Assembly: GCA_964402975.1 (NCBI GenBank)
Contig: CAYOEM010000002.1
Coordinates: forward strand, 156,729-220,728
Source of the DNA: an uncultured Polynucleobacter sp.
Lineage (GTDB): Bacteria; Bdellovibrionota_B; Oligoflexia; Oligoflexales; RGVZ01
Length of the DNA: 64,000 nt
Reading direction: 5' to 3'
Part shown: one piece after another, positions 1 through 64,000 of the stretch
Position numbering within the stretch: position 1 is the stretch's first letter
Layout: each line of letters opens with the position of its first letter
Position numbers and translations under genes: made by a program
The notes under the pieces: generated by a model
The model's database searches: none
Seen by the model: the letters and a program-made list of their open reading frames with translations, nothing else
What the model was told of the DNA's origin: nothing

Positions 1-134
1 TTGAGCCGGAATATGTTTTTTTCACTTGATAAAAGGTCGGAGCGGTCGCCACTTCGACTAGGCGTCTTACAAGCTGCAACCAACGTCAGCAACAAGCAAA
101 CTGATGCCGCGCGGGAATGCCGTAAAGCGACCAC
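1..134 (-). CDS. Putative lipoprotein, 5' part only (runs off the left edge)
   Basis: The minus-strand frame is open from GTG at 134-132 (AGGAG 5 nt upstream) to the window edge. It translates MVALRHSRAASVCLLLTLVAACKTPSRSGD..., with a basic n-region, a hydrophobic core and an LVAAC lipobox. It is missing from the ORF track because it is truncated. Confidence 0.45.
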   Translation of the reverse strand, partial: MVALRHSRAASVCLLLTLVAACKTPSRSGDRSDLLSSEKNIFRL

Positions 135-289
135 TGGGACTCCTGGATAGGCAACTAGGATCGATTCTTTAAAATTCGTCTCATAACGATTTTAACCTAG
201 TTGCTTCATTTGCTCCAAGATTGGCGAACACTGAGAAGAGAACTTTTATAATAATTCAAATAAGGCAAAAAATACCGAGTAAGCCTTCA

Positions 290-1135
290 TCAGTAAGCGC
301 ATTCATTCCTGCTAGAGGTCATCCTTGTTACTTGGACGTTACTGCCCACATTGACTCCGATAACACCCGTTTCAGAGTTGGTCGTCGAAGCAACATTGAC
401 CTGGACTGAGTTGTCGGCCAACTTCGCATTGCAGGCTAAGTTGATATCAAGATCAGTTTGGACGTTAACGTTCACTTTCATGCAGTAGTAGCCATTGTTA
501 TTCATAAAGTTGTAGACCGGATTTCCCATAACATTAACTCCGGCATCGACTAGTATCAGTGCTGGGGTGGAAGTCTGTACAGTGTCGTTAATAACTGTTC
601 CAATACCATAAACACTGACGGCAGCCTTGATTCGTCTCACGTTTGTGAAGGTTCCAGTGAAGGGGACTCGTCCCCACTTTGTGATGCACTGGGCCACTTG
701 CACCTGTTCACTTGGGGTCAACCCCGGCACTGAGAAGACGGGTGAATTAGGATTGGATGGCTGACTAGGAAATGTTGGCGCGACAGGGACCGGAGTTGGG
801 CTTGGTGCCGGTGCAACAGGAACTGTCGGCACCGTCGGCGCAACCGGAGCCGGGGATGGAGCTACCTGACGCACAGGTACAGTTGCAACAACATCCGCTG
901 CCCTCGAGGGAAGCGGAGTGGTGACTGGGGTGACATCGACTCTGGATTTTTCATTGCTGCTTGAAGATGCTGGGAACGTTTGCTCTTCGGCACCTTGATC
1001 GGATGTCACTGCATCAGCCGAGGGAGCGTCGCTCACGGGGGACGCCTGCGTCAACGAGGCATCAACGAAGGAAGGGTCCTGCCCGCAGCTAGACAAAGCG
1101 GACAACAAACCGAGCACTACACATAAGTGTTTCAT
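290..1135 (-). CDS. Hypothetical lipoprotein with Pro-rich linker
   Basis: Track ORF is 290..1162. I place the start at the internal ATG (1135), which is preceded by AGAGGAG. MKHLCVVLGLLSALSSCGQDP is a signal peptide plus lipobox. A Pro/Ala/Val-rich linker follows (APSPAPVAPTVPTVPVAPAPSPTPVPVAP), then a beta-rich C-terminal domain. No family recognised. Confidence 0.7.
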   Translation of the reverse strand: MKHLCVVLGLLSALSSCGQDPSFVDASLTQASPVSDAPSADAVTSDQGAEEQTFPASSSSNEKSRVDVTPVTTPLPSRAADVVATVPVRQVAPSPAPVAPTVPTVPVAPAPSPTPVPVAPTFPSQPSNPNSPVFSVPGLTPSEQVQVAQCITKWGRVPFTGTFTNVRRIKAAVSVYGIGTVINDTVQTSTPALILVDAGVNVMGNPVYNFMNNNGYYCMKVNVNVQTDLDINLACNAKLADNSVQVNVASTTNSETGVIGVNVGSNVQVTRMTSSRNECAY

Positions 1136-1513
1136 GATAACGTCTCCTCTAAAGTCACTCACTAAAAATGGTAGACGCCAAATCCACCATCACAGCACAC
1201 GTGTGAGTCGTCGGGATATTTGTTGCGAGGACTTTAGAAAACTTAAAAAAAATTTTTTTGTCTGGCTGTTTCAATAGCTTAGATAATGAACCTCCACATC
1301 AATTGAGGCGCTGTGAAATCCCTTGTTCGGAAAGGTCAGAGGATTAAGCCTAGCTCCGCAGTGTTTTTCCTAAATTTTTAAATAATTGATTTTATTGGTT
1401 TAATTGCCATAATTTATAATGCCCTAAACTTTAAGGCGGGTGCATCCGAAGACCCGAGTGGTTATAGGCGGCTCGTATTTTCGACCGCTTCGAGCAACTT
1501 AGAGGAGGCCAAC

Positions 1514-2224
1514 ATGATTCGGAGTCATCATCGCTTTTTTGCGATTGAGTTTTGGGTAAGCTTGCAGCTCCTGGTCATGCCAATGTGGACGGCCTGCGGT
1601 CAAGATCCCGCGTTTCTCGAAACCAGCGTAGCATCTGCCGACGCTTCACAGACGGGAGATCCCTCCGACGGTTCCCAACAAGCAGATACCGATGGGCAGT
1701 CAGGAAATAATGGCAATAACGATAGCGCTAGCGGCGAAGATAGCAGTGATCCTATTTACGTTCCGCCAGCCGGCTATCCGGCTGGCACTAAGGAAAGTGA
1801 TGTTTTGGTGGAGGATGGCGGAACCTTAGTGTTGCCAGGGGTGAAGGCGGTGAAGGTAGGAGTAAATTTCGAAGACCTATCAGACTTTGACCTGAATGAT
1901 TCTGTACTTTGCTTCACTGGTGACTTCAAGATTCAAGGAGCGAATGTCGTCAGCTATAAAAAGCAGACCATTGTAGCAGCTGTGACCAACAACTCGGCTT
2001 GTGGCCATAATATTCGTATCACCATCAAAGATAGAGCGGGAACTGTCACGCAACGAATTGCCTATGACGACCGGGTCACTAAATCAGCTACCATGAATTT
2101 TGATGTGGGAAGCACCCTTTGGGTTGTAATGGAAAATCAACCAAACAGCCAAGGATGCATTGGACCGATTGCCATGAACCATACGACGAGAGCCGAAGTA
2201 AAACCAAACCTCTGCCGTAAATAG
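1514..2224 (+). CDS. Hypothetical lipoprotein
   Basis: AGAGGAGG RBS lies before the ATG. LLVMPMWTACGQDPAF is a signal peptide plus lipobox, followed by an acidic/Ser/Gly-rich linker. The C-terminal domain has an FEDLSDFDLND motif, which faintly recalls DUF4114-type FED..D.D.ND motifs (very tentative). Confidence 0.7.
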   Translation: MIRSHHRFFAIEFWVSLQLLVMPMWTACGQDPAFLETSVASADASQTGDPSDGSQQADTDGQSGNNGNNDSASGEDSSDPIYVPPAGYPAGTKESDVLVEDGGTLVLPGVKAVKVGVNFEDLSDFDLNDSVLCFTGDFKIQGANVVSYKKQTIVAAVTNNSACGHNIRITIKDRAGTVTQRIAYDDRVTKSATMNFDVGSTLWVVMENQPNSQGCIGPIAMNHTTRAEVKPNLCRK

Positions 2225-2375
2225 ACAGCAATGACTCTAAAGGGTTTGAACCCCAAAGGCTCCGTAAGGCCCGAAAAATATCGCTATTTTTTCTGCGTGC
2301 TAAAGCTTAGTGACAAAGCACAGTGTGGTTGCTAGTCTCCCTCATAGGATACATACTAAGCTTAGGAGGTCAGTC

Positions 2376-2996
2376 ATGCGTTTAATCAGATGTCTATCGT
2401 CACTCGCACTCTCAGCGATTATTTTTGGTTCATGTGGATCTAGCGGCGGTTCTGGCGGCGGAAGTGAAGGCCAGACTCCCGGCCAAAATGGACAAGACCT
2501 GGGTAATGGCACAGGAAATCAAACCCAAAACTGCGAGGCCGCTTGGACAAGCTACGTCAAAACTCATCCGACTGGTCTCAAGCTGAAATACGAATCATCC
2601 GGCTCTGGCCGTTATGAAATCTACACAAACGAAGTAACCGCCTCCAGCGACGCGGCCGTTACCGAGTCGCACCGAAGCACATCCGGCTCCAATGAGTCGA
2701 CCACGACCAAAGAGGAGTTTTTATCCCTTTGTAAGCAAGGCACACCCACGAGCACCCCTCATGGCAACATTGAAGAGACAAAGAAGACCACGATCCGCGT
2801 TCGCGCGGGGGAATTCAACACGACTTATTTAAGAATGAGAAACACCATTGACCCTGAAAATGGTGTTACGGCCGTCAGCGAAGTTTGGACGTCGGAGGGA
2901 ACCTATAATTTCCTCGTCAAACAAATCACAACGACGGAAGTTGAAGGAACTCGCTATGAAGTCAAAACTGAGTTGATCGAAGCAAGAATTCCCTGA
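2376..2996 (+). CDS. Hypothetical lipoprotein
   Basis: Track ORF is 2310..2996 (GTG start). The ATG at 2376 has a TAGGAGG RBS and gives MRLIRCLSSLALSAIIFGSCGSSGGSGGGSEG, a signal peptide, lipobox and Gly/Ser linker. A strong hairpin terminator follows. Confidence 0.7.
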   Translation: MRLIRCLSSLALSAIIFGSCGSSGGSGGGSEGQTPGQNGQDLGNGTGNQTQNCEAAWTSYVKTHPTGLKLKYESSGSGRYEIYTNEVTASSDAAVTESHRSTSGSNESTTTKEEFLSLCKQGTPTSTPHGNIEETKKTTIRVRAGEFNTTYLRMRNTIDPENGVTAVSEVWTSEGTYNFLVKQITTTEVEGTRYEVKTELIEARIP

Positions 2997-3025
2997 GATC
3001 AACCCACGTAACTAAACTTATTTGA

Positions 3026-3070
3026 CGAGGCCCTGGTATCAATTTGATACCAGGGCCTCGCTCTATTTTG
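3026..3070 (+). terminator. Rho-independent terminator
   Basis: Perfect 15-bp stem: CGAGGCCCTGGTATC (3026-3040), loop AATTT, GATACCAGGGCCTCG (3046-3060). It is followed by CTCTATTTTG, 30 nt after the stop of 2376..2996. Confidence 0.8.
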
Positions 3071-3234
3071 AGACTACTTAACTCGCCTAATCCTAGACCT
3101 CTCCTGTAACGCACTAATTTTATTGAGTAGATGATCTCTCAAGTCACACTGAATCCCTGGCACAGTCCCTGCTTAGAATTCAATGAAGACAAACCGCAGA
3201 GTTATTTCATTCATTCGCGACCGAGGGAGTTCAG

Positions 3235-3945
3235 ATGCTAAGAGAGTGGGCATATCATTTGAAAATTATTTTTCTCGTCGCCATAAGTCTGGCTTTACCT
3301 CTTTCGGCAGCCATGAGCCAAGAGCTCAGTTGGAGTACGATTCGAATCAAGGGGGAAGGGACATCGGCAGCATGCTCGCCCAGCACGGTCTCAACTGCAT
3401 ACAGTGGAAACAGTGCTGCTTTTGTTTTTACAAACTTGGGCGTAAAACTTGACGCCGCCACACCCCATCAATCGGGGGCTGAATTCGGTGCATGCCGCAT
3501 TCGCAGTCGCATGGTGATACCCCAAGGCTATTATTTATATTCGGTCTCGCAAAGCACTCAAGCCGGGGTCGTTAAGAGTGTTGGGGCAAAAGGTGTTATT
3601 CACACGATGCTTGCCCTTCAATCACCAGAGAGATTAAATGGTACGCGCACTGCCGCATTCCCGGGACTCAACAGCGAGGGTACGGTGATTGAGCGTAGCC
3701 TCAAATTCGCCCCCAAAGATGAAATGAATGAGCCACTGCTTAGCCTTAATGGAAGCTATCAGATCACGAGACAGGCCATGGCCTACCAGTGTCAATTTAC
3801 AAAGAAAGCCCCAGCATCTATTGACATGGAATTTCGGACGACCGTCCGCGGCCAACGAAAGAAACCGGGCTCAAGCGTTGTCATCTCGGTTGATAGCTCG
3901 GATGTTCAGTTATTTTTGGGGGCCAGGCTTGGAGCCTGCCCATAA
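3235..3945 (+). CDS. Hypothetical secreted protein
   Basis: GAGGGAG RBS. MLREWAYHLKIIFLVAISLALPLSAAMSQ is a signal peptide. The mature part has spaced Cys residues and the general layout of small secreted beta-sandwich proteins. Possibly DUF4360-like (low confidence). Confidence 0.6.
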   Translation: MLREWAYHLKIIFLVAISLALPLSAAMSQELSWSTIRIKGEGTSAACSPSTVSTAYSGNSAAFVFTNLGVKLDAATPHQSGAEFGACRIRSRMVIPQGYYLYSVSQSTQAGVVKSVGAKGVIHTMLALQSPERLNGTRTAAFPGLNSEGTVIERSLKFAPKDEMNEPLLSLNGSYQITRQAMAYQCQFTKKAPASIDMEFRTTVRGQRKKPGSSVVISVDSSDVQLFLGARLGACP

Positions 3946-4046
3946 GCTAGCCAGGCTTAAGTCTTGATAAAAAGCATAAGACACCGACTTCCTTTTTTTT
4001 GTATGATAAGGGTCAAATAAGCTTTTGTGTGGGAGCCGGTTGTCAG

Positions 4047-5384
4047 ATGCTTAAACTTGATCGCAAATATTTTGGCCAAGACCTCAACGCGGCAGCTGAT
4101 AAACTTTGGCCGGACGCCCTTAAAGCCCTGAACTCTTTAAAGACTAAGACCTGCCCCGGTCAGGAGTTTACGGGCTGGTTTGACTGGCCCGCGCAGCAGG
4201 GCTTAGCCTTGGCCGAAACTGTTACAGCGTGGCGTAATTCGTTAGATGTCGACTTTGACCTGATTGTGGTGATCGGTATTGGCGGGTCTTACCTTGGCAC
4301 AAGGGCGGTCTCTGATATTTCGACGCACTCTTTTGCTGCCGGTATGAAGAATCAAGCAACGATTTCCGGTAAACCGATGATCGTTTTTGCGGGTCATAAT
4401 ATGTCAGAGACAAGTCTTGGCGAGCTTCTTGATCTGATGTCTGAACGTAAACCAATCATCAACGTCATATCAAAGTCCGGAACAACCACGGAACCCGGCG
4501 TCGCGTTTCGGGTTATCAGAGCCTTTATTGAAAAAAACTACCCGAAAGATTCAACTCGTCGCATCATTGCCACCACTGACGCGCAAAAGGGAGCCCTACG
4601 ACGGCTGGCTGCTGAGTGTGGTTATAAATCATTCGACGTGCCTGACCATGTTGGGGGCCGCTATAGTGTGTTGACTGCAGTTGGACTCGTACCTCTCGTC
4701 CTACACGGGTATGACATTGCATCTCTAATGCGAGGCGCGGACCGGGTCTTTAAGGATTTATCCAAAACAGAACCGTCTGCCGAAGGGGCTATAGCCCTCC
4801 ATTATGCGCAGTGCCGGACGGCGGCTTGGAATAATGGCAAAAAAGTGGAAGTCATGGCTTATCCAGAGCCAAAGATGCGAAACATCTCGGAGTGGTGGAA
4901 GCAGCTTTTTGGAGAAAGTGACGGCAAGGACGGCAAGGGTTTATTTCCGGCAAGCATCGAATGCACAATGGACCTTCATTCGATGGGTCAATATATGCAA
5001 GAGGGCGCAAGAATTATGATGGAGACGTTTCTGGCGGTTGATCATCCCAGAAAAGTTGATATCTCACGAGAGCACAAATCAGTCACTGTCCCCAAAACCC
5101 AGTCAAATCTTGATGAGCTTCAGTATCTGGAGGGCCGGGGAGTCGATACGATAAACGATACCGCGATGCTTGCCACTCGTATGGCCCACAGCTCCGGAGG
5201 CGTGCCTTGCCTTGAACTTCGCCTACCGGATCTAACGCCAAACTCGCTCGGAGCCATGTTTGCAACCCTTGAGACCGCATGCGCCGTGGGCGGGCTCATG
5301 CTTCAGGTCAATCCCTTTAATCAGCCGGGCGTTGAGGCCTACAAACTCAAAATGTTTGAGCTACTTGGCAAGCCAAAGTCCTGA
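4047..5384 (+). CDS. pgi: Glucose-6-phosphate isomerase (short, Bacillus-type PGI)
   Basis: Motifs VIGIGGSYLGTRA, ISKSGTTTEP, DHVGGRYSVLTAVGL and QLFGESDGKDGKGLFP are present. I chose the start at MLKLDRKYF (ATG 4047), which matches the usual PGI N-terminus; the track ORF begins at 3999. Confidence 0.92.
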   Translation: MLKLDRKYFGQDLNAAADKLWPDALKALNSLKTKTCPGQEFTGWFDWPAQQGLALAETVTAWRNSLDVDFDLIVVIGIGGSYLGTRAVSDISTHSFAAGMKNQATISGKPMIVFAGHNMSETSLGELLDLMSERKPIINVISKSGTTTEPGVAFRVIRAFIEKNYPKDSTRRIIATTDAQKGALRRLAAECGYKSFDVPDHVGGRYSVLTAVGLVPLVLHGYDIASLMRGADRVFKDLSKTEPSAEGAIALHYAQCRTAAWNNGKKVEVMAYPEPKMRNISEWWKQLFGESDGKDGKGLFPASIECTMDLHSMGQYMQEGARIMMETFLAVDHPRKVDISREHKSVTVPKTQSNLDELQYLEGRGVDTINDTAMLATRMAHSSGGVPCLELRLPDLTPNSLGAMFATLETACAVGGLMLQVNPFNQPGVEAYKLKMFELLGKPKS

Positions 5385-6715
5385 ACTAAGCACTGACGAT
5401 AAAGTTCAACGCCAAATTGCTCGCGTCTGCAGTTTAGATAGCGTTCGACTCCATGCAGAGGATTACGGCACTCGGCGTATTGGTCAACGCCGTGGACTTG
5501 ATGACGACAGCTTTTGTAAGCTGCCACTCCAAAAGAAGGATGCTCGCATTGGCGACAGCCGCCAATAGGTCCTACTTGACCACAAATACCGCAATCGTGT
5601 TTGGCATGATAGCGCTCAACACCGCACGTCGGGGACCGCTGCTCCTTGTATGAATCAACGCCACAAGATTCTGACCTTGCAAGTTGGTAGCTCTCAACGC
5701 CGCACTCAGGCGAGGACGCTTCCCTGAAACGTTCAACACCGCACGATGGATCACGCCTGAAAACCATACTGGAACCTGAGACCTGTGCGGGAGACACCAC
5801 CGTGTTACAAGTAAAATTGAACTTGCCACTTCGATCAGAACCTGTGACAGCAAAAACACTATTTTCTGATTTATTAACTCTTTCCAAAGTTAAAGTCACT
5901 CCGGACCCAAGTCCAAGAACCGCAGGCAGCTCTTGTGTTGTCTTGAGATTCAGAAGGCCACTCCAATGCAACGCCACACTTGGCAAGTAATCTCGAACCA
6001 GCTCCGTCGGCTCCCAACGAATCGTTGCCGTGACAGCATGATCATTCTGCCGAGCATCACAGCGCAGCCCATAGGATTTGGCCCGAACACAGGCGTTATA
6101 CTTATCAAGGGTCACAGCTGACGCCACACTCCTAAAAGACTCGACAGCCCGCGTTTTAAAATGCTCGGCCGACTGATCGCTACAAAATACGGACCTGATC
6201 CTTTTGGTATCGGATGTAGCCATGCTGTCGTCATAATCTTGTGTCTGCGCCTGATTATAATTCAGATCAAGCTGATTTTTACCAAGCTCAGACAGAGTAT
6301 CAACGAGTAGCCCAAAACCATGACTGCGGCTTCCTCGGTACCTATGCGACTCTTTAAGCATACTGCTTAGCTGCTCGTCTCGTAGGGAGCAGAGCATGGC
6401 TTGCATTTTTTCAAGTTCACTCTCTACGCTGACGTTAACAAATATATCTTTGGGATCATTTAGCAAAATCTCAAGACATGCACCTGGCGCCCGGCCATTT
6501 TCAATCTCGGTTTGTGCCGCCACGGCAGCAGCGGCTTTCGGATCTTTTGAAATGTCATTCACCGTCTGCATTCCGCTTAGCGTGCTTCTGCTCGAAGAGG
6601 TAATACTTGGATTTCCATCACATGCGGTCACACTTAGCAGCACTGTGATGGCTATGCTTGCTTGGGTTGAAGAGAATAAACATCCAAAAACGTTGTCACT
6701 AGGCATACGCTGCAT
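5339..6715 (-). CDS. Hypothetical lipoprotein with C-terminal Cys-rich 13-residue repeats
   Basis: 458-aa ORF. The N-terminus ...IAITVLLSVTACDGNP is a signal peptide plus lipobox. The C-terminal ~125 aa are periodic G-V-(E/D)-x-Y repeats. Its 3' end overlaps the pgi 3' end by 46 nt (convergent). Confidence 0.65.
   Translation of the reverse strand: MQRMPSDNVFGCLFSSTQASIAITVLLSVTACDGNPSITSSSRSTLSGMQTVNDISKDPKAAAAVAAQTEIENGRAPGACLEILLNDPKDIFVNVSVESELEKMQAMLCSLRDEQLSSMLKESHRYRGSRSHGFGLLVDTLSELGKNQLDLNYNQAQTQDYDDSMATSDTKRIRSVFCSDQSAEHFKTRAVESFRSVASAVTLDKYNACVRAKSYGLRCDARQNDHAVTATIRWEPTELVRDYLPSVALHWSGLLNLKTTQELPAVLGLGSGVTLTLERVNKSENSVFAVTGSDRSGKFNFTCNTVVSPAQVSGSSMVFRRDPSCGVERFREASSPECGVESYQLARSESCGVDSYKEQRSPTCGVERYHAKHDCGICGQVGPIGGCRQCEHPSFGVAAYKSCRHQVHGVDQYAECRNPLHGVERYLNCRREQFGVELYRQCLVQDFGLPSSSNILSL
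5372..5743 (-). repeat. Protein-level tandem repeat, ~13-aa period ((C/F/H)-G-V-(E/D)-x-Y-x-x-C...)
   Basis: Residues ~325-448 of the 458-aa protein read: CGVERFREASSPE / CGVESYQLARSES / CGVDSYKEQRSPT / CGVERYHAKHD / (CGICGQVGPIGGCRQCEHPS) / FGVAAYKSCRHQV / HGVDQYAECRNPL / HGVERYLNCRREQ / FGVELYRQCLVQD / FG. Confidence 0.85.
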
Positions 6716-6836
6716 GAAACACTCCTTACTTGGTTAATCACGTGTGTCTACCAAACACTTTATTTGGTTCACACGCGTTTACATAACCCAGCAGGAGGTC
6801 TGATGCTTTGTCCAGAATTGCGGCAAGAAATAAATT

Positions 6837-8264
6837 CTAACGTCCAACCATATTTTGACCACAAACTCTTAGAGTTTGACCGTTGATACAAGTTGACGCG
6901 TCAGACAGTAAAAATGCGACCGCTTGCGCAACATCATCTGGTTGACCAGCTTGCTTTAGTGAATTGAAACGTCTTGCAACTTCTCTAACGGTGAGAGGCA
7001 TAGCCTCGGTCATCCTCGTCTCAATGAAACCAGGAGCCACGCAATTAAACCTCTCACGTCGGCCCTGACTTAAGAACGGAGTAAATGATTGTGCTCCACC
7101 GTAGGCCATCGCTTCGGCGTAGCCAATCAAACCAGCCTTAGCTGCTGAATAATTTGTTTGACCTGGATTACCAGCGATGCCACTCACACTTGATAAAAAG
7201 ACAAACGACGCGTCTTTGGCACAAATATAATCGTGATCTGGCCCCATCATCATATCAGTGATTGCGATCGGGATTTCAAAATTAAGTTTAAGTACAGACT
7301 CCCACTTTGAAGGGCTCATCTTAAACAGTGTTTTGTCGCGCGTAATTCCAGCGTTGTGCACGACGCCGTGAATCGGTGCCATCTCGCGTAATTTTTTAAT
7401 CGTGGTTGCTACGGCATCCGCTTGCAGAAGATCGATCAGTAGCGGCATACCGTGAATCTCCCGGGCCACAGCTTCAAGAGCCTCTATCTCTTGAGGACGA
7501 TCAAGCAAAAGCACCTTGCCGCCCTCGCTGGCAATGCGTCGTGCGATTGCTGCACCAATTCCGTGGGCAGCGCCAGTCACCAGTATTGTTTTGTCTTCCA
7601 GTAGATTTTCAAATTTTTGATTTTTTGATGGTGGTGCTCCAGGAGGTGGTTCACTGACTAATAAAACTTGGCCTGTAACAAAGCTTGAGTGATCACTTAA
7701 AAAGTATCTAACAAGCCCACTGATATCGGCATGATGAGAGGAACTTTCCCCGGGCGGCAGAACAATTAAATTAACCGTGATACCTCGACCCCCCAACTCC
7801 TTGGCAAGGCTTCTCACAAAGCCCGACAATGCCTCCTGGGCGGCAGCTGCCACAGGAAAGTTTGGCTTCTGTCTTCCGACGAGCAGAACGTGGGAACATG
7901 GGAGCAGTTTGCCCGTGACAGGATGAAAATAATCATAGAGGTTCTTTAGTTCACTTGGAGAGCTGATCTCGGTTGCGTCAAACAAAATACCGTTAAGCGC
8001 CGACTGCTCACCTGAGATCTCAGCCCCTGCGTTTAAGAGTAGGGCGGCCAGATCACCCTCCACATTTGAAGCTTCTCTTTGACCTGCCGTCATGGTCTGA
8101 ATGCCAGCTCCACCGACTGCGATCTTACGTCCACTCAATGTCACATGGGACCAAGGAGCTCGTTGCCGTTTAAGATTCTGAGGCAGAGGAATCGGGATTC
8201 CAGTTTGTTTGACCACGCTTCTGGCAAGCTGGCTTCGACTTAAAGACAAGAAGAAATCTGACAT
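6837..8264 (-). CDS. Two-domain SDR-family 3-oxoacyl-(ACP/CoA) reductase (FabG4-like)
   Basis: 475 aa. The C-terminal half is a classical SDR: ILVTGAAHGIGAAIARR (TGxxxGIG), NAGITRD, and YSAAKAGLIGY (YxxxK). The N-terminal ~200 aa form a degenerate Rossmann-like domain, as in high-molecular-weight FabG (M. tuberculosis FabG4 type). Confidence 0.8.
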   Translation of the reverse strand: MSDFFLSLSRSQLARSVVKQTGIPIPLPQNLKRQRAPWSHVTLSGRKIAVGGAGIQTMTAGQREASNVEGDLAALLLNAGAEISGEQSALNGILFDATEISSPSELKNLYDYFHPVTGKLLPCSHVLLVGRQKPNFPVAAAAQEALSGFVRSLAKELGGRGITVNLIVLPPGESSSHHADISGLVRYFLSDHSSFVTGQVLLVSEPPPGAPPSKNQKFENLLEDKTILVTGAAHGIGAAIARRIASEGGKVLLLDRPQEIEALEAVAREIHGMPLLIDLLQADAVATTIKKLREMAPIHGVVHNAGITRDKTLFKMSPSKWESVLKLNFEIPIAITDMMMGPDHDYICAKDASFVFLSSVSGIAGNPGQTNYSAAKAGLIGYAEAMAYGGAQSFTPFLSQGRRERFNCVAPGFIETRMTEAMPLTVREVARRFNSLKQAGQPDDVAQAVAFLLSDASTCINGQTLRVCGQNMVGR

Positions 8265-8289
8265 ACATGCACCTCAAAGACTTGTTAGA

Positions 8290-9126
8290 TCACTTGGCAG
8301 TCGTTAAACGACCAATCATGTGAGGCTTTACGCCGTTTTTCTCCAGAACACGCATCTGCATGACTCCGTCCTCCTCCCACCAGCGGTACCGAACGGTCGA
8401 AGGTAAAAAGACCGGAAGCTTAAACTCCGATTCAAAAGTTATATTATCTGCCATCATTTGAACGGGGTGCATGGCACAAGAGCGGCCAACGATCCACATA
8501 CCGTGAAGCATCATGCCCTTAAATCCAAGTAGTTTTGCCGTGATGGTACTCAAGTGAATGGGATTGATATCGCCCGATAGCCTTGCATATTGGCGTGCCA
8601 TACCTGGAAGCACGTCCCACGAATCTTCATGGGCGCCGACATGATTATGAACCGGGTTGGGGGCCCTGGCACCATCGCGCTTTCGCACCGAACTTCGTCG
8701 ATACATGGTCAGGTTCGTCGTCGAGATGACCTCATCGTTGACGATCGCCTCGGTTATCATGTCAAACTCGACGCCACGATCGACATCACGGTGACCCTCG
8801 ATCCAGCAGCGGTAGGCGACGGGCTCATCGAGCTTTATGGCGCGCTTTTGCGAGATTCGGGTGCGCAGGTGAACGGTTCCCATCGCTTGAAAGGGGAACT
8901 TAGGGTCTGACAGGTGACGTAAGTGGGTCATAAAGGTGGCCACCGCAGGGAAAACCGGGGGAAGAACACCATAATCCTGCTGTTTCCAGCAGGCACGAAG
9001 ACCATGATACAGGCTCCGGCTCGAAGGTTTAGCCTTATGGGTGGTCTCAATGCGGGCAATCGTCTCACCCTCTTTGAGGCCGGGTTTCGCCTTCATGGCG
9101 CGAACATAAGTCATGATAGAAAACAT
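8290..9126 (-). CDS. MaoC-like (R)-specific enoyl hydratase/dehydratase, double hot-dog
   Basis: 278 aa with the hydratase-2 motif region SGDINPIHLS...GFKGMMLHGMW. It lies immediately upstream of, and co-oriented with, the FabG4-like reductase (25-nt gap). Confidence 0.8.
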   Translation of the reverse strand: MFSIMTYVRAMKAKPGLKEGETIARIETTHKAKPSSRSLYHGLRACWKQQDYGVLPPVFPAVATFMTHLRHLSDPKFPFQAMGTVHLRTRISQKRAIKLDEPVAYRCWIEGHRDVDRGVEFDMITEAIVNDEVISTTNLTMYRRSSVRKRDGARAPNPVHNHVGAHEDSWDVLPGMARQYARLSGDINPIHLSTITAKLLGFKGMMLHGMWIVGRSCAMHPVQMMADNITFESEFKLPVFLPSTVRYRWWEEDGVMQMRVLEKNGVKPHMIGRLTTAK

Positions 9127-9276
9127 TATGGAAATCCTTGTCTTTTTTTGGCCGAGAACAGGTGGAAATTCTACTTAATTTCGTCTATCCTCGCCCCTCC
9201 AAAAATTGATTGTTTTTTGCGCACAAGGCTCGCACCCCAAAGACCCCTCATTATATAGATAAGGAAACCTTTAAAA

Positions 9277-11169
9277 GTGGCCATCCAAATAGCAGAACAC
9301 TTGAGAAATATTTGCATTATTGCCCACGTTGACCACGGTAAAACGACGCTCGTGGATCATCTTTTGCGCCAAGGCGGAACATTTAGGGACAACCAAGAGG
9401 TCGCAGAGCGGGTCATGGACTCCATGGACCTGGAGCGGGAACGCGGGATCACCATCATGGCCAAGAACACGGCCGTTAAGTATGGCGACAAGAAAATCAA
9501 TATCGTCGACACCCCAGGTCACGCCGACTTTGGTGGCGAGGTGGAACGGATCATGGGGATGGTCAATGGAGCCATTCTTCTTGTAGATGGCGCGGAAGGT
9601 CCACTACCACAAACGCGTTTCGTTCTCCAAAAAGCGCTGCAGCAGAACCTTCGTATTATCCTCGTTATCAACAAAGTCGATCGCCCCGAGTGTGAAGGTG
9701 GCGAGCGTATCAAGGAAGTCCTCAACCAAACGTTTGATTTGTTTGTCGATCTTGGAGCAAGTGACGAACAGGCGGACTTTCCCATTATTTACGCCTGTGC
9801 CCGTCAAGGTTGGTGCACGACCGAGATGGATGAGATCCCCTCGCTTATCAGCGGTGAACGCAAAGGGTCGCTCAAGCCTATGTTTGACACGATCTTGAAG
9901 ACGGTGGAGCCTCCGAAGGTCGACCTGGAAGCGCCGTTCCGGATGCTGGTTTCAAACCTTAGTTACAATGATTTCGTGGGTCAACTGGGTATCGGACGAG
10001 TGTTCTCCGGTACCATTCGCCGCAATCAACCCACCGTGCGGCGCGGAGTGAACGAGGCCGACCAGCCATTTGATGAAAACTTCGTAGCCACCAAGATTTA
10101 TACCTATGACGGATTAAAACAGGTCGAGGTCGATGAGCTACAAGCAGGTGACATCGGTCTTGTTGCGGGATGCCCCAACTATCAAATTGGTGACACCCTC
10201 ACGTCGAATAAGGACGTACCCATCATTCCGCGTGTGGCAGTCGAGTCACCAACGCTAGCCATGATTTTCTCTATTAACACGTCACCACTGTCGGGCCAGG
10301 AAGGGGACGCTATCCAGTCCCGTAAACTCCGTGACCGGCTTATTAAGGAAACGCGAGTGAACGTGGCGCTCAAGTTTGAAGAAACCGATCAGCCCGATCA
10401 GTTCCGCGTCCTTGGGCGCGGTGAGCTTCAATTTGCAGTTCTCATCGAACAAATGCGACGAGAAGGCAGTGAATTCATGGTCGCTCGTCCTGCTGTTTTG
10501 TACAAAACCGACGCCAACGGTAATCGCCTAGAGCCGATCGAGTTGGCAGTGCTTGATCTTCCTGAAACCTACGCATCCGATGTGACAAGGCTATTCCAGG
10601 AACGCCGAGGCATCTTACAAAAATACGAAAACCAATCCGTCGCATCGACTGGTGGTGTTTCTCGTGTGCGTCTTGAAATCGAGGTTCCAACCCGTGGGCT
10701 CCTTGGTATGCGTAGTAAGTACTTAACGGCCACGCGAGGCGAGGGTCTATTTAGCTCACAATTACTTGGCTACAAAGAACATCGTGGCGACATCATCCAC
10801 CGTATCAACGGCGCCTTGATCTCAGACCGCGACGGTGAAACCGTTGAGTACGCACTCTTCAGCGTCGAAGAACGTGGCACCCTGTTTGTTGGTCCTGGTG
10901 TGAAAGTATACGAAGGCATGCTTATTGGTGAACATGCGAAGGAAAACGACCTCAACGTGAACTGCTGCAGGGAAAAGAAACTCACTAACGTACGAGCCTC
11001 TGGAGCTGAAATCCTGGTGACATTGCGCACATTGCGCAAAATGAGTCTTGAGCAATACATCGAATGGATCGAAGATGATGAATGGATTGAAGTAACTCCG
11101 GAAAATATTCGAATCAGGAAAAAAATCCTCAAGCAAAACATGCGCTCTGTAAAACGTGAGAGGGACTAG
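9277..11169 (+). CDS. typA: Translational GTPase TypA/BipA
   Basis: Motifs IIAHVDHGKTTLVD (G1), DTPGHADFGGEVER (G2/G3) and NKVDR (G4) are present. The 630-aa length and C-terminal ...LRKMSLEQ...ENIRIRKK are typical of BipA. GTG start. Confidence 0.95.
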   Translation: MAIQIAEHLRNICIIAHVDHGKTTLVDHLLRQGGTFRDNQEVAERVMDSMDLERERGITIMAKNTAVKYGDKKINIVDTPGHADFGGEVERIMGMVNGAILLVDGAEGPLPQTRFVLQKALQQNLRIILVINKVDRPECEGGERIKEVLNQTFDLFVDLGASDEQADFPIIYACARQGWCTTEMDEIPSLISGERKGSLKPMFDTILKTVEPPKVDLEAPFRMLVSNLSYNDFVGQLGIGRVFSGTIRRNQPTVRRGVNEADQPFDENFVATKIYTYDGLKQVEVDELQAGDIGLVAGCPNYQIGDTLTSNKDVPIIPRVAVESPTLAMIFSINTSPLSGQEGDAIQSRKLRDRLIKETRVNVALKFEETDQPDQFRVLGRGELQFAVLIEQMRREGSEFMVARPAVLYKTDANGNRLEPIELAVLDLPETYASDVTRLFQERRGILQKYENQSVASTGGVSRVRLEIEVPTRGLLGMRSKYLTATRGEGLFSSQLLGYKEHRGDIIHRINGALISDRDGETVEYALFSVEERGTLFVGPGVKVYEGMLIGEHAKENDLNVNCCREKKLTNVRASGAEILVTLRTLRKMSLEQYIEWIEDDEWIEVTPENIRIRKKILKQNMRSVKRERD

Positions 11170-11766
11170 ATGAATCCTGACAAAAGACCGGTCGTGATGC
11201 TCTGGGCGCTGGTGGCGTCGGCGGCATTCTTTGCTGGAGTCAGTTTCTACATAACCAAAAAAGACGCCCGCGATAAACGAATGGCCAGCATTCCCGTATA
11301 CGGCGAGGTCACCGGTAACTACGCCTTCACAGCCCAAGACGGCCAAGTGATTCAAACAAGTTCCATGCTTGGTCAAACCTGGCTTGTGAATTTCTTTTTC
11401 ACAAGTTGTCATGGCCCTTGCCCTCTGATGACATCGCAAATTGCGTCGGTTATGTCAAAGTTTCCAGAGCTCAAGGCGCTGTCTCTAACGACAGATCCTG
11501 AAACCGACACGGTTGATGTTTTGAAAGCCTACGCTCAAAAATTCAAAGCTGATTCCAACCGGTGGAGTATGGCCCGGGGCGACGAAAAAACTCTTCAAAA
11601 GTTTGGCCAGGACGTGCTTAAGCTTCCCGTCGGCGAAACCCCAGACGCCCACTCCGCCAGGGTGGTACTCATCGACAAAAAAGGCCAAATCCGTGGCTGG
11701 TACGACAGCCAAGAACCCGGCTTCGTCGAAAAACTAATTGGGGACACCCGACTGATTGAGTATTGA
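11170..11766 (+). CDS. SCO1/SenC family copper chaperone (thioredoxin fold)
   Basis: N-terminal TM anchor, FFFTSCHGPCPLM (CxxxC copper site) and HSARVVLIDKKGQIRGWY are present. The ATG directly abuts the typA stop (TAGATG). The last 8 codons and the stop lie inside the 30-bp REP copy. Confidence 0.85.
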   Translation: MNPDKRPVVMLWALVASAAFFAGVSFYITKKDARDKRMASIPVYGEVTGNYAFTAQDGQVIQTSSMLGQTWLVNFFFTSCHGPCPLMTSQIASVMSKFPELKALSLTTDPETDTVDVLKAYAQKFKADSNRWSMARGDEKTLQKFGQDVLKLPVGETPDAHSARVVLIDKKGQIRGWYDSQEPGFVEKLIGDTRLIEY

Positions 11767-11768
11767 TT
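11739..11768 (+). repeat. REP-like 30-mer, copy 1 (TGGGGACACCCGACTGATTGAGTATTGATT)
   Basis: Identical to the copy at 46253..46282 and to the reverse complement of 12537..12566. It lies 10 nt from the stop of the RAYT gene. Confidence 0.9.
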
Positions 11769-11777
11769 AAGCATCGT

Positions 11778-12458
11778 TTAGGGTGCTGATTCGTTGTTGG
11801 ATTTTCTTCCCGGTGTTTTTTTCTCCAAAACCAGCCCAGTCTCGCGCTCCATTTGCCGGATGAATTGGGCCGAGCCAAGTGGTCGCCCGGTTCTTGTTAA
11901 GTTTTGTAGCTTTCTATCAAAATCCAGCGACTGATTCTCGATACCTTCTCGCAAAAATGCTGACCAACTATCTGCTGGCGCAAAGATATCTGCAAATCCA
12001 CTTCGACCGTCAACACCCCCTTGGCAGGCCTGACTCGCGCTGCTCCAAGGATAGGATCTGGGGTCGTCAACTAACCCAGCTCTAACCGGATTAAGCTCGA
12101 TATACCTTGCGACAAGGGGTGCGCCGCTTGGTTCGACGGCACAAGAAAAAAACCGACCTTGCCAAAGATGACCTTGCCAGCTCTGACGATTATTTATGAA
12201 TCTCGTGTAACTTTGGTGAGCGTTGCCCACACTTTCTCGCAGGGAACTTTCAGATGGTGGGACCACCAACAAATGGACATGATTTGGCATCAAACAATAT
12301 GACAGCAACGACACGCCAAAAGCTTCCAAACTACTTTCCATAAATCTTAAATATGATTTGTAGTCTTCATCACAGAAGAATACTTGTTGTCGCCTATTGC
12401 CACGCTGTGTGACATGGTGCGGCAAACCTGGAATGACAATACGTGCTGAGCGCGGCAT
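11778..12458 (-). CDS. rayT: REP-associated tyrosine transposase (RAYT; IS200/IS605-like Y1 HUH transposase, COG1943)
   Basis: Motifs PGLPHHVTQRGN, YCLMPNHVHLLV (HUH motif H-V-H), GHLWQGRFFS, and ARYIELNPVRAGLV...YPWSS (catalytic Tyr region) are present. 226 aa. Confidence 0.85.
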   Translation of the reverse strand: MPRSARIVIPGLPHHVTQRGNRRQQVFFCDEDYKSYLRFMESSLEAFGVSLLSYCLMPNHVHLLVVPPSESSLRESVGNAHQSYTRFINNRQSWQGHLWQGRFFSCAVEPSGAPLVARYIELNPVRAGLVDDPRSYPWSSASQACQGGVDGRSGFADIFAPADSWSAFLREGIENQSLDFDRKLQNLTRTGRPLGSAQFIRQMERETGLVLEKKTPGRKSNNESAP

Positions 12459-12536
12459 GAGGCAGACGCTACGATGAATTTTATTTTAAGAAAATAAAAA
12501 ATTGACTCATTTTTTCAAATGTCTTCGGAGCTGTTC

Positions 12537-12566
12537 AATCAATACTCAATCAGTCGGGTGTCCCCA
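12537..12566 (-). repeat. REP-like 30-mer, copy 2 (inverted)
   Basis: AATCAATACTCAATCAGTCGGGTGTCCCCA is the exact reverse complement of copy 1. It is 78 nt upstream of the RAYT start and contains the stop and last 8 codons of the 270-aa membrane-protein gene. Confidence 0.9.
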
Positions 12567-13351
12567 TTTAGAGGCGTCCGTGCCTGGAGCATGCGAAGTA
12601 AGACGAAGCAGCCGAGGGCGGCTGCTAGGTGTTTGATAGCATGGCCACTGACGATACCGCCGGTCAGAATCCAGATCTGACGGTCGCGGTCTTCCGTGAT
12701 CTTTGCGACCACGTAGCAAACCAACGCTAAAACAATCATGTAGCCGTGAGAGAATTTCGGCGGACAGAACATCATCAAAAAAGGAATGGCGAGTAGGGGG
12801 AAGAACTGCACGAAAGCATACATACGAAGATCTCCCACTCCGTAGCTTTCTGTGACAATCCAGTAAACCGCACTAAATAAACCCATTAATGTTAAAGGCC
12901 ACACTAAAAGCACGTAGGCTCTTTCACTGACGCGCTCTCCGATAATAGCTGCAAAAAGCCCCATAAAACCGACAGTCATCGGCAAACGGTCCCAAAAGAG
13001 CCCAAAATTATCTGGATACCAATGATAATAACCAGATCCAAATGCGGTCAGAAAAACTCCGGTAAAAAACAGCATCCACCCAAGACTTTGCGGAAATCCT
13101 TTGACATCCGTTTGGCCACGTTTAATGAGCAAACGCAGCCCCATCAAACCGACAATCGCAAATGGAACATTCGACAGAACGTTTTGCCAATTGGGAATCA
13201 ATCCGAGGCTAGTCTCATCAGCAAACAGGTGATAACTGGAGTCCTGAGGAATTGCATCCATTGACATCAATACAAATCCGGTAAGACACGCTAAGCCCCC
13301 AAGTAGCCCGAGTCTTTGATGCTCACTGCGCAATTTCCATGAACTGTTCAA
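12539..13351 (-). CDS. Polytopic membrane protein, ceramidase-like (alkaline ceramidase/PAQR-like 7-TM)
   Basis: TTG start with AAGGAG 6 nt upstream. There are about 7-8 TM segments. Motifs SYHLFADE...LIPNWQNVLSNVPF, GSGYYHWYPD, WDRLPM and SGHAIKH (H-x3-H) resemble bacterial ceramidase-domain proteins. Assignment is from memory of the family motifs only. Confidence 0.5.
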   Translation of the reverse strand: MNSSWKLRSEHQRLGLLGGLACLTGFVLMSMDAIPQDSSYHLFADETSLGLIPNWQNVLSNVPFAIVGLMGLRLLIKRGQTDVKGFPQSLGWMLFFTGVFLTAFGSGYYHWYPDNFGLFWDRLPMTVGFMGLFAAIIGERVSERAYVLLVWPLTLMGLFSAVYWIVTESYGVGDLRMYAFVQFFPLLAIPFLMMFCPPKFSHGYMIVLALVCYVVAKITEDRDRQIWILTGGIVSGHAIKHLAAALGCFVLLRMLQARTPLNGDTRLIEY

Positions 13352-13529
13352 AAGATGCTCCTTACTGTTGATTTCGACGACCGAAATTAATCAATAATAT
13401 CATAAATTTACATAGACAATAGAGCGCCCACAAAAATGACCAGAACACCCAACCACCGACCAAGGTTTTACAGGCCTTATATGCTACAATAACGAATCAT
13501 ATTTTTAGATCAAATTATGAGGTGTTACC

Positions 13530-15152
13530 TTGTCCGCTACGTCAAACAAACGCTGGGGCTTAATCGTTGGGGGAGCAGCTGTTGTTGCTTTGGGTGTGTT
13601 CGCTTACATAAAATTCGCGACCGGACCTCAAGAGAAAGAATTTAGCCTGATCAAACCATGGTTTGAACCACAGGGATCGGGCGAGGTTTTGAGTGAAGGA
13701 TTTTTCTGGGTTCATCGCCAGTGCCATGAAAACTTGGTGGACACCGACCCGGAAGGACCCATGACAAAACGTAGCGCCACGGACGTTAACCGTACAGGCG
13801 CGAGAACCTGGAAATTTCGCCTCTCTCCGACAGCCAAATGGAGTGACGACGGAAAACCTGTGACGGCTGATGACTTTGTGAATGCCTTTACTGCTCGCGC
13901 CGGTAAGATCAAGGCGCCGCAATTTTTGCGTATCAAAAAAATCTCCGCGGAAAAATCCACTGCCAGTGACATCGTAAATAACGATCTCTTAGTGGTAGAG
14001 CTTAATGGCGCGGAAGACCAAGGCCTCGATATGGCAACTCTCGGTTCTGTCTGGTTGACGCCACTTAAACTAAAGAAAGACGCCGAATGGTCATGGGACA
14101 AGGAATTATCTGGCCCCTGCGATGGTCCATTTGTCCCGCGTCAGAAAAATGGCGAAATCGTTCTGACACGAAATCAACACTGGCGTGAGTTCAAACCAGA
14201 GTACATTTCAGTCGTTAAAGTTAAATTGGACAATAGCTCGTCGTCTAAGTCTGATAAGCAGCTGGAGTTGTTCCGCAAGGGCACACTGTCGTTTGTTGGT
14301 CCGGGATCAAGTGAATCAAGTTCTGATGTTAAGCGCACCGTCTACGGCAGAGCCTTTGTTGAGCCAAAAGCACAATACATTTTGATCAATCCCCGAGGAA
14401 CTCTGGGCTCCGGCACGCTAGCCGCACTTCCGCATTTTGCTATTAACCGTGGTGAACTCATAGGGATGTCTGGCGGCATAGAAAAACTTTTCGCCATGTT
14501 TAGAGTGTTGCCCCTTTCGCTTCTAAACCGTGATAGCGCGGGGCAACCTGTTCGTCTGCCCCCCATTAATTTGGAGTCTGTTATTGACGCTAGGCATGCG
14601 ATGGGCGTCAAAGACGATACCTTGCCCATCGATAAGATCGTGCCACCGTTTAAGAAAGAGCTCAAAATCCTCGCCAACGACGACGCCCGCATGGGACCCA
14701 TAGTCGAGCGCTTTGCAGGAAGGCTAAAAGCCAATTACAACATCAACTCCCTGATTGAAAACTACCAAACCATCGATAAGCTTCCTGCCAACTGGGATTT
14801 GTTGTTTATCTCAGTCAGCACCGCCGACGGAGTTTACGGATGGGCGAGGGATCTTTCCCATGCGATCTCCAAGGCGATTCCATCACGGTCTGATCTTGCG
14901 GCTAAAATCGCTTCTATTGCCAAAGATAAAACCGAAACGAGAATTTCTCCAAAAGCCGTAACTACCGCACTTGAAATTGATGCACTGGCTCCTTCCAAGA
15001 CCGTGATTGTACCTATCGGACAGTTTGGCTATGAAATTTTAATCGAAGATGGCGTCATCGACGTAGCCTTATCGGGAGAGGGAAGGCTAGACCCAGACGT
15101 CAGCCGCGCCCGCCGCCTAGTCATCACGAAGCCTCAGGATAAAAAATTATGA
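13530..15152 (+). CDS. Membrane-anchored solute-binding-protein family 5 (OppA/DppA-like) protein
   Basis: TTG start with a GAGGTG RBS and an N-terminal anchor WGLIVGGAAVVALGVFAYIKF. WKFRLSPTAKWSDDGKPVTADDFVNAF matches the SBP_bac_5 signature region. No ABC permease or ATPase is adjacent. Confidence 0.5.
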   Translation: MSATSNKRWGLIVGGAAVVALGVFAYIKFATGPQEKEFSLIKPWFEPQGSGEVLSEGFFWVHRQCHENLVDTDPEGPMTKRSATDVNRTGARTWKFRLSPTAKWSDDGKPVTADDFVNAFTARAGKIKAPQFLRIKKISAEKSTASDIVNNDLLVVELNGAEDQGLDMATLGSVWLTPLKLKKDAEWSWDKELSGPCDGPFVPRQKNGEIVLTRNQHWREFKPEYISVVKVKLDNSSSSKSDKQLELFRKGTLSFVGPGSSESSSDVKRTVYGRAFVEPKAQYILINPRGTLGSGTLAALPHFAINRGELIGMSGGIEKLFAMFRVLPLSLLNRDSAGQPVRLPPINLESVIDARHAMGVKDDTLPIDKIVPPFKKELKILANDDARMGPIVERFAGRLKANYNINSLIENYQTIDKLPANWDLLFISVSTADGVYGWARDLSHAISKAIPSRSDLAAKIASIAKDKTETRISPKAVTTALEIDALAPSKTVIVPIGQFGYEILIEDGVIDVALSGEGRLDPDVSRARRLVITKPQDKKL

Positions 15153-15964
15153 TTCGCAGAATTGATCGAGCACGATACCCCTACAAGCTCTTAGGCCTAA
15201 TCGCCATTAGCCTCACATCATGTACAAGCCCGAGCTGGCAGGATACTCCGGTCAAAATCACCCCCAATAAGCCCTTGACTGTTACCCTAGATCAAGAAAT
15301 CGAGTGGTCATTTGACGCCACCAGAGGTTCCCGCAAGCTTCGCATCATTGATGTCTCCTATAACAATCTCCCTCTAGGTGTCCTGAAGTCAAAAGCTGGC
15401 GACAGCTTTGTGCTCAAAGGGAAGCCCGTGTCACGGGAAGTTCGCGATGGATTGATCGAGGTCACCGCTTTTGATGAAAAAGCCTGTGACGAAGGCTACG
15501 AGCAACTAAAAAAACTCACCGAAGAGGACATCAAGGCGACGGGTAACACCAACATCGCCATCCCAGTCTCACCCTGTCAGCTCAAGGGAGGATCGGACTT
15601 TTCGAATGCGATCACCTATATGGCGAAAGCACAATTTGCGTGGAAGTTTGTGGACGGCCCCGATGCAATTGCTCCAGAAAAATTCCGAGACTTCGTGGCT
15701 GAAAATATTTTCAAAACTCCACGCACCCTACCTGACGGCATGCTCGCGATCCCAAGTCACGAATCGCCGCACACCGTTGATGTTGTATTAGGAGCCTGTG
15801 CTGCGCTACCTCGAAAACAATGCGGCAAAGACCCTGATTGCCTGTGGGGACCGATATCCTGTATGTCTAGGAACACTACCGGTCGCAAAGCATCCGCCAA
15901 AGGGATCACCGATGGTACGGAAGCCGGCGTGATGACCATTCCTCCAGGAGGAATCAAGCGATGA
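15149..15964 (+). CDS. Hypothetical lipoprotein
   Basis: ATGA start/stop overlap with the upstream gene. LGLIAISLTSCTSPS is a lipobox. Several Cys residues occur in the C-terminal part. Confidence 0.65.
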   Translation: MIRRIDRARYPYKLLGLIAISLTSCTSPSWQDTPVKITPNKPLTVTLDQEIEWSFDATRGSRKLRIIDVSYNNLPLGVLKSKAGDSFVLKGKPVSREVRDGLIEVTAFDEKACDEGYEQLKKLTEEDIKATGNTNIAIPVSPCQLKGGSDFSNAITYMAKAQFAWKFVDGPDAIAPEKFRDFVAENIFKTPRTLPDGMLAIPSHESPHTVDVVLGACAALPRKQCGKDPDCLWGPISCMSRNTTGRKASAKGITDGTEAGVMTIPPGGIKR

Positions 15965-16887
15965 AAGTGGCGCCTAACGTTAAAACCTACGGACTACTCG
16001 TTATTTGGGTAATTGTAGCCTCGGCTGTGGGCATCTATCTGACGAAGATTTTTATGAAACCAAAAAATCAAGAGTTCTTTGCCCCCCTAGCGGAAGTTCG
16101 ACAGTGTGGACCCACAGCCATCACCACGCCCGAGGAAAATAAAGCCCTCACACAATGGGTCTATCATAGCGATAAACTCCCAGCTGAAGCGAAATCTGCC
16201 CTGGTCAGAAATATTAAAGCTCTGCCTGCCGGAGCACTGAAGGCCTTGGAGCAACGAAACCTCAAATTTGCCCTCGACCGCGGTGAATCCCCCTACACGT
16301 GTTCGGTCTACGATAAGCCAGTGGACAGATCCAGAGCTCCAGCAAAGCTACTTCGGTCTGCAGAAAATTGCTTAAGAACCACGGGCAAAGGTAGCACTGC
16401 CCTGGTACTAGGACCGCCGAAGCTGGAGCTGCCTGACGGTAAACTGCGAGGACTTTCTGAAAAAGACCTTATCGATGAAGTGACACTACCAACGGTCTTT
16501 TGGGCTCTCCTTGAGGGACTTTATGAGACTTCTGATGTAACAAGCCAAGACAAGCCCTCAATATCGAATATCACTAGTCGCATTAAACGCTACGTGGTGG
16601 ACGGCTATAAGTTTGACCCCGATGAAAAAACTTATTACCTACGAACCTTTGGCGCTGCTGGGACTGAAACCCCGAGCTTTGCCACAAGAACTTTAGTGCT
16701 CACTGCCAGCACTCTTTATTGCTCCCAAGAATCTTACACACAGCTCCAGAAATACCAGCCAGAGGCTACAAAAAGATTTATGAGTATCTACGGCTGCGCA
16801 CTAGGAAAACCTTGGCATATGGCATCAGCTGATTTCTCGGGGATTTGTCCCAGCGTAGCCAAGACCTCTTCTGGAGGGGAGAAGTGA
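15961..16887 (+). CDS. Hypothetical membrane-anchored protein
   Basis: ATGA overlap with the upstream gene. It has a single N-terminal TM (YGLLVIWVIVASAVGIYLTKIF) and a soluble domain with 6 Cys. No family recognised. Confidence 0.6.
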   Translation: MKVAPNVKTYGLLVIWVIVASAVGIYLTKIFMKPKNQEFFAPLAEVRQCGPTAITTPEENKALTQWVYHSDKLPAEAKSALVRNIKALPAGALKALEQRNLKFALDRGESPYTCSVYDKPVDRSRAPAKLLRSAENCLRTTGKGSTALVLGPPKLELPDGKLRGLSEKDLIDEVTLPTVFWALLEGLYETSDVTSQDKPSISNITSRIKRYVVDGYKFDPDEKTYYLRTFGAAGTETPSFATRTLVLTASTLYCSQESYTQLQKYQPEATKRFMSIYGCALGKPWHMASADFSGICPSVAKTSSGGEK

Positions 16888-17420
16888 GCTTTCGAAACCT
16901 AGTTCTAGTCTGTTTGTTAATGGCAGGAGTTGCTTGGATAGCCGTGGTTAAATTTGACGGCTCACGCGACTCGACCTCAACGGAGACAACTACGACATTT
17001 GATGCCGACCCGAAGCAAAACACCGAAGCTGCCGGTGGCGAAGCGTCGACCGAGCAAGCTGAAGTAAAGCCTACCGATATGGCCTCTCCCGACCAAAATG
17101 AGACGGTAAAAACCAAAGACCTTTCGGTGGGAGCAACAAAACTCGCCACGGAGGGAAGTCGCATCACCTATAACGTCGTTATCAAACTAATGGACGGCAA
17201 GGTTGTCTTTGATTCCTACAAAGACAAACCCTGGACCGGCACTCTCGGGAATGGTTCAATCCTAACTGGGCTGGACAAGGGCATTCGAGGCATGTACCAG
17301 GGCGGAAAGAGGGCTATTTGGATTCCCTCATACCTAGCGTACGGCCCCTTTGGAATAAAGCCGCACATCCCACCTCACGCGAAACTCTACGCTGAGGTGG
17401 AACTTTTGACGGTGTTTTAA
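16884..17420 (+). CDS. Membrane-anchored FKBP-type peptidyl-prolyl cis-trans isomerase
   Basis: The C-terminal domain GSRITYNVVIKLMDGKVVFDSY...TGLDKGIRGMYQGGKRAIWIPSYLAYGP...LYAEVELLTV is a classic FKBP fold. I prefer the GTG at 16884 (GGAGGGGAG RBS, GTGA overlap with the upstream stop) over the track's TTG at 16845. Confidence 0.8.
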   Translation: MSFRNLVLVCLLMAGVAWIAVVKFDGSRDSTSTETTTTFDADPKQNTEAAGGEASTEQAEVKPTDMASPDQNETVKTKDLSVGATKLATEGSRITYNVVIKLMDGKVVFDSYKDKPWTGTLGNGSILTGLDKGIRGMYQGGKRAIWIPSYLAYGPFGIKPHIPPHAKLYAEVELLTVF

Positions 17421-17440
17421 AGATCTAAAAATCTATCGCA

Positions 17441-20400
17441 TTATTTTCCGGAAGATGTTGTTCCTCGACCTCTCATACCAGTAATACCAACGTGCCCGAT
17501 GGCAGATAAACCGCCGCCCAAGTTACTAATCGATGATGTTACCCAAGATCCACTGTTGTTGGTGCCGAGCATGAAGCTATTACTATCCTTATAAACTACA
17601 TAAGCTCGACCGAAGCTGTCAAAGGCTAGCGATTGTTCAGAATAAGCGGCGCTGCCACCTGCCACTTGAGTATTGACGCCACTGCCAGATCTATTCGTCC
17701 AGAAGTTTACGCACGTCGTACTAGGATTAACGCATTGGCTGGCTACCTGACTTTCCCAAGCAATTCCAATAGCGTTTGAATTTTGACGATCTACCATGAT
17801 TGAAGGGCGCTCACTGTCAGCTAACCCGGAGCAAGACGACGACTTAATAGTTCCGACTGTGGACCACGCACCAGGCGATGAGAAAGAACCAGCCGAATAG
17901 GTTATATCTCCGTAATAAACACCACAACTGGTTGCCAAGCTACATACAATCGCAACACTTATTGTATTGTCATTCTTAGCAACAGCCGAAACTTTCTGCA
18001 CCGACGTACACCCCGACGGCAAGCTTGATATCGTGGAAGATGCGATACCCATATTCACGATCCTGAGTGTTCCATTTAGAGCGGTTAAACCGAAGATAGT
18101 TGAAGGCGCTATCGCTACCGCAGCATCTGTAAACTGCCCGCTTGATCCTGCAATTTGCCTTGATCCACTCCCAGTAGACATATAGAAACCATAGCTCGTT
18201 CCAGAACCAGCAATGTAAGAAGTAACTATCGTTGGAAGCGCATTAATCGCGATTTCATTAAATGAACCTGTATCCATAGAAGACGTGTTCGCTAACGTCT
18301 GAACGGTCGTTTCTGTCGACCAATTATTGGCAGATGATCGATAGCGGTATTTCAAAGCTGTATTCGTACCGTCATTCACCTTAAAACTGACGAAAGGATC
18401 ACCGCTTTCGTCAAGTTGTAGAGACGTTCTATCATCATAAGTTATTCCACTTGCATTGGCTGCAACTGTCTCCGAAGTCCATGCTAGGTTTTGATAACGC
18501 GCGTACATAACGCTATTGCTGTTTGTGTAAGAGAAGTGAACGATGTCAGTCTCTACCTCAAACGAGCTGGTGATCATACCTGATTTGTTAGTCGCCTGAT
18601 CCGACACATACATACAGATGTAATACAGCCCATCGTTAAGAGCAGTCAATGCCTGGGTTTGAGTCGTGTTTGCAACGCCCGCTATACTTGCATAAGACTG
18701 AAGTCTATTGCCCACGGTACACGTCGAATTAGTTGCAATATAAAGCTCAATAGTATGGTTGTCACTGGCTGTAACCCATGCCGGAGTTGTCCATGTTACA
18801 GTTGGAGTCGATGTTGAAACTTGACTTGCTGGACCCGTAATGGTCATAGCAGCAGGCGCCACGGTATCTTTAATCCATTGCGACACGGTCGCATCTGCAG
18901 CGGACTGTCTGTTGCCAGCTGCGTCCTCAGCCTGGGTACATAACGTGATTGTACCGTCAGCAAGGCCCGAGATATTAATGCTGACCGAGCTGGTGTTAGC
19001 CACTGCCGTGTAAGTTTGACCTGCACAGGAGTTGTTACCTGCTGTCACACTGTAATAATACTTAGCCGTATCCGTTGTCGTCGGTTGAATAGTAAATGAT
19101 GTATTATCAGTTGCACCGACCCTTGAGCGGTTTCCAGGGGGATTTGTCGAGAACGCTAGTGTCGGCGTCACAGTATCAACCACAAGCGTATTAGCAGGCG
19201 AGTAATAGTTTACGTTGCCAGCCACGTCTGTCATTCTGACACATGCTCTGTAAGTGTTGTCAACGCCTATATTTGACATATTAACGAGTGTCGTGCTGTA
19301 GCCTGTCATAGCTGCGCAAGTTGCTGCTGTTCCAATTGCATACTCGATTGTGCCATCACTCGTGACTGCAACTGAAAGGATTGGATTGGCAGCTGTTTTC
19401 TCAGCAGCATTAATGAAGAAACTCGAAAAATTCGAAGCATCATTGATCCAATCAAAGCCTGACGTTCTGGTCGGCAGACTCGTGTCACGAATAATATCAG
19501 AAGAAATCGCATATGAGTAGTTCAGCGCGGCATCTTGGACCCTTACACATACCCGGTACGTCGCATCTGATGCAAGGTTGCCATTTGGAGTCGGAACAGT
19601 GCTGGAATAGCTTCCTGCAGCAAGTGCCGAACAGTTCGCTGCAGTCGTAGCAGTTGTTGTCACTTGATAAACCGCATTAGTACCATCACCACCAGAGTAG
19701 GACACCAAGGCAGTGGTGAGGGCTTTCTCGCTATCATTAATATAGCCACCAACTGCGGCATTGGCTAAGCTCAACGTTCCCAAGGTCGGGAGCACTGTGT
19801 CTAGCACAATGTCCCCTGAAGCGACATAGCCCACGTTGCCAGCCGTATCTTGAGCCATCATACAAATTTTGTAGGTTCCCTGCCCGCTGAAATCAGTTGA
19901 GGACGGCGTGGGTATTGTTGTCTGGGTGCTAGATCCCACCGCAGCATTATCGCAGGTAGTCGTAGACGCGATCACTTTGTAACGTTTAGATCCTGCAACC
20001 ATATCAGCTGAAATACTGCTTTCCGTAGCCATCGCTAGCTGCGTTGTGCTTGACCTCGCATCAGCATTGACATACCCATTCACTGCTGCGTTCGCTAGGC
20101 TAAATGTTAGTGTAGGAGCTGCCAAATCAACGACAAGGTTTTGACTATCCGACGTTGCCGCGTACGAAACGTTACCGGTCTCGTCCGTTATTTTGACGCA
20201 TGCTTTGTATGTTCCGCTGGCTGTAAATGTCGTCTTATTCGGCATTGTGGAGGACCAAGTGGTCAGATCACTGCAATTTGTACTTGTAGTGCTCGTAGTC
20301 GCATAAGTGAATGAACTTGCGGGCAAACTAAGCAACACTGCGCTTCTGGTCGCCGTCGGTGCTGTCAAGATCGCACCTGCTTGTGCCTTTTCATCAATGT

Positions 20401-23400
20401 TTAAGAAGTAGTTTGCGGCATCGCCGGTCCATTGGAAGGTACCTGCTGTCAACTGTGCCGCAACCGTCTGACGATTGATGCTGCTCGCGGCCTGACCAAA
20501 CCTGACGTTACCAGCGATGTCTTCTAGTCTAACGCATAGATACCATATACCATCCGAGTTCAAGTTCGAGATCTTCGGCATCGCGCCGTAAGTTATAGTC
20601 CCATCACAGGTGGTGTTTTTCGTCACAGCATAAGTTATTGGGTTGGTTGTGGCATCAGCACCAGAGCTATTTAACGTGTTACCCACATCACTGGTCGTTA
20701 CGGTCGTATTGTTAACAGCAGTGACAGGTACGTTTATACTCGTAAATACAGGGAGCGTTCTATCTATGATGATATTGTTAGACACGGAGTACCCTACGTT
20801 TCCGGCGAGGTCTACTATGCGCATACAGACCCGGTAGGTGCCTTCCGCTAAACTCGCCATTCCAGCCGAGGACGGGGTCGGGATTGTGGTGCTCATACCT
20901 GTCACTGAAGCGTCACAGGCTGTAGCAAGCGGAATGACTGCATACTGCGGAACGTCTGTCGATAAGAGGGTTTCAGCGCCCACGGCTGCCGCCACGAGAT
21001 CAGTGGTTAGACTCTTCTCACCATCGTTTATGTAACCCCCGACTGCAGCATTGGCCAAAGCAGCCGTTGCGGTTGGAGCAACTGTATCTATTGTGATGCT
21101 GCGGTTTGATAGGGCATTTGCGCCAGTCGTTGGAACACCTGCGTTACTCGCCGCAGTGCCAGTTGTACCTGTATTGTCTACAATAGACGAGATATTAGTG
21201 AATGGAGTGGCATTGTCGGCATTCAAGATCACGCCACTAGCAGTGCCAGAGGCATCACCAGCTGTAATCGTGTATGAAGCTGCCACTGTGACACTACCAG
21301 AGCCGTTATTGTTGTAGGTATTTGGCGTCAAAGCTGCGGTTCTTGTAACGTTTCCTGTGCCGCGTATATTTAGGTTCATTGTGGGTGAACCACTCACGGT
21401 AAGATTAAACGAACTGCGATTAAAGTTGCCGGCATCTTTTGTAAATACTATCGAGATAGGAATGTTTGCCTGAGCCGTAGCACCGCAGAACCCAACGCGG
21501 CAATTACTATTTGCAGCTACTGATGATGTGATGCTTGCGACATACGGAGCCTGCTGATCCCAGCGAATATTCAAATCCGACGTGGAGCTATTTGATGCTC
21601 GGTCGGTAACCGTTAGACGTACGGTTACCGTACCCCAGTTCGTGTTTGGAACACTAGGTGTGCTACAACCGGTTGCAGAAATTGAGGTGTCTTTGGCAGT
21701 TGCCGCAGTGAAACTTGCCCCCGTACAACGTCCATCGGGGCTACTGACGTAGGACCATGCGTAAGTCATATTTGCAACAGCATCTATGTTATCACTGACG
21801 TTCGGAGCAGCTGCGTGAGCTGAATTGACTGTCACTTGGGACATCGCTGCAATCGTTGGGGCAGCTGTGTCTTTGGTCCATGATCGCGAGGTAGGCGATC
21901 CTACATCTTGCACGTTACCTGCTTCGTCTCTACCAAGTACACATAGCGTGTACTGGCCATCGGTGAGAGGTAATGTATCAGTGATACGCGTACCGACTGC
22001 TCTAAATGCCGAGTAGCCTCCAATCGCCGCTGGACATGTGGACCCGCTCACGATGGCGTACGCATAGTGTGTCACCAATGCTGGATTATTAGTGTCATCA
22101 ATTAACACGCCCGGACTCGCCAGACTCGTCAGATTAGAGTAGGTATTAGCAGCCGGCAATCCGCTGTTAATTCTCGCTGAGGTAGCCGAGCTTTTCCAAG
22201 TAAATGCTTTGGATACGAGTGTTGATTGGTTTTGAGAACTATCTGTAACTCTAGCCCTCAAAGTATAAGCGGCACCATCCACAAAGCTGCCATCGGCAAT
22301 TTCGTACTTCCACGACGTTGTGCCAGTTGCCTGCAGCCAGGTCTCAGTGGTGCTCCAGCCACTACCTGTCCAGTATTGGCTATTGCTGGTTCTCTGAAGT
22401 GTTATGTCCACTCTATTGACACCAGAGGTCGCGTCACTAGCGGTTCCTTGAAACACTGTTGTTGTCGACGTGTTGACAGTGGCCGTATGGGTCGCAGGGG
22501 TGACGGGGCCAATATAAGTGACACTAGATGCAGGGACTGAGATCGCTGCTGTTGGTGCCACGTTGTCGACAACTAGTTTATAAGTTGCATCGCTTGAAGC
22601 GGTACGCCGCGGCGTACCAGGAGCTGTGCCCGTATAACCATTCGCTCGAACACAGATGTAAAACGTGCCATTTTGGTTACCCGGGAAGTTCGCAGACGTT
22701 GCGGTTGTCGCGCTTGCGATTGGTGTCGGAACTTCGCATGCCGTAGTCGTACCATAGGTTACTGTATAGTCCCGTGCACCAAGAGAGGATCCCCAGCTAA
22801 ATAAAGGCCCTGTGCCTGGGTTTATGACATCTTTTACTGTACTGTCGGATGCTGGCGTACCCACCGCAAATGTGCCTGGATTTACAGTTCCGCTAATAGT
22901 CTGTTGTGCTAGTACAGTATTTCCACTGAGGGTTGACGTCGAACCCAAAGTAAGAGTCGGCGAGTTGGCCTGACTATCATTATAGTAGACTGTATCATTT
23001 GCCGCACCAGAGGCGATCGTTCTTTGGCCAGAAGTGATTGGAGTCTGACAGGTCGCGTCTGAATAGAACTTACCGTTAGCGATGGGACTAGTGCTCGACA
23101 GATTTACAGTTGAACTGGCTGTTGTGGGCGTATCATTTTGCCACTTATCTTGAAATTTGTAAGTAATAGCAGCACAGTTTGGCGTCTCAGCACCGGTACC
23201 AGCGGCGAAAACTGTGAACGCACTCGAGGTAATAGCAAAGCGTTTAGTAGGACCAGCAGTAATTTGTCCAGTTCTAGAACTGGTCAAAGATCCGAGTGTT
23301 GCACTGATAGTGGCGCCATTGGCAGCCGTTACACCGCGGTTTGCATACCAGACATCTACGGAATTAGCGTCTTTAGCTATGAATGCGGTACGTGTTCCAT

Positions 23401-26400
23401 TGGATCCAGCTAATGGAGTGGTGTGGAAGGTGCCGGTATTCATAGAGGAACCGTCACCACCGGCCTGCGCAAGTTGACAGTTCGCAAGTGAATCGTAGAA
23501 TTCACCGAAACCGCCCGTAGACTGGAATGTGATCCCAGTAGCAGCCGTTACATTGACTGGGTTGTTGGCGTTGTCTTGAGCCTGCAATGTAAACTTTTGG
23601 CAAGCTTCCGTATTTTGGTTAATGGTCGCTGGCGACGATAACCAGACGAATTTTTGGATGGCACCTGGTTTCACAGTATATTGGCCACTGGTAAACGACG
23701 TACAGCCACCGACGTTTGGCAACCCAGAACAGTCAGCTGTCACCGTACCAAAGCCTTGCAGTGTCGGCCTCAGAACCGTTGTAAAGCCGGATGATGGTGT
23801 TAGTTTGCCACTGAGCTGGTCTGAGCCCGTCCACGACACGCTGAAGGTATTGCCTTTCCAGTTGCCGAAGCCATCAAACATATGGGCGTAAAGAGTCAAG
23901 TTAGCATCGGTCGTAACGTCTTGAGAGGTTGTTACTTCCTGAGCAGCATTGTAACTGATGTCGGTCGTGACCCTCACATAACCGTGATTGGTATTTGCAA
24001 CAGGCGTCAAAGTGGCTGTCGTTGTAAGATTGGAAGTTCCACCTGTGACTCGCAGAACTGGGGATTCCCCTGTGCGGTACAGGAAGAAGTCATTGCCAGA
24101 AGTGTAGGAACCATTGTTGATCGTTCCAGATGTTCGGCTAGTAGCAACTGGATCAAAGACGCTCGCGTTTTTAGGATTTGAAATACTTGGGCTTGCATTT
24201 GTCCAGGTAAACGCCAAGCTTTCACTGGGGTGATTCAGCACTACGTTGCCAAATGTGTCTAGCGCTCTCACCGTCACAGCAAATCCTACACCCGCTTGCG
24301 GCGACGAGGGCGCTGTTATTGCAAATGAGCTCGCCAGGGCGTTGGAAACGGCAATCGACTGGGGAGAACTTGCTCGAGTTGAGCCACCAGCTCCACCGAT
24401 TCCGGAAACTGGTGGGCTGTAGTTATCCTGAACAGCGAACGACACGGTCTCCGCCTTCCTGAAGGTGACATTTAGGGATTCTGATACGCCATTGCTGAAG
24501 TTAATACTGTTTGCGACTGTCGATGGGTAGGTAGGCGCAGGGGATGCGCTAGCTCCGCTCCAAGAGAATGCTTGAGCTCTTAATGCCGTATCGATATTTC
24601 TTGCGACGTTATTTGCACGATCCCGAGCAGTAATAGTAAACGGCTGCGCATTACCCGCCACATGTCCACCGATAGTGGACATACTGTAGCTATAGACCAT
24701 GTCAATACTTGGCGCGAATGTATGATACGTCAGACCCCATTTGGTCGTCTGGTTGGCGATCGAGTATGATACGATGTGATTACCAACGCGGTGGAAAAGT
24801 CCTGGGACGGTAATACCAGCTGAGTTTGAGACGTCAACGATTAGGTCGTTATTGGCATTTTTTGTAAGGCTACTTGGAGTTTGCTCAAGCCAGCCCTTAT
24901 TGGCACCTCCAGCAGTTCCATCGATTAAATCCACTTGCAGGACTTCAGTGGCATTGCCGGCTCTTTGGTTTTTATACTGGTCGTAAGGTCTAATCGCCAT
25001 TGTAAAGCGATCAGTTGCAGATGCAAGAATGGACGCAGGGCTTCCCGACGTACCCGTACAAGAATCGCCAACCGCAATTGCACCACCAGTATCTTTGGTG
25101 CAGCTTAGTTGGTACGTTAAGCTCGTGCCTGCGGAAACAGTCGTTGTCGACAAGTTATTTGAAGAAACAGCTGGCGACTGGTCATCTCTCAGGTTAATTG
25201 TCAAACCAGTTTCTGCCTTTGTAAATGCCCATCGAATTGTGGCTGTACCAGCATTGAATCTAGCAGAAAGTTTTCCCAGTCCAGCTGCCGGACTTGTGGC
25301 TGGTGCGGTCAAATCCGGTGCCACGTGAGAACTGAGCAAGTTAGTTCCGTCTGTCCACGTAAACGTTAAGCTGTTAAGGTCTGAGTCAGCCCCAATGATC
25401 GTCGCTCCTGAGTTGTCAACAGCAGTTACAGAAACAGTGGCATCCTGACCAGCAACAGCTGTCGATGGCGCTGTTACAAGGTATTCTTTGACCGTCTTTC
25501 TGGACGTAGCAGCGAACATCATGGTCGAGAAGCCAGAGGCTAAGAATGGCTTACTGTTCGCGTCGGTCGCTCTAACAAAGAAGCTCTGACCACCGATGTC
25601 AACGGCCAACGCACTTACCGTAACACTATCGCTATTAGTAATAACCGGGCTTAAACACGTTGTGCCATTGGCTGGCGATGCTGTCGCCGAGCAAATCAAC
25701 GACCTCCCTGCCGCCGTCGTACCGTCAGATTGAACCAATGATAGATTCACCGTCTGGCTAGTCGAGGTGACTGGGTTACCAAAGATATCTCGGGCATAGA
25801 CCGTTACGTCAAACCTGTTACCACCAGCATTTGCATAGGTATTAGTAGACCCAGGGGCCGACCAAGCTTGAGTGCTATTGGCTTGCGGGCTACTGGAGAG
25901 GCCGGTGATGGCAGTTACATAATGATCCAGTGTCTTAGCCGCAACTGAAGCGAGTTTTAGGCCGCTGCCCCCAATCGTGATACCAGACTGGAGTGGGTCA
26001 CTATAGGTTACAGACAACAGCGGCAATGTGGCACCGAAGGTGCCAGCTTTATAAACTTTTCCAAAGAAGTTCGAGCAACCAGCCGCAAACTGAACCGCAC
26101 GAGCTCCCGCAGCAGCGCCACTGTAGCTGCCACCACCGAGAGTCGACAGATCAAGGGCGATTTTTTCGGCTGTATTGGTAATGTTAATTGCAGCGAACGT
26201 CAGCGTTAGCGAGGCATCTGGGTTGGTGATGGTGTTGTTATTGCCATCGACCACAGTCTGCGTAATAACCTGGTTTTTGCTATCCCGCATACAGATCTTA
26301 AGCGGGATTTCATCGCCGGCCGTCACAGCAGCGCCTTCCAATGGACTGGACGCATGCTCAATGGAGAACGATGCCAGAGGCGCTGACTTGACGCCGATGT

Positions 26401-29400
26401 CACCCGTTTTATCATCAATACAGCCCGTAATCGACGTCGAGCAGGTCGCAAAAATTTTACCAGTACCGGTAGCGGCCGGTGTCACGGTCGTGAATGTACC
26501 CGTTGTTGGGCTGACGTTGGCGCTGAGCGCTCCAGACCCAGACCAAGCCAAACTAGTTGAATTGCCTTTATAGTTACCGTAAGCATCAAACATGTGGGCA
26601 TAGAGATTCAGAGTCTGGTTATTACTGAAGGTAAGAGCTTGTTCACTCATGTTGTTAGCATCACTGAACGTATCAGATTTGGCTATTTTTACATAAGACA
26701 ACGCTGCAGCCGGCTGGGTCGTAAAGTTTAGTGTCTTGCTGAGAGCCGTGCCAAGCTTCGTGCCAGATGTTACCGACCCGCTAACGCTCAATGTTGAAAC
26801 TTCCTGCGGGGTCAGCGAGTAAAGGTTTGAACGGTAAAGTTTAAATGGCGCACCTGACGTGCTGAACACACCATTCGTGAACGTTGCCGACACTGGGTTG
26901 GTCGCTGGCAGACCTGGGCTAAACACGGTTGCCGTTTTGGGGTTGGTAATACTATTACTTGCGCCACTCCAGCTAAATGTCAGAGTGTCTGCAGTCCAGC
27001 TCGTTGCTGGGTTGAGGTAATCGTCAAGAGCAGTCACCGTTACATCAAATCCAGAACCAGCCGCAGGCGTCGTTGAATTAGATGACACCGCATATTGACT
27101 TGGTTTAGCGTGGGTAACGGTTCTATTGCCGCCGGTGTAGGTCCAACGATAGGGGTTTCCTAATTCGCCGCCATTTCCTGCCGTACCGTTGTAGTTGTCT
27201 TTGAACATGAACTGTTGTTGGATTAGGATTTCGGCTTTGTAGAACGTCAGCGTCATATTTCCGGTCGTACCGGAGTCACTAAATGTCAGCGTAGCAGGGT
27301 ACGTTGGTCCTGTGTTGCCAGTTGGTACCCCGGGGAGAACTGGAGCTTGACCGTTCGGTGCAACCCCAACGCCTGTCCAAGAATAAGATTGCTGGTTTAA
27401 CGCAGCGCCAATATTGGTCACAGGGTTACCTGCATTATCTCGCGCTACGATAGAAACCGTGTACGGGAAACCCGCCGTAATAGTCGTGTCGTTAAAGCCA
27501 GAAATAGAGTATCCAGCTACCGAGTCAATGGTTGGAGAGTAGGTATGGTAAACAGATGAATACAGACCGTCGACGGTGGCGCCTACCGCTGCGATGCCGA
27601 TTGATACAGTTTGCGCAGCAGAGCGGCGGAATAGATTGGGTACCGTCGTTTGGTTAACGCCACTCATGGGCACTACCAAGTTATTTTCTGGCCAGGATTC
27701 ACTAAGCACAAGTGGGTGTTGTTCGATCCTACCAACTGCAGCAGCACCGCTAACACGTGTCACCTGCAGTTGAGGGTTGGCAGTGATCGTTTTCGGGTTT
27801 TTATATTGGTCATAGACTTTAATCGTGAGACTATACTTGTCGGCTGCTGATCCCGTCATTGCCACTGGTGAGCCGCTAGTACCCGTACAGTCGCTACTAT
27901 CGCTGGCACGACTACAAGTGAGCTCGTACCAGGTCTGACCACCCACACCCACATCAGTAGTCGACGATGTGTTTGATGTAACCGAAGTCGATTGGTTATC
28001 GGCGACATTGATCTTAAGGCCCGTTTCGACCTTCGTGAGAGTGATTTTTCGACTTGCACTACCACCGCTAAAGCTCAACGCACCAGGGCTAACGCCGGCT
28101 GGAGCCTGACCACCAGGAGCTGTGTGTGTCGAAAGGGCAAGTTTGGTGGGTGTCGCACCGTCGAGCCAGCTAAATGATAATCCGCTGAGGGCTGCATCTG
28201 CGCCCTGGACGTTGGCGCCTGTCGCGTCTTTTGCTACAATACCAACTGTAAATTCGCTACCAGCAGGGACACTGCTTGGTGCAGTAACTACGTATTGGGC
28301 TACAGTCTTTTCACTAGAAACTGCGTAAGCGGCCGAGTTGACAACATCCAACACTGAACCAATACCGCCAGACGACGCATAAGGATAGAACGTAAACCCG
28401 CCCACATCAATTGCAAGGTTACTAAACGTGATATCTGATCCAGTTAAAGTCTGGGTCAAACACGACGTGTCACCGTAGGTTTTACCCGGACAGATCAGCG
28501 TCCGTGTTCTCGGGTTCACCCTGTCGGCCGCATAGGTGGAGAGAGTAATAGATTGGCCGGAAACCGTCACAGAGTTACCATAGAGGTCTTCTGCAAAGAC
28601 GCGAACATCAAACTTGCTGCCGCCGTCTTTGGCGTAAACATTTGGACCAGGTATGCCCCAGGCAGGGACGCTATTAGCTTGTGGCGTGCTCGCCGCATTC
28701 ATGACAATGGGCCGGAAGTGATCAAGACCAAGTGGCGTAACCGCCTGGACTTTAAGACCAGTACCCAAAACAGTAATACCGCCCTGTAGCGTTGCTGTAT
28801 GGGTAATATTCAATAGAGCGGCACTGTTGTAGGTATTGGTAGCGAATAGTTTAGCGTTAAAGGCCGCACAGCCCTGAATGAACGGCAGATTGACAGCACC
28901 AGACGTAAATCTGTTGGCCGTGTAAGAAGCCCCTGTGCCGGTTGAATAGTCGATCGTTAATTGTCCTACGCTCTTAACGTTTAGATCTGAGAACGTCAGA
29001 GGCAGCGACACGGGTGTGCCCACAGTGCCCGCTTGGGTTCTTAAGACGCCATTGACATAGACATCTTGCGTGATGCGTTGACCAGCGCCGTCAACCATAC
29101 AGACGCGCATCGGAATCTCTGTTCCCGCAGGCACCGTGCCGCCTTCGGCAAGGATTCCAGTGCCCGTATGTTCAATAACGAACGATTTCAGAGGCGACGC
29201 GCCCACACTGACAATACCCGTGGTGTCTTGCTTACAGTTCGCATTGAGTGCCGTACAGCTTGCAGTAACAAAGCCTGTACCCACTTCCGTCGCTGTCAGG
29301 GTCGTGACGGCCGCCGAGGTTGGCGTCATTTTATTAGCGAGTTTATCCGTACCAGACCAGGATACAGGTGACGTGTTGCCGCTATAGTTACCAAACGGGT

Positions 29401-32400
29401 CGAATAAATGGGCGTAAAGAGTCCTGCTATCGTTGGTGGCCATGCTAAAGCCCACGCCACTCAAAGACGTAGTCCCGTCAAAAGTCGCACTGGATGCAAT
29501 TTTGACATATCCGGGAGTGGTGCTGACCGTAGGTGTAAATGCTAGGGTGCCGCTCAATACGGGCTGAGCTGTGGCCCTTGGTGTCAGACCTGTGACTTTC
29601 AAGACAGAAGGCTCTGGGGCTTTGTAAAGCACAAATCTCTGGTCAGCTGTTTGAACTGTCGCTGTGTCTGCTGCGAACGTTCTTAGACCTGCCGGCGACA
29701 CATCGGCTGACCTCCCACCTGTGCTTGGATTGCTTGGAGTCGAGGATCCACCGCTGTCCCAAGTAAATGTCAAGAAGTCGCTGGTCCAAGTCTTAGCTGG
29801 GTTCTGGAATTGGTCTCTGACTAGGACTTGTACATCAAACTTCGCACCAGCTTGGACCGTCGTGCTGACGGTGGATAGCACATACTCCGTCGGAGTGGCA
29901 TTAATAACTGTCAGCGCGTTAGTACTGCTAACGCTACGGCGCACACCACTTGGGCCACGACCACCAACTCCGGAGGGCCCAGGAGTGTAGTTATCAACCA
30001 TGTGGAAGTCGGCAATGGTCTCTGCGTTCTTAAAGTTCGCCGATAGGCCTGTGACTTGGCCCCCGCTAAAGGACAGAATGCCGCCTGTGCCGGTCATTGG
30101 TCCAGGCAGTACAGGCGCGTCACCGTTTGGTGCAGCGGTTGGACCTCTCCAGAGATATCTTTGGGCGTTGAGTTGCGTATCGATTCCCTTCGCAACGTTA
30201 CCCGCTTGGTCGAATGCCCGCAGCGTGAAGTTTTGCTGTGCGCCTGCTACTAGCGGGCTCGTCCAACTGTTCAAATTGGGACTAAAATCATAGAAGGTGA
30301 CCATGTCGATATGAGCCTGATAACTATGGAATGTTTTCTGGGACATGCCAACATAGTTAGCCGAGATCGGATCTACGGACATCGATAGCACATGGGCGCC
30401 AGCACGGTGGAAGAGGTTGGAGACTTGCCTTTGGGGTTGGCCGCTCATCGGCACAACCACCTGCTTGTCAGCATCCAATGCATTCTGTAAAGGAACTTGC
30501 TCCAGAACACCAGTATTGAGAGCATCGTTGCCAGACTCCCAGGTGAGCTTAATAGCAGGAGATGTAGCGCCGTCTGACTTAGGGTTCTGGTACTGGTCAA
30601 AAGCCTTGAGTTGAAGATTGAACATGTCGCTAGGAGATGCCCACATAGACGCAGCATTAGATGCAGAGATACCAGTACAATCTGCCCCGCCGGTCACTTT
30701 GGCACATGTAATCGCATAATAGAGAGACGATCCTGGGGAGACCGTAGTCAAGGTGGTGTTGTTGGACGCAATCGATGTTGTTTGATTGTCTTTGACGTTA
30801 ATTTGAAGCCCTGACTCAGCCTTTGTCAGTGTGATGTTGACGTTGGCTACGCCAGCGTTAAATTGTAGCGAGCTCGGCACAATCGGCGCAGTGAGAGCAG
30901 GGGAGATGTGACCCGTGGTAAGTGCCACAGCCGATCCGTCTTGCCACCCAAATGTCAGACCTCGCAGTTCCGTGTCAGCTCCCGTAATCACTTGATCAGC
31001 AGCATCGCGGGCTTCAATCCTGATAGGAGTATCTTGGCCGGCCACTGCGGATGCCGGAGCCGTTAGAGCATAGTTTTTAACCGTTTTAGCCGACGGCACG
31101 GCGGTGAAACTTTGAGAATTCGTCGTAGACCACGACTTCGAACCGTCGGTGGCACTGATAAAGAATTCACCTGGTATATCAATGCCAACCCATGGCACGG
31201 TTGCCGTGGCCGTGTTACTGAGGTTGATTGATAGACACGCTTGATTATTATTGGGAGCAGAGCATTTCAATCGCTGATTTGAGAGCGCTGACATGTCTGA
31301 TCTTTTAACAAGCCCAAGCGTGACCGATTTGGTAACTGGGACAAGGTTACCAAAGGCATCAATTGCCCGAACGTCAATACCAAACCGATTACCCCCGGCA
31401 CTTGCATAACTATTGGTTGATCCAGGATTTGACCAGGCAGGGACCCTTCCAGTGCTCGCGTTGTTAACGTCCAGGGACGATTCCGTTATCGACGTATTAT
31501 AGTGATCAAGAGCCGCAGGTGCGACGGTTCCTAATTTAAGTCCCGATCCACCGATGGCCAGGTTATTTTGCCTAGTATCCGTGTAGGCAAACGATACGAG
31601 AGGCTTACTGAGGCCATACGTACCCGCAGCGTACACTCGTGCGTAGAGATTAACGCAACCATTAGTGAACGTGAGCGAATTGCTGCCAAAAACAAGCGGA
31701 TTAAACTGAGCCCCAGATCCAAGTGAAACAGCCTGGGTCTTTTCTTCCGCATTTTTTAAGATATGGACCGATGACGTTATGCCTAATCCTGTCAACGTGC
31801 CGTTTGGATCTGTCACGGTGACACCGCCGACCACCACGGGGTTTGTGATGACCTGTTGGTTCCTGTCGAGCATACAGACTTTCAGTGCTACTTCGTCACC
31901 GGCAGTGACGTTAGCACCCTCGGCCGGAGACACTTGAGTCACACCAAAAGATTTGAGGGGAGACGCATCGACGCTTATAGTACCCGTGCTGCCGGAAACA
32001 CAGCCCGGTGCGACATCAGCACAGCTAGCCGTAATCACACCGGCGCCTGCAGTGGTTGGAGATAGAGTCGTGGTTAGACTTGGAGTAGGGGCTAATTTAC
32101 CATCTAGCACACTAGATCCTGACCAAGCGATTTGAGGACTCGTTCCTTTGTAGTTACCCCATGGATCAAATAAATGACCAAAGAAAACCTTGGTTTGGTC
32201 ATTGGACATGGTCAAGCCTTTTCCGGTAAAGTCAGACGTAGCATCAAAAGTACTAGCGTCAGCGACTTTCGCGTAGGCGATGGTATCGGATGGCTGTACG
32301 GTAAACGTTAACGACGCCGTCAAGGGTTGACCTGTTTCGGTTTGGGCGCCAGTTCTGGAGCTGGTGACGGTTAGGACGGGTTGTTCCTGGGGAGCAAGTG

Positions 32401-35400
32401 CATTGGCGTTGGAACGATAGAGAGTGAACGGCGATCCCGTTGTTGTAAACGATGCCGTACCAACATCAAACGTGCGTGAACCTGGAGCAAGAACCTCCGC
32501 GGGCTTGATGGCTGCAGTGACGGGATTCGTCACGCTGGGGCTTGCCCCAGACCACGAAAAAGTCAACGTATCGCTTCCGAAGTTTGTGACTAAGTTATTG
32601 TTCTTATCAAAGGCCGTTACCGTCACATTAAATGGGCTGCCGGCTTTGACTGTGGTCGATGGCGCTGACAGGACGAACTTACTTGGAAGCCCCTCAATGA
32701 CCGTAACGGGATTGGTCATTCCACCCTTGCTACTTCGGCGTTTACCGCTTGGATCCTGTCCAACTTGCCCGTTAATGGCGATGACTCCGGAAGGGCCTTT
32801 GACGAAGTTATCAATGACATAAAAGTCGAGGATTTGTTCGGCCTTCGTAAAGGTCACACTCAATGGACCTGTTATACCGTTAACAAATCCTAGATTCGTT
32901 GACGGTGGATAGGAGGGTGCTTGGTTGTTGGGTCCGACGGATCCACCCACCCAAGTGTAGGTTTGTCCGTTCAGTAAGCTGTCGATGCCGGAAAGCACCG
33001 GTCTTGGCCCGGTACCGCAATCGTTAGCCCGAAGTTTGAAGGTTACCGCCTCGCCAACTTTTGGCGTAGTCGGGCTGACATTTTCAAATGAATATCCGCA
33101 AACGGTAGCCAAAGTAGCGCGGTATGTGTGGTAGGTTTTAGTCCGATTACGAGTCCCAGTTGAATCCCCTGGGTCAAATATCTCATAAGCTGCATTACCA
33201 AGACTTCGGCTAAATATATCGTTGAATGTTCTCTGGTCACTGCCACCCATTATAAAAGTAGGTACAGCATTCGGACCATATGTTATGTTTGGCGAACTAA
33301 AAGCTTCGAATGTGCCCGCAACCCCCCCCCTTACTTCGATGTTACTAGAACCAACTGCTTTGTTGCCACAACTATCGACGGTTGTTACTGTGAGGTTAAA
33401 CCGGTTTTCCGGCGAGGCATCCATGACGACTGGATTTGCCGCCGTCCCAGTACAATCTGATCCATCAGACACTTTTGTACAAGTAACGTCATAGCTGACA
33501 GGACTTTGCTTTCTATCTGTGGAGCGCACATTGTTGGACGAGACACTTGGCGCTTGGCTGTCTCGGATATTAAGTTTAAGCACTTCTTTCTTCGTCAGGC
33601 TCCAAAAAGAAAAACCAACCCCGAAACGCGCAACACCCGTAGCGTCAAACACAGGTCTATCGAAACCCGGCACGCAAGCACTGTTGTATCGCGGATTTGA
33701 CGAAATCCCATACGGCGGCAAATGGGTCGAGAGCGGCTGTCCGGATTCATCGATCCAGGTAAAGTTGAGACTAGGGCTATTGAGTAGGTCTTGAATCCCA
33801 GAAATTGGATTACCTTTATTGTCGAGTGCGGACACGGTTACTGATTGGGGCCAATATGGATCATAGATCGCTGGAGCATCCACCCCGTACTCTTTGATAG
33901 TTTTTAACGATGCAGTGGCCGTCAGCATCGCACTGTTTTCAAGGCTTATTCCGCTTTGATCGCTATTTTTTGCAAACACGAAGTAGCTACCAGGAATATC
34001 CATCGCGAGATTGGCGACGGTTACAGGGGCCCCGGCCATTGAGCGCGCGAGACAAACGTTGTCGTTTTGGGGAGCAGCACAGGTCAACTGGAGCGAACTA
34101 GGAGTTTGAGTTCCCTGTAGCTGAAGACCAATCGTAAAGTTACTGTTGTAGGCAATATCGTTACCGTAAACGTCCCTAGCATATACGGTCAGATCAAATC
34201 TATTGCCACCCGTGGTCGTCGCCTTAACATTGACACCCGGACCATTAGGATTTGACAGGGCGGGAACAACTGAAGCACCGGCAAGCACAGGCGCTCCGGC
34301 AATTTTGGTACCGTAGTGGTCGAAATTACCCGGAACAACCGAATTCACTGTAATTCCAGACCCAGAGAAGGGTTTATTGCTTTGCATTGGATCGAGGTAG
34401 GTCATGGTGAGCAAGGGAAGGCTGTTGTATGATCCCTTGGCGTAAATCTGCGCATAAAGATTTGTACAGCCTTGTGTGAATTTGACACTGGCGCCTGCAA
34501 GATCAATTTTTTTAGCCTCAAAATCTGTGCCGCTGCCTGTTGACAGCTGCAATGTCTTGCCCTCTGGATTCGCAATCAAGCCGAAGAGCGAGAACCCCAC
34601 CGGCAATGTGGCCTCAGGATCTGTTACCACTTGACCTTGGTCGTTAAACACCTTGGTAGTGATCACGTTCTTGGCCTCGTCGATCATACAGACTTTGACC
34701 TGGAACTCACTGCCAGCTGGGACGTCTTGGGTTGTCGTAACGTTCTCAAAGCTGAAGGCGTTCAGGGGTTGAGACGCCACCGAGATAGGAGCCGTGATCG
34801 CCGTGAAACCATTCTTGACCGCCTTCAGGGCAAATGTCCCAGGTTTTGTTGCTCGCCAATTAAAGAAACTCACATTGAGCATAGAGCTCAACGCATCGAG
34901 TGGGGACGGATTAGTCGCACCATCAACGTAAAATTGGGCATTTGTGTCACACTCGCCAATGTTACCGTATTGATCTGTCGCGCACGCATTTGTCTTAAAT
35001 GTCCGAGTCAGACTGACGCCCAACGGATAGGTTGCACCCGCTGTTGGGTTGGTGTTGAAGATGGCGTTATATGCCGTCAACGGATCCGCTGAACCTTGTG
35101 CAGGATATCGGATGGCGGCTGGACCCGTTCCGAAGGTAAGGACTGTGCCCGCAGCAAGGCCCGGCTGCGCGTTTACCGGGAACGTCGCTGAGATTGATCT
35201 GGGGGAGTTTTTCTTGCTTTCGCAGATGCTCGCACTTTCAAAGCAGCAATTCAAGGCATCCGCTGCGCACCAAGGAATGACTTTGCTGTCTTTGAGAGTT
35301 AATAGTAAGTTTCGCGATTCATTGGCTTTGACAAGTAAAATATTATCGGCGTCATTGCTCGCAGCAAAGTCTCTGGCTAGGAAATCGGTGAACGGACCAG

Positions 35401-38400
35401 GCTGAACGAGACGCGAAACCGGGTTACTTGCATTAGCAAGGTCAGCCCCAGAGCGTCCCATAAGTCTTGGGTTGCCGCTCGTCGGGCCGTTAGATGGCTG
35501 CTGATCAAAGCGAACCTCGAGGGTACGGTCAATACCAAAAGCGCCATTCTTATCTTGGTATCCTCGCGAAAACGATTGCGCGCCCGACGGATTCCCAAAC
35601 TCATCATATAAGGCAATACGAAGACCAAAGGGTGCATCAGTGGTTAGACTTGATGTCCCTAAGCGGCTCACTTCCATAGTTTTGGGAGGGCCAGCCATGA
35701 GAGTGATGTTTACACCATAGCGGTAGTCAGGGGGAGCGAACCATCCGTCAGTAAATAACAAATTAATAAAGTTATTGCGAGCCATCAGCCCGAAAGCTTT
35801 TCCATTCTGTGTTTGAGGGATTTGCCGGCTATCGCCCACATCAAATATCACCGACGACGGTGAACCCATTGGTCCGTCCGCACCTCTCTTGGCACCCGAT
35901 AGCAGGTTCGATGATGTCTCGAAGCCATCCGTACGGGCTGGACGTATAAAGTTATGGGCAACGTCGTGTTCATGCCAATAGATCTGAGTTTTACCACATT
36001 TATAGGCATAACACCGATCACTTACACCAATCACTGGGGAAACATCCCCATATAAAGGGCCCCACTGAGACTCAGTCACACTATCATCAAACGTTGGGTG
36101 TAAGTGGTGAGCTGTTGACCTAAAGACAGTCAATTTGTCTCCGTGAGTGTGAGGCGATGCAGAACTTCCAGTCAGCTTGTTGTCTGCACCAGTGAAGGTT
36201 ATGCCAGCACCACGGGACTGGAACGCCGGAAACGGATCCTTGCCATCGACTGGGGTGAAGCTTGGCATGTCCACTTGAATAAATTTTTCCAGGTAGGGAA
36301 CTGCCGACTCGCGATTGGCCTCGGTTTGACCGTTATAGAGACAAGCTTTGACGCCGGTCGTAATAACACCTGTGGTTACGGTAACTGTAGTCATTAGCCA
36401 ATCGTTGAGCGATGGCTCCATCGGAACGCTGGGACTTTTGCTATAGTTGAATAAGCCACCGTCATTTGCTGTCATACCCAACAAATAAAAGCCGTCCCTA
36501 AACGGGCCAGTCACGAATACTTGGTTGTGAGGCTGGTAATAGGAGTAAGAGACTGACCTATTACGGTAGTTTTCAGCAAAGATCCCCGCCTGCAGGTCGT
36601 CGACCCCGTTAGGTTTATCTGGCGTCGTATTGATCATTTTAAAAACAACGTTGGGAACAACACCCGTATAGTTGGCGAGCTGGTTGTGCTTCTTGTCGTG
36701 AATAGTGATGACCACGTCATAGCACGTATCAGAAGTCGAAACCCAGTTGGTTTTTTGCTCAGCTGTCGCGGATTCAAAACCAGGCTTGGTCCATGACGCA
36801 TCTGGAGCACCACTTCGCACAAGCTTGGTCTCGATATGCTCAGGATCACCCGGAGTGACGGTCCACCAAGACGACGGCCAGCCAATCAACTGCGGATTCG
36901 TTGTAGAGCGTGGTACGGCAAAACCTTTACCAAAACGGTTTTGCGGTACAAAAACCGTGGTGTATTTATTCACGTCTGTGAACTTCGGATCAGTAATCTG
37001 CTGCGGTGTTCCGGCATAATCGGGATTATAGAACTTGGCTGGGGTCGGATTTTGAGGGTTGGAGTTATCCGCCGTGAAGACATCATAAAGATTATAGGAC
37101 GTATTCCATGCGGTAGAATTTCTCCACGCACCGGTTTGGGGCACAAAGACGGGCGGGACATCAGGAGCGTCCGTTGGCATTTTGAAAATACCGTCATCGG
37201 ATCTAAAGCCATCATAAACCAATCCGTCGCCAGCGACTGCGTCGCGGATATAACTACCACCTGCGTCCGTAACAGCTACAGCAAGAGGAAGTTCTTTGTC
37301 AGCCTTAATCGTTCGTCCTAGGGGGTATTGGAGTGAGCTTTCAATCACCGCACCCGCAGCAGGTCCGCCTTTTTGGTTAGCGAAGAATAGCCGTTGTTCG
37401 CTGCCAACTTTCGTGCCGATAATTTTTGCAAACGTTCCTTGGATACCACCTTCCGTTGTTTGCTTAACGGCCAAAAGCGCGGATGTCCTGGCATCAGCTA
37501 ACGTATATGTACCTGGAACTTCACAAACGCCAGCAAATTCCTTGCCAAACTCACAGTCGAAGTCACCCGATGGAAGCACCGGGGCTATGCCACCCCAGCT
37601 TTTCTCACCAGTGAAACGAACCTGCAATGTTTTAATGCCCTTATAAGAAGGAGAATCCGTACCATCACTGTCCTGGGCGTGGATACGAATTTTGAACTTA
37701 TGTCCGGTTGGAACGGGATCGTCCGAACCAACACGATAAATTACGGTTCCAGGAGCAACGTTACTATCAGCGCTAATAAATTCAAATGCAAACCGCGTCG
37801 CCGCGCCAGCAACTAGGCTCAAACGAGGCGACAGAGCGGGCCTGATTTTGACGGATGATAAATCAATTTGCCCGCCGTCGACACCATACATACCATTGGG
37901 AATAGCCAAGATCCTACCAGTTCCTGGGATCCCTTTGGAGTTGAATGTAACGGAGCTCACTCCTCCTCGATTGTTTAAGCCGAGATGAATACCGCAAAAT
38001 ACATTATTGCCTTCCGGCTGATTTGTCGCCACCCCGTAAGTTGCATCTTCCTTAGCTTGATCGTCGGGGGGAAGGCCTGTCTTTGGGCGACCTGCGTATG
38101 GAGTTTTTGGTTGTGGTCTTGGGCAAGACTCAAAGGAACCATAAGCACTCGGGTCTCGGGTGAAAAGCCTATCTGTCGCCGCTTTGAAGGCTGACGCCAG
38201 TGTGGGATCTTTATCATCTAAGGTGTAAGCAACACCCCAAAACTTAGCATCAGAGAAATCACTTACAAAGTTGGCGGCAGCATCATAGCCCGCTAAGTAA
38301 AAGCTATATTGCTGATCAGACGCCACGCTATAGCCTGTCACCGGGTCTAGCTCTTTCTCGTTCCAGCTCAAACCAGCGCCACCAGCGGTGTCCCGCCAGA

Positions 38401-40165
38401 GAGTTTGAACGACTGGCCCAGGATTAATCAACAACGGAACGGACTCGATATCGAGGTTTAAAACACCAGCAGTCGTTGTCGCTTCATCGACTGAAATTCT
38501 AGGCCATTGCGTGCTATCAGTCGCCGGTGGAACTTTTGTGACAACAAAGCCTTCCGTGGTGTTCTCTACCTCGGACGTCCTACCGATACCATTTGTAAAT
38601 GTGATTTTTTTATCACCAGTGTGGTCTAAAGTTGCGACTTTTGAAGCAGTCTTGACTAGTCCGGTTAGAGGAGAAACCACCACGTCAGTCAAAGGCGACA
38701 GCGAAAGCTTCATGGCGATCTGATCGTTGAATTGATAACAAAAGTTGCCGTACCGATCACGCAGCTCCATGACAGCAGGAAACGGCACCGTGGCTCGCTG
38801 TCTCGTATTGGTGATTTTAAGCTTCTTTGGCTTACCTGGTGTCACCAGGTACTTAATGTACATGTAAATCGGCTTGCCTTTGACACTAACCTTGATGGTG
38901 TCACCTTGCGAAGTAGGATCACTGGCTTTTAATGGATAAAGGGTCTGCTTGCCCGTGGTCACGATCGAACTTGCAATACGTCCAGCCTCGGCGAGAGGTC
39001 CTGTGATTTCACTCCACACGGTGTCGGGTGATTCCACCCAGTTGCCGCCCGCGTCAATTAGCATAGGATAAAGCTCTTTCTTGTCATCGTCAGCGGACAT
39101 AATAATGCATGGCTTATTCAAGAGATCAGAGTCAGCACAGGCGTTTTGAATGTTTCTTGTATCCGGCGACAAAGCCACAATTAACTGACTCGCCTGCCCC
39201 GTAATGACGGGTATTGAAAAGGAGGCCGGCTTTACTGGGAATTTAGGATCAGATGGTCTCGCCGAGAAACTCAACGTCGTTGGCTTCAGAACGCGGAACG
39301 GCCCGCCGGGGACAATACACTGCGAGTTACGAAACTCACAACGCTTTGATCCCGTCGGAACCACTACCGTAGATCCGTCGGGAGTATCTTGTAACCCTTC
39401 AGTGACGAAATCAAACATAAAGCCTTTACCTGGAGCCGTGTTTGGGATTCCAGGGGCATAAATCGCGAGGTTGAATGGAACACCAGCTTGGATGACTTGT
39501 CGACCATCGTTATCAAATAATAGTGGGACAACAATAAACGCAGACTGTATGGGATCAATGCCGCTATTTGCAAAATCATCGTTAGATGTGATCTTGATCA
39601 AAACCATTTCGATCAGCTCTGATGCTGTCGAGTCTTGTGGTACTCGCATTGCAATCGCCATGACTCCGCCCGGCGCGTTTGGCGTGGTGAAACCGACCGT
39701 TGCTTCACCATTTTGGTTGGTGACTCTCGATGGACCACTCAGCATACCAGCGCAGACATCGCGCGTGAAACCAGCATCACAGGTGTTTCCGGCAATGCTT
39801 CCCTTGGAATTCATAACGAAATTGCCGTCAGACCACTTAGTAAGAATCTCAGCTTTCATCGCTTCAGTTGACACACCGCCATTAAAGGCAGGGGTCACGT
39901 CGAACGCCTTAAACTCCACGTTAATATTGGGGACGGGTGAACCTTCTTTAGTTGTTACGACGAATTTGATTGGATCCAAAATAGTCTGGTTGGGTGGATA
40001 CATGTTCTTCACGGCCTCTGGAACCGCTCTCCAATTGCTTGCCGAGGCGCGAACACCGGCGGCATTCTTGGTGCCTTTGGTACAAGACGTCATTAAAGTC
40101 ACGCTCAGCAAACTGCAAGTCAGTGCTGCTGCGAACCTTATACCAACATCTCGAATCCTTTTCAT
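17441..40165 (-). CDS. Giant (7,574-aa) surface/envelope lipoprotein built of bacterial Ig-like modules (adhesin-like)
   Basis: A single uninterrupted 22,725-nt ORF; every overlapping ORF in other frames is 244 aa or shorter. MKRIRDVGIRFAAALTCSLLSVTLMTSC is a signal peptide with lipobox (Cys28 at 40082-40084). The body is a chain of ~90-110-aa modules with the recurrent D-x-(Y/F/W)-G-N motif of Big/invasin-type domains (RDRYGNFC, YDEFGNPSG, ARDVYGNDI, LFDPWGNYKG...). Confidence 0.9.
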   Translation of the reverse strand: MKRIRDVGIRFAAALTCSLLSVTLMTSCTKGTKNAAGVRASASNWRAVPEAVKNMYPPNQTILDPIKFVVTTKEGSPVPNINVEFKAFDVTPAFNGGVSTEAMKAEILTKWSDGNFVMNSKGSIAGNTCDAGFTRDVCAGMLSGPSRVTNQNGEATVGFTTPNAPGGVMAIAMRVPQDSTASELIEMVLIKITSNDDFANSGIDPIQSAFIVVPLLFDNDGRQVIQAGVPFNLAIYAPGIPNTAPGKGFMFDFVTEGLQDTPDGSTVVVPTGSKRCEFRNSQCIVPGGPFRVLKPTTLSFSARPSDPKFPVKPASFSIPVITGQASQLIVALSPDTRNIQNACADSDLLNKPCIIMSADDDKKELYPMLIDAGGNWVESPDTVWSEITGPLAEAGRIASSIVTTGKQTLYPLKASDPTSQGDTIKVSVKGKPIYMYIKYLVTPGKPKKLKITNTRQRATVPFPAVMELRDRYGNFCYQFNDQIAMKLSLSPLTDVVVSPLTGLVKTASKVATLDHTGDKKITFTNGIGRTSEVENTTEGFVVTKVPPATDSTQWPRISVDEATTTAGVLNLDIESVPLLINPGPVVQTLWRDTAGGAGLSWNEKELDPVTGYSVASDQQYSFYLAGYDAAANFVSDFSDAKFWGVAYTLDDKDPTLASAFKAATDRLFTRDPSAYGSFESCPRPQPKTPYAGRPKTGLPPDDQAKEDATYGVATNQPEGNNVFCGIHLGLNNRGGVSSVTFNSKGIPGTGRILAIPNGMYGVDGGQIDLSSVKIRPALSPRLSLVAGAATRFAFEFISADSNVAPGTVIYRVGSDDPVPTGHKFKIRIHAQDSDGTDSPSYKGIKTLQVRFTGEKSWGGIAPVLPSGDFDCEFGKEFAGVCEVPGTYTLADARTSALLAVKQTTEGGIQGTFAKIIGTKVGSEQRLFFANQKGGPAAGAVIESSLQYPLGRTIKADKELPLAVAVTDAGGSYIRDAVAGDGLVYDGFRSDDGIFKMPTDAPDVPPVFVPQTGAWRNSTAWNTSYNLYDVFTADNSNPQNPTPAKFYNPDYAGTPQQITDPKFTDVNKYTTVFVPQNRFGKGFAVPRSTTNPQLIGWPSSWWTVTPGDPEHIETKLVRSGAPDASWTKPGFESATAEQKTNWVSTSDTCYDVVITIHDKKHNQLANYTGVVPNVVFKMINTTPDKPNGVDDLQAGIFAENYRNRSVSYSYYQPHNQVFVTGPFRDGFYLLGMTANDGGLFNYSKSPSVPMEPSLNDWLMTTVTVTTGVITTGVKACLYNGQTEANRESAVPYLEKFIQVDMPSFTPVDGKDPFPAFQSRGAGITFTGADNKLTGSSASPHTHGDKLTVFRSTAHHLHPTFDDSVTESQWGPLYGDVSPVIGVSDRCYAYKCGKTQIYWHEHDVAHNFIRPARTDGFETSSNLLSGAKRGADGPMGSPSSVIFDVGDSRQIPQTQNGKAFGLMARNNFINLLFTDGWFAPPDYRYGVNITLMAGPPKTMEVSRLGTSSLTTDAPFGLRIALYDEFGNPSGAQSFSRGYQDKNGAFGIDRTLEVRFDQQPSNGPTSGNPRLMGRSGADLANASNPVSRLVQPGPFTDFLARDFAASNDADNILLVKANESRNLLLTLKDSKVIPWCAADALNCCFESASICESKKNSPRSISATFPVNAQPGLAAGTVLTFGTGPAAIRYPAQGSADPLTAYNAIFNTNPTAGATYPLGVSLTRTFKTNACATDQYGNIGECDTNAQFYVDGATNPSPLDALSSMLNVSFFNWRATKPGTFALKAVKNGFTAITAPISVASQPLNAFSFENVTTTQDVPAGSEFQVKVCMIDEAKNVITTKVFNDQGQVVTDPEATLPVGFSLFGLIANPEGKTLQLSTGSGTDFEAKKIDLAGASVKFTQGCTNLYAQIYAKGSYNSLPLLTMTYLDPMQSNKPFSGSGITVNSVVPGNFDHYGTKIAGAPVLAGASVVPALSNPNGPGVNVKATTTGGNRFDLTVYARDVYGNDIAYNSNFTIGLQLQGTQTPSSLQLTCAAPQNDNVCLARSMAGAPVTVANLAMDIPGSYFVFAKNSDQSGISLENSAMLTATASLKTIKEYGVDAPAIYDPYWPQSVTVSALDNKGNPISGIQDLLNSPSLNFTWIDESGQPLSTHLPPYGISSNPRYNSACVPGFDRPVFDATGVARFGVGFSFWSLTKKEVLKLNIRDSQAPSVSSNNVRSTDRKQSPVSYDVTCTKVSDGSDCTGTAANPVVMDASPENRFNLTVTTVDSCGNKAVGSSNIEVRGGVAGTFEAFSSPNITYGPNAVPTFIMGGSDQRTFNDIFSRSLGNAAYEIFDPGDSTGTRNRTKTYHTYRATLATVCGYSFENVSPTTPKVGEAVTFKLRANDCGTGPRPVLSGIDSLLNGQTYTWVGGSVGPNNQAPSYPPSTNLGFVNGITGPLSVTFTKAEQILDFYVIDNFVKGPSGVIAINGQVGQDPSGKRRSSKGGMTNPVTVIEGLPSKFVLSAPSTTVKAGSPFNVTVTAFDKNNNLVTNFGSDTLTFSWSGASPSVTNPVTAAIKPAEVLAPGSRTFDVGTASFTTTGSPFTLYRSNANALAPQEQPVLTVTSSRTGAQTETGQPLTASLTFTVQPSDTIAYAKVADASTFDATSDFTGKGLTMSNDQTKVFFGHLFDPWGNYKGTSPQIAWSGSSVLDGKLAPTPSLTTTLSPTTAGAGVITASCADVAPGCVSGSTGTISVDASPLKSFGVTQVSPAEGANVTAGDEVALKVCMLDRNQQVITNPVVVGGVTVTDPNGTLTGLGITSSVHILKNAEEKTQAVSLGSGAQFNPLVFGSNSLTFTNGCVNLYARVYAAGTYGLSKPLVSFAYTDTRQNNLAIGGSGLKLGTVAPAALDHYNTSITESSLDVNNASTGRVPAWSNPGSTNSYASAGGNRFGIDVRAIDAFGNLVPVTKSVTLGLVKRSDMSALSNQRLKCSAPNNNQACLSINLSNTATATVPWVGIDIPGEFFISATDGSKSWSTTNSQSFTAVPSAKTVKNYALTAPASAVAGQDTPIRIEARDAADQVITGADTELRGLTFGWQDGSAVALTTGHISPALTAPIVPSSLQFNAGVANVNITLTKAESGLQINVKDNQTTSIASNNTTLTTVSPGSSLYYAITCAKVTGGADCTGISASNAASMWASPSDMFNLQLKAFDQYQNPKSDGATSPAIKLTWESGNDALNTGVLEQVPLQNALDADKQVVVPMSGQPQRQVSNLFHRAGAHVLSMSVDPISANYVGMSQKTFHSYQAHIDMVTFYDFSPNLNSWTSPLVAGAQQNFTLRAFDQAGNVAKGIDTQLNAQRYLWRGPTAAPNGDAPVLPGPMTGTGGILSFSGGQVTGLSANFKNAETIADFHMVDNYTPGPSGVGGRGPSGVRRSVSSTNALTVINATPTEYVLSTVSTTVQAGAKFDVQVLVRDQFQNPAKTWTSDFLTFTWDSGGSSTPSNPSTGGRSADVSPAGLRTFAADTATVQTADQRFVLYKAPEPSVLKVTGLTPRATAQPVLSGTLAFTPTVSTTPGYVKIASSATFDGTTSLSGVGFSMATNDSRTLYAHLFDPFGNYSGNTSPVSWSGTDKLANKMTPTSAAVTTLTATEVGTGFVTASCTALNANCKQDTTGIVSVGASPLKSFVIEHTGTGILAEGGTVPAGTEIPMRVCMVDGAGQRITQDVYVNGVLRTQAGTVGTPVSLPLTFSDLNVKSVGQLTIDYSTGTGASYTANRFTSGAVNLPFIQGCAAFNAKLFATNTYNSAALLNITHTATLQGGITVLGTGLKVQAVTPLGLDHFRPIVMNAASTPQANSVPAWGIPGPNVYAKDGGSKFDVRVFAEDLYGNSVTVSGQSITLSTYAADRVNPRTRTLICPGKTYGDTSCLTQTLTGSDITFSNLAIDVGGFTFYPYASSGGIGSVLDVVNSAAYAVSSEKTVAQYVVTAPSSVPAGSEFTVGIVAKDATGANVQGADAALSGLSFSWLDGATPTKLALSTHTAPGGQAPAGVSPGALSFSGGSASRKITLTKVETGLKINVADNQSTSVTSNTSSTTDVGVGGQTWYELTCSRASDSSDCTGTSGSPVAMTGSAADKYSLTIKVYDQYKNPKTITANPQLQVTRVSGAAAVGRIEQHPLVLSESWPENNLVVPMSGVNQTTVPNLFRRSAAQTVSIGIAAVGATVDGLYSSVYHTYSPTIDSVAGYSISGFNDTTITAGFPYTVSIVARDNAGNPVTNIGAALNQQSYSWTGVGVAPNGQAPVLPGVPTGNTGPTYPATLTFSDSGTTGNMTLTFYKAEILIQQQFMFKDNYNGTAGNGGELGNPYRWTYTGGNRTVTHAKPSQYAVSSNSTTPAAGSGFDVTVTALDDYLNPATSWTADTLTFSWSGASNSITNPKTATVFSPGLPATNPVSATFTNGVFSTSGAPFKLYRSNLYSLTPQEVSTLSVSGSVTSGTKLGTALSKTLNFTTQPAAALSYVKIAKSDTFSDANNMSEQALTFSNNQTLNLYAHMFDAYGNYKGNSTSLAWSGSGALSANVSPTTGTFTTVTPAATGTGKIFATCSTSITGCIDDKTGDIGVKSAPLASFSIEHASSPLEGAAVTAGDEIPLKICMRDSKNQVITQTVVDGNNNTITNPDASLTLTFAAINITNTAEKIALDLSTLGGGSYSGAAAGARAVQFAAGCSNFFGKVYKAGTFGATLPLLSVTYSDPLQSGITIGGSGLKLASVAAKTLDHYVTAITGLSSSPQANSTQAWSAPGSTNTYANAGGNRFDVTVYARDIFGNPVTSTSQTVNLSLVQSDGTTAAGRSLICSATASPANGTTCLSPVITNSDSVTVSALAVDIGGQSFFVRATDANSKPFLASGFSTMMFAATSRKTVKEYLVTAPSTAVAGQDATVSVTAVDNSGATIIGADSDLNSLTFTWTDGTNLLSSHVAPDLTAPATSPAAGLGKLSARFNAGTATIRWAFTKAETGLTINLRDDQSPAVSSNNLSTTTVSAGTSLTYQLSCTKDTGGAIAVGDSCTGTSGSPASILASATDRFTMAIRPYDQYKNQRAGNATEVLQVDLIDGTAGGANKGWLEQTPSSLTKNANNDLIVDVSNSAGITVPGLFHRVGNHIVSYSIANQTTKWGLTYHTFAPSIDMVYSYSMSTIGGHVAGNAQPFTITARDRANNVARNIDTALRAQAFSWSGASASPAPTYPSTVANSINFSNGVSESLNVTFRKAETVSFAVQDNYSPPVSGIGGAGGSTRASSPQSIAVSNALASSFAITAPSSPQAGVGFAVTVRALDTFGNVVLNHPSESLAFTWTNASPSISNPKNASVFDPVATSRTSGTINNGSYTSGNDFFLYRTGESPVLRVTGGTSNLTTTATLTPVANTNHGYVRVTTDISYNAAQEVTTSQDVTTDANLTLYAHMFDGFGNWKGNTFSVSWTGSDQLSGKLTPSSGFTTVLRPTLQGFGTVTADCSGLPNVGGCTSFTSGQYTVKPGAIQKFVWLSSPATINQNTEACQKFTLQAQDNANNPVNVTAATGITFQSTGGFGEFYDSLANCQLAQAGGDGSSMNTGTFHTTPLAGSNGTRTAFIAKDANSVDVWYANRGVTAANGATISATLGSLTSSRTGQITAGPTKRFAITSSAFTVFAAGTGAETPNCAAITYKFQDKWQNDTPTTASSTVNLSSTSPIANGKFYSDATCQTPITSGQRTIASGAANDTVYYNDSQANSPTLTLGSTSTLSGNTVLAQQTISGTVNPGTFAVGTPASDSTVKDVINPGTGPLFSWGSSLGARDYTVTYGTTTACEVPTPIASATTATSANFPGNQNGTFYICVRANGYTGTAPGTPRRTASSDATYKLVVDNVAPTAAISVPASSVTYIGPVTPATHTATVNTSTTTVFQGTASDATSGVNRVDITLQRTSNSQYWTGSGWSTTETWLQATGTTSWKYEIADGSFVDGAAYTLRARVTDSSQNQSTLVSKAFTWKSSATSARINSGLPAANTYSNLTSLASPGVLIDDTNNPALVTHYAYAIVSGSTCPAAIGGYSAFRAVGTRITDTLPLTDGQYTLCVLGRDEAGNVQDVGSPTSRSWTKDTAAPTIAAMSQVTVNSAHAAAPNVSDNIDAVANMTYAWSYVSSPDGRCTGASFTAATAKDTSISATGCSTPSVPNTNWGTVTVRLTVTDRASNSSTSDLNIRWDQQAPYVASITSSVAANSNCRVGFCGATAQANIPISIVFTKDAGNFNRSSFNLTVSGSPTMNLNIRGTGNVTRTAALTPNTYNNNGSGSVTVAASYTITAGDASGTASGVILNADNATPFTNISSIVDNTGTTGTAASNAGVPTTGANALSNRSITIDTVAPTATAALANAAVGGYINDGEKSLTTDLVAAAVGAETLLSTDVPQYAVIPLATACDASVTGMSTTIPTPSSAGMASLAEGTYRVCMRIVDLAGNVGYSVSNNIIIDRTLPVFTSINVPVTAVNNTTVTTSDVGNTLNSSGADATTNPITYAVTKNTTCDGTITYGAMPKISNLNSDGIWYLCVRLEDIAGNVRFGQAASSINRQTVAAQLTAGTFQWTGDAANYFLNIDEKAQAGAILTAPTATRSAVLLSLPASSFTYATTSTTSTNCSDLTTWSSTMPNKTTFTASGTYKACVKITDETGNVSYAATSDSQNLVVDLAAPTLTFSLANAAVNGYVNADARSSTTQLAMATESSISADMVAGSKRYKVIASTTTCDNAAVGSSTQTTIPTPSSTDFSGQGTYKICMMAQDTAGNVGYVASGDIVLDTVLPTLGTLSLANAAVGGYINDSEKALTTALVSYSGGDGTNAVYQVTTTATTAANCSALAAGSYSSTVPTPNGNLASDATYRVCVRVQDAALNYSYAISSDIIRDTSLPTRTSGFDWINDASNFSSFFINAAEKTAANPILSVAVTSDGTIEYAIGTAATCAAMTGYSTTLVNMSNIGVDNTYRACVRMTDVAGNVNYYSPANTLVVDTVTPTLAFSTNPPGNRSRVGATDNTSFTIQPTTTDTAKYYYSVTAGNNSCAGQTYTAVANTSSVSINISGLADGTITLCTQAEDAAGNRQSAADATVSQWIKDTVAPAAMTITGPASQVSTSTPTVTWTTPAWVTASDNHTIELYIATNSTCTVGNRLQSYASIAGVANTTQTQALTALNDGLYYICMYVSDQATNKSGMITSSFEVETDIVHFSYTNSNSVMYARYQNLAWTSETVAANASGITYDDRTSLQLDESGDPFVSFKVNDGTNTALKYRYRSSANNWSTETTVQTLANTSSMDTGSFNEIAINALPTIVTSYIAGSGTSYGFYMSTGSGSRQIAGSSGQFTDAAVAIAPSTIFGLTALNGTLRIVNMGIASSTISSLPSGCTSVQKVSAVAKNDNTISVAIVCSLATSCGVYYGDITYSAGSFSSPGAWSTVGTIKSSSCSGLADSERPSIMVDRQNSNAIGIAWESQVASQCVNPSTTCVNFWTNRSGSGVNTQVAGGSAAYSEQSLAFDSFGRAYVVYKDSNSFMLGTNNSGSWVTSSISNLGGGLSAIGHVGITGMRGRGTTSSGK
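18560..22580 (-). repeat. Array of ~12 diverged ~105-aa modules inside the giant ORF (D-T-x-A-P-T ... Y-x-x-C-x-x-x-x-D-x-A-G-N)
   Basis: Module starts include VDNVAPTAA, DTAAPTIA, DTVAPTATA, DLAAPTLTF, DTVLPTLGT, DTSLPTRTS, DTVTPTLAF and DTVAPAAMT. Module ends include GQYTLCVLGRDEAGN, GTYRVCMRIVDLAGN, GIWYLCVRLEDIAGN, GTYKACVKITDETGN, GTYKICMMAQDTAGN, ATYRVCVRVQDAALN, NTYRACVRMTDVAGN, GTITLCTQAEDAAGN and GLYYICMYVSDQATN. Confidence 0.8.
23666..34774 (-). repeat. Four tandem ~2.8-kb (~906-938 aa) super-repeats inside the giant ORF
   Basis: Unit starts, marked by the (S/A/Q)-P-L-x-(S/A)-F motif, are at ~34774, 31963, 29197 and 26383; the array ends at ~23666. Anchor motifs: KVCMID (~34689), KVCMLD (~31875), RVCMVD (~29100), KICMRD (~26292). 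The same order of 8-9 sub-domains recurs in each unit. Units are diverged (roughly 40-50% aa identity by eye). Confidence 0.85.
33322..33330 (-). repeat. Homopolymeric G9 tract (C9 on + strand) within the giant ORF
   Basis: The plus strand reads gcaaCCCCCCCCCttac. The coding strand reads gta AGG GGG GGG Gtt, encoding V-R-G-G-V at about codon 2279. It is the longest G/C homopolymer I saw in the window. Confidence 0.9.
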
Positions 40166-40460
40166 AAACGCCTCTCGCCAACTAAAAAATAGTCCTAAGA
40201 GCTGAAGATAGACTTCCGCTTCTAACTGCAGTCGGAGCGTTCTATGCGGGACTTTAGCCTAATGCCCTACCTAATGATTAAGTTCCTGAAATTAATGAGT
40301 AAAGATCGCAAGCGAGCGGCACTCATCAAGGCCTTTAGGCAAGACTCCACCGTTTGCTAGCAGCTGTGCTACAATTGACTGCAGAATCACCTGAATTCAT
40401 AAGACAAAGTCGCTGAACTCGGAGCCTCGGGCTCAGTTCAAAACTTGGAGACCGCGGAGT

Positions 40461-41081
40461 ATGAACAGTCAAAAGTCGTTGATAACACGCAAAAAAATAC
40501 TTCTTCTCATGGCGGTTTCGCTAGGTTGCAGCGCCTTGACGTCCTGTGGCACCGTAGCCATTCGAAGCTCGCCAGCCGATGCCGAGATTTCACTGATGCA
40601 GCCAGGGCGCGCCGACCCAAAGCCACTAGGGAAAACACCCTTTGAGGGAAAACTGGGTGATCTTGGATCTGCGGCAAACAGTGGGCCGATTATCTTGCAA
40701 ATTAAAAAACCCGGCTACATCACACAAAGCCTTTACGTGCCAAACGCTTCAGGCTCAAGAATTGAGTTCGACACAAATCTAAAGCCAGTCAACCCCGGAT
40801 CTTTTGCCGACATGAATAAAATTGTGAAACTCGTGCTTCAAGCTGAACGAGAAATCATGATGAAGCAAGTCGACGAAGCACTGAAAACCGCGTCCAACAT
40901 CAAAGCCATCAACGACAATATCGCCATGGCCTGGGAGATTGAGGGTGCCGCATACTTTGTGAAAGGTGATCTTGCGAAAGCAAAAGTAGCGTGGTTACGT
41001 TCACTTGAAATCGATCCAGAAAACCCCGAAACAACAAAAATGCTGAGCACGATTGATGAAAAACTCGGGACGAAAAAGTAA
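40461..41081 (+). CDS. Lipoprotein with PEGA-like domain and C-terminal TPR
   Basis: LLLMAVSLGCSALTSCGT is a signal peptide plus lipobox. VAIRSSPADAEISL...LGKTPF...ILQIKKPGYITQSLYV fits the PEGA pattern. AWEIEGAAYFVKGDLAKAKVAWLRSLEIDPENPE is a TPR-like repeat. Confidence 0.6.
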   Translation: MNSQKSLITRKKILLLMAVSLGCSALTSCGTVAIRSSPADAEISLMQPGRADPKPLGKTPFEGKLGDLGSAANSGPIILQIKKPGYITQSLYVPNASGSRIEFDTNLKPVNPGSFADMNKIVKLVLQAEREIMMKQVDEALKTASNIKAINDNIAMAWEIEGAAYFVKGDLAKAKVAWLRSLEIDPENPETTKMLSTIDEKLGTKK

Positions 41082-41100
41082 AAGAGGATAAATCTTGGCT

Positions 41101-41742
41101 ATGCGTAGTTTTATAAAGCCATGCGCAATGGCGCTTGGAATACTACTAATCGAGGCGGGTCGTGGAACTATTGCGATGGGCGCCGCGACGTTATCCAACG
41201 ATATCGACGACTCTAGCGGTTCATTCAGACTAGGTATGATCAACTTCACGAAAACAGATGGTCAGAAAACATATACTGGCGGAGCCTCCGTCTACAACTA
41301 CGAGTATTCACGATACCTTCGCCTCAATCAGGCCCTCATTTTTGGGTTCAGACAAGCCACTGACTCCGCTACCAAGCGTGACGCCTATCACTCTGCCTAC
41401 GGAGGCTACAGGTTTTTTCCCATGGGAGTAGGGCTACCGATTTTATCTACGACTGGTGACGCCACCATATCAATCGACTCTCGATTCAAACCCTATGCTG
41501 AAGCATCTTTGGGATTAGGGCATATCTTGTTTGAACCCATCGCTCAGGGTGCCGGTGACTTCTCGTCTAACGCGATGGGAATAGCGTTTGGCGGCGGGTT
41601 GATGATGCATTTTTTCAGCCGCTGGGCGGTTGATTTTCAGATCATGTACGAAATGGTGCAGTCACGGGGAGGTACTAGCAACAGCTTGGCCGTGTCTGGA
41701 AATAATATTTACATCTTGCTTGGCAACGGCATGACGTTTTAG
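41101..41742 (+). CDS. Putative outer-membrane beta-barrel protein
   Basis: It shows alternating hydrophobic beta-strand patterns and aromatic girdle residues. The C-terminus ...YILLGNGMTF ends in Phe, the OMP signature. I took the start at ATG 41101; the track ORF starts at 41095. Confidence 0.5.
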   Translation: MRSFIKPCAMALGILLIEAGRGTIAMGAATLSNDIDDSSGSFRLGMINFTKTDGQKTYTGGASVYNYEYSRYLRLNQALIFGFRQATDSATKRDAYHSAYGGYRFFPMGVGLPILSTTGDATISIDSRFKPYAEASLGLGHILFEPIAQGAGDFSSNAMGIAFGGGLMMHFFSRWAVDFQIMYEMVQSRGGTSNSLAVSGNNIYILLGNGMTF

Positions 41743-41743
41743 A

Positions 41744-42145
41744 TCACTGCCTTCGACTCACCGTAAGTCTCTCTTTGCGCCAGCTAACAACCACGTTTTC
41801 ACCCCAGTCGGTTGTAAATTTCTGAGGCTGAAGTCCTTTGGCAAGTTTTGGGTCCGATGGTCGGCAACTCCATGAGCCAGGCAACATTCCCATGCCGTCT
41901 GCATAGAAGCTGACATCCCACGTGTACTTGTAGACCGCACCTGGCTTGATCACATCAGTTTCCATAGTGATCGGCTTACCAGCCCAAGCCACAGATCTCT
42001 CAAGAACGCAGGTAAGTTTTACGGATGCTCTATCGAGATTTTTAAAGGTCCATACCGTTGGATTGTTACAACAACGGTCGGCAAATGCAGAGTGCGCCCT
42101 CAAACACATAAAAGCGGCGAACAGGCCATACCTCACAAAACTCAC
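41744..42145 (-). CDS. Small hypothetical secreted protein
   Basis: 133 aa. MSFVRYGLFAAFMCLRAHSAFA is a signal peptide. The mature part starts DRCCNNP and contains Trp-rich beta motifs. It starts 3 nt after the fabH stop, so it is probably co-transcribed. Confidence 0.55.
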   Translation of the reverse strand: MSFVRYGLFAAFMCLRAHSAFADRCCNNPTVWTFKNLDRASVKLTCVLERSVAWAGKPITMETDVIKPGAVYKYTWDVSFYADGMGMLPGSWSCRPSDPKLAKGLQPQKFTTDWGENVVVSWRKERLTVSRRQ

Positions 42146-42148
42146 GGC

Positions 42149-43168
42149 TTAAGCTCCCCAAACAATCAGCGCTGAACCCCAGGTAAATCCCGCTCCGAAC
42201 GCCGTAACCATGATCTTGTCTCCAGCCTTCAAGCGCCCGGCCCGCGCACACTCATCAAGAAGGGTAGGGATGGTCGCTGCCGATGTGTTGCCGTACTTTT
42301 GGATGTTGTTATAGGTTTTTTCGGGCGGAATTTTAAGCGTAGCACTGATGTGCTCGTTGATCCGCAGATTAGCCTGGTGAAATAACCAAAGATCCACGTC
42401 AGCAATCGAGAGATGAAGATTTTGCAAAACCTCACCGATGACCTCAGGCATCCGCGTGACTGCGTGTTTAAATACAAAACGGCCATCCATGTAAGGATTA
42501 TGTGCACCGTCTGCGATATGTTCTGGTCTGATCCAATCTCCGCCCACTGTCGACGGAAACTTTACACCAAGTTTATCGGTGTATTGGCCTTCAAGATGGG
42601 TGACGACTTTCTTGATGCCGTGTTCAGGATTTTTTGCGACCTCTAAAATCACAGCTCCGGCGGCATCGCCAAATAGGGTGGCCGTGTCTCGCCCCCGATT
42701 TGACAGATCAAGAGCCACGCTTTGCACCTCAACACCAACCAGTAAGATGCGCTTATACTGACCAGAAGCGATCAGAGCCTGACCCAGTTCAAGTCCATAA
42801 ATAAAACCGCTGCACTGAGCTCTGACGTCAAGTCCCGGCGTCGTACCCAGGCCAAGCTTAGCTTGTAGAAATGAGCATGTGCCGGGGAAATACTGCTGCG
42901 GTGATAGGGTGGCGACCAAGATAAAATCGATATCTTTGGCCTGAAGGCCCGACGACTTAAGAGCTTTGAGGGATGCCTCATAAGCGAGGTCCGCAGGCCC
43001 TACTCCTACGTCCACGTGACGGCGTTCCTCGATGCCGGTACGCTGACGAATCCATTCGTCAGACGTATCCATTAACTTGGCTAAATCGTTATTTGTCACC
43101 ACCCGGGGAGGCACGGCCATTCCAGTTCCAGTGATGGCGACGGCCGCGGGCAGGTGGGTTTGGTTCAT
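42149..43168 (-). CDS. fabH: 3-oxoacyl-ACP synthase III (KAS III)
   Basis: Motifs AQCSGFIYGL (active-site Cys), LFHQANLRI (His), GNTSAATIP (Asn) and AFGAGFTWGSALIVW are present. 339 aa. Confidence 0.93.
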   Translation of the reverse strand: MNQTHLPAAVAITGTGMAVPPRVVTNNDLAKLMDTSDEWIRQRTGIEERRHVDVGVGPADLAYEASLKALKSSGLQAKDIDFILVATLSPQQYFPGTCSFLQAKLGLGTTPGLDVRAQCSGFIYGLELGQALIASGQYKRILLVGVEVQSVALDLSNRGRDTATLFGDAAGAVILEVAKNPEHGIKKVVTHLEGQYTDKLGVKFPSTVGGDWIRPEHIADGAHNPYMDGRFVFKHAVTRMPEVIGEVLQNLHLSIADVDLWLFHQANLRINEHISATLKIPPEKTYNNIQKYGNTSAATIPTLLDECARAGRLKAGDKIMVTAFGAGFTWGSALIVWGA

Positions 43169-43303
43169 TAGAAAGGCTCCTTATTGAGATCCTTCGGATT
43201 ATGCTACAAATTTAACCTTATTCCAACTGCGAGAAAGGCCCGTCTTATACCGGGCAGATTATACCGGCAGACAGCTGGCAAAAAAACGAACTAAAATAGC
43301 GAT

Positions 43304-45622
43304 ATGTTAGAGAAACCAAACGAAAAACCACCAGAAAAGATCGACGCTCAGGGCCCAGCCCAGATCCTCGATCTGCCCAAATTACCGGCGCGCTCAGCTG
43401 CGACGAGTAAAATTCCGCGCATTCACACGGACCGATACCTGAACCGGGAACTTAGCTGGATTGAATTTAATGCTAGGGTGCTCGAAGAGGCTATCAGCAC
43501 ATCTGTGCCTCTGCTTGAGCGTCTCAAATTCATCAGCATCTTCATGAGTAACCTCGATGAGTTTTTCATGGTACGCGTGGCGGGTTTGCGCAAGATGGTG
43601 CAAGAAGACATCAAATCATCCTCCGACTCACCGGATGAACTTTCAGGCGAAGACATTCTAGAGCACATCAGGCTTCGCATATCGGAGTTGACGCAAGTCG
43701 CTTACGAAACCCTACAGAAAGACGTTCTCCCTGGTCTTGAGGCCGAGGGCATTGAAATCGTCGGCATGTCGCAACTGCCTGCCGACGCAAAAGCAACTCT
43801 TAACACTTACTTCAAAAACAATGTATTGCCGGTTCTAACACCACTTGCCGTGGACCCGGCGCATCCGTTTCCTTTCTTAACGAATCTTTGTCAGTACCTG
43901 GTCGTTTTGTTTAAAGACATCAACTACAACAGCCAAATCGGTATTCCCCCAATTGGTCTTGTGGAGATTCCTTCGGTGCTACCAAGGCTGATACCAGTAA
44001 ACTGGAAGCTCGACAAAAGACAGTTTGTACTACTTGAAGATCTGATCAAAGCCAACATCAGTAGTATCTTCCTAGGTTATGAACTTGCTGACGCTCACCC
44101 TATCAGAGTCACTCGAAACCTCGACTACACGCTGCTTGAAAACGAGGTCGTCGACCTACTGAAGTCCGTGCAACGTGAGCTAACAAATAGAGAACACCAA
44201 GAGGCCGTCAGACTAGAACTTGGTGGCAAGCTGCCTAAAAGCGTTATGGAGATCTTAAAGCGTGAGCTTCACGTCACGTCGAAAGAAATTTACGAATCTC
44301 CCGAGCCTCTGCTCATTCCAGGTCTCATGACGCTTTATCATCTGCCGACGCCAAATCTAAAAGATCCGCCCTTTAACCCAAGACTTCCCATGCAGATGAT
44401 GAGTAATGAAGACTTGTTTGCCCTTATGCGCAGAGAAGACATTCTTCTACATCACCCGTATGACAGTTTTTATCCCGTGGTTGAGCTTCTCCAAGTCGCT
44501 GCCCACGACCCAAATGTGCTGGCTATTAAGCAAACTCTCTACCGTAGTGGCGGCGACAGCCCGATCATTGACTCGCTGATTGCAGCGGCTGAACTTGGCA
44601 AACAAGTCACCGTGGTCGTTGAATTAAAAGCAAGATTTGACGAGAAAAACAACATCCTCTGGGCTCGCCGTCTTGAGCGTGCCGGCGTGAATGTAGTATT
44701 CGGCTTCGTAGGGCTCAAAACCCACGCCAAGGCTACGTTAATTGTGCGTAGAGAGGGCGGCAAACTCGCGCGCTACGTCCACCTATCGACTGGAAACTAC
44801 AATTCAAATACAGCAAAACTCTACACAGATATGGGTTTTTTCAGCGCCAACAGTGACCTGGCCGATGATATTGGACATCTATTCAATATTCTGACTGGGT
44901 TTAATATTCTGACTGGTGAGATGAAACTGAAACGTAAACACATCATCCCTGACATGAAAAAGCTTCTGCTGGCGCCCATCACACTGCGGCCGAGACTTCT
45001 TGAGCTCATTAAGCGCGAGATTCAATTCAAAAAAGACAACCACAAGGCCATGATTGTCATCAAGGTCAACGCAGTTACCGATAAAGAGCTCATCGATGCG
45101 CTTTACGAGGCTAGCCAAGCCGGCGTCGAGATTCATTTAATTGTTCGAGGTATGTGCTGCCTAAGACCCGGTGTCAAAGGACTTTCTGAAAACATCCATG
45201 TCACATCGATCATTGACCGCTTCTTGGAGCACAGCCGGATTTATTACTTCCATAGTAACGGCAAAAAAGAAGTATTCATGGCCAGTGCGGATATGAGCCC
45301 TCGTAACATGGATCGACGGGTGGAAGTGTGCTTTCCGCTTGAATCCGCTGAGGTGAAAGAGCACATCATAAACCATATTCTAGCCACCTACTTGGCCGAT
45401 AACGTTAAAGCTTGGACCTTGACTCCTGACGGCAGCTACAAACGCCGTGAACGCGGGCCAAATGAGCGTGAGATTCGGTCTCAGGCCAAATTTATTGAGC
45501 TAGCCCGTGACTACGGCATAAAGTCTATTCCTTACGACATGGCCATCCGTCACAACACAGTCAAAGAAAAAGGCACCCGTCCTGTAGCAAAGGCCAAGAA
45601 AACACAGGTTAAAGATCACTAA
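43304..45622 (+). CDS. ppk: Polyphosphate kinase 1
   Basis: Motifs RYLNRELSWIEFNARVLEEA, FISIFMSNLDEFFMVRVAGL, GLKTHAKATLIVRREG (autophosphorylated His region) and HLSTGNYN are present, plus two PLD-like C-terminal domains. 772 aa with a ~40-aa N-terminal extension. Confidence 0.95.
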   Translation: MLEKPNEKPPEKIDAQGPAQILDLPKLPARSAATSKIPRIHTDRYLNRELSWIEFNARVLEEAISTSVPLLERLKFISIFMSNLDEFFMVRVAGLRKMVQEDIKSSSDSPDELSGEDILEHIRLRISELTQVAYETLQKDVLPGLEAEGIEIVGMSQLPADAKATLNTYFKNNVLPVLTPLAVDPAHPFPFLTNLCQYLVVLFKDINYNSQIGIPPIGLVEIPSVLPRLIPVNWKLDKRQFVLLEDLIKANISSIFLGYELADAHPIRVTRNLDYTLLENEVVDLLKSVQRELTNREHQEAVRLELGGKLPKSVMEILKRELHVTSKEIYESPEPLLIPGLMTLYHLPTPNLKDPPFNPRLPMQMMSNEDLFALMRREDILLHHPYDSFYPVVELLQVAAHDPNVLAIKQTLYRSGGDSPIIDSLIAAAELGKQVTVVVELKARFDEKNNILWARRLERAGVNVVFGFVGLKTHAKATLIVRREGGKLARYVHLSTGNYNSNTAKLYTDMGFFSANSDLADDIGHLFNILTGFNILTGEMKLKRKHIIPDMKKLLLAPITLRPRLLELIKREIQFKKDNHKAMIVIKVNAVTDKELIDALYEASQAGVEIHLIVRGMCCLRPGVKGLSENIHVTSIIDRFLEHSRIYYFHSNGKKEVFMASADMSPRNMDRRVEVCFPLESAEVKEHIINHILATYLADNVKAWTLTPDGSYKRRERGPNEREIRSQAKFIELARDYGIKSIPYDMAIRHNTVKEKGTRPVAKAKKTQVKDH

Positions 45623-45679
45623 AAAATAGTCCGATTTTTTGCATACTCTCCCCTAACATGCGAAAATTGAGGGACAAGA

Positions 45680-46252
45680 GTGCTTAAAATTTTTTACTTC
45701 GAAACGATGAGGTTAACCCGTATGAGTCTGAAATTTGGCGTAGCCCTGACGGCATTGGTTGGCGTTTATGTAACTGGCTGTAGCACGCCAGGCAATGCAC
45801 CAAAGGAAAAAGAAGAAAAGTATGACTTCGTCGGTGGCTACACTGGTGACGACCGTGTGATCGTTAAAGGTGACAGTGCGTCGTTGCACTCAGATCGCAA
45901 TGCCGTGGCTGAGTACACAAAAACTGTCGATACGATCAACGCAGAGCGCCAGAAAGTCGAAAGCGACCTAGCGGGTCTCGCCCTCTGCCGCCGTACGAAA
46001 GCTCGTGAAAAAGGCGTTGAGGTAGAAGAAGGACCGCTGACAATTCCATGTATGAAGAAAGTTGTCACCGACCGTGAAAAAGCCGGCGACGATCTCATGC
46101 AAGTGAACGGCAAACTAGTTCTTCGCAAAAAAGAAGACTTCAAGTCCCGTCTTGACGAAGCCCGTGCATGCCTTGACCAAATGACAAGCGTCCGAGACAA
46201 GTCTCGCGAGAGCTACATGCTCGACGAGTGCGACAAGGTTAAGCGCCAGTAA
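45680..46252 (+). CDS. Hypothetical lipoprotein (coiled-coil-like)
   Basis: ALTALVGVYVTGCSTPG is a lipobox. The mature part is charged and probably helical. The start is uncertain (GTG 45680 with a GAGGGA RBS, or ATG 45707/45722). The TAA stop is immediately followed by REP copy 3. Confidence 0.6.
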   Translation: MLKIFYFETMRLTRMSLKFGVALTALVGVYVTGCSTPGNAPKEKEEKYDFVGGYTGDDRVIVKGDSASLHSDRNAVAEYTKTVDTINAERQKVESDLAGLALCRRTKAREKGVEVEEGPLTIPCMKKVVTDREKAGDDLMQVNGKLVLRKKEDFKSRLDEARACLDQMTSVRDKSRESYMLDECDKVKRQ

Positions 46253-46282
46253 TGGGGACACCCGACTGATTGAGTATTGATT
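46253..46282 (+). repeat. REP-like 30-mer, copy 3 (solitary)
   Basis: TGGGGACACCCGACTGATTGAGTATTGATT is identical to 11739..11768. Similarity to copy 2 extends about 6 more nt (GAGCAG vs GAACAG). Confidence 0.9.
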
Positions 46283-46318
46283 GAGCAGACTCGATTTTCA
46301 GAGCAACGCATCACAAAT

Positions 46319-46358
46319 AAAGAGCCTGTTACCGCACGGTGACAGGCTCTTTTGTTTT
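46319..46358. terminator. Bidirectional rho-independent terminator
   Basis: AAAGAGCCTGTTAC - CGCACG - GTGACAGGCTCTTT forms a 14-bp stem with one G-U pair. It is followed by TGTTTTC on the + strand and TATTTGTG on the - strand. It sits between convergent genes 45680..46252 (+) and 46436..46996 (-). Confidence 0.75.
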
Positions 46359-46435
46359 CGAATCCCCAGAACTAAAATACCACGCGGCTACGGCGTCGCC
46401 ATTACAAGGCGGACGCTCAGTGTCCCCCTTTTATA

Positions 46436-46996
46436 TTATTGAACCTGTCTAAGATCGTAGTCGATGCCGGCTATAAATAACTCCGCTGATATCAGACTGC
46501 TATTTTCAAGATCCCATGTGACCACTAAATAGCGATTCCACCGAAAGCGCTTCTCGCCCAGACCAGGATACTTGGGATTCAGTGGACCGACACAACTGCC
46601 ATCCGGGTCATCCGTTGGCAGGAAGAATTTAACGTATTGTAACGGGGTCGAATCATCGTCCATACCACCGCCACGCATCCGCACGCATGACAATTTATAA
46701 GTTTGCCCCCCCACTATAAGTTCTGACTCAGCCCGAAGTGGCAGGTGATCAAAGAACTCAACATGTGGCCTGCCCGTAAGCGGATCTATATAACTGTTGA
46801 CTAGCGGCGTATGTTCCACTGACTGGACAGGTGTAAACCGCAAGCGCACATCCGTCTTGCCAGTAATCGTATCGAATTCAAAATTGTAATCCGAAGGAAT
46901 ACCAGAGAGGTAATCACGCACCTTAAAGGGCTCCGCCTGCCCCGTAGCACTAAAGAGCCCCAAAATAATCAGCAATGTAAAACAATCCCTTAACAT
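46436..46996 (-). CDS. Hypothetical secreted protein
   Basis: Track ORF is 46436..47023 (TTG). The ATG at 46996 gives MLRDCFTLLIILGLFSATGQAEP, a signal peptide. No family recognised. Confidence 0.6.
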   Translation of the reverse strand: MLRDCFTLLIILGLFSATGQAEPFKVRDYLSGIPSDYNFEFDTITGKTDVRLRFTPVQSVEHTPLVNSYIDPLTGRPHVEFFDHLPLRAESELIVGGQTYKLSCVRMRGGGMDDDSTPLQYVKFFLPTDDPDGSCVGPLNPKYPGLGEKRFRWNRYLVVTWDLENSSLISAELFIAGIDYDLRQVQ

Positions 46997-47579
46997 CGGT
47001 GCAGGCCCCTCCCCGGACGCCAACGGACTTACTTATACCATAAATCAGCTGGCGGTGGTTAAATTTTAATCAAACCACCCTCTCGCGAGAGAAAACGCCT
47101 AAATGTATAATTTTTAGGCACTTAGGTTGGAATATCTCGAAGGACCACTCTAAATTCAATAAAATGAACCTGAATCTGTTCAATATACCACCGTCATCCA
47201 GGTTAAGTATTTGTATTTATTTTTATTTTTACAGATCTAAAACTTGTTCATTATACATCTGTTTTTTGAACGTCAGGGTCGATATATAACCATCTGATAT
47301 AATTTTGATTATTAACTAATCAGCAACGCCGGCAGTTTTGTTGTCGGCGACCTTAAAATAAACGCGCACCGGCATATTCGGTGGTGTTGTTTATTACCCG
47401 AGCCTGGGCTGCCTTAAAAGTAAACATTTAAGCTGCCGTTTGGGAGGAGGGGGGCGCAAAAAAATCGGGACTACCGGTAGTGATCTGAATTTATTGGTTT
47501 TTTATTGGATCTTAATCGGCAAAAAAACATTAAAGTTCACAAGACCCTCGGCCGGACTCTTTGCCTAGGAGGAACCGCC

Positions 47580-47828
47580 ATGTTGAAGTTTATGGTGGAA
47601 GGGTTGGCCTTGGGCGCTCTTGTAGCGTCGGGCTGTAAGCCCTCAGGCTCATCCACAGTAGGGTTTGGTCGTTACTGGGATGCAATTCCAGCGTCAAGGA
47701 CACTTAGGCAGTATTTTGAAGTGATGCCGGAGGCGCACGCTCAGAGTGCAGAAAGGACCAATGAGCTACGAGCTCAATTTAAAAGCCAAACACCGAGGAG
47801 CGCTCCTCCGTTAGTGCCAATTAGGTAA
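47580..47828 (+). CDS. Small hypothetical lipoprotein (82 aa)
   Basis: The ATG at 47580 is preceded by TAGGAGG; the track ORF starts upstream at 47505. MLKFMVEGLALGALVASGCKPSG is a signal peptide plus lipobox. A strong terminator follows. Confidence 0.5.
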   Translation: MLKFMVEGLALGALVASGCKPSGSSTVGFGRYWDAIPASRTLRQYFEVMPEAHAQSAERTNELRAQFKSQTPRSAPPLVPIR

Positions 47829-47839
47829 TTCCCTACACA

Positions 47840-47870
47840 AAAGCCAGCCCCTGAAAGGGCTGGCTTTTCT
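47840..47870. terminator. Bidirectional rho-independent terminator
   Basis: AAAGCCAGCCC - CTGAAA - GGGCTGGCTTT forms a perfect 11-bp stem with T-rich tails on both strands. It lies between convergent genes and marks the 3' end of the eight-gene minus-strand cluster. Confidence 0.85.
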
Positions 47871-47887
47871 CATATTAGTAACCTAAC

Positions 47888-48901
47888 TCACTCCAACCAA
47901 AACATCCGCATGCGGACAAATTCCCGAGTCACAGCGTCTTCAATTGCGCAGACGGAGCCGACCACGTTTTTCTCCAGGCCATCACGCCACGCGGTCTCTG
48001 TTTCGTCGCGTTTTGCCTCGCAAGCTTCCATGGTTTCAAACTTGATTGAGGTCAGTGTCGTTGCCAACGGCTGCATGACCAGTCCGGCAGTATAGATGTG
48101 AATATTGGACGTGTAGGTGGATCCACCACAGAAAAATATCGCCGTTTGCCCATCAGCTCTTGCAAATACTTCGCGCATCTCTTCGCGGTTTTTTTCACAA
48201 GCTTCAAGGCTCTTAAACTGACCTTCGCTGTACTGAACGATGGGAAGCTTATTAGCCGAGTAATACATGGCATGAATGATGGCACGATTTGGGGTCGCCT
48301 TGATGTTGACTTTTGTATACTTGGCGCCATAAGCATCAAGCGTTGTCTTTAAGTCAGTTTTCAGGCTAGCAACGTCTCCGTTGATGCCATTAAAGAAATC
48401 TCTCGCCAGGTGCTTTGGCGAAAGTTTTGGTTTGCCAAACCCATCGATACGCATCGTCCAACCATTATCAGCTTCTTGATCGCGCCGATCGTGAATACAA
48501 TAGGCGATCAATGGTTCAAGGCCAGTTGCTTCTTTGAAGGTAGCCATATCCTCATCATAGTGCGCCGTGCAGTCTTCAGCCGTATCATATAAAGCATTCA
48601 CGTAGGCATACTCATCATAGGTCGTCACTAACTTGGCAGCGACGGGACGTGAGTACTCAATCACGAGATCATAAGTTCTGTAGGGGTTGTACTCACAGCC
48701 ATGAGTTAGCACGGTGGCTTCCGCAAGATCTGCAAACCGATCCACCACCCAGCTCTCGACCTTCTCACACTGCTCTTTGGTCGCGCCGATGCGAGGAATC
48801 GTGTAGGAGTGCACCTCCGCTAGGGCCGCCGACGAAACAAAAAACAAAAATACTGCAAAAACGTTCTTCATAATCATCCTCATCTTGATGTCATTAGTCA
48901 T
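47888..48901 (-). CDS. Hypothetical secreted protein with four C-x22-23-C modules
   Basis: The signal peptide is MKNVFAVFLFFVSSAALA; the start is ATG 48901 (TAATG overlap with the upstream stop) or ATG 48871. Four homologous modules are present: EQCEKVESWVVDRFADLAEATVLTHGC, EDCTAHYDEDMATFKEATGLEPLIAYC, EACEKNREEMREVFARADGQTAIFFC and EACEAKRDETETAWRDGLEKNVVGSVC. Confidence 0.65.
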   Translation of the reverse strand: MTNDIKMRMIMKNVFAVFLFFVSSAALAEVHSYTIPRIGATKEQCEKVESWVVDRFADLAEATVLTHGCEYNPYRTYDLVIEYSRPVAAKLVTTYDEYAYVNALYDTAEDCTAHYDEDMATFKEATGLEPLIAYCIHDRRDQEADNGWTMRIDGFGKPKLSPKHLARDFFNGINGDVASLKTDLKTTLDAYGAKYTKVNIKATPNRAIIHAMYYSANKLPIVQYSEGQFKSLEACEKNREEMREVFARADGQTAIFFCGGSTYTSNIHIYTAGLVMQPLATTLTSIKFETMEACEAKRDETETAWRDGLEKNVVGSVCAIEDAVTREFVRMRMFWLE

Positions 48902-50445
48902 TACAGAGATTCTTCCAAAAGTTCGATATTACTATGGGACTGCATGGGCCTATGAATTCCCTGGTTGGGGATCTTCAGTTTAATCCCTCGCTTGGTGCGA
49001 CTTCCAATATACGCACCCCCGGGACCTTCCGTATCCAAAGAAAACTTCCCAGTAAACGGATCAAAGGCTGTCTCGGTAAAGGGTTTTCTAACCGTCATAT
49101 CCGTATACCAAAGGTTACCTTGTATTGTCAGAGGAGAAAATGGATCTTTGGAATTCACGGCCCGGTCCGACATGGCAACAATCATATTGACGTTAAGTTT
49201 TCCGTCGCTGAAGTTACCAGTGAGCTTTGAGTCTAACTTCTCAGGCTCAGCAAGCTCAACGACACCCTGAGAAGCCAAAACAAAGTTACCGACAAATCCA
49301 AACCGACGAGAATACCATGCGCCTTCCGCTAGCCCTCCACCAATCCTAGTGATCTTCACGATCATATCGGTAGTGTGGTCAGCTCGATCAAAAACGGGCT
49401 GGGCTGTCATGATATTGAAAGGACGCGGGTCAAATTTTGTATTAATCGACTCATCCGTATCCGTATGTCCGCCGTACCGGATGCTGGAAACTATCGAGAC
49501 CATGAGATTCTCGTTACCATCATCGCCACCGCCTTGGCGGTACGTAGTCACTGAAATATTCATGGCTTGATAGATATCACGCCGCTCGAGATGAACGAAT
49601 CCACTGTAGACCCCTTCGAGTCCAGCACTCGGGGCTCGGTCATTAAGTCGAACGGCCCATTTAGGTTGGCTCACAGGTAGTTTTTTAACTCCAGGACCAA
49701 CGTGCTCAATCGAAGAACGATTATACCGACACTGTCCGCACGTGAATCCCGACTCATCCACATTGCAAGCAAACGAACCGAAGGCTCCGTGAAAATCTAT
49801 ATGGCCTGTAAAAATGTCGTAATCTGCGTCGTGATAGACATTTGTCACGCAAGTGCTGGCACCAATCGGACATCCAGTTCCTCCGTTGTCACCCATCTGT
49901 GCCATGATGATAAACGGTGCGAAAGGGTCCGTACGGTTTGTGGCAATGGGATGAGAGGGGCTTGATTGAACCTGAAAGCGGCGGCCCATACCTTCGCAAA
50001 CACCGCGGTATTCGCCCCACATCTTCTGAACTAGAGGCCTTTCAACATTAACTTCAGACTGCTGGCTTAGCATGAGCTTTCCAACAATTCCGTGGCCAGT
50101 CTTAAGGTTGGCCTCGAGTTGACTGCCGTTAAAGTTATTGACAACAAAATGGAGCTCGCGTTCTGAGCTATCAAAAACTAAAGTGCCGTTTAGTAGGTTA
50201 TAGGTAACGTTATCGTAGTCATAGCTTGCGTACTCATCACTGTTATAGTCGCCAAAATATAAAACAAGAGTCGCGCGAAGTTTTAAAATTCCACCCGATT
50301 CTTGCTCAGTGATGAAATCTAATCTTGCAAGCTGATCTTGCGCCAGGTGTTCATGTCGAAGAACGCCAAGATAGCGCCCAAAAGTCGGCGCCGCCAAGGA
50401 ACCCGTCGACCAAAACAACGCCATCCATATCAAAAATCTTTTCAT
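48901..50445 (-). CDS. Hypothetical secreted protein, 'GDYNS-motif' family (multi-copy)
   Basis: MKRFLIWMALFWSTGSLAAP is a signal peptide. The motif LRATLVLYFGDYNSDEYASYDYDNVTYNL is shared with the 56957..58255 and 58255..59091 products. More degenerate copies follow downstream (IRYGGHTDTDESINTKFDPRPFN; LWYTDMTVRKPFTETAFDPFTGKF). Confidence 0.65.
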   Translation of the reverse strand: MKRFLIWMALFWSTGSLAAPTFGRYLGVLRHEHLAQDQLARLDFITEQESGGILKLRATLVLYFGDYNSDEYASYDYDNVTYNLLNGTLVFDSSERELHFVVNNFNGSQLEANLKTGHGIVGKLMLSQQSEVNVERPLVQKMWGEYRGVCEGMGRRFQVQSSPSHPIATNRTDPFAPFIIMAQMGDNGGTGCPIGASTCVTNVYHDADYDIFTGHIDFHGAFGSFACNVDESGFTCGQCRYNRSSIEHVGPGVKKLPVSQPKWAVRLNDRAPSAGLEGVYSGFVHLERRDIYQAMNISVTTYRQGGGDDGNENLMVSIVSSIRYGGHTDTDESINTKFDPRPFNIMTAQPVFDRADHTTDMIVKITRIGGGLAEGAWYSRRFGFVGNFVLASQGVVELAEPEKLDSKLTGNFSDGKLNVNMIVAMSDRAVNSKDPFSPLTIQGNLWYTDMTVRKPFTETAFDPFTGKFSLDTEGPGGAYIGSRTKRGIKLKIPNQGIHRPMQSHSNIELLEESL

Positions 50446-50465
50446 CGATTCACGTCCTCCCTTTT

Positions 50466-53400
50466 TCAGACTGGCTTCTGCAGCTCAGGCAGATTCTCGT
50501 CTTTTCTAGGTTCAGTGATCCAGCCGACAAAACGGTCTAAGTGCCCTTTGCCTCGTCTAATCCAACGCTCACTGATCACGGCAAACTCTCCGGACTCGAC
50601 TAACAGATACAGAGCGGGCAACACCACAAGGGTTAACAAAGTACTCGTCAATAGCCCCCCAACCACGACCGTGGCTAAAGGACGCTGTACCTCAGCACCT
50701 GCACCCGTAGCAAGGGCCATTGGCAAAAATCCGAGGGACGCTACTAAAGCCGTCATGAGAACAGGGCGCAGCCTCAAAAGACACCCCTGACGAATCGCCT
50801 CCTTGAGCTCAAAGCCCTTTTGGCGCAAATCGTTAATAAACGTAATCATTACAAGGCCATTAAGCACAGCAACTCCGCTGAGGGCAATAAACCCAACAGC
50901 TGCAGAGATACTAAAGGGCATGTGCCTCCAAGCTAGGGATATAATTCCACCACTAAGACCGAGTGGTACCCCCGAAAACACCAGGAATGCATAGTTCATG
51001 GACCCAAAAGCGCTGTACAGCAGCATTAAAATCGCCACAAAGCACAGCGGAACGACGATCATGAGGCGCTGCCTTGCAGCAACCATGTTTTCAAACTGAC
51101 CGCCCCAGGTGATCCACTGCCCGGCTGGAATCTTGACTGAGGATTTAATGGCATCTTGGGCTTCGTTCACAAATGAACCGATGTCCCGACCGCGCACGTT
51201 GGCTTGCACAACGATGCGACGCTTACCATTTTCGCGACTGATTTGATTGGGTCCTTCTACCTTCGCGACAGACGTCAGCTGGCTCAGAGGAACAAAAGCT
51301 GGGCGATCCGTTTCAATGCGGTTATGGTTGTGACCTTTGAGAGCTGCCATCGACATATTTGGCAGCGGTACAGGGAGACTTCTAATAGCAAGTTCATCTC
51401 GTCTCACATTCTCAGGAAGCCTCACGACCAGGTCAAACCGTCTATCACCTTCAAAAACATTACCCGCGGCTCGACCACCTACAGACGCTGCTACGACGTT
51501 TTGAACGGACGCGACGTCAAGATTAAGCCGACCGATTTCTTCACGACGCATTTCAATGCCAAGCACAGGTAGACCACTCGTTTGCTCAACTTTCACATCG
51601 GCGGCACCGCTAATTTGAGACAAAACCGTTGCCACGCGATTTGCAGTAAGCCTCATAGCATCAAAATCATCTCCAAAAACCTTGACCGCAACATCGCTGC
51701 GCACACCAGCGATCAATTCGTTAAATCGCATCTGAATTGGTTGTGTAAATTCAAGCGCCACACCAGGAATCTCAGAAACTGACTTATTGATTTCCGCAAT
51801 GAGGATTTCTTTATCCTTACCTGAATCCGGCCATTTTGATCGATCTTTCAGGATGATAAAAGTATCCGAAAGATTAGGCGGCATGGGATCACTACCAACG
51901 TCGGCTGTCCCGGTTTTGCTAAATACCCGGTCTACTTCCTTAAATTTCATGACCGCGTCTTCAACACGAAGTTGCGACGTCGTACTTTGCTCAATTCCGG
52001 TGCTTGGAATCCGAATGGCGTGCATGGCTATGTCTTTTTCGTCAAGTGTCGGTATAAATTCACTACCAAGCATTAGAAAAATAGCCATCGAAACGGCGAA
52101 AAGTGTGAGGGCCCACCTAACGTATTTTTTTGGCTCACTCAAAGAACGATCAAGAATCGGCGCGTAAAACTTTTGGGCTGAGTGAAAGAGTTTACTTTCC
52201 TTCTCGACCACATTGCGCCCAATAGCTAGGGCAATGACAGCAGGAATATAAGTTAAAGAGAGCAAAAAGGCCGCGCAGAGGGCGAAAATAACTGTTAAAG
52301 CCATTGGCTGAAACATTTTGCCTTCGATACCCGTCAAGGCGAGCAGTGGAATATAAACAGTGATGATTATCGCCTCACCAAAAACACTCGCCTGACGCAC
52401 CTCTTTAGTTGCAAGGGCCACCTCTTCAAGCCTCTCATCAAAGGTTAAAATTCGACCGAGCTCGTGTTGTTTTTCAGAAAGGCGTCGTAAGCAGTTTTCA
52501 ACAATAATGACGGCTCCATCGACGATCAGACCAAAGTCGATAGCCCCAAGACTCATCAGGTTGCCCGAAATCTTACCTTGCACCATCCCGATGGACGTCA
52601 TCAGCATAGACAATGGGATAGCGGTTGCCGTAATCAGGGCTGCCCGGATATTTCCAAGCAGTAAAAACAACACAACAATCACCAAAATTGCACCTTCGGC
52701 GAGGTTCTTTGCCACCGTCTGAATCGTAGCGTCCACAAGCTTCATGCGGTTAAGGACAGGCTTCACACGTACATCAGGTGGAAGCGAATCAGACATATCT
52801 TTTAATTTTTGATCCACGGCTTGAGCAACGGTTCGACTGTTTTCACCCATCAGCATGAGGGCAGTACCTACCACTGCTTCTCGTCCATTAGTTGATGCAC
52901 TGCCGGTTCTTGGCTCCTCGCCAAATCTCACGGTAGCTACATCTTTAATTCTGATAGGCGTACCGTGCCGGGAACCTATAACAATTCCACCGATCTCCTC
53001 GACCGTAAGAATCCGTCCGTCGGCTCGCACTAGCCTGGCCTCGCCGTAATGTTCAATAAACCCAGCACCGATACTTGAATTATTACGCTCCAAGGCATCG
53101 ATAATATCTTGAAAGCTGACACCGTAACCAATGAGTTTAGACGAGTCCGGCTCCACCAAATATTGCTTCACATACCCACCGATGGTATCGATGCCGGCAA
53201 CACCAGGAAGGCCCTTCAACTGCGGCTTAATGATCCAGTCCTGCACGGTACGCAGATAGGTAGCCCTCTCAACCTCGGTCTTAAGCGACTGCCCCTCAGG
53301 GGTGATGTAACTGCCGTCTGCCTGCCAGCCTTTTAGCCCACCTATAGACTTGGCACCCGCTCCACTGGGATGCGCAAATTCAACCGCCCACATGTAAACT

Positions 53401-53822
53401 TCACCAAGGCCAGTGCTTATAGGTCCAAGTTTAAGCTCAACGCCCGTGGGAATTTGCTTGGATGCTTCGCTGATTCGTTCATTGACTTGCTGACGAGCAA
53501 AGTAGACATCAACGTCATCGTGAAATACAGCCGTAATTTGTGCAAAACCATTTCGGGAAAATGACCTCGTGTTTGCCAAACCAGGGATACCAGCAAGGCT
53601 TGTCTCCAAAGGAAAAGTCACCTGCTTTTCCATCTCAAGCGGAGACAACGCAGCACCAGATGCATTAATAACAACTTGCTTGTTGGTAACATCAGGGACT
53701 GCATCTATGGGAAGCTTTGTTAACGATATGGCTCCAAACAAAGCAACAAAGACAGTTAGAGCAATAACCATGTAACGCTGCTTGATCGAAAATCTAAGAA
53801 TTTTTTCCAGCATTAAAAACAT
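50466..53822 (-). CDS. czcA: CusA/CzcA-family heavy-metal efflux RND transporter
   Basis: The N-terminus MLEKILRFSIKQRYMVIA...LPIDAVPDVTNKQVVIN...DVYFARQQVNERI closely parallels CzcA. The TM4 HME signature is AIDFGLIVDGAVIIVEN. It has 12-TM topology. At 1118 aa it has a ~45-aa charged C-terminal tail. Confidence 0.92.
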   Translation of the reverse strand: MFLMLEKILRFSIKQRYMVIALTVFVALFGAISLTKLPIDAVPDVTNKQVVINASGAALSPLEMEKQVTFPLETSLAGIPGLANTRSFSRNGFAQITAVFHDDVDVYFARQQVNERISEASKQIPTGVELKLGPISTGLGEVYMWAVEFAHPSGAGAKSIGGLKGWQADGSYITPEGQSLKTEVERATYLRTVQDWIIKPQLKGLPGVAGIDTIGGYVKQYLVEPDSSKLIGYGVSFQDIIDALERNNSSIGAGFIEHYGEARLVRADGRILTVEEIGGIVIGSRHGTPIRIKDVATVRFGEEPRTGSASTNGREAVVGTALMLMGENSRTVAQAVDQKLKDMSDSLPPDVRVKPVLNRMKLVDATIQTVAKNLAEGAILVIVVLFLLLGNIRAALITATAIPLSMLMTSIGMVQGKISGNLMSLGAIDFGLIVDGAVIIVENCLRRLSEKQHELGRILTFDERLEEVALATKEVRQASVFGEAIIITVYIPLLALTGIEGKMFQPMALTVIFALCAAFLLSLTYIPAVIALAIGRNVVEKESKLFHSAQKFYAPILDRSLSEPKKYVRWALTLFAVSMAIFLMLGSEFIPTLDEKDIAMHAIRIPSTGIEQSTTSQLRVEDAVMKFKEVDRVFSKTGTADVGSDPMPPNLSDTFIILKDRSKWPDSGKDKEILIAEINKSVSEIPGVALEFTQPIQMRFNELIAGVRSDVAVKVFGDDFDAMRLTANRVATVLSQISGAADVKVEQTSGLPVLGIEMRREEIGRLNLDVASVQNVVAASVGGRAAGNVFEGDRRFDLVVRLPENVRRDELAIRSLPVPLPNMSMAALKGHNHNRIETDRPAFVPLSQLTSVAKVEGPNQISRENGKRRIVVQANVRGRDIGSFVNEAQDAIKSSVKIPAGQWITWGGQFENMVAARQRLMIVVPLCFVAILMLLYSAFGSMNYAFLVFSGVPLGLSGGIISLAWRHMPFSISAAVGFIALSGVAVLNGLVMITFINDLRQKGFELKEAIRQGCLLRLRPVLMTALVASLGFLPMALATGAGAEVQRPLATVVVGGLLTSTLLTLVVLPALYLLVESGEFAVISERWIRRGKGHLDRFVGWITEPRKDENLPELQKPV

Positions 53823-54859
53823 CAGTGTTCGTGCTCCGCTGAGCCCTTAGTTAATTCTGATTTCAAAAGAAAACTTCCCGAAGTCGCAATTCGCATGCCT
53901 GGAGTTAATCCTTCCAGCACTTCAATTTTTTTGTCATCCCTGCGCCCGACCCGTACCGGAGTCGCTACTACGGAGTCGTCTTTTTTAACAAACACTGTCG
54001 GTACGCCAGAAATATCCTGCACTGACTCAGCATCCACCGTCACTGGAACTTCACTTTCATCAATGACAATCGCACCAGTCACAAATGTACCAGGACGCCA
54101 TGCCATCTCGGGATTTGGCAAGATCACCCGAGCCATTGCGGTACGTGTATGATCACTGATAGTCGGCGCAACATAAGACAAAACTCCTTCCGCCTGTCTA
54201 CCTGCCGTTTGATCCATGATGCGCACTCTTTGACCTGCCTTGGTTTTGGGCAAGTCTGCCGGATAAATATATAAATCGACCCAAACCTGCGAGAGATCAG
54301 CCACGACAAACGCCTCATCTGTATTTCCAATCACCTCACCTAAGGCGACGTTTTTTTCGATAATGACGCCATCAAGCTGGGAACGCATCTCAAACGGAGC
54401 AAGATTGGCGTTGTTTTCAAATATCGCGAGTGTCTCGCCCTTTTTTACGACATCTCCAAGATTTTTCAAAACCTGCCGAACAACACCAGAAAACCTCGGA
54501 ACCATGTGAGCTAGTTTGTCGCCATCAAGCTTGATTTCCCCAGGAACTTTAAGCTCCACAGCTAACTTACCGATAGCAGCGTCGGCGAAGTTCACGCCGT
54601 GAGCGGTCAGTTCCTCTTCGCTTCTATGTATCACCTCTGCTTCATGTTGATCGTGCTCTAACTGTGCAAGTTTCCACTGCCGCCAACCAATGTATGAACC
54701 ACCTCCAACAACACCAAGCAATAACACTCCGTATACAATCCGACCGATCCTAGGATAGCGGTGTAAGAAACTCGTGGATGCATGAAACATTCGAAGGCAG
54801 CCGTTTAGAGACGCAACGAACAATCTACTTAACCGTCCTAAGATTTTCTTCATCATCAT
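53822..54859 (-). CDS. Efflux RND periplasmic adaptor (membrane fusion protein)
   Basis: It has an N-terminal TM anchor, lipoyl/beta-barrel motifs (VKKGETLAIFEN, GQRVRIMD) and a C-terminal VFVKKDDSVVATPVRVGRRDDKKIEVLEGL. Its stop overlaps the RND start (TGATG). Confidence 0.8.
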   Translation of the reverse strand: MMMKKILGRLSRLFVASLNGCLRMFHASTSFLHRYPRIGRIVYGVLLLGVVGGGSYIGWRQWKLAQLEHDQHEAEVIHRSEEELTAHGVNFADAAIGKLAVELKVPGEIKLDGDKLAHMVPRFSGVVRQVLKNLGDVVKKGETLAIFENNANLAPFEMRSQLDGVIIEKNVALGEVIGNTDEAFVVADLSQVWVDLYIYPADLPKTKAGQRVRIMDQTAGRQAEGVLSYVAPTISDHTRTAMARVILPNPEMAWRPGTFVTGAIVIDESEVPVTVDAESVQDISGVPTVFVKKDDSVVATPVRVGRRDDKKIEVLEGLTPGMRIATSGSFLLKSELTKGSAEHEH

Positions 54860-56151
54860 GACCCTCCTCCGGAAATCTCTTTAACTAGAAGCCTACGGCC
54901 GATTGTGTTCTCCAACCCAAACCTCTCGTCGTGCCAAGTCAGCAGAGAGTCAACATAACGGCGTCTGGATTCAATCGCCATGTCGATCGCAGCGGCGTAA
55001 TCAAGCCCTGTTTTCACGCCAGCCCGATACTCGCGAGAGGTGGCTTCTTTGTATTTTGCTGTTTTTTTAACGTTATCAGACTCTGCGCGCAGTCTTTTCT
55101 CCATGAGCATCAATTTTCTAACATGTTGCTCGACCTTATTAAGTAATTCCGCTGAAGCCTCGCGAAGCTTTTCGTCGGATTGGCTTTTTCTCGCTATCGC
55201 ACTCCGCCGCTCGTTAATGGTCGACAAACCAGAGAACACATCCAATTTAGCGGTCAAGACCAGATACGTTGCGGGAGTGTTTTTACTTGCTACTGCCGCT
55301 GTTCTCTCCCCCAATGGCAACCAACCGTTTCGAGCTTCAAAATCAACCTTAGGCAGGGACCCAGACAACCATTTCGCCGTCTCCACATCTGACTTAGCTA
55401 CATTGATGGCAGCTTCTTTTAGCGCAAATGCTTTTTCGTGGGCTTTACTTATAATTTGCTCGCCTGGCTCACCAAGCTCATATCGAGGAATCTGGCCAGA
55501 AAATGTAACCGCTTGACCGATGTCGTGACCTAAAAGACGATTAAACGCAGCCTTCTCGATATCTAGAGCCATTTTGGCATCAGCAAGTTCAGAATCGATT
55601 CTTGACTGTCTCACCTCAAAAGCAACGTAGTCACCTTCAGATGCCATACCAGCGCCGCGGCGCAGTCGAACATCCTTCAAGGCTGCACCATTAAGCTCTG
55701 CGGCTTCGCCCCACTCTTTTAATGACTTTTGGGCACCAAGAATCTTGAAAAATCCCGCTTCGACTTCTAGCGCTGTCGAAAATTTAGCGGCTTGCAGTTC
55801 AAGCTCTGCTTTAGACGCTTCAAGGCTGGCTAACTGAACGGCACGCCTGTCAGCAAACCCGTTGAAGAGATTCCAAGATGCATAGCCGTAGGCAAGTCTC
55901 TCAGACTGCTCTCCATAAGCGGGCATCTTCTCAAACCCACTAGCAAAACCAATACGCGGAAGAAATTCAGACCTTGCGACACCTCGATCCGCCTCGGTCT
56001 CTTGAACTTTCGCTTGAAGGGACCTAATACGCGGTGATCGATCAAGAGCAATTTCAACAGCTTTTTCGAGCGAAAAAGGTGCCTCAGCCCCTTTTAGGCA
56101 AACGGGAATGAGCCACCCAATTAAAAAAATGATTTTAGGGGATCGTCCCAT
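54856..56151 (-). CDS. TolC-family outer-membrane efflux protein
   Basis: After a signal peptide comes FSLEKAVEIALDRSPRIRSLQAKVQETEADRGVARSEFLPRI, the typical OEP N-terminal repeat, with a second OEP repeat downstream. It overlaps the adaptor gene by 4 nt. Confidence 0.8.
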   Translation of the reverse strand: MGRSPKIIFLIGWLIPVCLKGAEAPFSLEKAVEIALDRSPRIRSLQAKVQETEADRGVARSEFLPRIGFASGFEKMPAYGEQSERLAYGYASWNLFNGFADRRAVQLASLEASKAELELQAAKFSTALEVEAGFFKILGAQKSLKEWGEAAELNGAALKDVRLRRGAGMASEGDYVAFEVRQSRIDSELADAKMALDIEKAAFNRLLGHDIGQAVTFSGQIPRYELGEPGEQIISKAHEKAFALKEAAINVAKSDVETAKWLSGSLPKVDFEARNGWLPLGERTAAVASKNTPATYLVLTAKLDVFSGLSTINERRSAIARKSQSDEKLREASAELLNKVEQHVRKLMLMEKRLRAESDNVKKTAKYKEATSREYRAGVKTGLDYAAAIDMAIESRRRYVDSLLTWHDERFGLENTIGRRLLVKEISGGGS

Positions 56152-56177
56152 GATCTATTCGCCGCCTTTATCTAAAT

Positions 56178-56960
56178 TTAGAGAAAAACATCCGCAGCCA
56201 GCGTAACGCCGTTCCCCTTCCATTCAGCCTTCTTAGAAGCACCTGAGACATTGAAGACCCCAGCGCTTATTCCACCAAGAAAACTACTTTGCCCCGATAG
56301 AGAATAACGAAGGCCCCCGGAAAACTTTGTAACCGGCGACCAGCCACTTTGTGAAATGCCGTCTAAGTTGCCGGCCACCTGGGTTAACATCATGCCACTA
56401 CCTAAAGAAATCCATGGGGAAACGCCAAATGAGGACTCGCCGTTGCCGGAAGTCCCAAGACGAGCGGTCGCAATAACAGGTAAAACATGAGCTGAAATGT
56501 TATCTCTAAAATCCTGCTTCAATGATCTTTGATAGACCGCCTGAGCACCATCGTAGCCAAGATAAGAAAAATCTAAGCCTGCGCGCGCTCGAATCATCCC
56601 GAACCAAACGGCCCCAGTCGGATGCCCAACCCAAACGGCCGGAGCAATTGCCGAAGATGCGCCACCACTAAGCGGGATCTCGAAATAGTCATTATGAGCT
56701 TTAAAGGTTTTAAATTGATGGAGATCAAACGAAGGTTCAATCGCTAGGATTTGGACCCCAACTTTTTCGATTCGTTCTGATTCAGTTGACGCGCCGTCTT
56801 GATAGGATTTAATGAGATTTGGATCGATACGCATTTCCGGCACTGGTGGCTCTGCCGGCTCTTCTTTCACATTTTGCTTTTTACGGGCAAACGCCTCACC
56901 GGGAAAAGACATCAAAGCAGTAAAAATAGTCAAACCGCTGATTATATTTAATAGTTTCAT
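56178..56960 (-). CDS. Hypothetical secreted protein, possibly outer-membrane beta-barrel
   Basis: MKLLNIISGLTIFTALMSFPGEAFA is a signal peptide. The mature part is Gly/Ser/aromatic-rich with alternating strands. The C-terminus ...VTLAADVFL is hydrophobic but not Phe/Trp-terminal. Confidence 0.45.
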   Translation of the reverse strand: MKLLNIISGLTIFTALMSFPGEAFARKKQNVKEEPAEPPVPEMRIDPNLIKSYQDGASTESERIEKVGVQILAIEPSFDLHQFKTFKAHNDYFEIPLSGGASSAIAPAVWVGHPTGAVWFGMIRARAGLDFSYLGYDGAQAVYQRSLKQDFRDNISAHVLPVIATARLGTSGNGESSFGVSPWISLGSGMMLTQVAGNLDGISQSGWSPVTKFSGGLRYSLSGQSSFLGGISAGVFNVSGASKKAEWKGNGVTLAADVFL

Positions 56961-58255
56961 GGAGCTCCCCCTTGGCAGCGGCCTGCGCGGATATCTGCAC
57001 CATTTGTTCCACTGGCCGTAAGTCGACCATCAAAACCATTGGACTTCAATGCACCAGTAATCGTCATTGGCTCCGTGTTGGGTAGTGTCCTACAAACGCC
57101 CTGAAATCGACCGCTGATATAGTCGAGGTCAACTTGATCGAGAACACAAGTAAAGCGCTCACTAGAATTATAATCTCCAAGATAAAAAACCATCGATGCC
57201 TGCGTTCTGACATCGCCGTCACGACCCACATCGGGTGTAACAGTCATAGTTAGAGCCGCATGCTCCGGCAAGTTAGCCTCGCCGAAATTAACAAGGCAAA
57301 CCTCGTGAGCCCCCGTCCTCGGCGCAGCAAGAGGTAACTGGGATCTAAACGTCCGATCCTTGCCAGCAACAACAGTGCCCATGTGACCAAAAACAGCGGA
57401 CGTCCATTCCCCCGACAAACTCCCCTGATTGAAAGTGAATGTAAAACTCTCGTTCACACCCTCTTTGCGGAGGGTCATTTTCTTGGAAAGCGGATGAAAT
57501 TCCGGATTATCGAACTTCCAAACGGCAAACTCCATTCCGTCGGAGCCCCTGGCTAAACGCACGTCAACCGTAAATTTGACACCTTGGCCCGGAACGTTAT
57601 TGGCTCTAACGAGTAGAGAAGCCGTAAAGTGCACCCCTCTGGCATCATCATCAGCATACCCAACATAACTGCCGGCCAACTGATCTTGCGAGCCTTCCGA
57701 GGGCGAATTACCGCCTCCACTATCCGGTCGCCGTCCATCGCCAGAACCTTTTTTTGACAGTGTCATTGTCCCCGTCATGCTCAGGGCAGTTGCTTGCCAG
57801 CCCCCACTGAAACCTTGCGGCTCAGTGCTCAAAGACAGCTGCATATCACCAAGCCGATCGTCTTTAACCACTAACTCTAGAACTGAACGCTTTGGATCAA
57901 ATTCCCCGCTAGTAATATTCCAGTTATCGTAAGCGTCACTACCTGAGTAGATTCGAAGAAACCCAGATAACTGAGGCATCATGACAGGATCAATACCACC
58001 ATTGTCATTAAAAGGTGCTTCAACGACATCAAGATGCAGCGACACTTGTTTTGAATTCAAGGAAAGACTGTCCATTGTGCCCGTGTAGTCACCCTTAATT
58101 GCCGCTAGCTCTCGTTTTTTTGTTTCAGCATTTAGACGAATCTGCTCACGCCTCACCTCGCGATCCGATAGACGGGATCTGCCGCAAGATACGTCAACAA
58201 ACATCACGACCAGCCAAAAAAAGATACCATACTTAAAAACGCTAATTGTCTTCAT
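56957..58255 (-). CDS. Hypothetical lipoprotein/secreted protein, 'GDYNS-motif' family
   Basis: The hydrophobic N-terminus ends in VDVSCGRS, a non-canonical lipobox. The C-terminal copy is QASMVFYLGDYNSSERFTCVLDQVDLDY. A degenerate N-terminal copy is LRIYSGSDAYDNWNITSGEFDP. Confidence 0.6.
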   Translation of the reverse strand: MKTISVFKYGIFFWLVVMFVDVSCGRSRLSDREVRREQIRLNAETKKRELAAIKGDYTGTMDSLSLNSKQVSLHLDVVEAPFNDNGGIDPVMMPQLSGFLRIYSGSDAYDNWNITSGEFDPKRSVLELVVKDDRLGDMQLSLSTEPQGFSGGWQATALSMTGTMTLSKKGSGDGRRPDSGGGNSPSEGSQDQLAGSYVGYADDDARGVHFTASLLVRANNVPGQGVKFTVDVRLARGSDGMEFAVWKFDNPEFHPLSKKMTLRKEGVNESFTFTFNQGSLSGEWTSAVFGHMGTVVAGKDRTFRSQLPLAAPRTGAHEVCLVNFGEANLPEHAALTMTVTPDVGRDGDVRTQASMVFYLGDYNSSERFTCVLDQVDLDYISGRFQGVCRTLPNTEPMTITGALKSNGFDGRLTASGTNGADIRAGRCQGGAP

Positions 58256-59091
58256 TACGGCGCCCTTGCCGACACAGTGCCAACCAGACCATGAGAGTCC
58301 GTCAGAACGTTGCCCGAGAACACGCCGTCTTGGGACATTGTGCCCTTAAAAGTAATGCCGTAATTATCTGTCTTAGCGGTCAAATAGCGGCTATAGAAAT
58401 TAAATTGAACGTCTGAAAATTTTAATTCCTCGTATTCATTACTGTCATAATCTCCCAGGTAAAATCTCACTTTGCCTGAAATTTTTGTTGTAGGAGGAGT
58501 GGTCGACGTATCTTGAGTCGTAACAAAGGACATGGAAATTCTCTCGGGCAAGTTTACTTCCCGATTGGTAATTGTAATGTTACCCCGGTAGTACCCGGTC
58601 AATGAGCGAACTAGTTGTCCATTGCTCGGGGGCTCTGGCTGGGTGTTTTTGGATGCCTCAAAGCCTCCAAATCTGGCACTAGCCGAGGCGTACCACTTAC
58701 CATCAAAGCTTCCATCACTAAGGAGGTTACCAATAAGTGAGATGTCGTTTCTGTCGTTCTTAATGGTGACTTGGCGGGTAATCAAATTGAACGGACAATC
58801 ATCAAACTCGTAGGTCAAGTATTCGTTAGAATTGAAGTCACCCAAGTAGACTTTCACGTTCGCTGAGATCTTAAGATGACCATCACCGCTGCTGACCGCC
58901 CGAAGATTAATTTCAGCAAACTGATAGTAATTTGAACCATCGTGTTTCAAGACGGCGCGGTAGAGACCAGCAACACTATCATTCTCGGCAAACTGGGACG
59001 CACCATTAGAATCTGCAACGGCCAAGGCTTGCGTGCCTAGTGAATACACAGACAAAACAAAAGTCGCAGCGATTACAGCAATAAAGCGCAT
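58255..59091 (-). CDS. Hypothetical secreted protein with two 'GDYNS-motif' domains
   Basis: I place the start at ATG 59091 (MRFIAVIAATFVLSVYSLGTQALA, a signal peptide); the track ORF extends to 59157. The two copies are KISANVKVYLGDFNSNEYLTYEFDDCPFNL and KISGKVRFYLGDYDSNEYEELKFSDVQFNF. Confidence 0.65.
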   Translation of the reverse strand: MRFIAVIAATFVLSVYSLGTQALAVADSNGASQFAENDSVAGLYRAVLKHDGSNYYQFAEINLRAVSSGDGHLKISANVKVYLGDFNSNEYLTYEFDDCPFNLITRQVTIKNDRNDISLIGNLLSDGSFDGKWYASASARFGGFEASKNTQPEPPSNGQLVRSLTGYYRGNITITNREVNLPERISMSFVTTQDTSTTPPTTKISGKVRFYLGDYDSNEYEELKFSDVQFNFYSRYLTAKTDNYGITFKGTMSQDGVFSGNVLTDSHGLVGTVSARAP

Positions 59092-59228
59092 GAAATCCCC
59101 CCAGGTGGTTATAGCTATCCGAGTATGATTTCTAGTCGCCGCGGATGCTGGGGTCAACCTATTTTAAAGGGATTCTATTGAGAACATGTCTCAATAAAAC
59201 TTCCCCAATATTTTCATGAATTTAAAAG

Positions 59229-61079
59229 TTACTTCTGACAACTTTTTGGCCTCGGCCATCCCTCGGCATCTGCCACCGCAGGCACAAGCTGAAGAGTCCG
59301 ATCAAGCTTCGACAGAGGCACTTTCGAGAGCCTCGGCCCCGTCATGACTAGGCGGGTTCGCATCTGGGGAAGTCCATTGTAGTGGCCATGTTGACCGGCA
59401 GGAACGGGACGATCGGGCACGCCGTTATTCACGGTCTCCGGGTACTTCTCTTTTAGCTTCGCGGGAATATTGGCCCATGTAGCTTTTGCCAGTAAAAGCT
59501 TATCTTCTACCGAATTTTTAAAACCAATCCCGTCATTTGCAAACGCCATGATCCAAGGCATTTGCTGACCACCGAGACCTTCTGTGATGGCTTCTTTGCT
59601 ACCTCTCACTAAGACCTTGGCAAAAATTTTATTTTTGGTGACATCAAACTCCATTTTGCGAAGTCTATCTGCAATCTGTTCAAGATTCACATCAGCGGGA
59701 GGCGGCGTATCGAGACTCCCAGGAGGAGGATAGAGGTACAAAGATCCTCCAGATGTGGAAATGTAGCCTTTCGATGCCAGATCCTCACCGATAACCTTTC
59801 TTGCATTCAGTGAATACGCGATGGCTGACATGCCGTGATCTCCTACGACAAGAAAATCGGCAGAAGCTGGAATGGACTCAATTAATCGTCCAAGCTCTTG
59901 GTCAAATCCCGACAGGTAATCCACCACGATCTTTTCGTTGACGGCGTCTTTGTAGAATCCGTGAAGAAGACTGTCAAGATCCGGAAAGTAGATGAACATG
60001 GCATCTAGGTCGTCCCGTGAAAGCATCGTTCGGTTCACTTTAAAAATATCATCTTGCCTGTGCTTCATCGCGGCCAGGTATGACGGTACGTAAGTTTGCA
60101 TCTTGTAGTCTTTAAGGGATGAAAAGAAAATCTGTTCTTTGTCTATCCACTGTGCAAAGTCACTACCAAAGACTGGCATAACTTGTACCGGCGACACGCC
60201 GACCAAACTCTTATCTTTGATTGAAACGAGCATCAAAGAGACGCCAACGGTACGCTCGACACCTTTGATGGGCGACTTAAAAATAAAATCTTGCGGCGTT
60301 GCCACTTTTAATTCCGGAATGCTTCCCCATGGGCTTGTTCCGCTGACATTTCCGTTGGCATCGGACGTGAGCCTTAATGTGAATGATTTACTGTCGGTTG
60401 ACCTGGCTGGAACAATCACATCAACCGAGGAATTCTTAGCAATTGAAATCATCTGGGTCGACGAACCAGCTGTATCATAGGCAATACCGATGTCAGCCGA
60501 ACGACCGTCTCCATTGCCGTCGATCGACGGATAAAACGCAACACCAACACGTAGTCCATGCCTTCTAAGTCTAGCGACCCAGTTTTCTGGCTCATAAGGC
60601 TTACCAAACCCACTGACCGTTCCACTACCCGTCCAGGGCGAATTATCTAAAACTCCGTGCACACCGGCTGGCGAGCATGTGATGGTCGAAATATGTGATG
60701 GAGCGGTAATCGAAGGATTAATCACGCGAAAGTCACTTTTGCCGCGAGCCTTATTCATGAGCCAAACAAGGCCTTTGCGATGCGGTGCCTTTAGTTTTGA
60801 AACCCAAGGCTCTAGTGCTTTTGGCTGAAAACCATCAAGCGACATCCATACAAGTTTGAGCCTCGATGGCGCTACTGTCTTAAGAACAGGAGCCGCCGGG
60901 GTAACCCCGACTGCTGCAGATTTGGGTACCGGTGCAGGAGCTGGTGACTGTTCTGCTGCGACTGAACTTTTAACTGGTATTGCTTGCTGCGGGTCTTTGG
61001 CCCTCACTGGCTCCTTCGTACAAGACAGCGTCAGAACAACAGCACAGAGGGCGCTAAAAAAACGACGACGGCACACCAT
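59229..61079 (-). CDS. Lipoprotein of the alkaline-phosphatase superfamily (nucleotide pyrophosphatase/phosphodiesterase, NPP-type)
   Basis: AVVLTLSCTKEP is a lipobox, followed by an Ala/Pro-rich linker. Motifs VWMSLDGFQP (metal-binding Asp), PSITAPSHISTITC (Thr nucleophile region) and LVVGDHGM are present. Confidence 0.72.
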   Translation of the reverse strand: MVCRRRFFSALCAVVLTLSCTKEPVRAKDPQQAIPVKSSVAAEQSPAPAPVPKSAAVGVTPAAPVLKTVAPSRLKLVWMSLDGFQPKALEPWVSKLKAPHRKGLVWLMNKARGKSDFRVINPSITAPSHISTITCSPAGVHGVLDNSPWTGSGTVSGFGKPYEPENWVARLRRHGLRVGVAFYPSIDGNGDGRSADIGIAYDTAGSSTQMISIAKNSSVDVIVPARSTDSKSFTLRLTSDANGNVSGTSPWGSIPELKVATPQDFIFKSPIKGVERTVGVSLMLVSIKDKSLVGVSPVQVMPVFGSDFAQWIDKEQIFFSSLKDYKMQTYVPSYLAAMKHRQDDIFKVNRTMLSRDDLDAMFIYFPDLDSLLHGFYKDAVNEKIVVDYLSGFDQELGRLIESIPASADFLVVGDHGMSAIAYSLNARKVIGEDLASKGYISTSGGSLYLYPPPGSLDTPPPADVNLEQIADRLRKMEFDVTKNKIFAKVLVRGSKEAITEGLGGQQMPWIMAFANDGIGFKNSVEDKLLLAKATWANIPAKLKEKYPETVNNGVPDRPVPAGQHGHYNGLPQMRTRLVMTGPRLSKVPLSKLDRTLQLVPAVADAEGWPRPKSCQK

Positions 61080-61086
61080 AGTTACC

Positions 61087-61578
61087 TCACAAAATCTTTT
61101 CTAACTCTTTGCCAATCGCCTCCGGGCTGTCGGTAGGCGCAAAACGCTTTAGGACGTGACCATCCTTGCCTACCAAAAATTTAGTGAAGTTCCATTTAAC
61201 GGCCTCGGTTCCAAGAAGCCCAGGGACCTCCGACTTTAGATATTTATAGAGAGGAGCGGCCGTGGCACCGTTCACATCGACTTTTGCAAACAGGGGAAAC
61301 GATACTTGGTAATTGGTCTTGCAAAACGTCTCAATCTCCGACTCAGTTCCAGGTTCTTGAGCGCCGAACTGATTACACGGAAACGCAAGTATCTCAAAGT
61401 TTCGGTCCTTGAACTTGCGGTACAGCGCTTCAAGGCCAGAGTACTGCGGCGTAAACCCACATCGGCTCGCCACATTCACTATCAAAAGCGTTTTGCCTCT
61501 GTATGCTTCCAGCGAAACATCTTGACCATGAATATTTTTAACCTGAAATCCATAAACACTTGCTGATGACATGGGCAC
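61087..61578 (-). CDS. gpx: Glutathione peroxidase (Cys-type)
   Basis: Motifs LIVNVASRCGFTPQY, LAFPCNQFGAQEPG and KWNFTKFLV are present. 163 aa. Confidence 0.92.
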   Translation of the reverse strand: MPMSSASVYGFQVKNIHGQDVSLEAYRGKTLLIVNVASRCGFTPQYSGLEALYRKFKDRNFEILAFPCNQFGAQEPGTESEIETFCKTNYQVSFPLFAKVDVNGATAAPLYKYLKSEVPGLLGTEAVKWNFTKFLVGKDGHVLKRFAPTDSPEAIGKELEKIL

Positions 61579-61609
61579 AAATCCTCTCTGATCTATCGAT
61601 CCAAACTAA

Positions 61610-62230
61610 CTACGACAGCGTCCGGCCAAATGCCTCAAGCACACCTCTCACCACACTCTCTGCGGCAAGAGCTGCAAGCAATATACCCATAACCCGTGCG
61701 ATCACTTCGCCACCAGTCTTACCTAAAATACGGTGAAGACGACTGGTTGACAACAAAACACCCAAGGTTGCCACCATCACAACTGCAAGTGTGACACACT
61801 TAAGGACAAAGTTACTAACGTCAGGTGCTCCCCGCATCACAACCATGACCGCAAGAATGGCGCCAGGCCCCGCAATATACGGCAATGCGATCGGAAATAT
61901 TGCAAGGTCTCTTCCTGCATATTCTCCTGGAGAGTGATGCTCATCGGGGGCATGAGCTTGAAACACCATCTGAACGCCCACTAAGAAAAGAAGAATGCCG
62001 CCAGCAATCCGAAATGAAGCAAAGGACACACCAAGGGCTGTCAGTAGAACTTGTCCAAAAATCGCAAACGCAAACAGTACACAGGCGGCAATGGTCACAC
62101 CTCGAATGACCAATCGTCGTCGCACCGTTTCATCCATGCTGCGTGTCAGTGCCGCTAAAAGTGGCACTGTGCCGACTGGATCGATGGCGACAAAGAGTAA
62201 AATAAACTCATTTATAAATGCCTGGAGCAA
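61610..62230 (-). CDS. MarC-family (UPF0056) integral membrane protein
   Basis: 206 aa with 6 TM segments. The N-terminal FVAIDPVGTVPLL is the family motif. Confidence 0.72.
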   Translation of the reverse strand: MLQAFINEFILLFVAIDPVGTVPLLAALTRSMDETVRRRLVIRGVTIAACVLFAFAIFGQVLLTALGVSFASFRIAGGILLFLVGVQMVFQAHAPDEHHSPGEYAGRDLAIFPIALPYIAGPGAILAVMVVMRGAPDVSNFVLKCVTLAVVMVATLGVLLSTSRLHRILGKTGGEVIARVMGILLAALAAESVVRGVLEAFGRTLS

Positions 62231-62336
62231 TAAAGCTTCTCCCTTTAATGTTGCGCCCTTGCAACGCTATCATCTTTAGCGCATCATTCAACTACTTAAT
62301 CTCATGTTTGAAAACACCTCTCCGAGGCCTTTTTAG

Positions 62337-63377
62337 ATGACTGATATCGCCATTGAGGTTCGAAATCTCGAAAAGACTTACCTGACGTTTAAGAAGGACG
62401 CCGGATTTTCGGGTGCATTACGTAGTTTTTTTAAGCGCGAGACCATTCCGGTTCGGGCCGTAAAGCCTACATCCTTTGTCATAAAAAAAGGCGAGTTTGT
62501 TGGACTCTTGGGGCCCAATGGTGCCGGCAAAACGACCATGCTCAAAATGATGACCGGCCTTATCCCTCCGAGCCAAGGTCAGTGCCTTGCGTTTGATCAG
62601 TTTGACACGTCAACTCGCCCCAAAAAATATCTACGCCGCATCGGTATGGTGATGGGCCAGCGAAATCAACTCCATGCAGATCTTCCAGCCATCGACTCAT
62701 TTCGGCTCAGTCAAGCCATCTATGACATCACTGAGGAACGCTTTAAACATCGACTTCAAACCTGCCTTGACTTATTCGAAATCAAAGAGAAGCTTAACAT
62801 TCCCGTTCGCAAGTTATCCCTAGGCGAGCGCATGAAGATGGAGCTTATTCTGGCCATACTTCATGAGCCTGAGCTCTTGTTTCTTGATGAACCGACCATT
62901 GGCCTTGATTTCAACGCAGCCAGGCAAATTCGTGAATTTCTTGCCGAAGCCAATCAAAAATTCGGCATCACGACAATTCTCACGTCCCACTACACAAAAG
63001 ACATTGAAGAACTATGCCGCCGCGTCATTTTAGTGAATCATGGCACGATGATCTATGATGGACCACTACACGGCCTGGACGAACGCATTCAAGGAGAGCG
63101 TCTTTTTACCCTCAGTTTAGCAGGCGATACAGAATACAAAACCGTCCTCGACTGGGTGAACGGTAACCCTGACCTAAACCAAATGGAAAGTGAGTCTCCA
63201 GATCCCCTCACCGTCACCTTCTCGGCCACCGTTCGCCACGCGCCGGAAATCACCAGAAGGATCGTGGAATTAATACCTTCAAGTGGCTTGCGCGACATGA
63301 TCATCAGCGAGAGAAGCCTTGAGGACGTTTTTTCTGAAATTTACCGTCGTAGTCCGGACTCAGCAAGAAACCCGTAA
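62337..63377 (+). CDS. ABC transporter ATP-binding protein (ABC-2 type, COG4586-like)
   Basis: Walker A GLLGPNGAGKTT, signature LSLGERMKMELI and Walker B LLFLDEPTIGLD are present, plus a ~100-aa C-terminal accessory domain. Confidence 0.9.
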   Translation: MTDIAIEVRNLEKTYLTFKKDAGFSGALRSFFKRETIPVRAVKPTSFVIKKGEFVGLLGPNGAGKTTMLKMMTGLIPPSQGQCLAFDQFDTSTRPKKYLRRIGMVMGQRNQLHADLPAIDSFRLSQAIYDITEERFKHRLQTCLDLFEIKEKLNIPVRKLSLGERMKMELILAILHEPELLFLDEPTIGLDFNAARQIREFLAEANQKFGITTILTSHYTKDIEELCRRVILVNHGTMIYDGPLHGLDERIQGERLFTLSLAGDTEYKTVLDWVNGNPDLNQMESESPDPLTVTFSATVRHAPEITRRIVELIPSSGLRDMIISERSLEDVFSEIYRRSPDSARNP

Positions 63378-63380
63378 GTT

Positions 63381-64000
63381 ATGAATACAGAAACACCGAC
63401 TATAAAAACTGAAAATAACCTCAAGATACTGATCCATGCCTCCAGTGTTTACTTCGGCCAGTGTCTTCAGACGGTGCTTCTCTACCGAAGTGCCCTAGCT
63501 ATTTTCGTCATATCTGAAGCATTTGCCTACGCCGGTTTTATCACATTTTGGTACAAGGCCGCCCAGTCAAACCCAGATCAAAAGATATACACACCCATGG
63601 GGCTTGTGCTTTATTTTGCTTTAGCAATGTTTCATCACAGCATTCAACATCACGCAGCATCCCGTGACCTTGGCAGCGACATTCGACTAGGAAAGCTATC
63701 CTACGCCATCATCCGGCCTTATCCATTCATGCTTCAAGCGGTGCTTAGAAGTGTGGCGTGCACCCTCGCCTATATTATTCTTTTGTCACCTCTGCTGATT
63801 GGCGCACTTATTTTGCTGCCGAGCTTACAGCAGGAGCTCATGTCCCATCTATCTAGCACATCTCTGACACACTATGCCGTCGCGCTCGCCCTAGGCCTTG
63901 CGTGCGGATGGCTCGTAAGGCTTGTTGTCGGCATGCTGGCCTTTGACATGGCGCAAATTTGGGGGCCAGATACTTTTTTTATTGCTCTCTACTATGCGGC
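63381..64000 (+). CDS. ABC-2 family transporter permease, 5' part (runs off the right edge)
   Basis: The ATG is 3 nt after the ATPase stop, and the frame stays open to the window end. It translates MNTETPTIKTENNLKILIHASSVYFGQCLQTVLLYRS...DIRLGKLSYAIIRPYPFML..., with multiple TM segments and the D-I-R-x-G-x-L-S...R-P motif of ABC-2 (COG4587-type) permeases. It is not in the ORF track because it is truncated. Confidence 0.6.
   Translation, partial: MNTETPTIKTENNLKILIHASSVYFGQCLQTVLLYRSALAIFVISEAFAYAGFITFWYKAAQSNPDQKIYTPMGLVLYFALAMFHHSIQHHAASRDLGSDIRLGKLSYAIIRPYPFMLQAVLRSVACTLAYIILLSPLLIGALILLPSLQQELMSHLSSTSLTHYAVALALGLACGWLVRLVVGMLAFDMAQIWGPDTFFIALYYA

What the first reader, a model, noticed from the sequence alone, without database searches (positions are those of the whole stretch)
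11739..12566. RAYT (REP-associated tyrosine transposase) bracketed by perfect 30-bp inverted repeats
**The gene.** The 226-aa protein has the full COG1943/RayT signature: HHVTQRGN, MPNHVHLLV (the HUH motif), LWQGRFF, and YIELNPVRAGLV...YPWSS.

**The repeats.** It is flanked by TGGGGACACCCGACTGATTGAGTATTGATT at 11739-11768 and by its exact reverse complement at 12537-12566. A third identical solitary copy lies at 46253-46282.

**Interpretation.** A single-copy Y1 transposase between inverted copies of a short dispersed repeat is the defining arrangement of REP/RAYT systems. The solitary copy argues for a dispersed REP family rather than simple IS terminal inverted repeats.

**Caveat.** I cannot see a strong hairpin within the 30-mer, only GGGG-ACA-CCC and a TGATTGAG direct duplication. 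This would therefore be an atypical REP.
Basis: partly seen in the sequence, partly recalled or inferred. Interest (0 to 1): 0.7.

Follow-up and report, generated by a model that had tools for sequence, protein, structure and literature searches.

The report
Tyrosine transposase gene between GGGGACAC-tagged repeats
A single-copy, domesticated-looking tyrosine transposase gene sits between two inverted copies of a short repeat that is also scattered at gene ends in this bacterium and its relatives; this "TIRtron" arrangement was described in 2013, so it is a well-documented new example rather than a new kind of element.

Summary
The 30-mer occurs exactly three times at the stated coordinates, and the 226-aa ORF between two of the copies is an intact HUH/Y1 enzyme.

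It is not a canonical REP system. The protein motifs (NHVH, WQ, YIELNP, SS tail) and the GGGGACAC start of the repeat match the "TIRYT/TIRtron" class (Di Nocera 2013). This class is equated with TnpAY1 subclass 2.1 and Group 1 RAYTs. A single repeat unit has no hairpin. Inverted, feet-outward doublets fold into hairpins with stems of about 22 bp.

About 100 copies were retrieved from related Oligoflexales MAGs and metagenome contigs. Most lie at or within 28 nt of stop codons, and they supply TGA stops in all three frames. Homologues at about 50–65% identity carry their own repeats that share the GGGGACAC foot.

The gene is intact, syntenic and under purifying selection (dN/dS about 0.1–0.2) in three species. 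Relatives with an empty SCO1/ceramidase junction show that the unit is an insertion. The "solitary" copy has a decayed inverted partner.

Verdict: a new member of a known but little-studied kind. That the enzyme mobilises the repeats is inferred, not shown. Interest is moderate to low.

The parts
11736..11774 (+). Left terminal inverted repeat (TIR). It has the AAT prefix, the foot TGGGGACAC, the body CCGACTGATTGAGTATTGATT, three variable nt, then CA. It lies 3 nt from the stop codon of the transposase gene.
   Evidence: Exact 30-mer. The limits of the conserved block come from 53 aligned copies. It is the arm of a 40-nt inverted repeat.
11778..12458 (-). Gene for a 226-aa HUH/Y1 enzyme (TIRYT, Group 1 RAYT, TnpAY1 subclass 2.1). 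Key residues are the HUH motif H60-V-H62, W99-Q100, the catalytic Y119 in YIELNP, and S139-S140. A conserved helical tail follows at about 165-207, with the RTGRPLG motif.
   Evidence: Invariant residues in a 47-sequence alignment. AlphaFold2 pLDDT 92.7. The top Foldseek hit and the top profile hit are both 4ER8. dN/dS is about 0.1-0.2 against L042 and L002.
12459..12530 (-). The 72-nt leader between the right TIR and the start codon. It holds the only sigma-70-like site for this gene in the region (TTGAAA, 16 nt, TATTTT, spanning 12518 to 12491).
   Evidence: This is a consensus match only: 1 site was found against 0.8 expected in shuffles, so it is weak evidence.
12531..12569 (-). Right TIR, the exact reverse complement of the left 30-mer.
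11170..11766 (+). SCO1/SenC gene whose last 8 codons and stop (GDTRLIEY*) are supplied by the left TIR. In relatives without the element the natural tail is ...KL(T/S)xDLxxVRQ*.
12539..13351 (-). Ceramidase-family membrane protein gene whose last 8 codons and stop (GDTRLIEY*) are supplied by the right TIR. Homologues end either in TIR-encoded tails (GDTRLIEY or WGHPTD) or in natural ends such as ..VRRPLL*.
46250..46288 (+). Third copy of the repeat. It starts directly after the TAA stop of ORF 45680-46252.
   Evidence: Orthologous copies occur in L012, L058 and L043.
46320..46358 (.). Terminator-like G+C-rich hairpin with a T-run, lying between the third copy and its decayed partner. It is conserved in orthologues.
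   Evidence: Read directly from the sequence. Conserved in L012 and L058.
46383..46432 (-). Decayed inverted partner of the third copy. The foot AAAAGGGGGACAC is intact and the body has internal deletions. The foot begins 4 nt after the stop of ORF 46436-47023 (-).
   Evidence: Alignment to the full second copies in L058, L071 and L012. Coordinates.

Best explanation
This is a TIRtron. A single-copy gene for a TIR-associated tyrosine transposase sits between two inverted copies of its cognate repeat. Equivalent names for the enzyme are TIRYT, Group 1 RAYT and TnpAY1 subclass 2.1. The repeat is about 36-40 nt long and starts with the foot GGGGACAC.

The same repeat is dispersed through the genome and through related Oligoflexales genomes. 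It occurs as single units and as feet-outward inverted doublets, mostly abutting or overlapping the 3' ends of genes.

**Shown.**
- The enzyme has an intact HUH/Y1 catalytic core and is under purifying selection.
- The gene unit is an insertion relative to the empty SCO1/ceramidase junctions of relatives.
- Homologous enzymes carry their own repeats with the same GGGGACAC foot.
- A single unit has no hairpin, but doublets form stems of about 22 bp.
- The repeat stays identical across species whose synonymous sites have diverged by 0.4-0.65.

**Inferred, by analogy with E. coli TnpA-REP and IS608 TnpA.** The enzyme acts on single-stranded DNA. It recognises the foot at the base of a hairpin made by two inverted units. 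For the gene unit, the pairing would be between the two TIRs. It cleaves and rejoins with Y119, using the HUH-bound metal. In this way it creates, moves or homogenises the repeats.

Because the repeat carries TGA in all three frames, plus an optional TAA in its prefix, insertions that clip the last codons of a gene are tolerated.
For: **The enzyme.**
- Pfam Y1_Tnp, E = 2.6e-16.
- NCBIfam REP_Tyr_transpos scores 68.8 bits against 25.9 bits for IS200.
- The family profile hits 4ER8 (TnpA-REP) at 1.1e-8 and ISDra2 at 1.2e-5.
- The AlphaFold2 model has pLDDT 92.7, and 4ER8 is the top Foldseek match at 2.4e-9.
- H60, H62, W99, Q100, Y119, N123, P124, S139 and S140 are invariant in 47 homologues.
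- The motifs NHVH / WQ / YIELNP / SS and the length match Table 1, subclass 2.1, of PMC6006769.

**The repeat.**
- The foot GGGGACAC fits the TIRYT TIR consensus GGGGWSAS (PMC3733652).
- There are 39 exact 20-mer hits in 4 MAGs and 103 copies in 62 loci overall.
- Neighbouring pairs are 23 feet-outward against 1 feet-inward. This is about 12 independent loci against 1, by my own grouping of orthologous loci, not a tool result.
- Doublets fold with z = -5.6 to -11 as ssDNA. A single unit gives z = -1.1.

**Co-variation with the enzyme.** The homologue at 65% identity is flanked by (TGGGG)ACACCCACCATATTGAGTATTGATT, and the one at 54% by (TGGGG)ACACATAACTGATTGCCTATT. Those at about 50% carry GGGGACAC-footed palindromes.

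**Domestication and insertion.**
- There is one intact gene in L002 and one in L042, both syntenic with the window. dS is 0.43-0.65 and dN is 0.07-0.09.
- Empty sites occur in L072/L073 and L074.
- At orthologous loci the TIRs are 30/30 identical while the flanks are 61-92% identical.
- Of 53 copies, 29 lie within 28 nt of the stop of a co-oriented ORF. ORFs that run into the repeat stop at +17, +21 or +28.
Against: - No activity of any subclass 2.1 enzyme on its TIRs has been published, as far as the held literature shows (one search finds only two papers that use the term). The mobilisation step is therefore pure analogy.
- The protein scores below NCBIfam's curated cut-off for REP-associated transposase (68.8 against 80).
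- No C-terminal HTH domain could be confirmed with Pfam.
- No filled/empty pair was found for a free doublet or a single unit, so recent movement of the small repeats is not shown.
- Many copies sit at orthologous positions in several species. This fits old, static elements kept by selection as well as it fits an active system.
- Loci were found by exact match to part of the repeat, so the apparent conservation is partly an ascertainment effect. Only the second, unascertained copy in two-copy loci is free of it.
- The source genome beyond 64 kb was not available, so copy number in this genome is unknown.
Confidence: 0.75

Rival explanations
1. The repeat copies are host cis-elements. They could be 3'-UTR RNA elements, transcript-end or stability elements, or binding sites for a host protein. 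On this reading they are kept by selection on host function. The transposase gene merely landed between two of them or uses them as a target, and it does not spread or maintain them.
For: - Copies lie at or just after stop codons and are co-oriented with the upstream gene in 30 of 44 assessable cases.
- Orthologous copies are 30/30 identical across species despite flanks at 61-92% identity and dS of 0.4-0.65.
- Several single copies are followed by terminator hairpins.
- REPs in general are reported to lie downstream of coding regions and to act as RNA elements (PMC3733652).
Against: - The repeat sequence changes together with the enzyme in homologues at about 50-65% identity, while the foot and the inverted geometry are kept. 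This is hard to explain if the two are unrelated.
- The strong bias towards feet-outward pairs matches the geometry around the gene.
- There is no Rfam match.
- A single unit has no RNA or DNA fold above background.
- A host role and enzyme-dependent maintenance are not mutually exclusive.
Confidence: 0.12
2. This is an ordinary autonomous insertion sequence: a transposase gene with terminal inverted repeats that copies itself. The short copies would be solo ends or MITE-like deletion derivatives left by past insertions.
For: - The unit has perfect 30-nt terminal inverted repeats and is absent from the same junction in relatives.
- A second, decayed copy of the gene between TIRs exists in one MAG (L021).
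- Group 1 RAYTs are the most IS-like of the RAYT groups, with 6.3% having duplicates and 1.2% on plasmids (PMC5581495).
Against: - Only one intact gene was retrieved per genome among all repeat-bearing loci.
- The gene sits at the same locus in three species and has diverged with them (dS 0.43-0.65, dN/dS 0.1-0.2). This is not the near-identical multi-copy pattern of an active IS.
- Short repeats outnumber the gene by at least 10 to 1.
- There is no target-site duplication.
- Y1 enzymes do not use double-stranded TIRs in the manner of DDE transposases.
Confidence: 0.07
3. This is a canonical REP/RAYT system (a REPtron) in the sense of E. coli or Pseudomonas. Each repeat unit would be a self-folding extragenic palindrome with a GT[AG]G tag, recognised as a hairpin.
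For: - The enzyme's closest solved relative is E. coli TnpA-REP.
- The arrangement of inverted flanking repeats plus dispersed copies is the REPtron layout.
Against: - A single unit does not fold (z = -1.1 and -0.5 on the two strands).
- There is no GT[AG]G tag; the tag is GGGGACAC.
- The protein motifs are those of subclass 2.1, not 2.2 or 2.5.
- The NCBIfam equivalog cut-off is not reached.
Confidence: 0.04

Closest known systems
TIRtron / TIRYT (TIR-associated tyrosine transposase), Di Nocera et al. 2013, BMC Genomics 14:522 (PMC3733652)
   Same: - The RAYT-like gene is flanked by long inverted repeats, not by GTAG hairpins.
- The TIRs fit GGGGWSAS; here the foot is GGGGACAC.
- The TIRs form a moderately abundant dispersed family, with many copies in dimers.
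- The HUH motif and the catalytic Tyr are kept.
   Different: - The host lineage (Oligoflexales, Bdellovibrionota) is not mentioned in that paper.
- This work adds evidence not given there: filled versus empty sites, synteny and dN/dS across species, the feet-outward bias, and stop codons in all three frames.
TnpAY1 subclass 2.1 (Quentin et al. 2018, PMC6006769), equated with Group 1 RAYT (Bertels et al. 2017, PMC5581495)
   Same: - The motifs NHVH, WQ and YIELNP and the SS tail are present. The length is about 226-238 aa, with a conserved C-terminal extension.
- Copy number is low.
- The copy number of the flanking repeat is of the order reported for Group 1 flanking 16-mers (about 12 per replicon).
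   Different: - Quentin et al. found no REP-like secondary structures near 2.1 genes. Here, close homologues are flanked by true GGGGACAC-footed palindromes (L035, L038), and doublets of the window's family fold as long hairpins.
- The Bac_DnaA_C / HTH_23 / HTH_28 similarity reported for part of the subclass was not detected here.
E. coli REPtron: TnpA-REP (RayT/YafM, PDB 4ER8) with REP/BIME
   Same: - It is the best structural and profile match.
- It is a single-copy gene between inverted copies of a dispersed extragenic repeat.
- Its repeats also lie downstream of genes and can supply stop codons.
   Different: - Identity is only 20%, and the E. coli protein (165 aa) lacks the C-terminal tail of about 85 aa.
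- REP units are self-folding palindromes with a 5' GTAG guide. Here the unit is not palindromic and the tag is GGGGACAC.
REPIN-RAYT systems of Pseudomonas (Bertels & Rainey 2011, PMC3116915)
   Same: - Two inverted units form a hairpin-forming doublet that is the likely mobile unit.
- The transposase is single-copy and vertically inherited.
- The system persists for a long time across related species.
   Different: - The enzymes belong to a different group (Group 3 / subclass 2.5).
- REPIN arms are themselves short palindromes.
- REPIN copy numbers are typically in the hundreds.
IS200/IS605 family (IS608, ISDra2 TnpA)
   Same: It has the same HUH/Y1 fold, and the presumed single-strand cleave-and-rejoin chemistry is the same.
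   Different: - The Y motif is Y---NP, not Y---Q.
- There are no subterminal hairpins in direct orientation.
- There is no tnpB.
- There are not multiple identical copies.
- The repeats are inverted.

Membership tests
Class 2 TnpAY1 / RAYT superfamily | HUH motif and catalytic Tyr in a Y---NP motif on an IS200-like Y1 fold | tested here: met
   The motifs are NHVH (H60, H62) and Y119-IEL-N123-P124, invariant in 47 homologues. Pfam Y1_Tnp gives E = 2.6e-16. The model has pLDDT 92.7, with Y1 transposases as the top 30 Foldseek hits.
Class 2 TnpAY1 / RAYT superfamily | Closer to TnpA-REP than to IS200/IS605 transposases | tested here: met
   NCBIfam scores are 68.8 against 25.9 bits. The PDB profile search gives 4er8 at 1.1e-8 and 2xm3 at 1.2e-5. 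Foldseek ranks 4er8 first.
Class 2 TnpAY1 / RAYT superfamily | NCBIfam NF047646 REP_Tyr_transpos equivalog score cut-off (80 bits) | tested here: not met
   The score is 68.8 bits. The model appears centred on the short E. coli-type proteins (146 positions). The protein is a relative, not an equivalog.
Class 2 TnpAY1 / RAYT superfamily | Low copy number, vertical inheritance, housekeeping-like evolution | tested here: met
   One intact gene each was found in L002 and L042, syntenic with the window. dN/dS is about 0.11-0.20. The limit of this test is that only repeat-bearing loci of fragmented MAGs were examined.
TIRYT / TIRtron (= TnpAY1 subclass 2.1 = Group 1 RAYT) | Subclass 2.1 key motifs: NHVH or NH[YF]H; W[EQ]; YIELNP or Y[IV]HLNP; SS in the proximal tail; median length 238 aa | tested here: met
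   The protein has PNHVHLL, LWQGRF, YIELNP and YPWSS in 226 aa. These were compared with Table 1 of PMC6006769. No tree with the authors' reference sequences was built.
TIRYT / TIRtron (= TnpAY1 subclass 2.1 = Group 1 RAYT) | Gene flanked by long terminal inverted repeats whose outer end fits GGGGWSAS | tested here: met
   There are 30-nt perfect (40-nt at 93%) inverted repeats starting T-GGGGACAC. The same foot is found in five homologue loci.
TIRYT / TIRtron (= TnpAY1 subclass 2.1 = Group 1 RAYT) | TIR unit not itself a typical REP hairpin | tested here: met
   The single unit folds at -2.3 kcal/mol, z = -1.1.
TIRYT / TIRtron (= TnpAY1 subclass 2.1 = Group 1 RAYT) | C-terminal helix-turn-helix-like domain (Bac_DnaA_C, HTH_23 or HTH_28 similarity) | tested here: inconclusive
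   There was no Pfam hit for residues 139-226 even at E <= 1. The model shows three confident helices (165-174, 178-190, 197-207), and the tail is conserved family-wide with the RTGRPLG motif. This may correspond to the conserved 2.1.1 extension rather than the DnaA-like one.
Canonical REP (GTAG-tagged repetitive extragenic palindrome) | 5' GT[AG]G tetranucleotide at the foot of a self-complementary 20-40 nt unit | tested here: not met
   There is no GT[AG]G tag; the tag is GGGGACAC. The unit is not self-complementary.
Canonical REP (GTAG-tagged repetitive extragenic palindrome) | High-copy, extragenic, dispersed | tested here: inconclusive
   The copies are extragenic or overlap only the last codons of genes in all 53 copies examined. 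At least 12-20 copies were found per fragmented MAG and 3 in this 64 kb. The true genome count is unknown. It is moderately abundant rather than over 100 copies.
REPIN (REP doublet forming hairpin) | Two inverted units at a short, characteristic spacing that fold into one long hairpin and occur repeatedly | tested here: met
   This is met in related loci. Abutting doublets of 72 nt (0 nt between the units) occur in L003, L007, L014 and L031 (twice). Others have 32-220 nt between the units. Fold z-scores are -5.6 to -11. In the window itself the only small doublet is decayed.
IS200/IS605 insertion sequence | Y---Q motif, subterminal hairpins at both ends in direct orientation, several near-identical copies, often tnpB | tested here: not met
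   The Y motif is YIELNP. The ends are inverted repeats without hairpins. One intact copy was found per genome. No tnpB-sized ORF adjoins the gene.

The most novel reading that the evidence does not exclude
In this lineage the GGGGACAC-footed repeat may no longer be only a passenger. Individual copies have stayed identical at orthologous gene ends across species whose synonymous sites are 40-65% diverged. They supply the stop codon and the last 4-8 residues (GTPD, WGHPTD, GDTRLIEY) of many unrelated proteins.

On this reading they would be maintained by continual enzyme-driven homogenisation or by selection as gene-end modules. The feet-outward doublet, not the single unit, would be the substrate of subclass 2.1 enzymes. 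That would give the first concrete, testable substrate model for the largest RAYT group, whose function is experimentally untouched as far as the held literature shows.
Probability: 0.25. Interest if true: 0.55.

Novelty: new member of a known kind. Interest (0 to 1): 0.35.

Why it matters
Group 1 RAYTs (subclass 2.1, TIRYTs) are the largest and most widespread group of domesticated Y1 transposases. Even so, I found no experimental work on them, and one major survey reported no associated structured repeats.

This locus and its relatives give a clean comparative data set:
- an intact enzyme under purifying selection;
- a cognate repeat whose conserved foot (GGGGACAC) is shared across homologues down to about 50% identity;
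- hairpin-forming doublets in one fixed geometry;
- empty sites that show insertion.

Together these make a defined biochemical test possible: which strand, which structure and which cleavage point. They also illustrate how such repeats remodel the 3' ends of genes. The locus does not reveal a new class of element.

Tried and rejected
- **PDB sequence search with the single protein.** No hit. Only the family profile reached 4ER8.
- **Rfam.** Nothing at gathering threshold on the whole window or on three homologue loci, so there is no known RNA family.
- **Viral contigs.** No copy of the repeat, so there is no sign of a phage vehicle.
- **Pfam on the C-terminal 88 residues at E <= 1.** Nothing.
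- **Covariation between the variable triplet and the 5' flank.** I looked by eye for covariation between positions 31-33 and the 5' flank, as in the guide/target pairing of IS608. No pattern was seen in the copies. This was not tested statistically.
- **IHF-site idea.** I checked the reverse complement of the repeat against WATCAANNNNTTR by eye. It does not fit and was rejected.
- **Empty site for the second copy at the 46253 locus.** Aligning the window with L012 lost homology after the terminator. A three-way MAFFT alignment then suggested a relic at about 47040. I rejected this after nhmmer and a focused alignment placed the real relic at 46383-46432.
- **Promoter in the TIR.** I considered that the TIR supplies the -35 box of the gene's promoter. 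The only consensus match lies in the leader, not in the TIR, and is no more than chance would give.
- **'SLQGPVGPYT' in L032/L034 as a conserved neighbouring gene end.** Rejected. It is non-coding and belongs to another repeated element.
Full report
**1. The observation**

The 30-mer TGGGGACACCCGACTGATTGAGTATTGATT occurs with no mismatch at 11739-11768 (+), 12537-12566 (-) and 46253-46282 (+). No further match appears even with three mismatches, and none appeared in shuffled sequence. A profile built from 96 variants of the repeat finds only these three significant copies in the window.

Between the first two copies lies ORF 11778-12458 (-), 226 aa.

The two flanking genes are convergent. They encode an SCO1/SenC protein (11170-11766, +) and a ceramidase-family membrane protein (12539-13351, -). 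Both read into the repeat and end in the same repeat-encoded tail, GDTRLIEY*.

**2. The enzyme**

Sequence and structure place the protein with TnpA-REP rather than with IS200 transposases.
- Pfam Y1_Tnp gives E = 2.6e-16.
- NCBIfam ranks 'REP-associated tyrosine transposase' (68.8 bits, below its 80-bit cut-off) far above 'IS200/IS605 transposase' (25.9 bits).
- The collection holds at least 8000 homologues of about 220-230 aa.
- In a 47-sequence alignment H60, H62, W99, Q100, Y119, N123, P124, S139 and S140 are invariant. The C-terminal tail (RTGRPLG...LE...G...KPG.K) is conserved too.
- The single sequence finds nothing in the PDB. The family profile hits E. coli TnpA-REP (4ER8) at 1.1e-8, ahead of the ISDra2, IS608 and IS200 transposases.
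- An AlphaFold2 model is confident (pLDDT 92.7, pTM 0.88). Its best Foldseek match is again 4ER8 at 2.4e-9, followed by IS200-family transposases.
- The tail forms three helices, but Pfam does not recognise it.

**3. The published category**

Quentin et al. 2018 (PMC6006769) divide the Y1 family into subclasses. Subclass 2.1 is defined by NHVH, W[EQ], YIELNP, an SS motif in the tail and a median length of 238 aa. This protein has exactly these features.

They equate 2.1 with Bertels' Group 1 RAYTs; 291 of 292 Group 1 sequences fall in subclass 2.1. They also equate it, probably, with the TIRYTs of Di Nocera et al. 2013 (PMC3733652). TIRYTs are RAYT-like genes flanked by long terminal inverted repeats instead of GTAG hairpins. 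Those repeats share the consensus GGGGWSAS, and some form 'moderately abundant' dispersed families, often arranged in dimers.

The window's repeat starts T-GGGGACAC, an exact fit. The finding is therefore a TIRtron. Only those two papers use the term TIRYT in the held library, so the class is named but hardly studied.

**4. The repeat family**

A scan of one genome per species for the 20-mer GGGGACACCCGACTGATTGA found 39 exact matches in 31 loci. They belong to four MAGs, labelled Oligoflexales, 'Deltaproteobacteria' or 'bacterium'. Oligoflexales belongs to Bdellovibrionota.

A metagenome scan used a pattern that leaves the foot and a 5-nt block free (ACACCC-N5-ATTGAGTATTGATT). It found 31 more loci. 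In all, 103 copies lie in 62 loci. Viral contigs hold none.

Aligning 53 copies shows a conserved block from about -3 to +36: (A)A(A/T) TGGGGACACCCGACTGATTG[A/G][G/C]TATTGATT nnn CA. C34 is invariant.

A single unit does not fold better than shuffled sequence (z = -1.1 and -0.5 on the two strands). Inverted doublets fold as ssDNA into hairpins whose stems are about 22 perfect base pairs, with z = -5.6 to -11.

Among neighbouring copies no more than 1300 nt apart, 23 pairs have their feet outward, the same geometry as around the gene. One pair has its feet inward. Collapsing orthologous loci gives about 12 independent cases against 1; this grouping is my own, not a tool result.

**5. Position relative to genes**

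No copy lies inside a gene. Of 53 copies, 29 begin within 28 nt of the stop codon of a co-oriented ORF.

The repeat carries TGA at positions 15-17, 19-21 and 26-28, that is, in all three frames. ORFs that run into it end at +17 (..GTPD*), +21 (..WGHPTD*) or +28 (..GDTRLIEY*). Di Nocera et al. report the same behaviour for GTAG REPs, which often supply the TAG stop of flanking ORFs. This feature is therefore also precedented.

**6. The 'solitary' copy**

The copy at 46253 starts directly after the TAA of ORF 45680-46252 and is followed by a terminator-like hairpin. Orthologous loci (L012, L058, L071) carry a second, inverted copy 141-173 nt downstream.

The window has a decayed remnant of that partner at about 46383-46432 (-). 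The foot AAAAGGGGGACAC is intact and the body has internal deletions. The foot begins 4 nt after the stop of the convergent ORF 46436-47023. The copy is thus half of an old doublet between convergent genes.

**7. Link between enzyme and repeat**

More distant homologues of the enzyme are flanked by their own inverted repeats. These keep the foot and diverge in the body.

| Homologue | Identity | Flanking repeat |
|---|---|---|
| P0004 | 65% | (TGGGG)ACACCCACCATATTGAGTATTGATT |
| P0009 | 54% | (TGGGG)ACACATAACTGATTGCCTATT |
| P0016 | 53% | clusters of the 27-nt palindrome AATGGGGACACCCGACTGTCCCCATT |
| P0035 | 50% | TATGGGGACACCATACTTAATT dimers |
| P0043 | 51% | 40-nt palindromes GGGGACACAATAC...GTATTGTGTCCCC |

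The foot GGGGACAC is therefore the family-wide constant, analogous to GTAG in canonical REPs. Some homologues do carry genuine hairpins. This qualifies the statement in PMC6006769 that no REP-like structures accompany subclass 2.1 genes.

**8. Domesticated gene, inserted unit**

Among all repeat-bearing loci only L002 and L042 hold an intact orthologue. L021 holds a decayed C-terminal remnant, and L008 is cut by a contig end.

The window, L002 and L042 share the order TypA-SCO1-gene-ceramidase. Pairwise values are dS 0.43-0.65 and dN 0.06-0.09, which shows purifying selection and co-divergence with the host.

Relatives whose ceramidase protein is 72-73% identical keep the order TypA-SCO1-ceramidase-SBP. 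In them the two stop codons are only 3 or 31 nt apart, and there is no gene and no repeat (L072/L073 and L074).

Alignments place the junctions at ...GAAAAACT|AATTGGGGAC on the SCO1 side and at the natural stop on the ceramidase side. On the SCO1 side the natural tail ..DLxxVRQ* has been replaced. About 30 nt of the target is missing, and there is no target-site duplication. The unit is therefore an insertion relative to the ancestral junction.

**9. Conservation**

At orthologous loci in different species the 30-mer is 30/30 identical, while the flanks are 61-92% identical. There is a caveat: loci were found by exact match to part of the repeat.

The cleaner test uses the second copy in two-copy loci, which was not needed to find the locus. 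It is also identical, for example in the TIR pairs of L002 and L042. Given raw synonymous differences of 33-43%, chance identity of 30 nt is of the order of 1e-5 to 1e-7. This is my own calculation.

The repeats are therefore either constrained or homogenised.

**10. Mechanism**

The following points are shown:
- the catalytic residues are intact;
- the enzyme and the repeat co-vary;
- the doublets have a fixed geometry;
- the doublets form hairpins;
- the gene unit is an insertion.

The following is inferred from E. coli TnpA-REP and IS608. The enzyme works on single-stranded DNA and recognises the foot at the base of a hairpin formed by two inverted units. It cleaves and rejoins through Y119, so generating or maintaining the family.

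The main rival is that the copies are host gene-end elements independent of the enzyme. That rival explains the conservation and placement. It does not explain the co-variation or the geometry. The two are not exclusive.

**11. Verdict**

This is a well-supported new member of a known but little-studied kind. It is not a canonical REP system, not an ordinary IS, and not a new class. Interest is moderate to low. Its value is as a clean comparative entry point to the untested biochemistry of Group 1 RAYTs.

Noticed in passing
L032:10715-10760, L033/L046, L034:60-130, L060 (near 2359), L071:1-72, L075:4284-4433: A conserved sequence of at least 100 nt ending ...GTTGCAAGGACCGGTGGGACCATAT abuts ACACCC of a TIR and replaces the TGGGG foot in at least four independent loci. 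One of them, L071, is the orthologue of the window's 46253 copy. In L075 the opposite end (TGGGGACA|ATGGAATGGTCCCACCGGT...) follows a TIR foot and leads into an ORF starting MRSISVLGIDLAKK. Contigs break within 50-170 nt each time. This looks like a multi-copy IS that inserts at one fixed point inside the TIR. The N-terminus resembles IS110-family transposases, which are known to target REPs; this is from memory and untested. The element is absent from the window.
   Followed up: partly
L021:1096-2299: In the same MAG as L002, a second inverted TIR pair encloses only a decayed C-terminal remnant of the transposase (a 75-aa ORF). It also holds a DUF6036 nucleotidyltransferase (171 aa) and a CopG/BrnA-antitoxin-like protein (113 aa), which look like a toxin-antitoxin pair riding between TIRs.
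   Followed up: partly
L004, L006, L017, L020, L045, L048, L051-L053, L058, L067, L069 (61-82 nt downstream of the TIR start): Fifteen TIR copies are followed at a near-constant distance by ...ATGTCCGCCCTGAAAGGCCT-ACTCCGACGTCGGAG, which contains the perfect 14-nt palindrome CTCCGACGTCGGAG. Beyond it the loci diverge. This is a composite element of about 100 nt with a TIR at one end and a small palindrome at the other. The palindrome itself finds no match in the window. The decayed relic at 46383-46432 seems to retain a degraded version.
   Followed up: partly
window 46353-59230: Synteny with L058 (about 87% identity) breaks about 65 nt after the third repeat copy, resumes briefly at 47212-47348, and then jumps to 59230. 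The window holds about 12 kb where L058 has about 3 kb. ORF 46436-47023 (-), 195 aa, has no Pfam match and has no counterpart in L058 or L012.
   Followed up: no
window 28585-33493: Several direct repeats recur at a spacing of exactly 2775 nt (28642/31417 and 30672/33447). Related ones lie at 26262/31845/34659. This suggests tandemly duplicated segments of one or more very large genes.
   Followed up: no
L011:6990, L023:936 and 1910, L024:1005: These TIR copies (variant ...GATTGACTATTGATT) are each followed by the same conserved sequence of about 75 nt. That sequence is the 3' end of a convergent ORF of about 300 aa. Two such copies lie 970 nt apart in L023, so a paralogous gene family seems to have duplicated together with its adjacent TIR.
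   Followed up: no
L015:3527-3681, L025:2819-2973, L061:5375-5427, L065:888-1047: At one orthologous site between two large convergent genes the repeat architecture differs between species. It is a tight 53-nt hairpin in L061, a doublet with an 88-nt spacer in L065, and a three-part arrangement in L015 and L025. This is evidence of internal rearrangement or deletion between arms.
   Followed up: partly
contig of P0002/P0125 (JGI 3300059473; no DNA available): In this contig the transposase is 86% identical to the window's, but the adjacent ceramidase protein is only 71% identical and also ends in GDTRLIEY. Two genomes at a similar ceramidase distance have empty sites. The history at this locus (ancient presence with loss, or repeated gain) is unresolved.
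   Followed up: no

What the first reader, a model, noticed from the sequence alone, without database searches (positions are those of the whole stretch)
17441..40165. 22.7-kb single ORF encoding a 7,574-aa lipobox-anchored giant protein with no recognisable dedicated secretion system
**Size and reality.** One uninterrupted ORF fills 35% of the window, roughly 0.75-0.8 MDa judged from length alone.

**Export signal.** The N-terminus is a Sec/lipoprotein signal (LMTSC, Cys28). I find none of the hallmarks used by other giant bacterial adhesins:
- no GGxGxD RTX nonapeptides or adjacent T1SS ABC/MFP pair
- no autotransporter/intimin barrel
- no LPXTG motif
- no obvious T9SS C-terminal domain

**Five zones by eye:**
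1. ~1,800 aa of heterogeneous Big-like modules (40081..34775)
2. four ~930-aa super-repeats (34774..23666)
3. two homologous ~130-aa domains plus an FN3-like segment (23665..22581)
4. ~12 'DTxAPT...YxxCxxxxDxAGN' modules (22580..18560)
5. a ~370-aa Ser/Thr/Gly/Asn-rich terminal domain (18555..17441)

**Composition.** It is dominated by T/S/G/A/N/V. Conserved Cys pairs occur in many modules, which suggests disulfide-stabilised extracytoplasmic domains.

**Open question.** How a lipoprotein of this size would be exported, lipidated and surface-displayed is not obvious.
Basis: partly seen in the sequence, partly recalled or inferred. Interest (0 to 1): 0.8.

Follow-up and report, generated by a model that had tools for sequence, protein, structure and literature searches.

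The report
Giant lipid-anchored fibre protein with helpers
The 22.7-kb gene is real and encodes a 789-kDa lipid-anchored fibre of about 60 Ig-like beads tipped by a β-propeller; it belongs to an unnamed family of 4,600–10,500-aa lipoproteins that always travel with five or six unknown envelope genes, which may be their missing export or assembly machinery.

Summary
ORF 17441..40165(-) is uninterrupted, 7,574 aa and 788.5 kDa, has no long DNA repeats, and is recovered identically in three other assemblies.

- **Lipobox.** It passes the PROSITE-type lipoprotein rule. A lipobox Cys is present in all 20 relatives' N-termini examined.
- **Architecture.** It runs N-zone, four 35–41%-identical ~930-aa super-repeats (confident AF2 model: tandem β-sandwiches), two Cys-pair domains, 11 Big_13 modules, then a β-propeller with a conserved disordered basic tail.
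- **Known secretion routes.** No RTX, T1SS, T5SS, T9SS, LPXTG or PEP-CTERM feature was found.

1. The protein is not an orphan. Exhaustive HMMER finds collinear giants (4,617–10,522 aa) with 1–4 super-repeats, all annotated "hypothetical".
2. "No dedicated system" is incomplete. A TPR/PEGA lipoprotein, a small OMP-like protein, a lipoprotein, a Cys-rich anchored protein, an anchored FKBP isomerase and usually an SBP5-like protein stay linked to the giant gene across 27–77% divergence. In one locus they form a single gene string.

Most likely this is an adhesin-like envelope fibre with a dedicated, undescribed maturation cassette. Surface versus periplasmic location, the organism and the function are all unproven. 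It is a new variant of a known kind.

The parts
17441..40165 (-). Giant lipoprotein gene, 7,574 aa plus stop
   Evidence: Single ORF. The identical product is found in four assemblies. No long DNA repeats lie inside it.
40082..40165 (-). Signal peptide with lipobox (aa 1-28, LMTSC, Cys28), followed by the conserved +2..+4 T-K-G
   Evidence: PROSITE-type lipoprotein rule met, and this is the only TM-like segment. The Cys is conserved in all relatives examined, usually followed by x-K-G.
34859..40081 (-). N-zone (aa 29-1769), non-repetitive, no Pfam match, conserved across the family
   Evidence: No internal repeats. No Pfam, NCBIfam or PDB sequence hit. 27-67% identical to family members and 38% to P0023. 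A beta-sandwich nature is inferred only from recurrent h.h.h.a.D..GN strand motifs.
32066..34858 (-). Super-repeat 1 (aa 1770-2700)
   Evidence: Full-length match to the super-repeat HMM. 35-36% identical to the other copies.
29300..32065 (-). Super-repeat 2 (aa 2701-3622), the copy that was modelled
   Evidence: AF2 model with a 13-sequence alignment, mean pLDDT 82.5, all-beta. Foldseek top hits are tandem beta-sandwich arrays: NUP210 at E=1e-14, alpha2-macroglobulin/C3 MG domains, and ECAM at E=5e-11.
26486..29299 (-). Super-repeat 3 (aa 3623-4560)
23666..26485 (-). Super-repeat 4 (aa 4561-5500)
22841..23665 (-). Zone 3 (aa 5501-5775): two Cys-pair domains
   Evidence: 30-66% identical to the same zone in nine relatives. 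The internal duplication is weak (E=0.026).
18566..22840 (-). Zone 4 (aa 5776-7200): array of 11 Big_13-type Ig-like modules of about 100 aa (DTxAP...C...D.AGN), with two unassigned gaps
   Evidence: Pfam Big_13 at E=2.8e-14 and 3.5e-7, above cut-off, and Big_3_4 marginal. Module coordinates come from an iterative HMM.
17480..18565 (-). Zone 5 (aa 7201-7562): C-terminal beta-propeller
   Evidence: AF2 pTM 0.63, pLDDT 60, four-strand units. All 29 Foldseek hits at E<=1e-3 are propellers, with TM-scores of only 0.2-0.35. 28-67% identical in nine relatives.
17444..17479 (-). Conserved, predicted-disordered basic C-terminal tail (GMRGRGTTSSGK; family motif G-[IV]-x-G-M-[KR]-G-R-[GS]...G-[KQ]-COOH)
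   Evidence: Invariant M, G, R, G, G and K in alignment A1. Present in 10 family C-termini. pLDDT is below 50 for the last 12 residues.
40461..41081 (+). Accessory gene TPR206: lipoprotein with a PEGA-like segment and TPR repeats, divergent from the giant gene
   Evidence: TPR_2 at E=2.8e-5; PEGA only faint at E=0.11. Lipobox read from the sequence. Homologues (29-85% identical) sit next to giants in L004, L007, L009, L011, L012, L013 and L014.
41095..41742 (+). Accessory gene p215: signal peptide, Gly/aromatic-rich alternating strands, C-terminal ...GNGMTF; putative small outer-membrane beta-barrel (inference)
   Evidence: Sequence and amphipathic pattern. No Pfam or PDB hit. The OmpX profile comparison is not significant. 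The family has 35 clusters, all 'hypothetical'. Always next to the TPR gene and a giant gene.
13530..15152 (+). Accessory gene SBP5-like (540 aa), N-terminal membrane anchor
   Evidence: SBP_bac_5 at E=5e-13, partial. Anchor read from the sequence. Homologues in L007, L008 and L011; none was found in L009, and L013 was not resolved.
15149..15964 (+). Accessory gene p271: lipoprotein (ISLTSC), Cys-rich, no known domain
   Evidence: Homologues in L007, L008, L009, L011 and L013.
15961..16887 (+). Accessory gene p308: N-terminal membrane anchor, four invariant Cys, no known domain
   Evidence: Homologues in L006, L007, L008, L009, L011 and L013.
16845..17420 (+). Accessory gene FKBP191: membrane-anchored FKBP-type peptidyl-prolyl isomerase, convergent with the giant gene's 3' end
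   Evidence: FKBP_C at E=5.5e-19. Anchor read from the sequence. Homologues sit next to the giant's 3' end in L006, L007, L009 and L011.

Best explanation
The gene encodes an extracytoplasmic, N-terminally lipid-anchored fibre protein of the adhesin type.

**Export and anchoring (steps inferred from established lipoprotein biology).** The protein is exported by Sec. The conserved Cys28 is diacylglyceryl-modified and signal peptidase II cleaves before it. The lipid then holds the N-terminus in a membrane of a diderm cell.

**Architecture (shown by sequence and structure prediction).**
- About 60 beta-sandwich (Ig-like) domains form a long stalk: the N-zone, four super-repeats of about 7 domains each, two Cys-pair domains and 11 Big_13 modules.
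- The stalk carries a C-terminal beta-propeller as the distal head. The head is presumed to bind a ligand.
- The protein ends in a conserved, disordered basic tail.
- Stalk length is tuned in evolution by the number of super-repeats, 1 to 4 in the relatives analysed. Longer giants of 9,087 and 10,522 aa also exist.

**Accessory genes (linkage shown, function inferred).** The gene belongs to a lineage-restricted locus with a conserved accessory set:
- a TPR/PEGA lipoprotein
- a small OMP-like protein (p215)
- a lipoprotein (p271)
- a Cys-rich anchored protein (p308)
- an anchored FKBP prolyl isomerase
- usually an anchored SBP5-like protein

I propose these are its dedicated folding, trafficking or anchoring helpers. 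The FKBP would act as a periplasmic foldase/holdase for the proline-rich multi-domain chain. The TPR lipoprotein and p215 would act at the outer membrane.

Anatomy, family membership and gene linkage are shown here. Lipidation, surface exposure, binding function and any role of the accessory genes are inferred.
For: - **Real gene.**
- **Lipobox.** The rule is met, and the Cys is conserved in 20 of 20 N-termini across 23-74% identity. There is no other TM segment.
- **Diderm host.** The window carries an AcrB/MFP/OEP operon.
- **Super-repeat fold.** The AF2 model has pLDDT 82.5, and its Foldseek matches are tandem beta-sandwich arrays at E=1e-14 to 1e-10.
- **Big_13 array.** It scores above the Pfam cut-off. 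The Big_13 HMM also drifts into about three sub-domains per super-repeat, which suggests one fold family.
- **Head.** All significant fold matches to the C-terminal model are propellers.
- **Family.** Members are collinear, with 1-4 super-repeats and a conserved head and tail.
- **Extracytoplasmic setting.** Paired Cys occur throughout the protein.
- **Accessory linkage.** The set is conserved in L004, L006, L007, L008, L009, L011, L012, L013 and L014. It survives an inversion (L007 versus the window) and is fused into one gene string in L009. The reverse look-up from p215 reaches a giant gene in 4 of 4 cases.
- **Envelope targeting.** All six accessory proteins carry a signal, an anchor or a lipobox.
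- **Precedent.** A conserved PPIase next to giant genes is also reported for Omnitrophota (10.1101/2023.11.21.568195).
Against: - There are no expression, lipidation or localisation data.
- Surface exposure is unproven. Lol-sorting rules are species-specific (PMC6469965), and the conserved Lys at +3 could even be a retention signal.
- No known outer-membrane translocon for lipoproteins is present: no Slam/DUF560, no T2SS and no T5 barrel (PMC7857515).
- If p215 is a barrel at all, about 185 mature residues is too small to be a channel. Its barrel nature is not confirmed.
- The propeller model has only moderate confidence, with low TM-scores, and no ligand can be named.
- The N-zone fold was not modelled.
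- The accessory role rests on gene linkage only. SBP5-like and FKBP are not present at every locus, and the distant relative P0047 lacks the whole set.
- The organism is unidentified beyond MAG labels such as 'Pseudomonadota bacterium'.
Confidence: 0.6

Rival explanations
1. Periplasmic, inner-membrane-anchored giant, comparable to bacterial alpha2-macroglobulin. The lipid anchor keeps the protein on the outer face of the inner membrane. The beta-sandwich chain stays in the periplasm as a structural or protective element, serviced by accessory proteins that are also inner-membrane-anchored.
For: - Foldseek matches include MG-domain proteins and E. coli ECAM (5a42, E=5e-11). ECAM is itself a lipoprotein (my own knowledge).
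- FKBP191, p308 and SBP5-like have N-terminal membrane anchors, so they act at the inner membrane or in the periplasm.
- Lys is conserved at +3 after the Cys, and positions +3/+4 govern Lol avoidance in P. aeruginosa (PMC6469965).
- No outer-membrane translocon was found.
Against: - There is no thioester CxEQ motif and no A2M-family Pfam hit.
- The Foldseek matches are generic tandem beta-sandwiches with TM-scores of 0.1-0.17.
- About 60 domains, roughly 0.2-0.3 micrometres if extended (my estimate), plus a terminal propeller head fit a reaching fibre better than a periplasmic resident.
- A lipoprotein/OMP-like pair (TPR206 and p215) is also conserved.
- Copy-number variation of the stalk is typical of surface adhesins (general knowledge).
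Confidence: 0.2
2. Motor-coupled motility or track adhesin, analogous to SprB in function. The giant fibre would be a surface adhesin moved or tensioned by a proton-motive-force stator encoded nearby.
For: A MotA/ExbB plus MotB_plug/OmpA pair and a SpoIIE-type phosphatase lie within about 10 kb of the giant gene in three relatives: L007, L009 and L013. The distant relative P0047 is preceded by a FliG_C-domain protein. A giant repetitive adhesin (SprB, about 6,500 aa) is the moving part of Flavobacterium gliding (my own knowledge).
Against: - No MotA/ExbB, MotB or SpoIIE gene was found in the 64-kb window or in L011, so that linkage is not general.
- There is no T9SS or Gld signature.
- Such stator genes are common and could be chance neighbours.
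Confidence: 0.08
3. A member of an already characterised giant-adhesin class with a known route: a T1SS RTX adhesin of the LapA/SiiE type, a T5SS intimin/invasin or autotransporter, a T9SS cargo, or a sortase or exosortase substrate.
For: Big_13 modules, as in zone 4, are common in large repetitive surface proteins. There are faint Big_1 and Invasin_D3 hints (E=0.011 and 0.08).
Against: - No RTX nonapeptide, LPxTG or PEP motif.
- No barrel or CTD model hit in Pfam or NCBIfam.
- No T1SS ABC exporter in the window.
- A conserved N-terminal lipobox takes the place of a T1SS retention module.
- The C-terminus is a propeller plus a short basic tail.
- No full-length match to any named protein; every named family member is 'hypothetical protein'.
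Confidence: 0.04
4. Assembly artefact or decaying pseudogene: the repeats were collapsed, expanded or chimerically joined, or the ORF is not translated.
For: All assemblies are short-read metagenomes, and the three Logan runs have consecutive accessions, so they are probably one study. One relative, P0023 in L004, ends abruptly at 1,183 aa, which may be a chimeric join.
Against: - The repeats are only 35-41% identical in protein. No DNA repeat exceeds 47 nt, so there is nothing to mis-assemble.
- The 22.7-kb frame is intact.
- Collinear orthologues of 7,567, 7,586 and 7,522 aa come from other samples and sources.
- Lipobox, head and tail are conserved at 27-67% identity, which implies purifying selection.
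- The composition is native to the region.
Confidence: 0.02

Closest known systems
Leptospiral immunoglobulin-like proteins LigA/LigB (surface lipoproteins made of tandem Ig-like domains)
   Same: An N-terminal lipobox anchor is followed by a chain of tandem bacterial Ig-like domains and a distinct C-terminal domain. These are adhesin-type proteins of a diderm. The description of Lig rests on my own knowledge; the lipobox and beta-sandwich chain here come.
   Different: Lig proteins have about 12-13 Big_2 domains (about 1,200-1,900 aa). This protein has about 60 domains and no Big_2 match. It is 4-6 times longer, has super-repeats, a beta-propeller head and a conserved accessory gene set. There is no detectable sequence homology.
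Giant repetitive Gram-negative adhesins exported by T1SS (LapA, SiiE, MpIBP, BapA)
   Same: The size class is similar: a long stalk of Ig-like repeats whose copy number varies, with a distal ligand-binding region. Big_13-type modules are present.
   Different: Those adhesins have C-terminal RTX repeats and a T1SS signal, an adjacent ABC/MFP/TolC system and no signal peptide. Here there is a Sec/SPII lipobox and no RTX or T1SS. The polarity is reversed: the anchor is a lipid at the N-terminus and the head is at the C-terminus.
Bacterial alpha2-macroglobulin (E. coli ECAM/YfhM)
   Same: It is a lipoprotein built from many beta-sandwich (MG) domains. It appears among the Foldseek matches (5a42, E=5e-11).
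   Different: There is no thioester motif and no A2M Pfam domain. The protein here is 4.6 times longer, has a propeller head, and the match is generic (TM 0.16).
Slam (surface lipoprotein assembly modulator) and its surface-lipoprotein substrates
   Same: The substrate gene is genetically linked to a TPR-containing envelope protein and a beta-rich outer-membrane-type protein. Slam is an N-terminal TPR domain plus a 14-strand barrel, and it is often adjacent to its substrate (PMC7857515; PMC5449769, listed).
   Different: Here the TPR protein and p215 are separate genes. p215 has only about 185 mature residues and no DUF560 match. The substrate is about 10 times larger than TbpB-type surface lipoproteins, and four further accessory genes have no Slam counterpart.
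Omnitrophota giant proteins (West-Roberts et al., bioRxiv 10.1101/2023.11.21.568195)
   Same: These are giant genes in uncultured bacteria with conserved neighbouring genes, including a peptidyl-prolyl isomerase. They are proposed to mediate attachment.
   Different: Those giants carry transmembrane regions and SecA-like, peptidase and dockerin domains, and lie next to T2SS/T4P-like loci. Lipoproteins are not mentioned in that paper. Here there is a lipobox, Ig-like beads, a propeller, an FKBP rather than a Rotamase_2 isomerase, and no T2SS.

Membership tests
Bacterial lipoprotein (signal peptidase II substrate, PROSITE PS51257) | Basic n-region, uncharged h-region, and lipobox ending in Cys within residues 15-35 | tested here: met
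   The rule {DERK}(6)-[LIVMFWSTAG](2)-[LIVMFYSTAGCQ]-[AGS]-C matches SLLSVTLMTSC at Cys28. K2, R3 and R5 lie in the n-region. The stricter [LVI][ASTVI][GAS]C pattern is not met in the window protein (Met at -3), but it is met in the relative P0023 (LSAC).
Bacterial lipoprotein (signal peptidase II substrate, PROSITE PS51257) | Lipobox Cys conserved in homologues | tested here: met
   Present in 20 of 20 N-termini examined: the window protein, P0023, L005, P0025-32, P0034, P0037, P0038, P0046-48, L012, L013 and L014.
Bacterial lipoprotein (signal peptidase II substrate, PROSITE PS51257) | Actual diacylglyceryl modification and SPII cleavage | not testable with these tools
   This needs labelling, globomycin treatment or mass spectrometry. 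The lgt, lspA and lnt genes are not in the window.
T1SS RTX adhesins (LapA/SiiE type) | C-terminal GGxGxD nonapeptide repeats | tested here: not met
   No GG.G.D anywhere in the protein, and no RTX/HemolysinCabind Pfam hit.
T1SS RTX adhesins (LapA/SiiE type) | Adjacent ABC exporter, MFP and TolC genes | tested here: not met
   Every ORF of 150 aa or more in the window was scanned. The only MFP/OEP pair is in an AcrB (RND) operon 10 kb away. The only ABC gene is an ABC-2-type ATPase at 62337.
T5SS (autotransporter, intimin/invasin) | Integral beta-barrel translocator domain in the same polypeptide | tested here: not met
   No barrel model hit in Pfam or NCBIfam. The C-terminus is a propeller. 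Big_1 and Invasin_D3 score only 16 and 14 bits against cut-offs of 35 and 33.
T9SS cargo | Conserved C-terminal sorting domain (CTD) | tested here: not met
   No Pfam or NCBIfam CTD model hit. The last 380 aa are a propeller plus a 12-residue basic tail.
Sortase or exosortase substrates | LPXTG or PEP motif followed by a TM helix and a basic tail | tested here: not met
   No LP.TG, no PEP in the last 80 aa, and no C-terminal hydrophobic segment.
Big_13 bacterial Ig-like domain (PF19077) | Score above the Pfam gathering threshold | tested here: met
   53.9 bits (cut-off 27) with 5 stretches in aa 6065-6822, and 31.1 bits with 3 stretches in aa 6823-7574. This applies to zone 4 only.
Leptospira Lig-type lipoprotein adhesins | Tandem Big_2 domains | tested here: not met
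   No Big_2 hit at E<=1 in any tile.
Bacterial alpha2-macroglobulin | Thioester CxEQ motif and A2M/MG Pfam domains | tested here: not met
   No C.EQ and no A2M-family Pfam hit. Only a generic fold resemblance is seen.
Slam-dependent surface lipoprotein system | Neighbouring outer-membrane protein with an N-terminal TPR domain and a DUF560 14-strand barrel | tested here: not met
   The TPR motif is in a separate 206-aa lipoprotein. p215 has no DUF560 or any other Pfam hit at E<=1, and no PDB sequence hit.
Sialidase/BNR six-bladed propeller | Asp-box (SxDxGxTW) repeats and catalytic residues | tested here: inconclusive
   The best fold hits are sialidase-type propellers (8t24, E=4e-6), but TM-scores are 0.2-0.35 and identity 8-12%. 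There is no BNR Pfam hit. Only degenerate '...W[ST]' turns are seen by eye.
Outer-membrane 8-stranded beta-barrel (OmpX/OmpA type), for p215 | Profile similarity to known small OMPs; C-terminal aromatic beta-signal | tested here: inconclusive
   The terminal Phe and alternating hydrophobic pattern are present. No Pfam or PDB hit.

The most novel reading that the evidence does not exclude
The conserved, entirely uncharacterised accessory set is a previously undescribed, dedicated pathway that folds, traffics and displays (or docks) megadalton-class lipoproteins in a diderm envelope. The set comprises the TPR/PEGA lipoprotein, OMP-like p215, lipoprotein p271, Cys-rich anchored p308, an anchored FKBP and, in most loci, an SBP5-like protein. 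The invariant disordered C-terminal tail (G-[IV]-x-G-M-[KR]-G-R-G...) or the C-x-K-G N-terminus would serve as its recognition signal. This would be a new route for surface lipoproteins, distinct from Slam, T2SS, T5SS, BAM/RcsF and LptDE.
Probability: 0.25. Interest if true: 0.8.

Novelty: new variant of a known kind. Interest (0 to 1): 0.55.

Why it matters
Giant repetitive adhesins are familiar, and more than 41,000 proteins over 5,000 aa are already catalogued (PMC11573180). Size alone is therefore not news.

**What is unusual is the combination.**
- The 4.6-10.5k-aa fibres start with a strictly conserved lipoprotein signal.
- They carry no feature of any described giant-adhesin secretion route.
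- They are genetically tied to five or six envelope proteins that match nothing in Pfam, NCBIfam or the PDB.

**The open problem.** How Gram-negative bacteria move lipoproteins to the cell surface is only partly solved. The known routes are Slam, T2SS, T5SS, BAM and LptDE (PMC7857515, PMC12065857). A substrate of about 0.8 MDa would be an extreme test case for any of them.

**What this locus offers.**
- A compact, testable candidate system.
- Two candidate recognition signals.
- A natural series of stalk lengths, from 1 to 4 super-repeats.
- A widespread beta-sandwich domain (more than 1,000 representative proteins) that Pfam does not yet model.

If the protein turns out to stay in the periplasm, a 7,500-aa periplasmic lipoprotein would itself be unusual.

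Tried and rejected
- **Word-indexed homologue search with the N-zone and the C-terminal domain.** It returned only 1 and 2 hits and suggested an orphan. That was a sensitivity artefact, because candidate lists were saturated by low-complexity words. The exhaustive HMMER search overturned it.
- **Pfam and NCBIfam on halves.** Almost nothing was found. Tiling was needed to bring Big_13 above threshold.
- **PDB sequence searches with both halves, p215 and p308.** Nothing significant. The 6fpc Pro-Pro endopeptidase hit to p308 (E=0.35) was rejected, since p308 has no HExxH and no conserved His.
- **Identifying the organism.** The genome-collection scan found only a 2.2-kb fragment from a MAG labelled 'bacterium'. 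The Rfam and tRNA scans of the window were empty. A paper search for the run and MAG accessions was empty. Cluster look-ups of 16 window proteins gave no organism names. Only 'Pseudomonadota bacterium' and 'Proteobacteria bacterium' labels on relatives' MAGs were obtained. A Bdellovibrionota-like origin, which I suspected from the many genes without any Pfam match, could not be tested and is not claimed.
- **p215 as an OmpX/OmpA-type barrel.** Not significant, so it is kept only as an inference.
- **His-rich motifs in the N-zone (HHLHPTF, YWHEHDVAHNF).** I considered these as a possible metal or catalytic site. I rejected that because they align with the ordinary h.h.h.a.D..xN strand motif of the beta-sandwich domains.
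- **The short relative P0023 (1,183 aa) as evidence for a natural 'core-only' form.** Homology stops abruptly with no scaffold gap. A chimeric join cannot be excluded, so it is not used as evidence.
- **Promoter and terminator scans around the gene ends.** Nothing above the shuffled expectation.
- **Three similar-sized Pfam-negative ORFs at 1514-3945.** Checked for paralogy; they are unrelated.

Full report
**1. The observation**

The window contains one open reading frame on the minus strand from 40165 down to 17441. It is 7,574 codons long with a single terminal stop.
- The product weighs 788.5 kDa and has pI 5.48.
- It is rich in T, A, S, G, V and N. It has 93 cysteines, mostly spaced as pairs.
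- GC and GC3 (0.50 and 0.48) match the neighbouring genes.

- There is no tandem repeat inside the ORF, and no direct DNA repeat longer than 47 nt. Even those short repeats are only about 74% identical.
- The exact 7,574-aa sequence was called on contigs from three sequencing runs (SRR6262237, SRR6262238, SRR6262239) and on a 336,716-bp NCBI contig, always in the same gene context.
- The three runs probably belong to one study. The stronger argument is that collinear orthologues of 7,567, 7,586 and 7,522 aa exist in unrelated samples.

**2. The export signal**

The N-terminus MKRIRDVGIRFAAALTCSLLSVTLMTSC|TKG satisfies the PROSITE-type lipoprotein rule at Cys28. It is the only hydrophobic, TM-like stretch in the protein.
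- The strict textbook lipobox is not met, because Met sits at -3. Conservation settles the matter.
- The Cys sits at the end of the signal peptide in every relative whose N-terminus I could read, 20 of 20. These relatives span about 23-74% identity to the window protein.
- The Cys is usually followed by x-Lys-Gly.

Lipidation itself cannot be tested here.

**3. The anatomy**

*Super-repeats.* Self-comparison and a local HMM give four super-repeats at aa 1770-2700, 2701-3622, 3623-4560 and 4562-~5500, at 35-41% pairwise identity.
- I modelled copy 2 with a 13-sequence alignment of copies from the window and four orthologous loci. The model is confident (mean pLDDT 82.5) and all-beta.
- Its Foldseek matches are chains of tandem beta-sandwich domains: NUP210 Ig-like arrays, the MG domains of alpha2-macroglobulin/C3 including E. 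coli ECAM, and protocadherin. E-values run from 1e-14 to 1e-10.
- Each super-repeat holds about seven such domains, marked by a recurring F.v.V.a.D..GN strand motif.

*Zone 4.* This zone is an array of 11 modules of about 100 aa that reach Pfam Big_13 once the protein is tiled (E=2.8e-14).

*C-terminal head.* The last ~375 residues fold, at moderate confidence (pTM 0.63), into four-strand units. Every significant fold match is a beta-propeller, but TM-scores are too low to name a family.

*Tail.* The final 12 residues (GMRGRGTTSSGK) are predicted disordered, yet they are among the most conserved positions in the family.

*What remains unmatched.* Residues 1 to about 5800 match nothing in Pfam, NCBIfam or PDB sequences. 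The N-zone was not modelled.

**4. Not an orphan**

The word-indexed searches suggested that the two ends had almost no relatives. An exhaustive HMMER search with the super-repeat profile showed that this was an artefact.
- It found 1,076 representative proteins at E<=1e-3 and 58 at E<=1e-30.
- The top hits are collinear giants. P0025-P0030, P0032, P0034 and P0036 share the N-zone (27-67% identity), zone 3, the Big_13 array, the propeller (28-67%) and the tail.
- The number of super-repeats is 4, 3, 2 or 1 depending on the member.
- Two further members reach 9,087 and 10,522 aa.
- Every named member is 'hypothetical protein'. One is from a MAG labelled Pseudomonadota bacterium.
- One sub-domain (profile positions ~700-790) recurs in hundreds of unrelated repeat proteins, for which Pfam has no model.

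**5. The neighbourhood**

No described secretion machine is present in the window. The MFP/OEP pair belongs to an AcrB RND pump, and the only ABC gene is an ABC-2 ATPase. The flanking genes are nonetheless not random.

- **Upstream and divergent:** a lipoprotein with TPR repeats and a faint PEGA-like segment (TPR206), and a 215-aa secreted protein ending ...GNGMTF (p215).
- **Downstream and convergent, as one operon:** an anchored SBP5-like protein, a lipoprotein (p271), an anchored protein with four invariant Cys (p308), and an anchored FKBP isomerase.

Homologues of these genes flank the giant gene as follows.

| Locus | Giant relative | Arrangement or accessory genes found |
|---|---|---|
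| L011 | P0028 | same arrangement as the window |
| L007 | P0034, ~35% identical | downstream cassette inverted onto the giant's strand |
| L008 | P0030 | SBP5-like, p271 and p308 homologues |
| L009 | P0181, ~27-30% identical | TPR, p215, p271, p308, giant and FKBP form one co-directional string |
| L004, L006 | fragments | TPR and p215 (L004); p308 and FKBP (L006) |

As a reverse test, I started from p215 homologues found on their own (a family of 35 clusters). In 4 of 4 cases they lay beside a TPR gene and a divergent giant, or a contig-truncated large gene with the family's lipobox N-terminus.

A more distant lipoprotein relative, P0047, lacks the set. The accessory proteins have no Pfam, NCBIfam or PDB match beyond TPR, FKBP and a partial SBP_bac_5. 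The barrel nature of p215 remains an inference.

**6. Mechanism**

The best-supported reading is a Sec-exported, lipid-anchored envelope fibre.
- Its stalk is about 60 beta-sandwich domains with evolutionarily adjustable length. It carries a C-terminal propeller head, so it is an adhesin-type molecule.
- The linked genes most plausibly act as its foldase, trafficking or docking helpers.
- A conserved prolyl isomerase beside giant genes has also been noted in Omnitrophota.

What is shown here is the gene, the signal and its conservation, the folds of two zones, the family, and the gene linkage. What is inferred is lipidation, location, ligand binding and any accessory function.

Location is open.
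- Lol-sorting signals differ between species: Asp+2 in enterobacteria and +3/+4 in P. aeruginosa (PMC6469965).
- None of the known surface-lipoprotein routes (Slam, T2SS, T5SS, BAM; PMC7857515) is recognisable here.
- A periplasmic, ECAM-like existence is therefore the main rival, although the thioester motif is absent.
- Stator-like MotA/MotB genes near three relatives hint at a motility link. They are absent from the window.

**7. Comparison and novelty**

- In function the protein most resembles lipoprotein Ig-like adhesins (Lig) and giant repeat adhesins (LapA/SiiE).
- It is a member of none of those families: Big_2, RTX/T1SS, barrel, CTD, thioester and DUF560 were each tested and not met.
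- It is a member of the lipoprotein class by sequence rule, and it contains Big_13 domains.
- I file it as a new variant of a known kind: a giant Ig-like fibre adhesin with an N-terminal lipid anchor and a private, uncharacterised accessory cassette.

**8. Verdict**

- The 'no secretion system' puzzle is replaced by a concrete candidate system.
- Interest is moderate to good (0.55), because giant adhesins are common and everything functional is inferred.
- If the cassette proves to be a new lipoprotein display pathway (about 25% probability), it would matter considerably more.

Noticed in passing
window 17444-17479 (aa 7563-7574) and the C-termini of P0025-P0030, P0032, P0034, P0036 and P0024: The last ~12 residues are predicted disordered (pLDDT below 50) but nearly invariant across the family: G-[IV]-x-G-M-[KR]-G-R-[GS]-x3-5-G-[KQ]-COOH. 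This matches no known C-terminal sorting signal, since there is no TM helix, LPXTG, PEP motif or CTD. Its function is unexplained.
   Followed up: partly
L013 1-9182 (gene of 10,522 aa) and the P0285 locus (gene of 9,087 aa): Family members considerably larger than the window protein exist. Both run off the fetched locus, so their super-repeat number and C-termini were not examined.
   Followed up: no
L007 1-7788; L009 1-4214; L013 15204-20642: A MotA/ExbB-like gene, a MotB_plug/OmpA-like gene and a SpoIIE (PP2C) phosphatase with a HAMP domain lie within about 10 kb of the giant gene in three relatives. They are absent from the window and from L011.
   Followed up: partly
Super-repeat profile positions ~700-790 (for example window aa 3406-3484); P0040, P0041, P0045: A sub-domain of about 95 aa (…AG.aF.vtvtA.D.yGN…tf.G…P.g..P.yp..v.F..G.a…LY.a) recurs up to ~28 times per protein among the best 150 of 1,076 representative hits, including high-GC actinobacterial-style repeat proteins. 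Pfam has no model for it; only spurious hits with zero significant stretches were returned.
   Followed up: partly
L004 2860-6411 (P0023): A 1,183-aa relative covers only the first ~1,240 residues of the N-zone. Homology ends abruptly at ...NEGG, with no scaffold gap. The next 16 codons overlap an antisense small membrane-protein ORF, followed by murB. This is either a natural short form or a chimeric metagenome join.
   Followed up: partly
window 11778-12458 (-): An IS200/Y1-type transposase gene (Y1_Tnp, E=2.6e-16) lies about 5 kb from the accessory operon, next to a ceramidase-family membrane protein at 12539-13351.
   Followed up: no
window 50466-56151 (-): A complete tripartite RND efflux operon is present: OEP 54856-56151, MFP 53822-54859 and AcrB 50466-53822. 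It shows that the host is a diderm, and it should not be mistaken for a T1SS.
   Followed up: yes
Whole window: About half of the ORFs of 150 aa or more have no Pfam or NCBIfam match. No tRNA or Rfam family occurs in 64 kb. The host lineage is poorly characterised; relatives' MAGs are labelled only 'bacterium', 'Pseudomonadota bacterium' or 'Proteobacteria bacterium'.
   Followed up: partly
window aa 1385-1400 and ~1310-1320 of the giant (N-zone); same positions in P0026-P0034 and P0039: The His-rich motifs HHLHPTF.D and C-G-x-T-x-[VI]-Y-W-H-x-H-D-x-x-H-N-[FY] are conserved family-wide. They align with the ordinary beta-strand D..GN motif, so they are probably structural. A metal site was not excluded.
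   Followed up: partly

Follow-up and report, generated by a model that had tools for sequence, protein, structure and literature searches.

The closest described systems to the gene cluster reported here are CzcCBA and ZneCAB of Cupriavidus metallidurans and IhpABC of Bradyrhizobium japonicum, in which, as here, genes for a duct, an adaptor and an RND protein lie together. The cluster, whose genes we designate G1 to G8, was found in a 64,000-nucleotide stretch of metagenome-derived DNA labelled as Polynucleobacter (hereafter, the window). Its likeness to Czc and Zne lies in the pump protein, G6, and that to IhpABC in the adaptor, G5. The locus differs from the czc, zne and ihp operons in its order of duct, adaptor and pump and in being flanked by five accessory genes (G1, G2, G3, G7 and G8) that have no counterpart there. 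It differs further from czc in that no czcD-, czcR-, czcS-, czcE- or czcI-like gene adjoins the pump.

Small secreted proteins encoded in or beside metal-efflux operons (CusF, CzcE, CzcI, SilE and PcoE) are regarded as suppliers or buffers of metal for the pump, which is the role we propose here. Among them, SilE is a disordered sponge of His and Met residues, and CusF adopts a five-stranded OB fold that carries a Met/His site. The accessory proteins of this study are unrelated to such chaperones in sequence and fold, with predicted eight-stranded barrels in 2-5 copies and no His or Met clusters. A precedent for a lipocalin-like metal binder is ZinT/YodA, a calycin-like periplasmic protein that binds Zn/Cd through His residues on the surface of its barrel. 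The barrels here share no sequence similarity with ZinT, and ZinT serves uptake by ZnuABC whereas the barrels accompany efflux.

Two further parallels come from fold and gene arrangement. For TbpB, LbpB, HpuA and hemophilin (with Slam), the gene for an eight-stranded-barrel lipoprotein or secreted protein lies beside that of an outer-membrane barrel, as it does here. The TbpB-type fold matches of G1 are weak (E = 0.01-0.1, TM about 0.2), G3 has ~210 mature residues and no DUF560/Slam or TPR match, and the likeness of G1 to TbpB and HpuA is one of predicted fold. DUF3598 (PDB 2o62), a family of tandem lipocalin-like barrels of unknown function, was the best Foldseek match of G1, which is also predicted to have two tandem eight-stranded barrels. 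That match had 8% identity, E = 5e-4 and TM 0.25 with no sequence-profile match, and 2o62 is a cyanobacterial protein without the pump context of G1.

Organization of the Operon

The eight genes, all on the minus strand, form one operon running from 59091 to 47888, with neighbors overlapping by 1-4 nt or separated by 20-26 nt (Table 1). The start/stop overlaps listed in the initial annotation at 58255, 56957-56960, 54856-54859 and 53822 were confirmed, as were its gaps of 26 nt between G3 and G4 and 20 nt between G6 and G7. A further overlap, placed at 48901 between G7 and G8, is doubtful. The better-supported start of G8 is the ATG at 48871 (MKNVF...), which has GAGGA located 5 nt upstream, is used in a public gene call of 327 aa, aligns with the starts of homologues and leaves 29 nt between the two genes. 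The ATG start of G1 is preceded by a GGGGGGA ribosome-binding site; the mechanical ORF list instead places this start at TTG 59157.

Table 1. Coordinates of the operon genes (from ORF calls) and of the elements at its borders, counted from the first nucleotide of the window.
Feature	Coordinates	Strand	Description
G1	58255-59091	minus	Secreted 278-aa protein; two predicted tandem 8-stranded GDYNS barrels
G2	56957-58255	minus	432-aa lipoprotein; lipobox ending at Cys24, charged helix SDREVRREQIRLNAETKKREL, three predicted GDYNS barrels
G3	56178-56960	minus	260 aa; signal peptide, Lys/Glu/Pro linker, ~10 amphipathic strands, C-terminal beta-signal
G4	54856-56151	minus	TolC-like outer-membrane efflux duct, 431 aa; PF02321 (OEP) E = 4.9e-35
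G5	53822-54859	minus	CzcB/IhpB-like periplasmic adaptor, 345 aa; HlyD_D23 4.3e-32
G6	50466-53822	minus	HME-RND inner-membrane pump, 1118 aa, divalent-cation type
G7	48901-50445	minus	Secreted 514-aa four-domain protein, layout A-B-A'-B'
G8	47888-48871 (preferred start); 47888-48901 (ORF call)	minus	Secreted, 327 aa (337 aa from 48901); four beta-alpha-beta-beta modules
Bidirectional intrinsic terminator	47839-47868		Common to the operon and the convergent ORF 47505-47828
Promoter-like site	59129-59157	minus	TTGACC (59157-59152), 17-nt spacer, TAGAAA (59134-59129); by eye
Palindrome	59177-59195		ATTGAGA-N5-TCTCAAT; forms the core of a hairpin of 11 bp within the 137-nt leader

At the downstream border a strong bidirectional hairpin was found, where the initial annotation had listed a perfect 11-bp terminator (47840-47870). 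The stem, at 47839-47868, comprises 13 bp (12 Watson-Crick pairs and one G-U) with an A-run and a U-run on either side, a free energy of -26.9 kcal/mol and a z-score of -4.25. At the other end, a promoter-like site lies ~40 nt ahead of the ATG of G1; the promoter scan made no call there, as its second hexamer does not end in T. The palindrome in the leader could be an operator or the terminator of the upstream phosphodiesterase gene. It showed no conservation in other loci, and a single palindrome match was not above chance, being seen in 31 of 100 shuffles. A search of the leader for a riboswitch found none, and no metal sensor gene adjacent to the operon was present within the window.

The Pump Core

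Profile scores bore out the assignment of G4, G5 and G6 to a CzcCBA-type HME-RND core, and together they encode a tripartite efflux pump of the divalent-cation (Zn/Co/Cd/Ni) type. PF02321 matched G4 in two stretches, as expected of a TolC/OEP outer-membrane factor with its two OEP repeats; the match of G4 to TIGR01844 was under that model's cutoff. G5 scored 109.3 bits against the RND membrane-fusion protein (MFP) model TIGR01730, above the cutoff of 94.9, and its best NCBIfam model was IhpB (NF045680), at 249.7 bits under the equivalog cutoff of 450. The C-terminus of G5 is AEHEH, and the alignment showed the AEHxH tail to be conserved in the family.

G6 scored 1442.5 bits against the CusA/CzcA family model TIGR00914 (cutoff 701.45) and carries AIDFGLIVDGAVIIVEN, the TM4 signature reported initially, which fits the divalent-cation pattern DFGx3DGAx3VEN. 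The motif DFGLIVDGAVIIVEN was also found in G6. The nearest solved relative was ZneA (4k0e, 637 bits), with CusA at 545 bits, and G6 has inserts of ~40 aa and ~20 aa relative to both. A CusA-type Cu(I)/Ag(I) subtype was rejected based on the Met triad M573/M623/M672 of the periplasmic cleft, which aligned by phmmer to H, L and E in G6.

A Barrel Domain Shared by G1, G2 and G7

The GDYNS motif noted in three of the accessory proteins proved to mark one paralogous domain that is common to G1, G2 and G7. BLASTP related G1 to G7 (2e-12) and to G2 (3e-12), and an HMM of the domain identified two copies in G1, three in G2 and two in G7. Structure prediction suggests that the domain is a new eight-stranded beta-barrel of ~115 aa. 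The AF2 model of G1 (pLDDT 89) had two runs of eight strands arranged as antiparallel up-and-down barrels. The Foldseek matches of G1 were weak and calycin-like (DUF3598, nitrobindin, hemophilin, TbpB and HpuA); the figures given above for DUF3598 are those of the best match of the two-domain query, and single-barrel matches had TM values of 0.3-0.47. The barrel sequences gave no match to lipocalin, avidin, nitrobindin or DUF3598 sequences, and none of 74 G1 homologues contained a Pfam domain.

The hairpin Glu, conserved at 94% over 264 domains, is the sole charged residue conserved across all barrels; the remaining conserved positions, occupied by Gly or aromatic residues, look structural. 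Within GDYNS itself, the D and the N differ between domains. Strand 1 ends in a His that showed 76-79% conservation in domain 1 of G1 and in both G7 barrels; domain 2 of G1 and the barrels of G2 lack it. The first G1 domain is of a His-Asp/Glu flavor and the second of an Asn-Thr-Asn flavor.

All five accessory proteins have Sec or lipoprotein signals; the signal of G2, previously taken for a plain signal peptide, is a lipoprotein signal. The lipobox Cys and the charged helix were conserved in all 28 G2 homologues, although the lipobox here (VDVSC) is atypical compared to the LVSC, LSAC or FAGC of relatives. In G7, the A and A' domains were identified as GDYNS barrels by alignment and HMM, the B domain has six conserved Cys residues (C150, C192, C199, C227, C236 and C239) and the B' domain has an NPF...FDPFTG motif. 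G7 had no match in Pfam or the PDB.

G3, G8 and the Family Status of the Accessory Proteins

The suggestion that G3 may be an outer-membrane barrel gained support from its amphipathic strands and BAM beta-signal, and G3 is probably a small outer-membrane beta-barrel based on these sequence features. A beta-signal-like tail was present in 25 of 28 G3 family members, compared to 41 of 830 control ORFs (5%), and the family was present in 31 of 31 loci with DNA at that position. G3 did not match Pfam or PDB profiles, including those of described OMP families. We also considered G3 as a Slam (DUF560) translocon and rejected this, as Slam consists of TPRs and a 14-stranded barrel in ~480 aa and the 260-residue G3 had no DUF560 or TPR match.

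G8 is predicted to consist of four disulfide-stapled ferredoxin-like modules (AF2 model, pLDDT 88), each with one conserved Cys pair (C45/C69, C111/C135, C235/C258 and C294/C318). No PDB structure matched it in Foldseek below E = 0.14, and its NCBIfam matches were all sub-threshold. The conserved Cys pairs of G7 and G8, together with five matches to DsbA or thioredoxin families among flanking ORFs, fit folding in the periplasm.

The five accessory proteins thus stand outside described families, as had been proposed, with no match to Pfam, NCBIfam or PDB sequences; for G1, G2, G3 and G7 there was no Pfam or NCBIfam match at E <= 0.1. Residue counts and inspection by eye upheld the reported absence of His or Met clusters from these five proteins; the adaptor, however, ends in the AEHxH tail. 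None had a family profile match to known periplasmic metal chaperones (CusF, CzcE, CopC and others) or the His/Met enrichment of such proteins.

Distribution and Linkage to Pumps

With 301 clusters (50% identity) in a set of 1.84 billion protein representatives, the barrel family is small. The relatives compared were uncultured MAGs or metagenome contigs throughout, and the 27 genome matches were all MAGs. Several of these have generic labels only; those assigned are all Bdellovibrionota, save for two contigs of one labelled Polynucleobacter. The accessory envelope module has been found so far almost only in Bdellovibrionota MAGs.

Co-occurrence with RND genes, which the initial annotation had proposed as a test, was observed in every case: G1-G2-G3 lay directly upstream of an HME-RND pump in all 26 of the G1-seeded genome loci that include DNA further downstream, across three pump layouts. 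The partner pumps of four representatives covering these layouts all scored above the CusA/CzcA cutoff. Class I loci have canonical MFPs, two each. At least 15 class II loci have the order G1-G2-G3-RND-(His-rich 170 aa)-OEP, encoding a His-rich periplasmic protein and no MFP detectable by BLAST or HMM. One G3-like and two His-rich proteins of class II were searched and had no Pfam match above its threshold.

The tight coupling of accessory genes and pump held strictly for G1-G2-G3 but not for G7-G8. The order RND-G7-G8, with overlapping stops and starts, recurred where the pumps of relatives were 65-82% identical. However, one contig that is syntenic on both flanks has kept G7-G8 while lacking G1-G6 and any pump, and divergent lone G7-like genes exist. 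We therefore distinguish two modules, G1-G6 and G7-G8.

The G1-G2-G3 loci sit in metal-homeostasis neighborhoods. Flanking ORFs matched P-type ATPase (6), HMA (2), CDF (2), ABC-3 (2), VIT1 (1) and HupE/UreJ (1) families, and OmpR-type two-component systems were present in the flanks of ~10 loci. In one locus (L029) a ZntA-like ATPase gene overlaps the stop of the duct gene by 4 nt, and another (L006) is adjoined by a CsoR/RcnR-type repressor gene. Two flanking ORFs matched the MbnB/TglH/ChrH family.

Possible Roles of the Accessory Proteins

The most likely role of the five proteins, in our view, is that of an accessory module, anchored in the envelope, that handles metal in the periplasm. Our specific proposal, that the operon encodes a divalent-cation HME-RND pump with an envelope module whose barrels bind or buffer metal for it, is tentative, and we place it a little short of an even chance. 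According to this proposal, G2, a lipoprotein with a helix and three barrels, would pair with the small barrel G3 at the outer membrane, G1 and G7 would be soluble periplasmic multi-barrel proteins and G8 a disulfide-rich partner of G7. The open end of the barrels may be where divalent cations, or complexes of metal and ligand, are bound; there, a semi-conserved His-Glu/Asp loop beside the Gly-x3-Ser-x-Glu hairpin is a candidate ligand site. The barrels would buffer periplasmic metal and, presumably in contact with the pump, either pass it on or keep it at the outer membrane near the exit duct. Counting against a metal role, classical metal sites are lacking from all five accessory proteins; in addition, ZinT was absent from the top 50 Foldseek fold matches of G1.

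A lipoprotein paired with a putative OMP would also suit a structural role, and the residues conserved in the barrels are mostly structural. The five proteins could form an outer-membrane or periplasmic structure that shares its regulation with metal pumps but neither touches the pump nor binds metal for it; such a structure might reduce metal entry, make the outer membrane more stable during metal stress or trap metal at the surface. The occurrence of G7-G8 and G7-like genes away from pumps and the general character of the metal-homeostasis islands are consistent with this. We nevertheless regard it as unlikely, as G1-G2-G3 adjoined an RND gene without exception across the three layouts and the stop and start codons overlap more tightly than mere co-regulation needs. 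The fold class raises another question, as it is typical of small-molecule binders (lipocalins, nitrobindin and hemophilin), and the weak matches of G1 include hemophilin, nitrobindin and TbpB. The pump might export a metallophore or other organic compound that the calycin-like barrels bind, and the two MbnB/TglH/ChrH-family ORFs would fit such a substrate. Siderophore export by HME-like RND pumps, such as ExsFGH, is a known precedent (PMC10760861). For the present pump an organic substrate seems decidedly unlikely, given the full divalent-cation signature of G6, its nearest structure being ZneA and the dominance of ion transporters and metal sensors in the flanks; the conserved barrel residues, moreover, include polar Gln, Asn, Thr and Glu, and these do not point to a hydrophobic pocket for a ligand.

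The initial annotation had also raised the possibility that the pump exports the five proteins as cargo. Tight gene linkage is all that speaks for this, and folded proteins of two to five barrels and 28-75 kDa cannot traverse RND pumps (AcrB, CusA, ZneA). We consider cargo untenable, with a negligible chance of being correct: each of the five proteins has its own Sec or lipoprotein signal, and what RND pumps transport is small solutes from the periplasm, not folded barrel proteins. A further reading is an adaptor function, in which G2 with G1 and G3 bridges pump and duct, augmenting the MFP here and replacing it where none is encoded. The class II loci without a detectable MFP, and the class II G3-like and His-rich proteins without an above-threshold Pfam match, leave room for this, and the lipid-anchored G2, with its long helix followed by barrels, loosely resembles lipidated adaptors. 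We judge it very unlikely: canonical MFPs are present in the window and in class I loci, G3 shows no profile similarity to MFPs, the G2 domains are predicted calycin-like barrels and not lipoyl, hairpin or MFP beta-barrel domains, and the MFP of class II loci could sit elsewhere in those genomes. The prospect that G1-G2-G3 with G7 constitute a new outer-membrane-anchored, barrel-built HME-RND component, coupling pump and duct and replacing the adaptor in the MFP-less Bdellovibrionota clusters, is similarly slim. If true, such a replacement would be a new architecture for an RND efflux machine.

Metal handling by an envelope-anchored module thus remains our preferred reading. That these accessory genes accompany pumps in predatory Bdellovibrio-like bacteria suggests that they represent a metal-export accessory module that has not previously been studied.

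Organization of the gene cluster

Eight ORFs, G1 to G8, succeed one another on the minus strand from 59091 to 47888 and were shown to form a single tightly packed operon. G1 starts at an ATG preceded by GGGGGGA, and neighboring genes overlap by 1 or 4 nt, with the exceptions of G3/G4 and G6/G7, which are separated by gaps of 26 nt and 20 nt, respectively, each containing a Shine-Dalgarno-like sequence. The overlap between G7 and G8 is uncertain, as the alternative G8 start at ATG 48871 is preceded at 5 nt by GAGGA, was chosen in the public 327-aa call and agrees with the N-termini of the homologues. At the end of the operon is a hairpin of 13 bp between an A-run and a U-run, which is common to the operon and a convergent ORF. 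This hairpin was overlooked by the terminator scan, whose stem extension took in the U-run, and was confirmed by folding (−26.9 kcal/mol, z-score −4.25). The tightly packed eight-gene cluster described in the initial annotation was borne out, with small corrections to the G7/G8 overlap and to the signal of G2, which is of the lipoprotein type. The GC content of the cluster (0.47–0.49) is the same as that of the remainder of the window, and so does not suggest a recent horizontal transfer.

The leader is 137 nt long and contains a promoter-like TTGACC-17-TAGAAA. An Rfam search identified no riboswitch or other Rfam element in the leader; it matched nothing but the hairpin of the terminator, which it took spuriously for a Thr leader. 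The leader, which separates G1 from the phosphodiesterase gene, also contains a hairpin formed by the perfect palindrome ATTGAGA-N5-TCTCAAT. We considered this palindrome as a conserved operator and rejected it, as it was present only in two near-identical contigs (L001 and L002), was lacking in the other loci and had a count not above chance.

Both genes flanking the cluster are related to phosphate. One encodes a polyphosphate kinase (PPK1, in which the four Pfam domains are all present) and the other a lipoprotein-type phosphodiesterase/nucleotide pyrophosphatase (PF01663); polyphosphate is known to buffer metals. The two small ORFs just beyond the terminator had no family match; the minus-strand one has an N-terminal hydrophobic stretch. 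Further away is a single very long ORF whose C-terminal 1500 aa match bacterial Ig-like domains (Big_13, Big_3_4) and whose N-terminal 1500 aa match nothing; it probably encodes a giant surface protein of the adhesin type.

Coordinates of the operon, its neighbors and features in related loci (L handles denote genome or metagenome contigs compared with the window)
Feature	Position	Strand	Length or remark
G1	58255-59091	minus	278 aa
G2	56957-58255	minus	432 aa
G3	56178-56960	minus	260 aa
G4	54856-56151	minus	431 aa
G5	53822-54859	minus	345 aa
G5 C-terminus	53822-53840		AEHEH
G6	50466-53822	minus	1118 aa
G7	48901-50445	minus	514 aa
G8	47888-48901	minus	337 aa; 327 aa from ATG 48871
Terminator hairpin	47839-47868
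Leader palindrome	59177-59195
Phosphodiesterase gene	59229-61079
Polyphosphate kinase gene	43304-45622
ORF beyond terminator	46436-47023	minus	195 aa
Convergent ORF	47505-47828	plus	107 aa
Probable giant adhesin-like ORF	17441-40165	minus	7574 aa
G7-G8 without pump	L010/L011 8439-10993		compare window 47888-50445
Class II His-rich protein	L013:10703-11218		~170-aa family
Class II His-rich protein	L005:15253-15741		~170-aa family
Class II His-rich protein	L016:15975-16445		~170-aa family
ZntA-like ATPase gene	L029:17114-19105

The pump and its linkage to the accessory genes

Profile searches (Pfam/NCBIfam) identified G4 as a TolC-type duct (OEP) and G5 as a CzcB-type adaptor (MFP), the top NCBIfam model for which was IhpB with a score under that model's cutoff. 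G6 belongs to the CusA/CzcA family of RND proteins (score 1442 bits, cutoff 701), in keeping with the CzcCBA-type core initially assigned. As G6 contains the motif DFGLIVDGAVIIVEN, scores higher against ZneA (637 bits) than against CusA (545 bits) and has H, L and E in place of the CusA Met triad, its sequence indicates a pump of the divalent-cation type and not the Cu/Ag type. The AEHxH tail of G5 is conserved across the adaptor family of these clusters (alignment A6) and is possibly a metal-binding tail. Taken by itself, the pump is of the ordinary Czc/Zne kind.

G1, G2 and G7 share a barrel domain named for its GDYNS motif. An exhaustive HMMER search of 1.84 billion representatives identified only 301 clusters of this family, with lengths that correspond to the G1, G2 and G7 classes. 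The genome scan produced 27 loci, several of which bear generic labels only, and every one was in a metagenome-assembled genome (MAG). The assigned carriers, with the exception of two contigs of one "Polynucleobacter" MAG, belong to the Pseudobdellovibrionaceae, Bdellovibrionaceae or Bacteriovoracaceae; none of the carriers is cultured. In all 26 loci that had downstream DNA, G2, G3 and an RND gene came after G1, and the HME cutoff was passed by all four of the representative partner pumps tested, which covered the pump layouts. Wherever the G1-G2-G3 triad was found, almost always in Bdellovibrionota MAGs, it was strictly linked to genes for heavy-metal RND (HME-RND) pumps. The nearest genome relative of the cluster is on the CAZUYQ01 contigs L012 and L035 (G1 72% and G6 81% identical), whose MAG is labeled "uncultured Polynucleobacter sp."; since every other assigned carrier is from the Bdellovibrionota, this contig was probably mis-binned.

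The pump genes next to the triad occur in three layouts. Those of the window are OEP-MFP-RND, and those of class I are MFP-OEP-MFP-RND, with an RND protein 51–54% identical to G6. In class II (L005, L013, L014, L016-L018, L021, L024, L027-L030, L032, L034, L037, L043, L045, L050, L059 and L060) the order is G1-G2-G3-RND-(small protein)-OEP, the RND protein is ~30% identical to G6, and neither BLAST nor HMM searches detected an MFP gene in the cluster. An HME-RND pump without an adjacent adaptor is unusual. The small protein between RND and OEP belongs to a periplasmic family of ~170 aa with an invariant His-rich N-terminus (AHEGHxxPGALPxAPHGG...H.EE.H) and no Pfam match above threshold, and we consider it a candidate metal chaperone.

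The association of G7 and G8 with the pump was looser. In most loci a G7-like gene directly precedes G1 or comes after the gene for the duct or the pump, and the window's gene order RND-G7-G8, in which stops and starts overlap, was seen again in L008, L039, L040 and L041. However, contigs L010/L011 are syntenic with the window on both flanks (ABC-MarC-GSHPx-phosphodiesterase on one side, polyphosphate kinase and FabH on the other) and keep G7-G8, but where the window has G1-G6, from the phosphodiesterase gene to G7, they carry DUF1036, BCCT and other genes, which indicates that a six-gene pump block was inserted or lost. Lone, divergent G7-like genes (26–29% identity) were also identified on five metagenome contigs (L051, L053, L055, L056 and L057). 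No pump, G1 or G8 gene was present in the DNA flanking them (at least 4.8 kb on one or both sides, and up to 10 kb on at least one side), and in L055 a G3-like ORF alone was nearby, on the opposite strand. G8 is rare, with 27 homologues, and follows a G7-like gene wherever its context was recovered. Based on the pumpless G7-G8 pair, the lone G7-like genes and the trailing position of G8, the eight-gene unit is a G1-G6 block plus a G7-G8 pair. The co-occurrence with RND pumps that the initial annotation had put forward as a test came out strongly positive for G1, G2 and G3; G7 and G8 also occur without a pump.

The triad and its HME pumps were shown to stand in metal-homeostasis neighborhoods. 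The flanks of the related loci contain about 10 divergent OmpR-type two-component systems and ORFs matching the P-type ATPase (6 ORFs), HMA, CDF, ABC-3, VIT1 and HupE/UreJ families, and L006 has a CsoR/RcnR-type repressor. In L029, a ZntA-like P1B-type ATPase gene has a 4-nt overlap with the stop of the OEP gene, placing it in one gene string with G7-G1-G2-G3-RND. Two ORFs in the flanks of two loci of the flank-scan set (A7) match PF05114 (MbnB/TglH/ChrH RiPP-modification enzymes), which hints at a metallophore link.

Features of the accessory proteins

The five accessory proteins had no Pfam or NCBIfam match above threshold (G1, G2, G3 and G7 had no match at E ≤ 0.1, and G8 had sub-threshold NCBIfam matches only), Pfam searches with each member of the G3 family found nothing, and PDB sequence-profile searches with the G1, G3, G7 and G8 alignments gave no credible match. 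By these searches they make up three envelope protein families not described before, namely the GDYNS barrel, the barrel protein G3 and G8 with its four modules; the initial annotation, too, could assign them to no family. Literature searches on Bdellovibrio CzcA/heavy-metal RND, HME-RND accessory lipoproteins and IhpABC returned nothing on these proteins.

G2 is a lipoprotein by its sequence, as a lipobox Cys was present in 28 of 28 homologues, followed by the conserved charged helix S(E/D)RDxRREQxRxxAExKRxEL. G3, which is directly after G2 in all 31 loci with DNA there, is probably a small outer-membrane barrel, based on its ~10 amphipathic strands and a BAM beta-signal-type tail (25 of 28 members versus 5% of control ORFs). 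Comparison by hhalign with adaptors showed no relation, and G3 as a diverged MFP was rejected. G7 has the layout A-B-A'-B', with six conserved Cys in the B domain. The AF2 model of G8 has four beta-alpha-beta-beta modules, each with one conserved Cys pair; Foldseek found nothing in the PDB below E = 0.14, and hhalign showed no relation of G8 to G7, so that the idea of G8 as a barrel relative was rejected.

The GDYNS domain of ~115 aa (BLASTP 2e-12, 3e-12) was counted by HMM twice in G1, three times in G2 and twice in G7, and 1, 2, 3 or 5 times in relatives of G2. The AF2 model of G1 (pLDDT 89) has two up-and-down barrels of 8 strands each, for which Foldseek against the PDB found weak calycin-like matches alone (DUF3598, erythrocruorin linker barrel, hemophilin, HpuA, TbpB/LbpB and nitrobindin). 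Conserved among 264 distinct domains are three Gly and a Tyr in strand 1, one Asn, three further Gly, and a Gly-x3-Ser-x-Glu in the beta3-beta4 hairpin that is the core of "GDYNS". A calcium-type loop was rejected for this motif, since its D and N positions are variable. In one flavor of the domain (G1 domain 1 and both G7 barrels) His-Glu/Asp closes strand 1, with the His in 76–79%; in the other (G1 domain 2 and the last G2 barrels) strand 1 ends in Asn-Thr-Asn. The topology of the barrel would put the loop between strands 1 and 2 at the same end as the hairpin of strands 3 and 4.

Possible roles of the accessory proteins

From these features we infer a function for the accessory proteins. 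G2 and G3 would be located in the outer membrane and G1 and G7 would be soluble proteins of the periplasm, whose barrels may bind a divalent metal or metal complex at the His/Glu end. The bound metal could be buffered, passed to the pump or held near the duct, and G8 would be the disulfide-stabilized partner of G7. We propose this scheme tentatively, as a quite possible one; its main weakness is that the comparison of 264 domains found no full conserved ligand set and that the barrels of G2 lack the His. ZinT, a purely conceptual precedent for such a metal-binding barrel, was absent from the 50 best fold matches of G1 (Foldseek against the PDB). It is also conceivable, if unlikely, that the proteins constitute an envelope-protection module that is co-regulated with the pump and independent of it.

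That the barrels instead hold an organic molecule or a metallophore seems rather improbable. The class II clusters without an MFP raised the idea that the accessory proteins are a new adaptor-like structural component of the pump, to which we give slightly less credence still. The initial annotation had also offered the proteins as cargo of the pump. We reject this as extremely improbable, because each of the five is a substrate of the Sec or lipoprotein pathway and what RND pumps transport is small solutes.

HME-RND pumps are the chief periplasmic metal-detoxification machines in Gram-negative bacteria, and their known helpers (CusF, CzcE, CzcI and SilE) are small in number and belong to only a few model proteobacteria. 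The accessory proteins are unrelated to these helpers in sequence and fold; the set has no described counterpart and comprises new protein families around a known kind of pump. The linkage of triad and pump is striking and testable, though the function is putative and the carriers are uncultured. For such tests the analysis provides delimited domains, clear sets of genes and candidates for the ligand residues. If the accessory proteins do work with the pump, they would reveal a novel mode of metal handling in the space between the two membranes, and might explain how related pumps cope without an adaptor gene.
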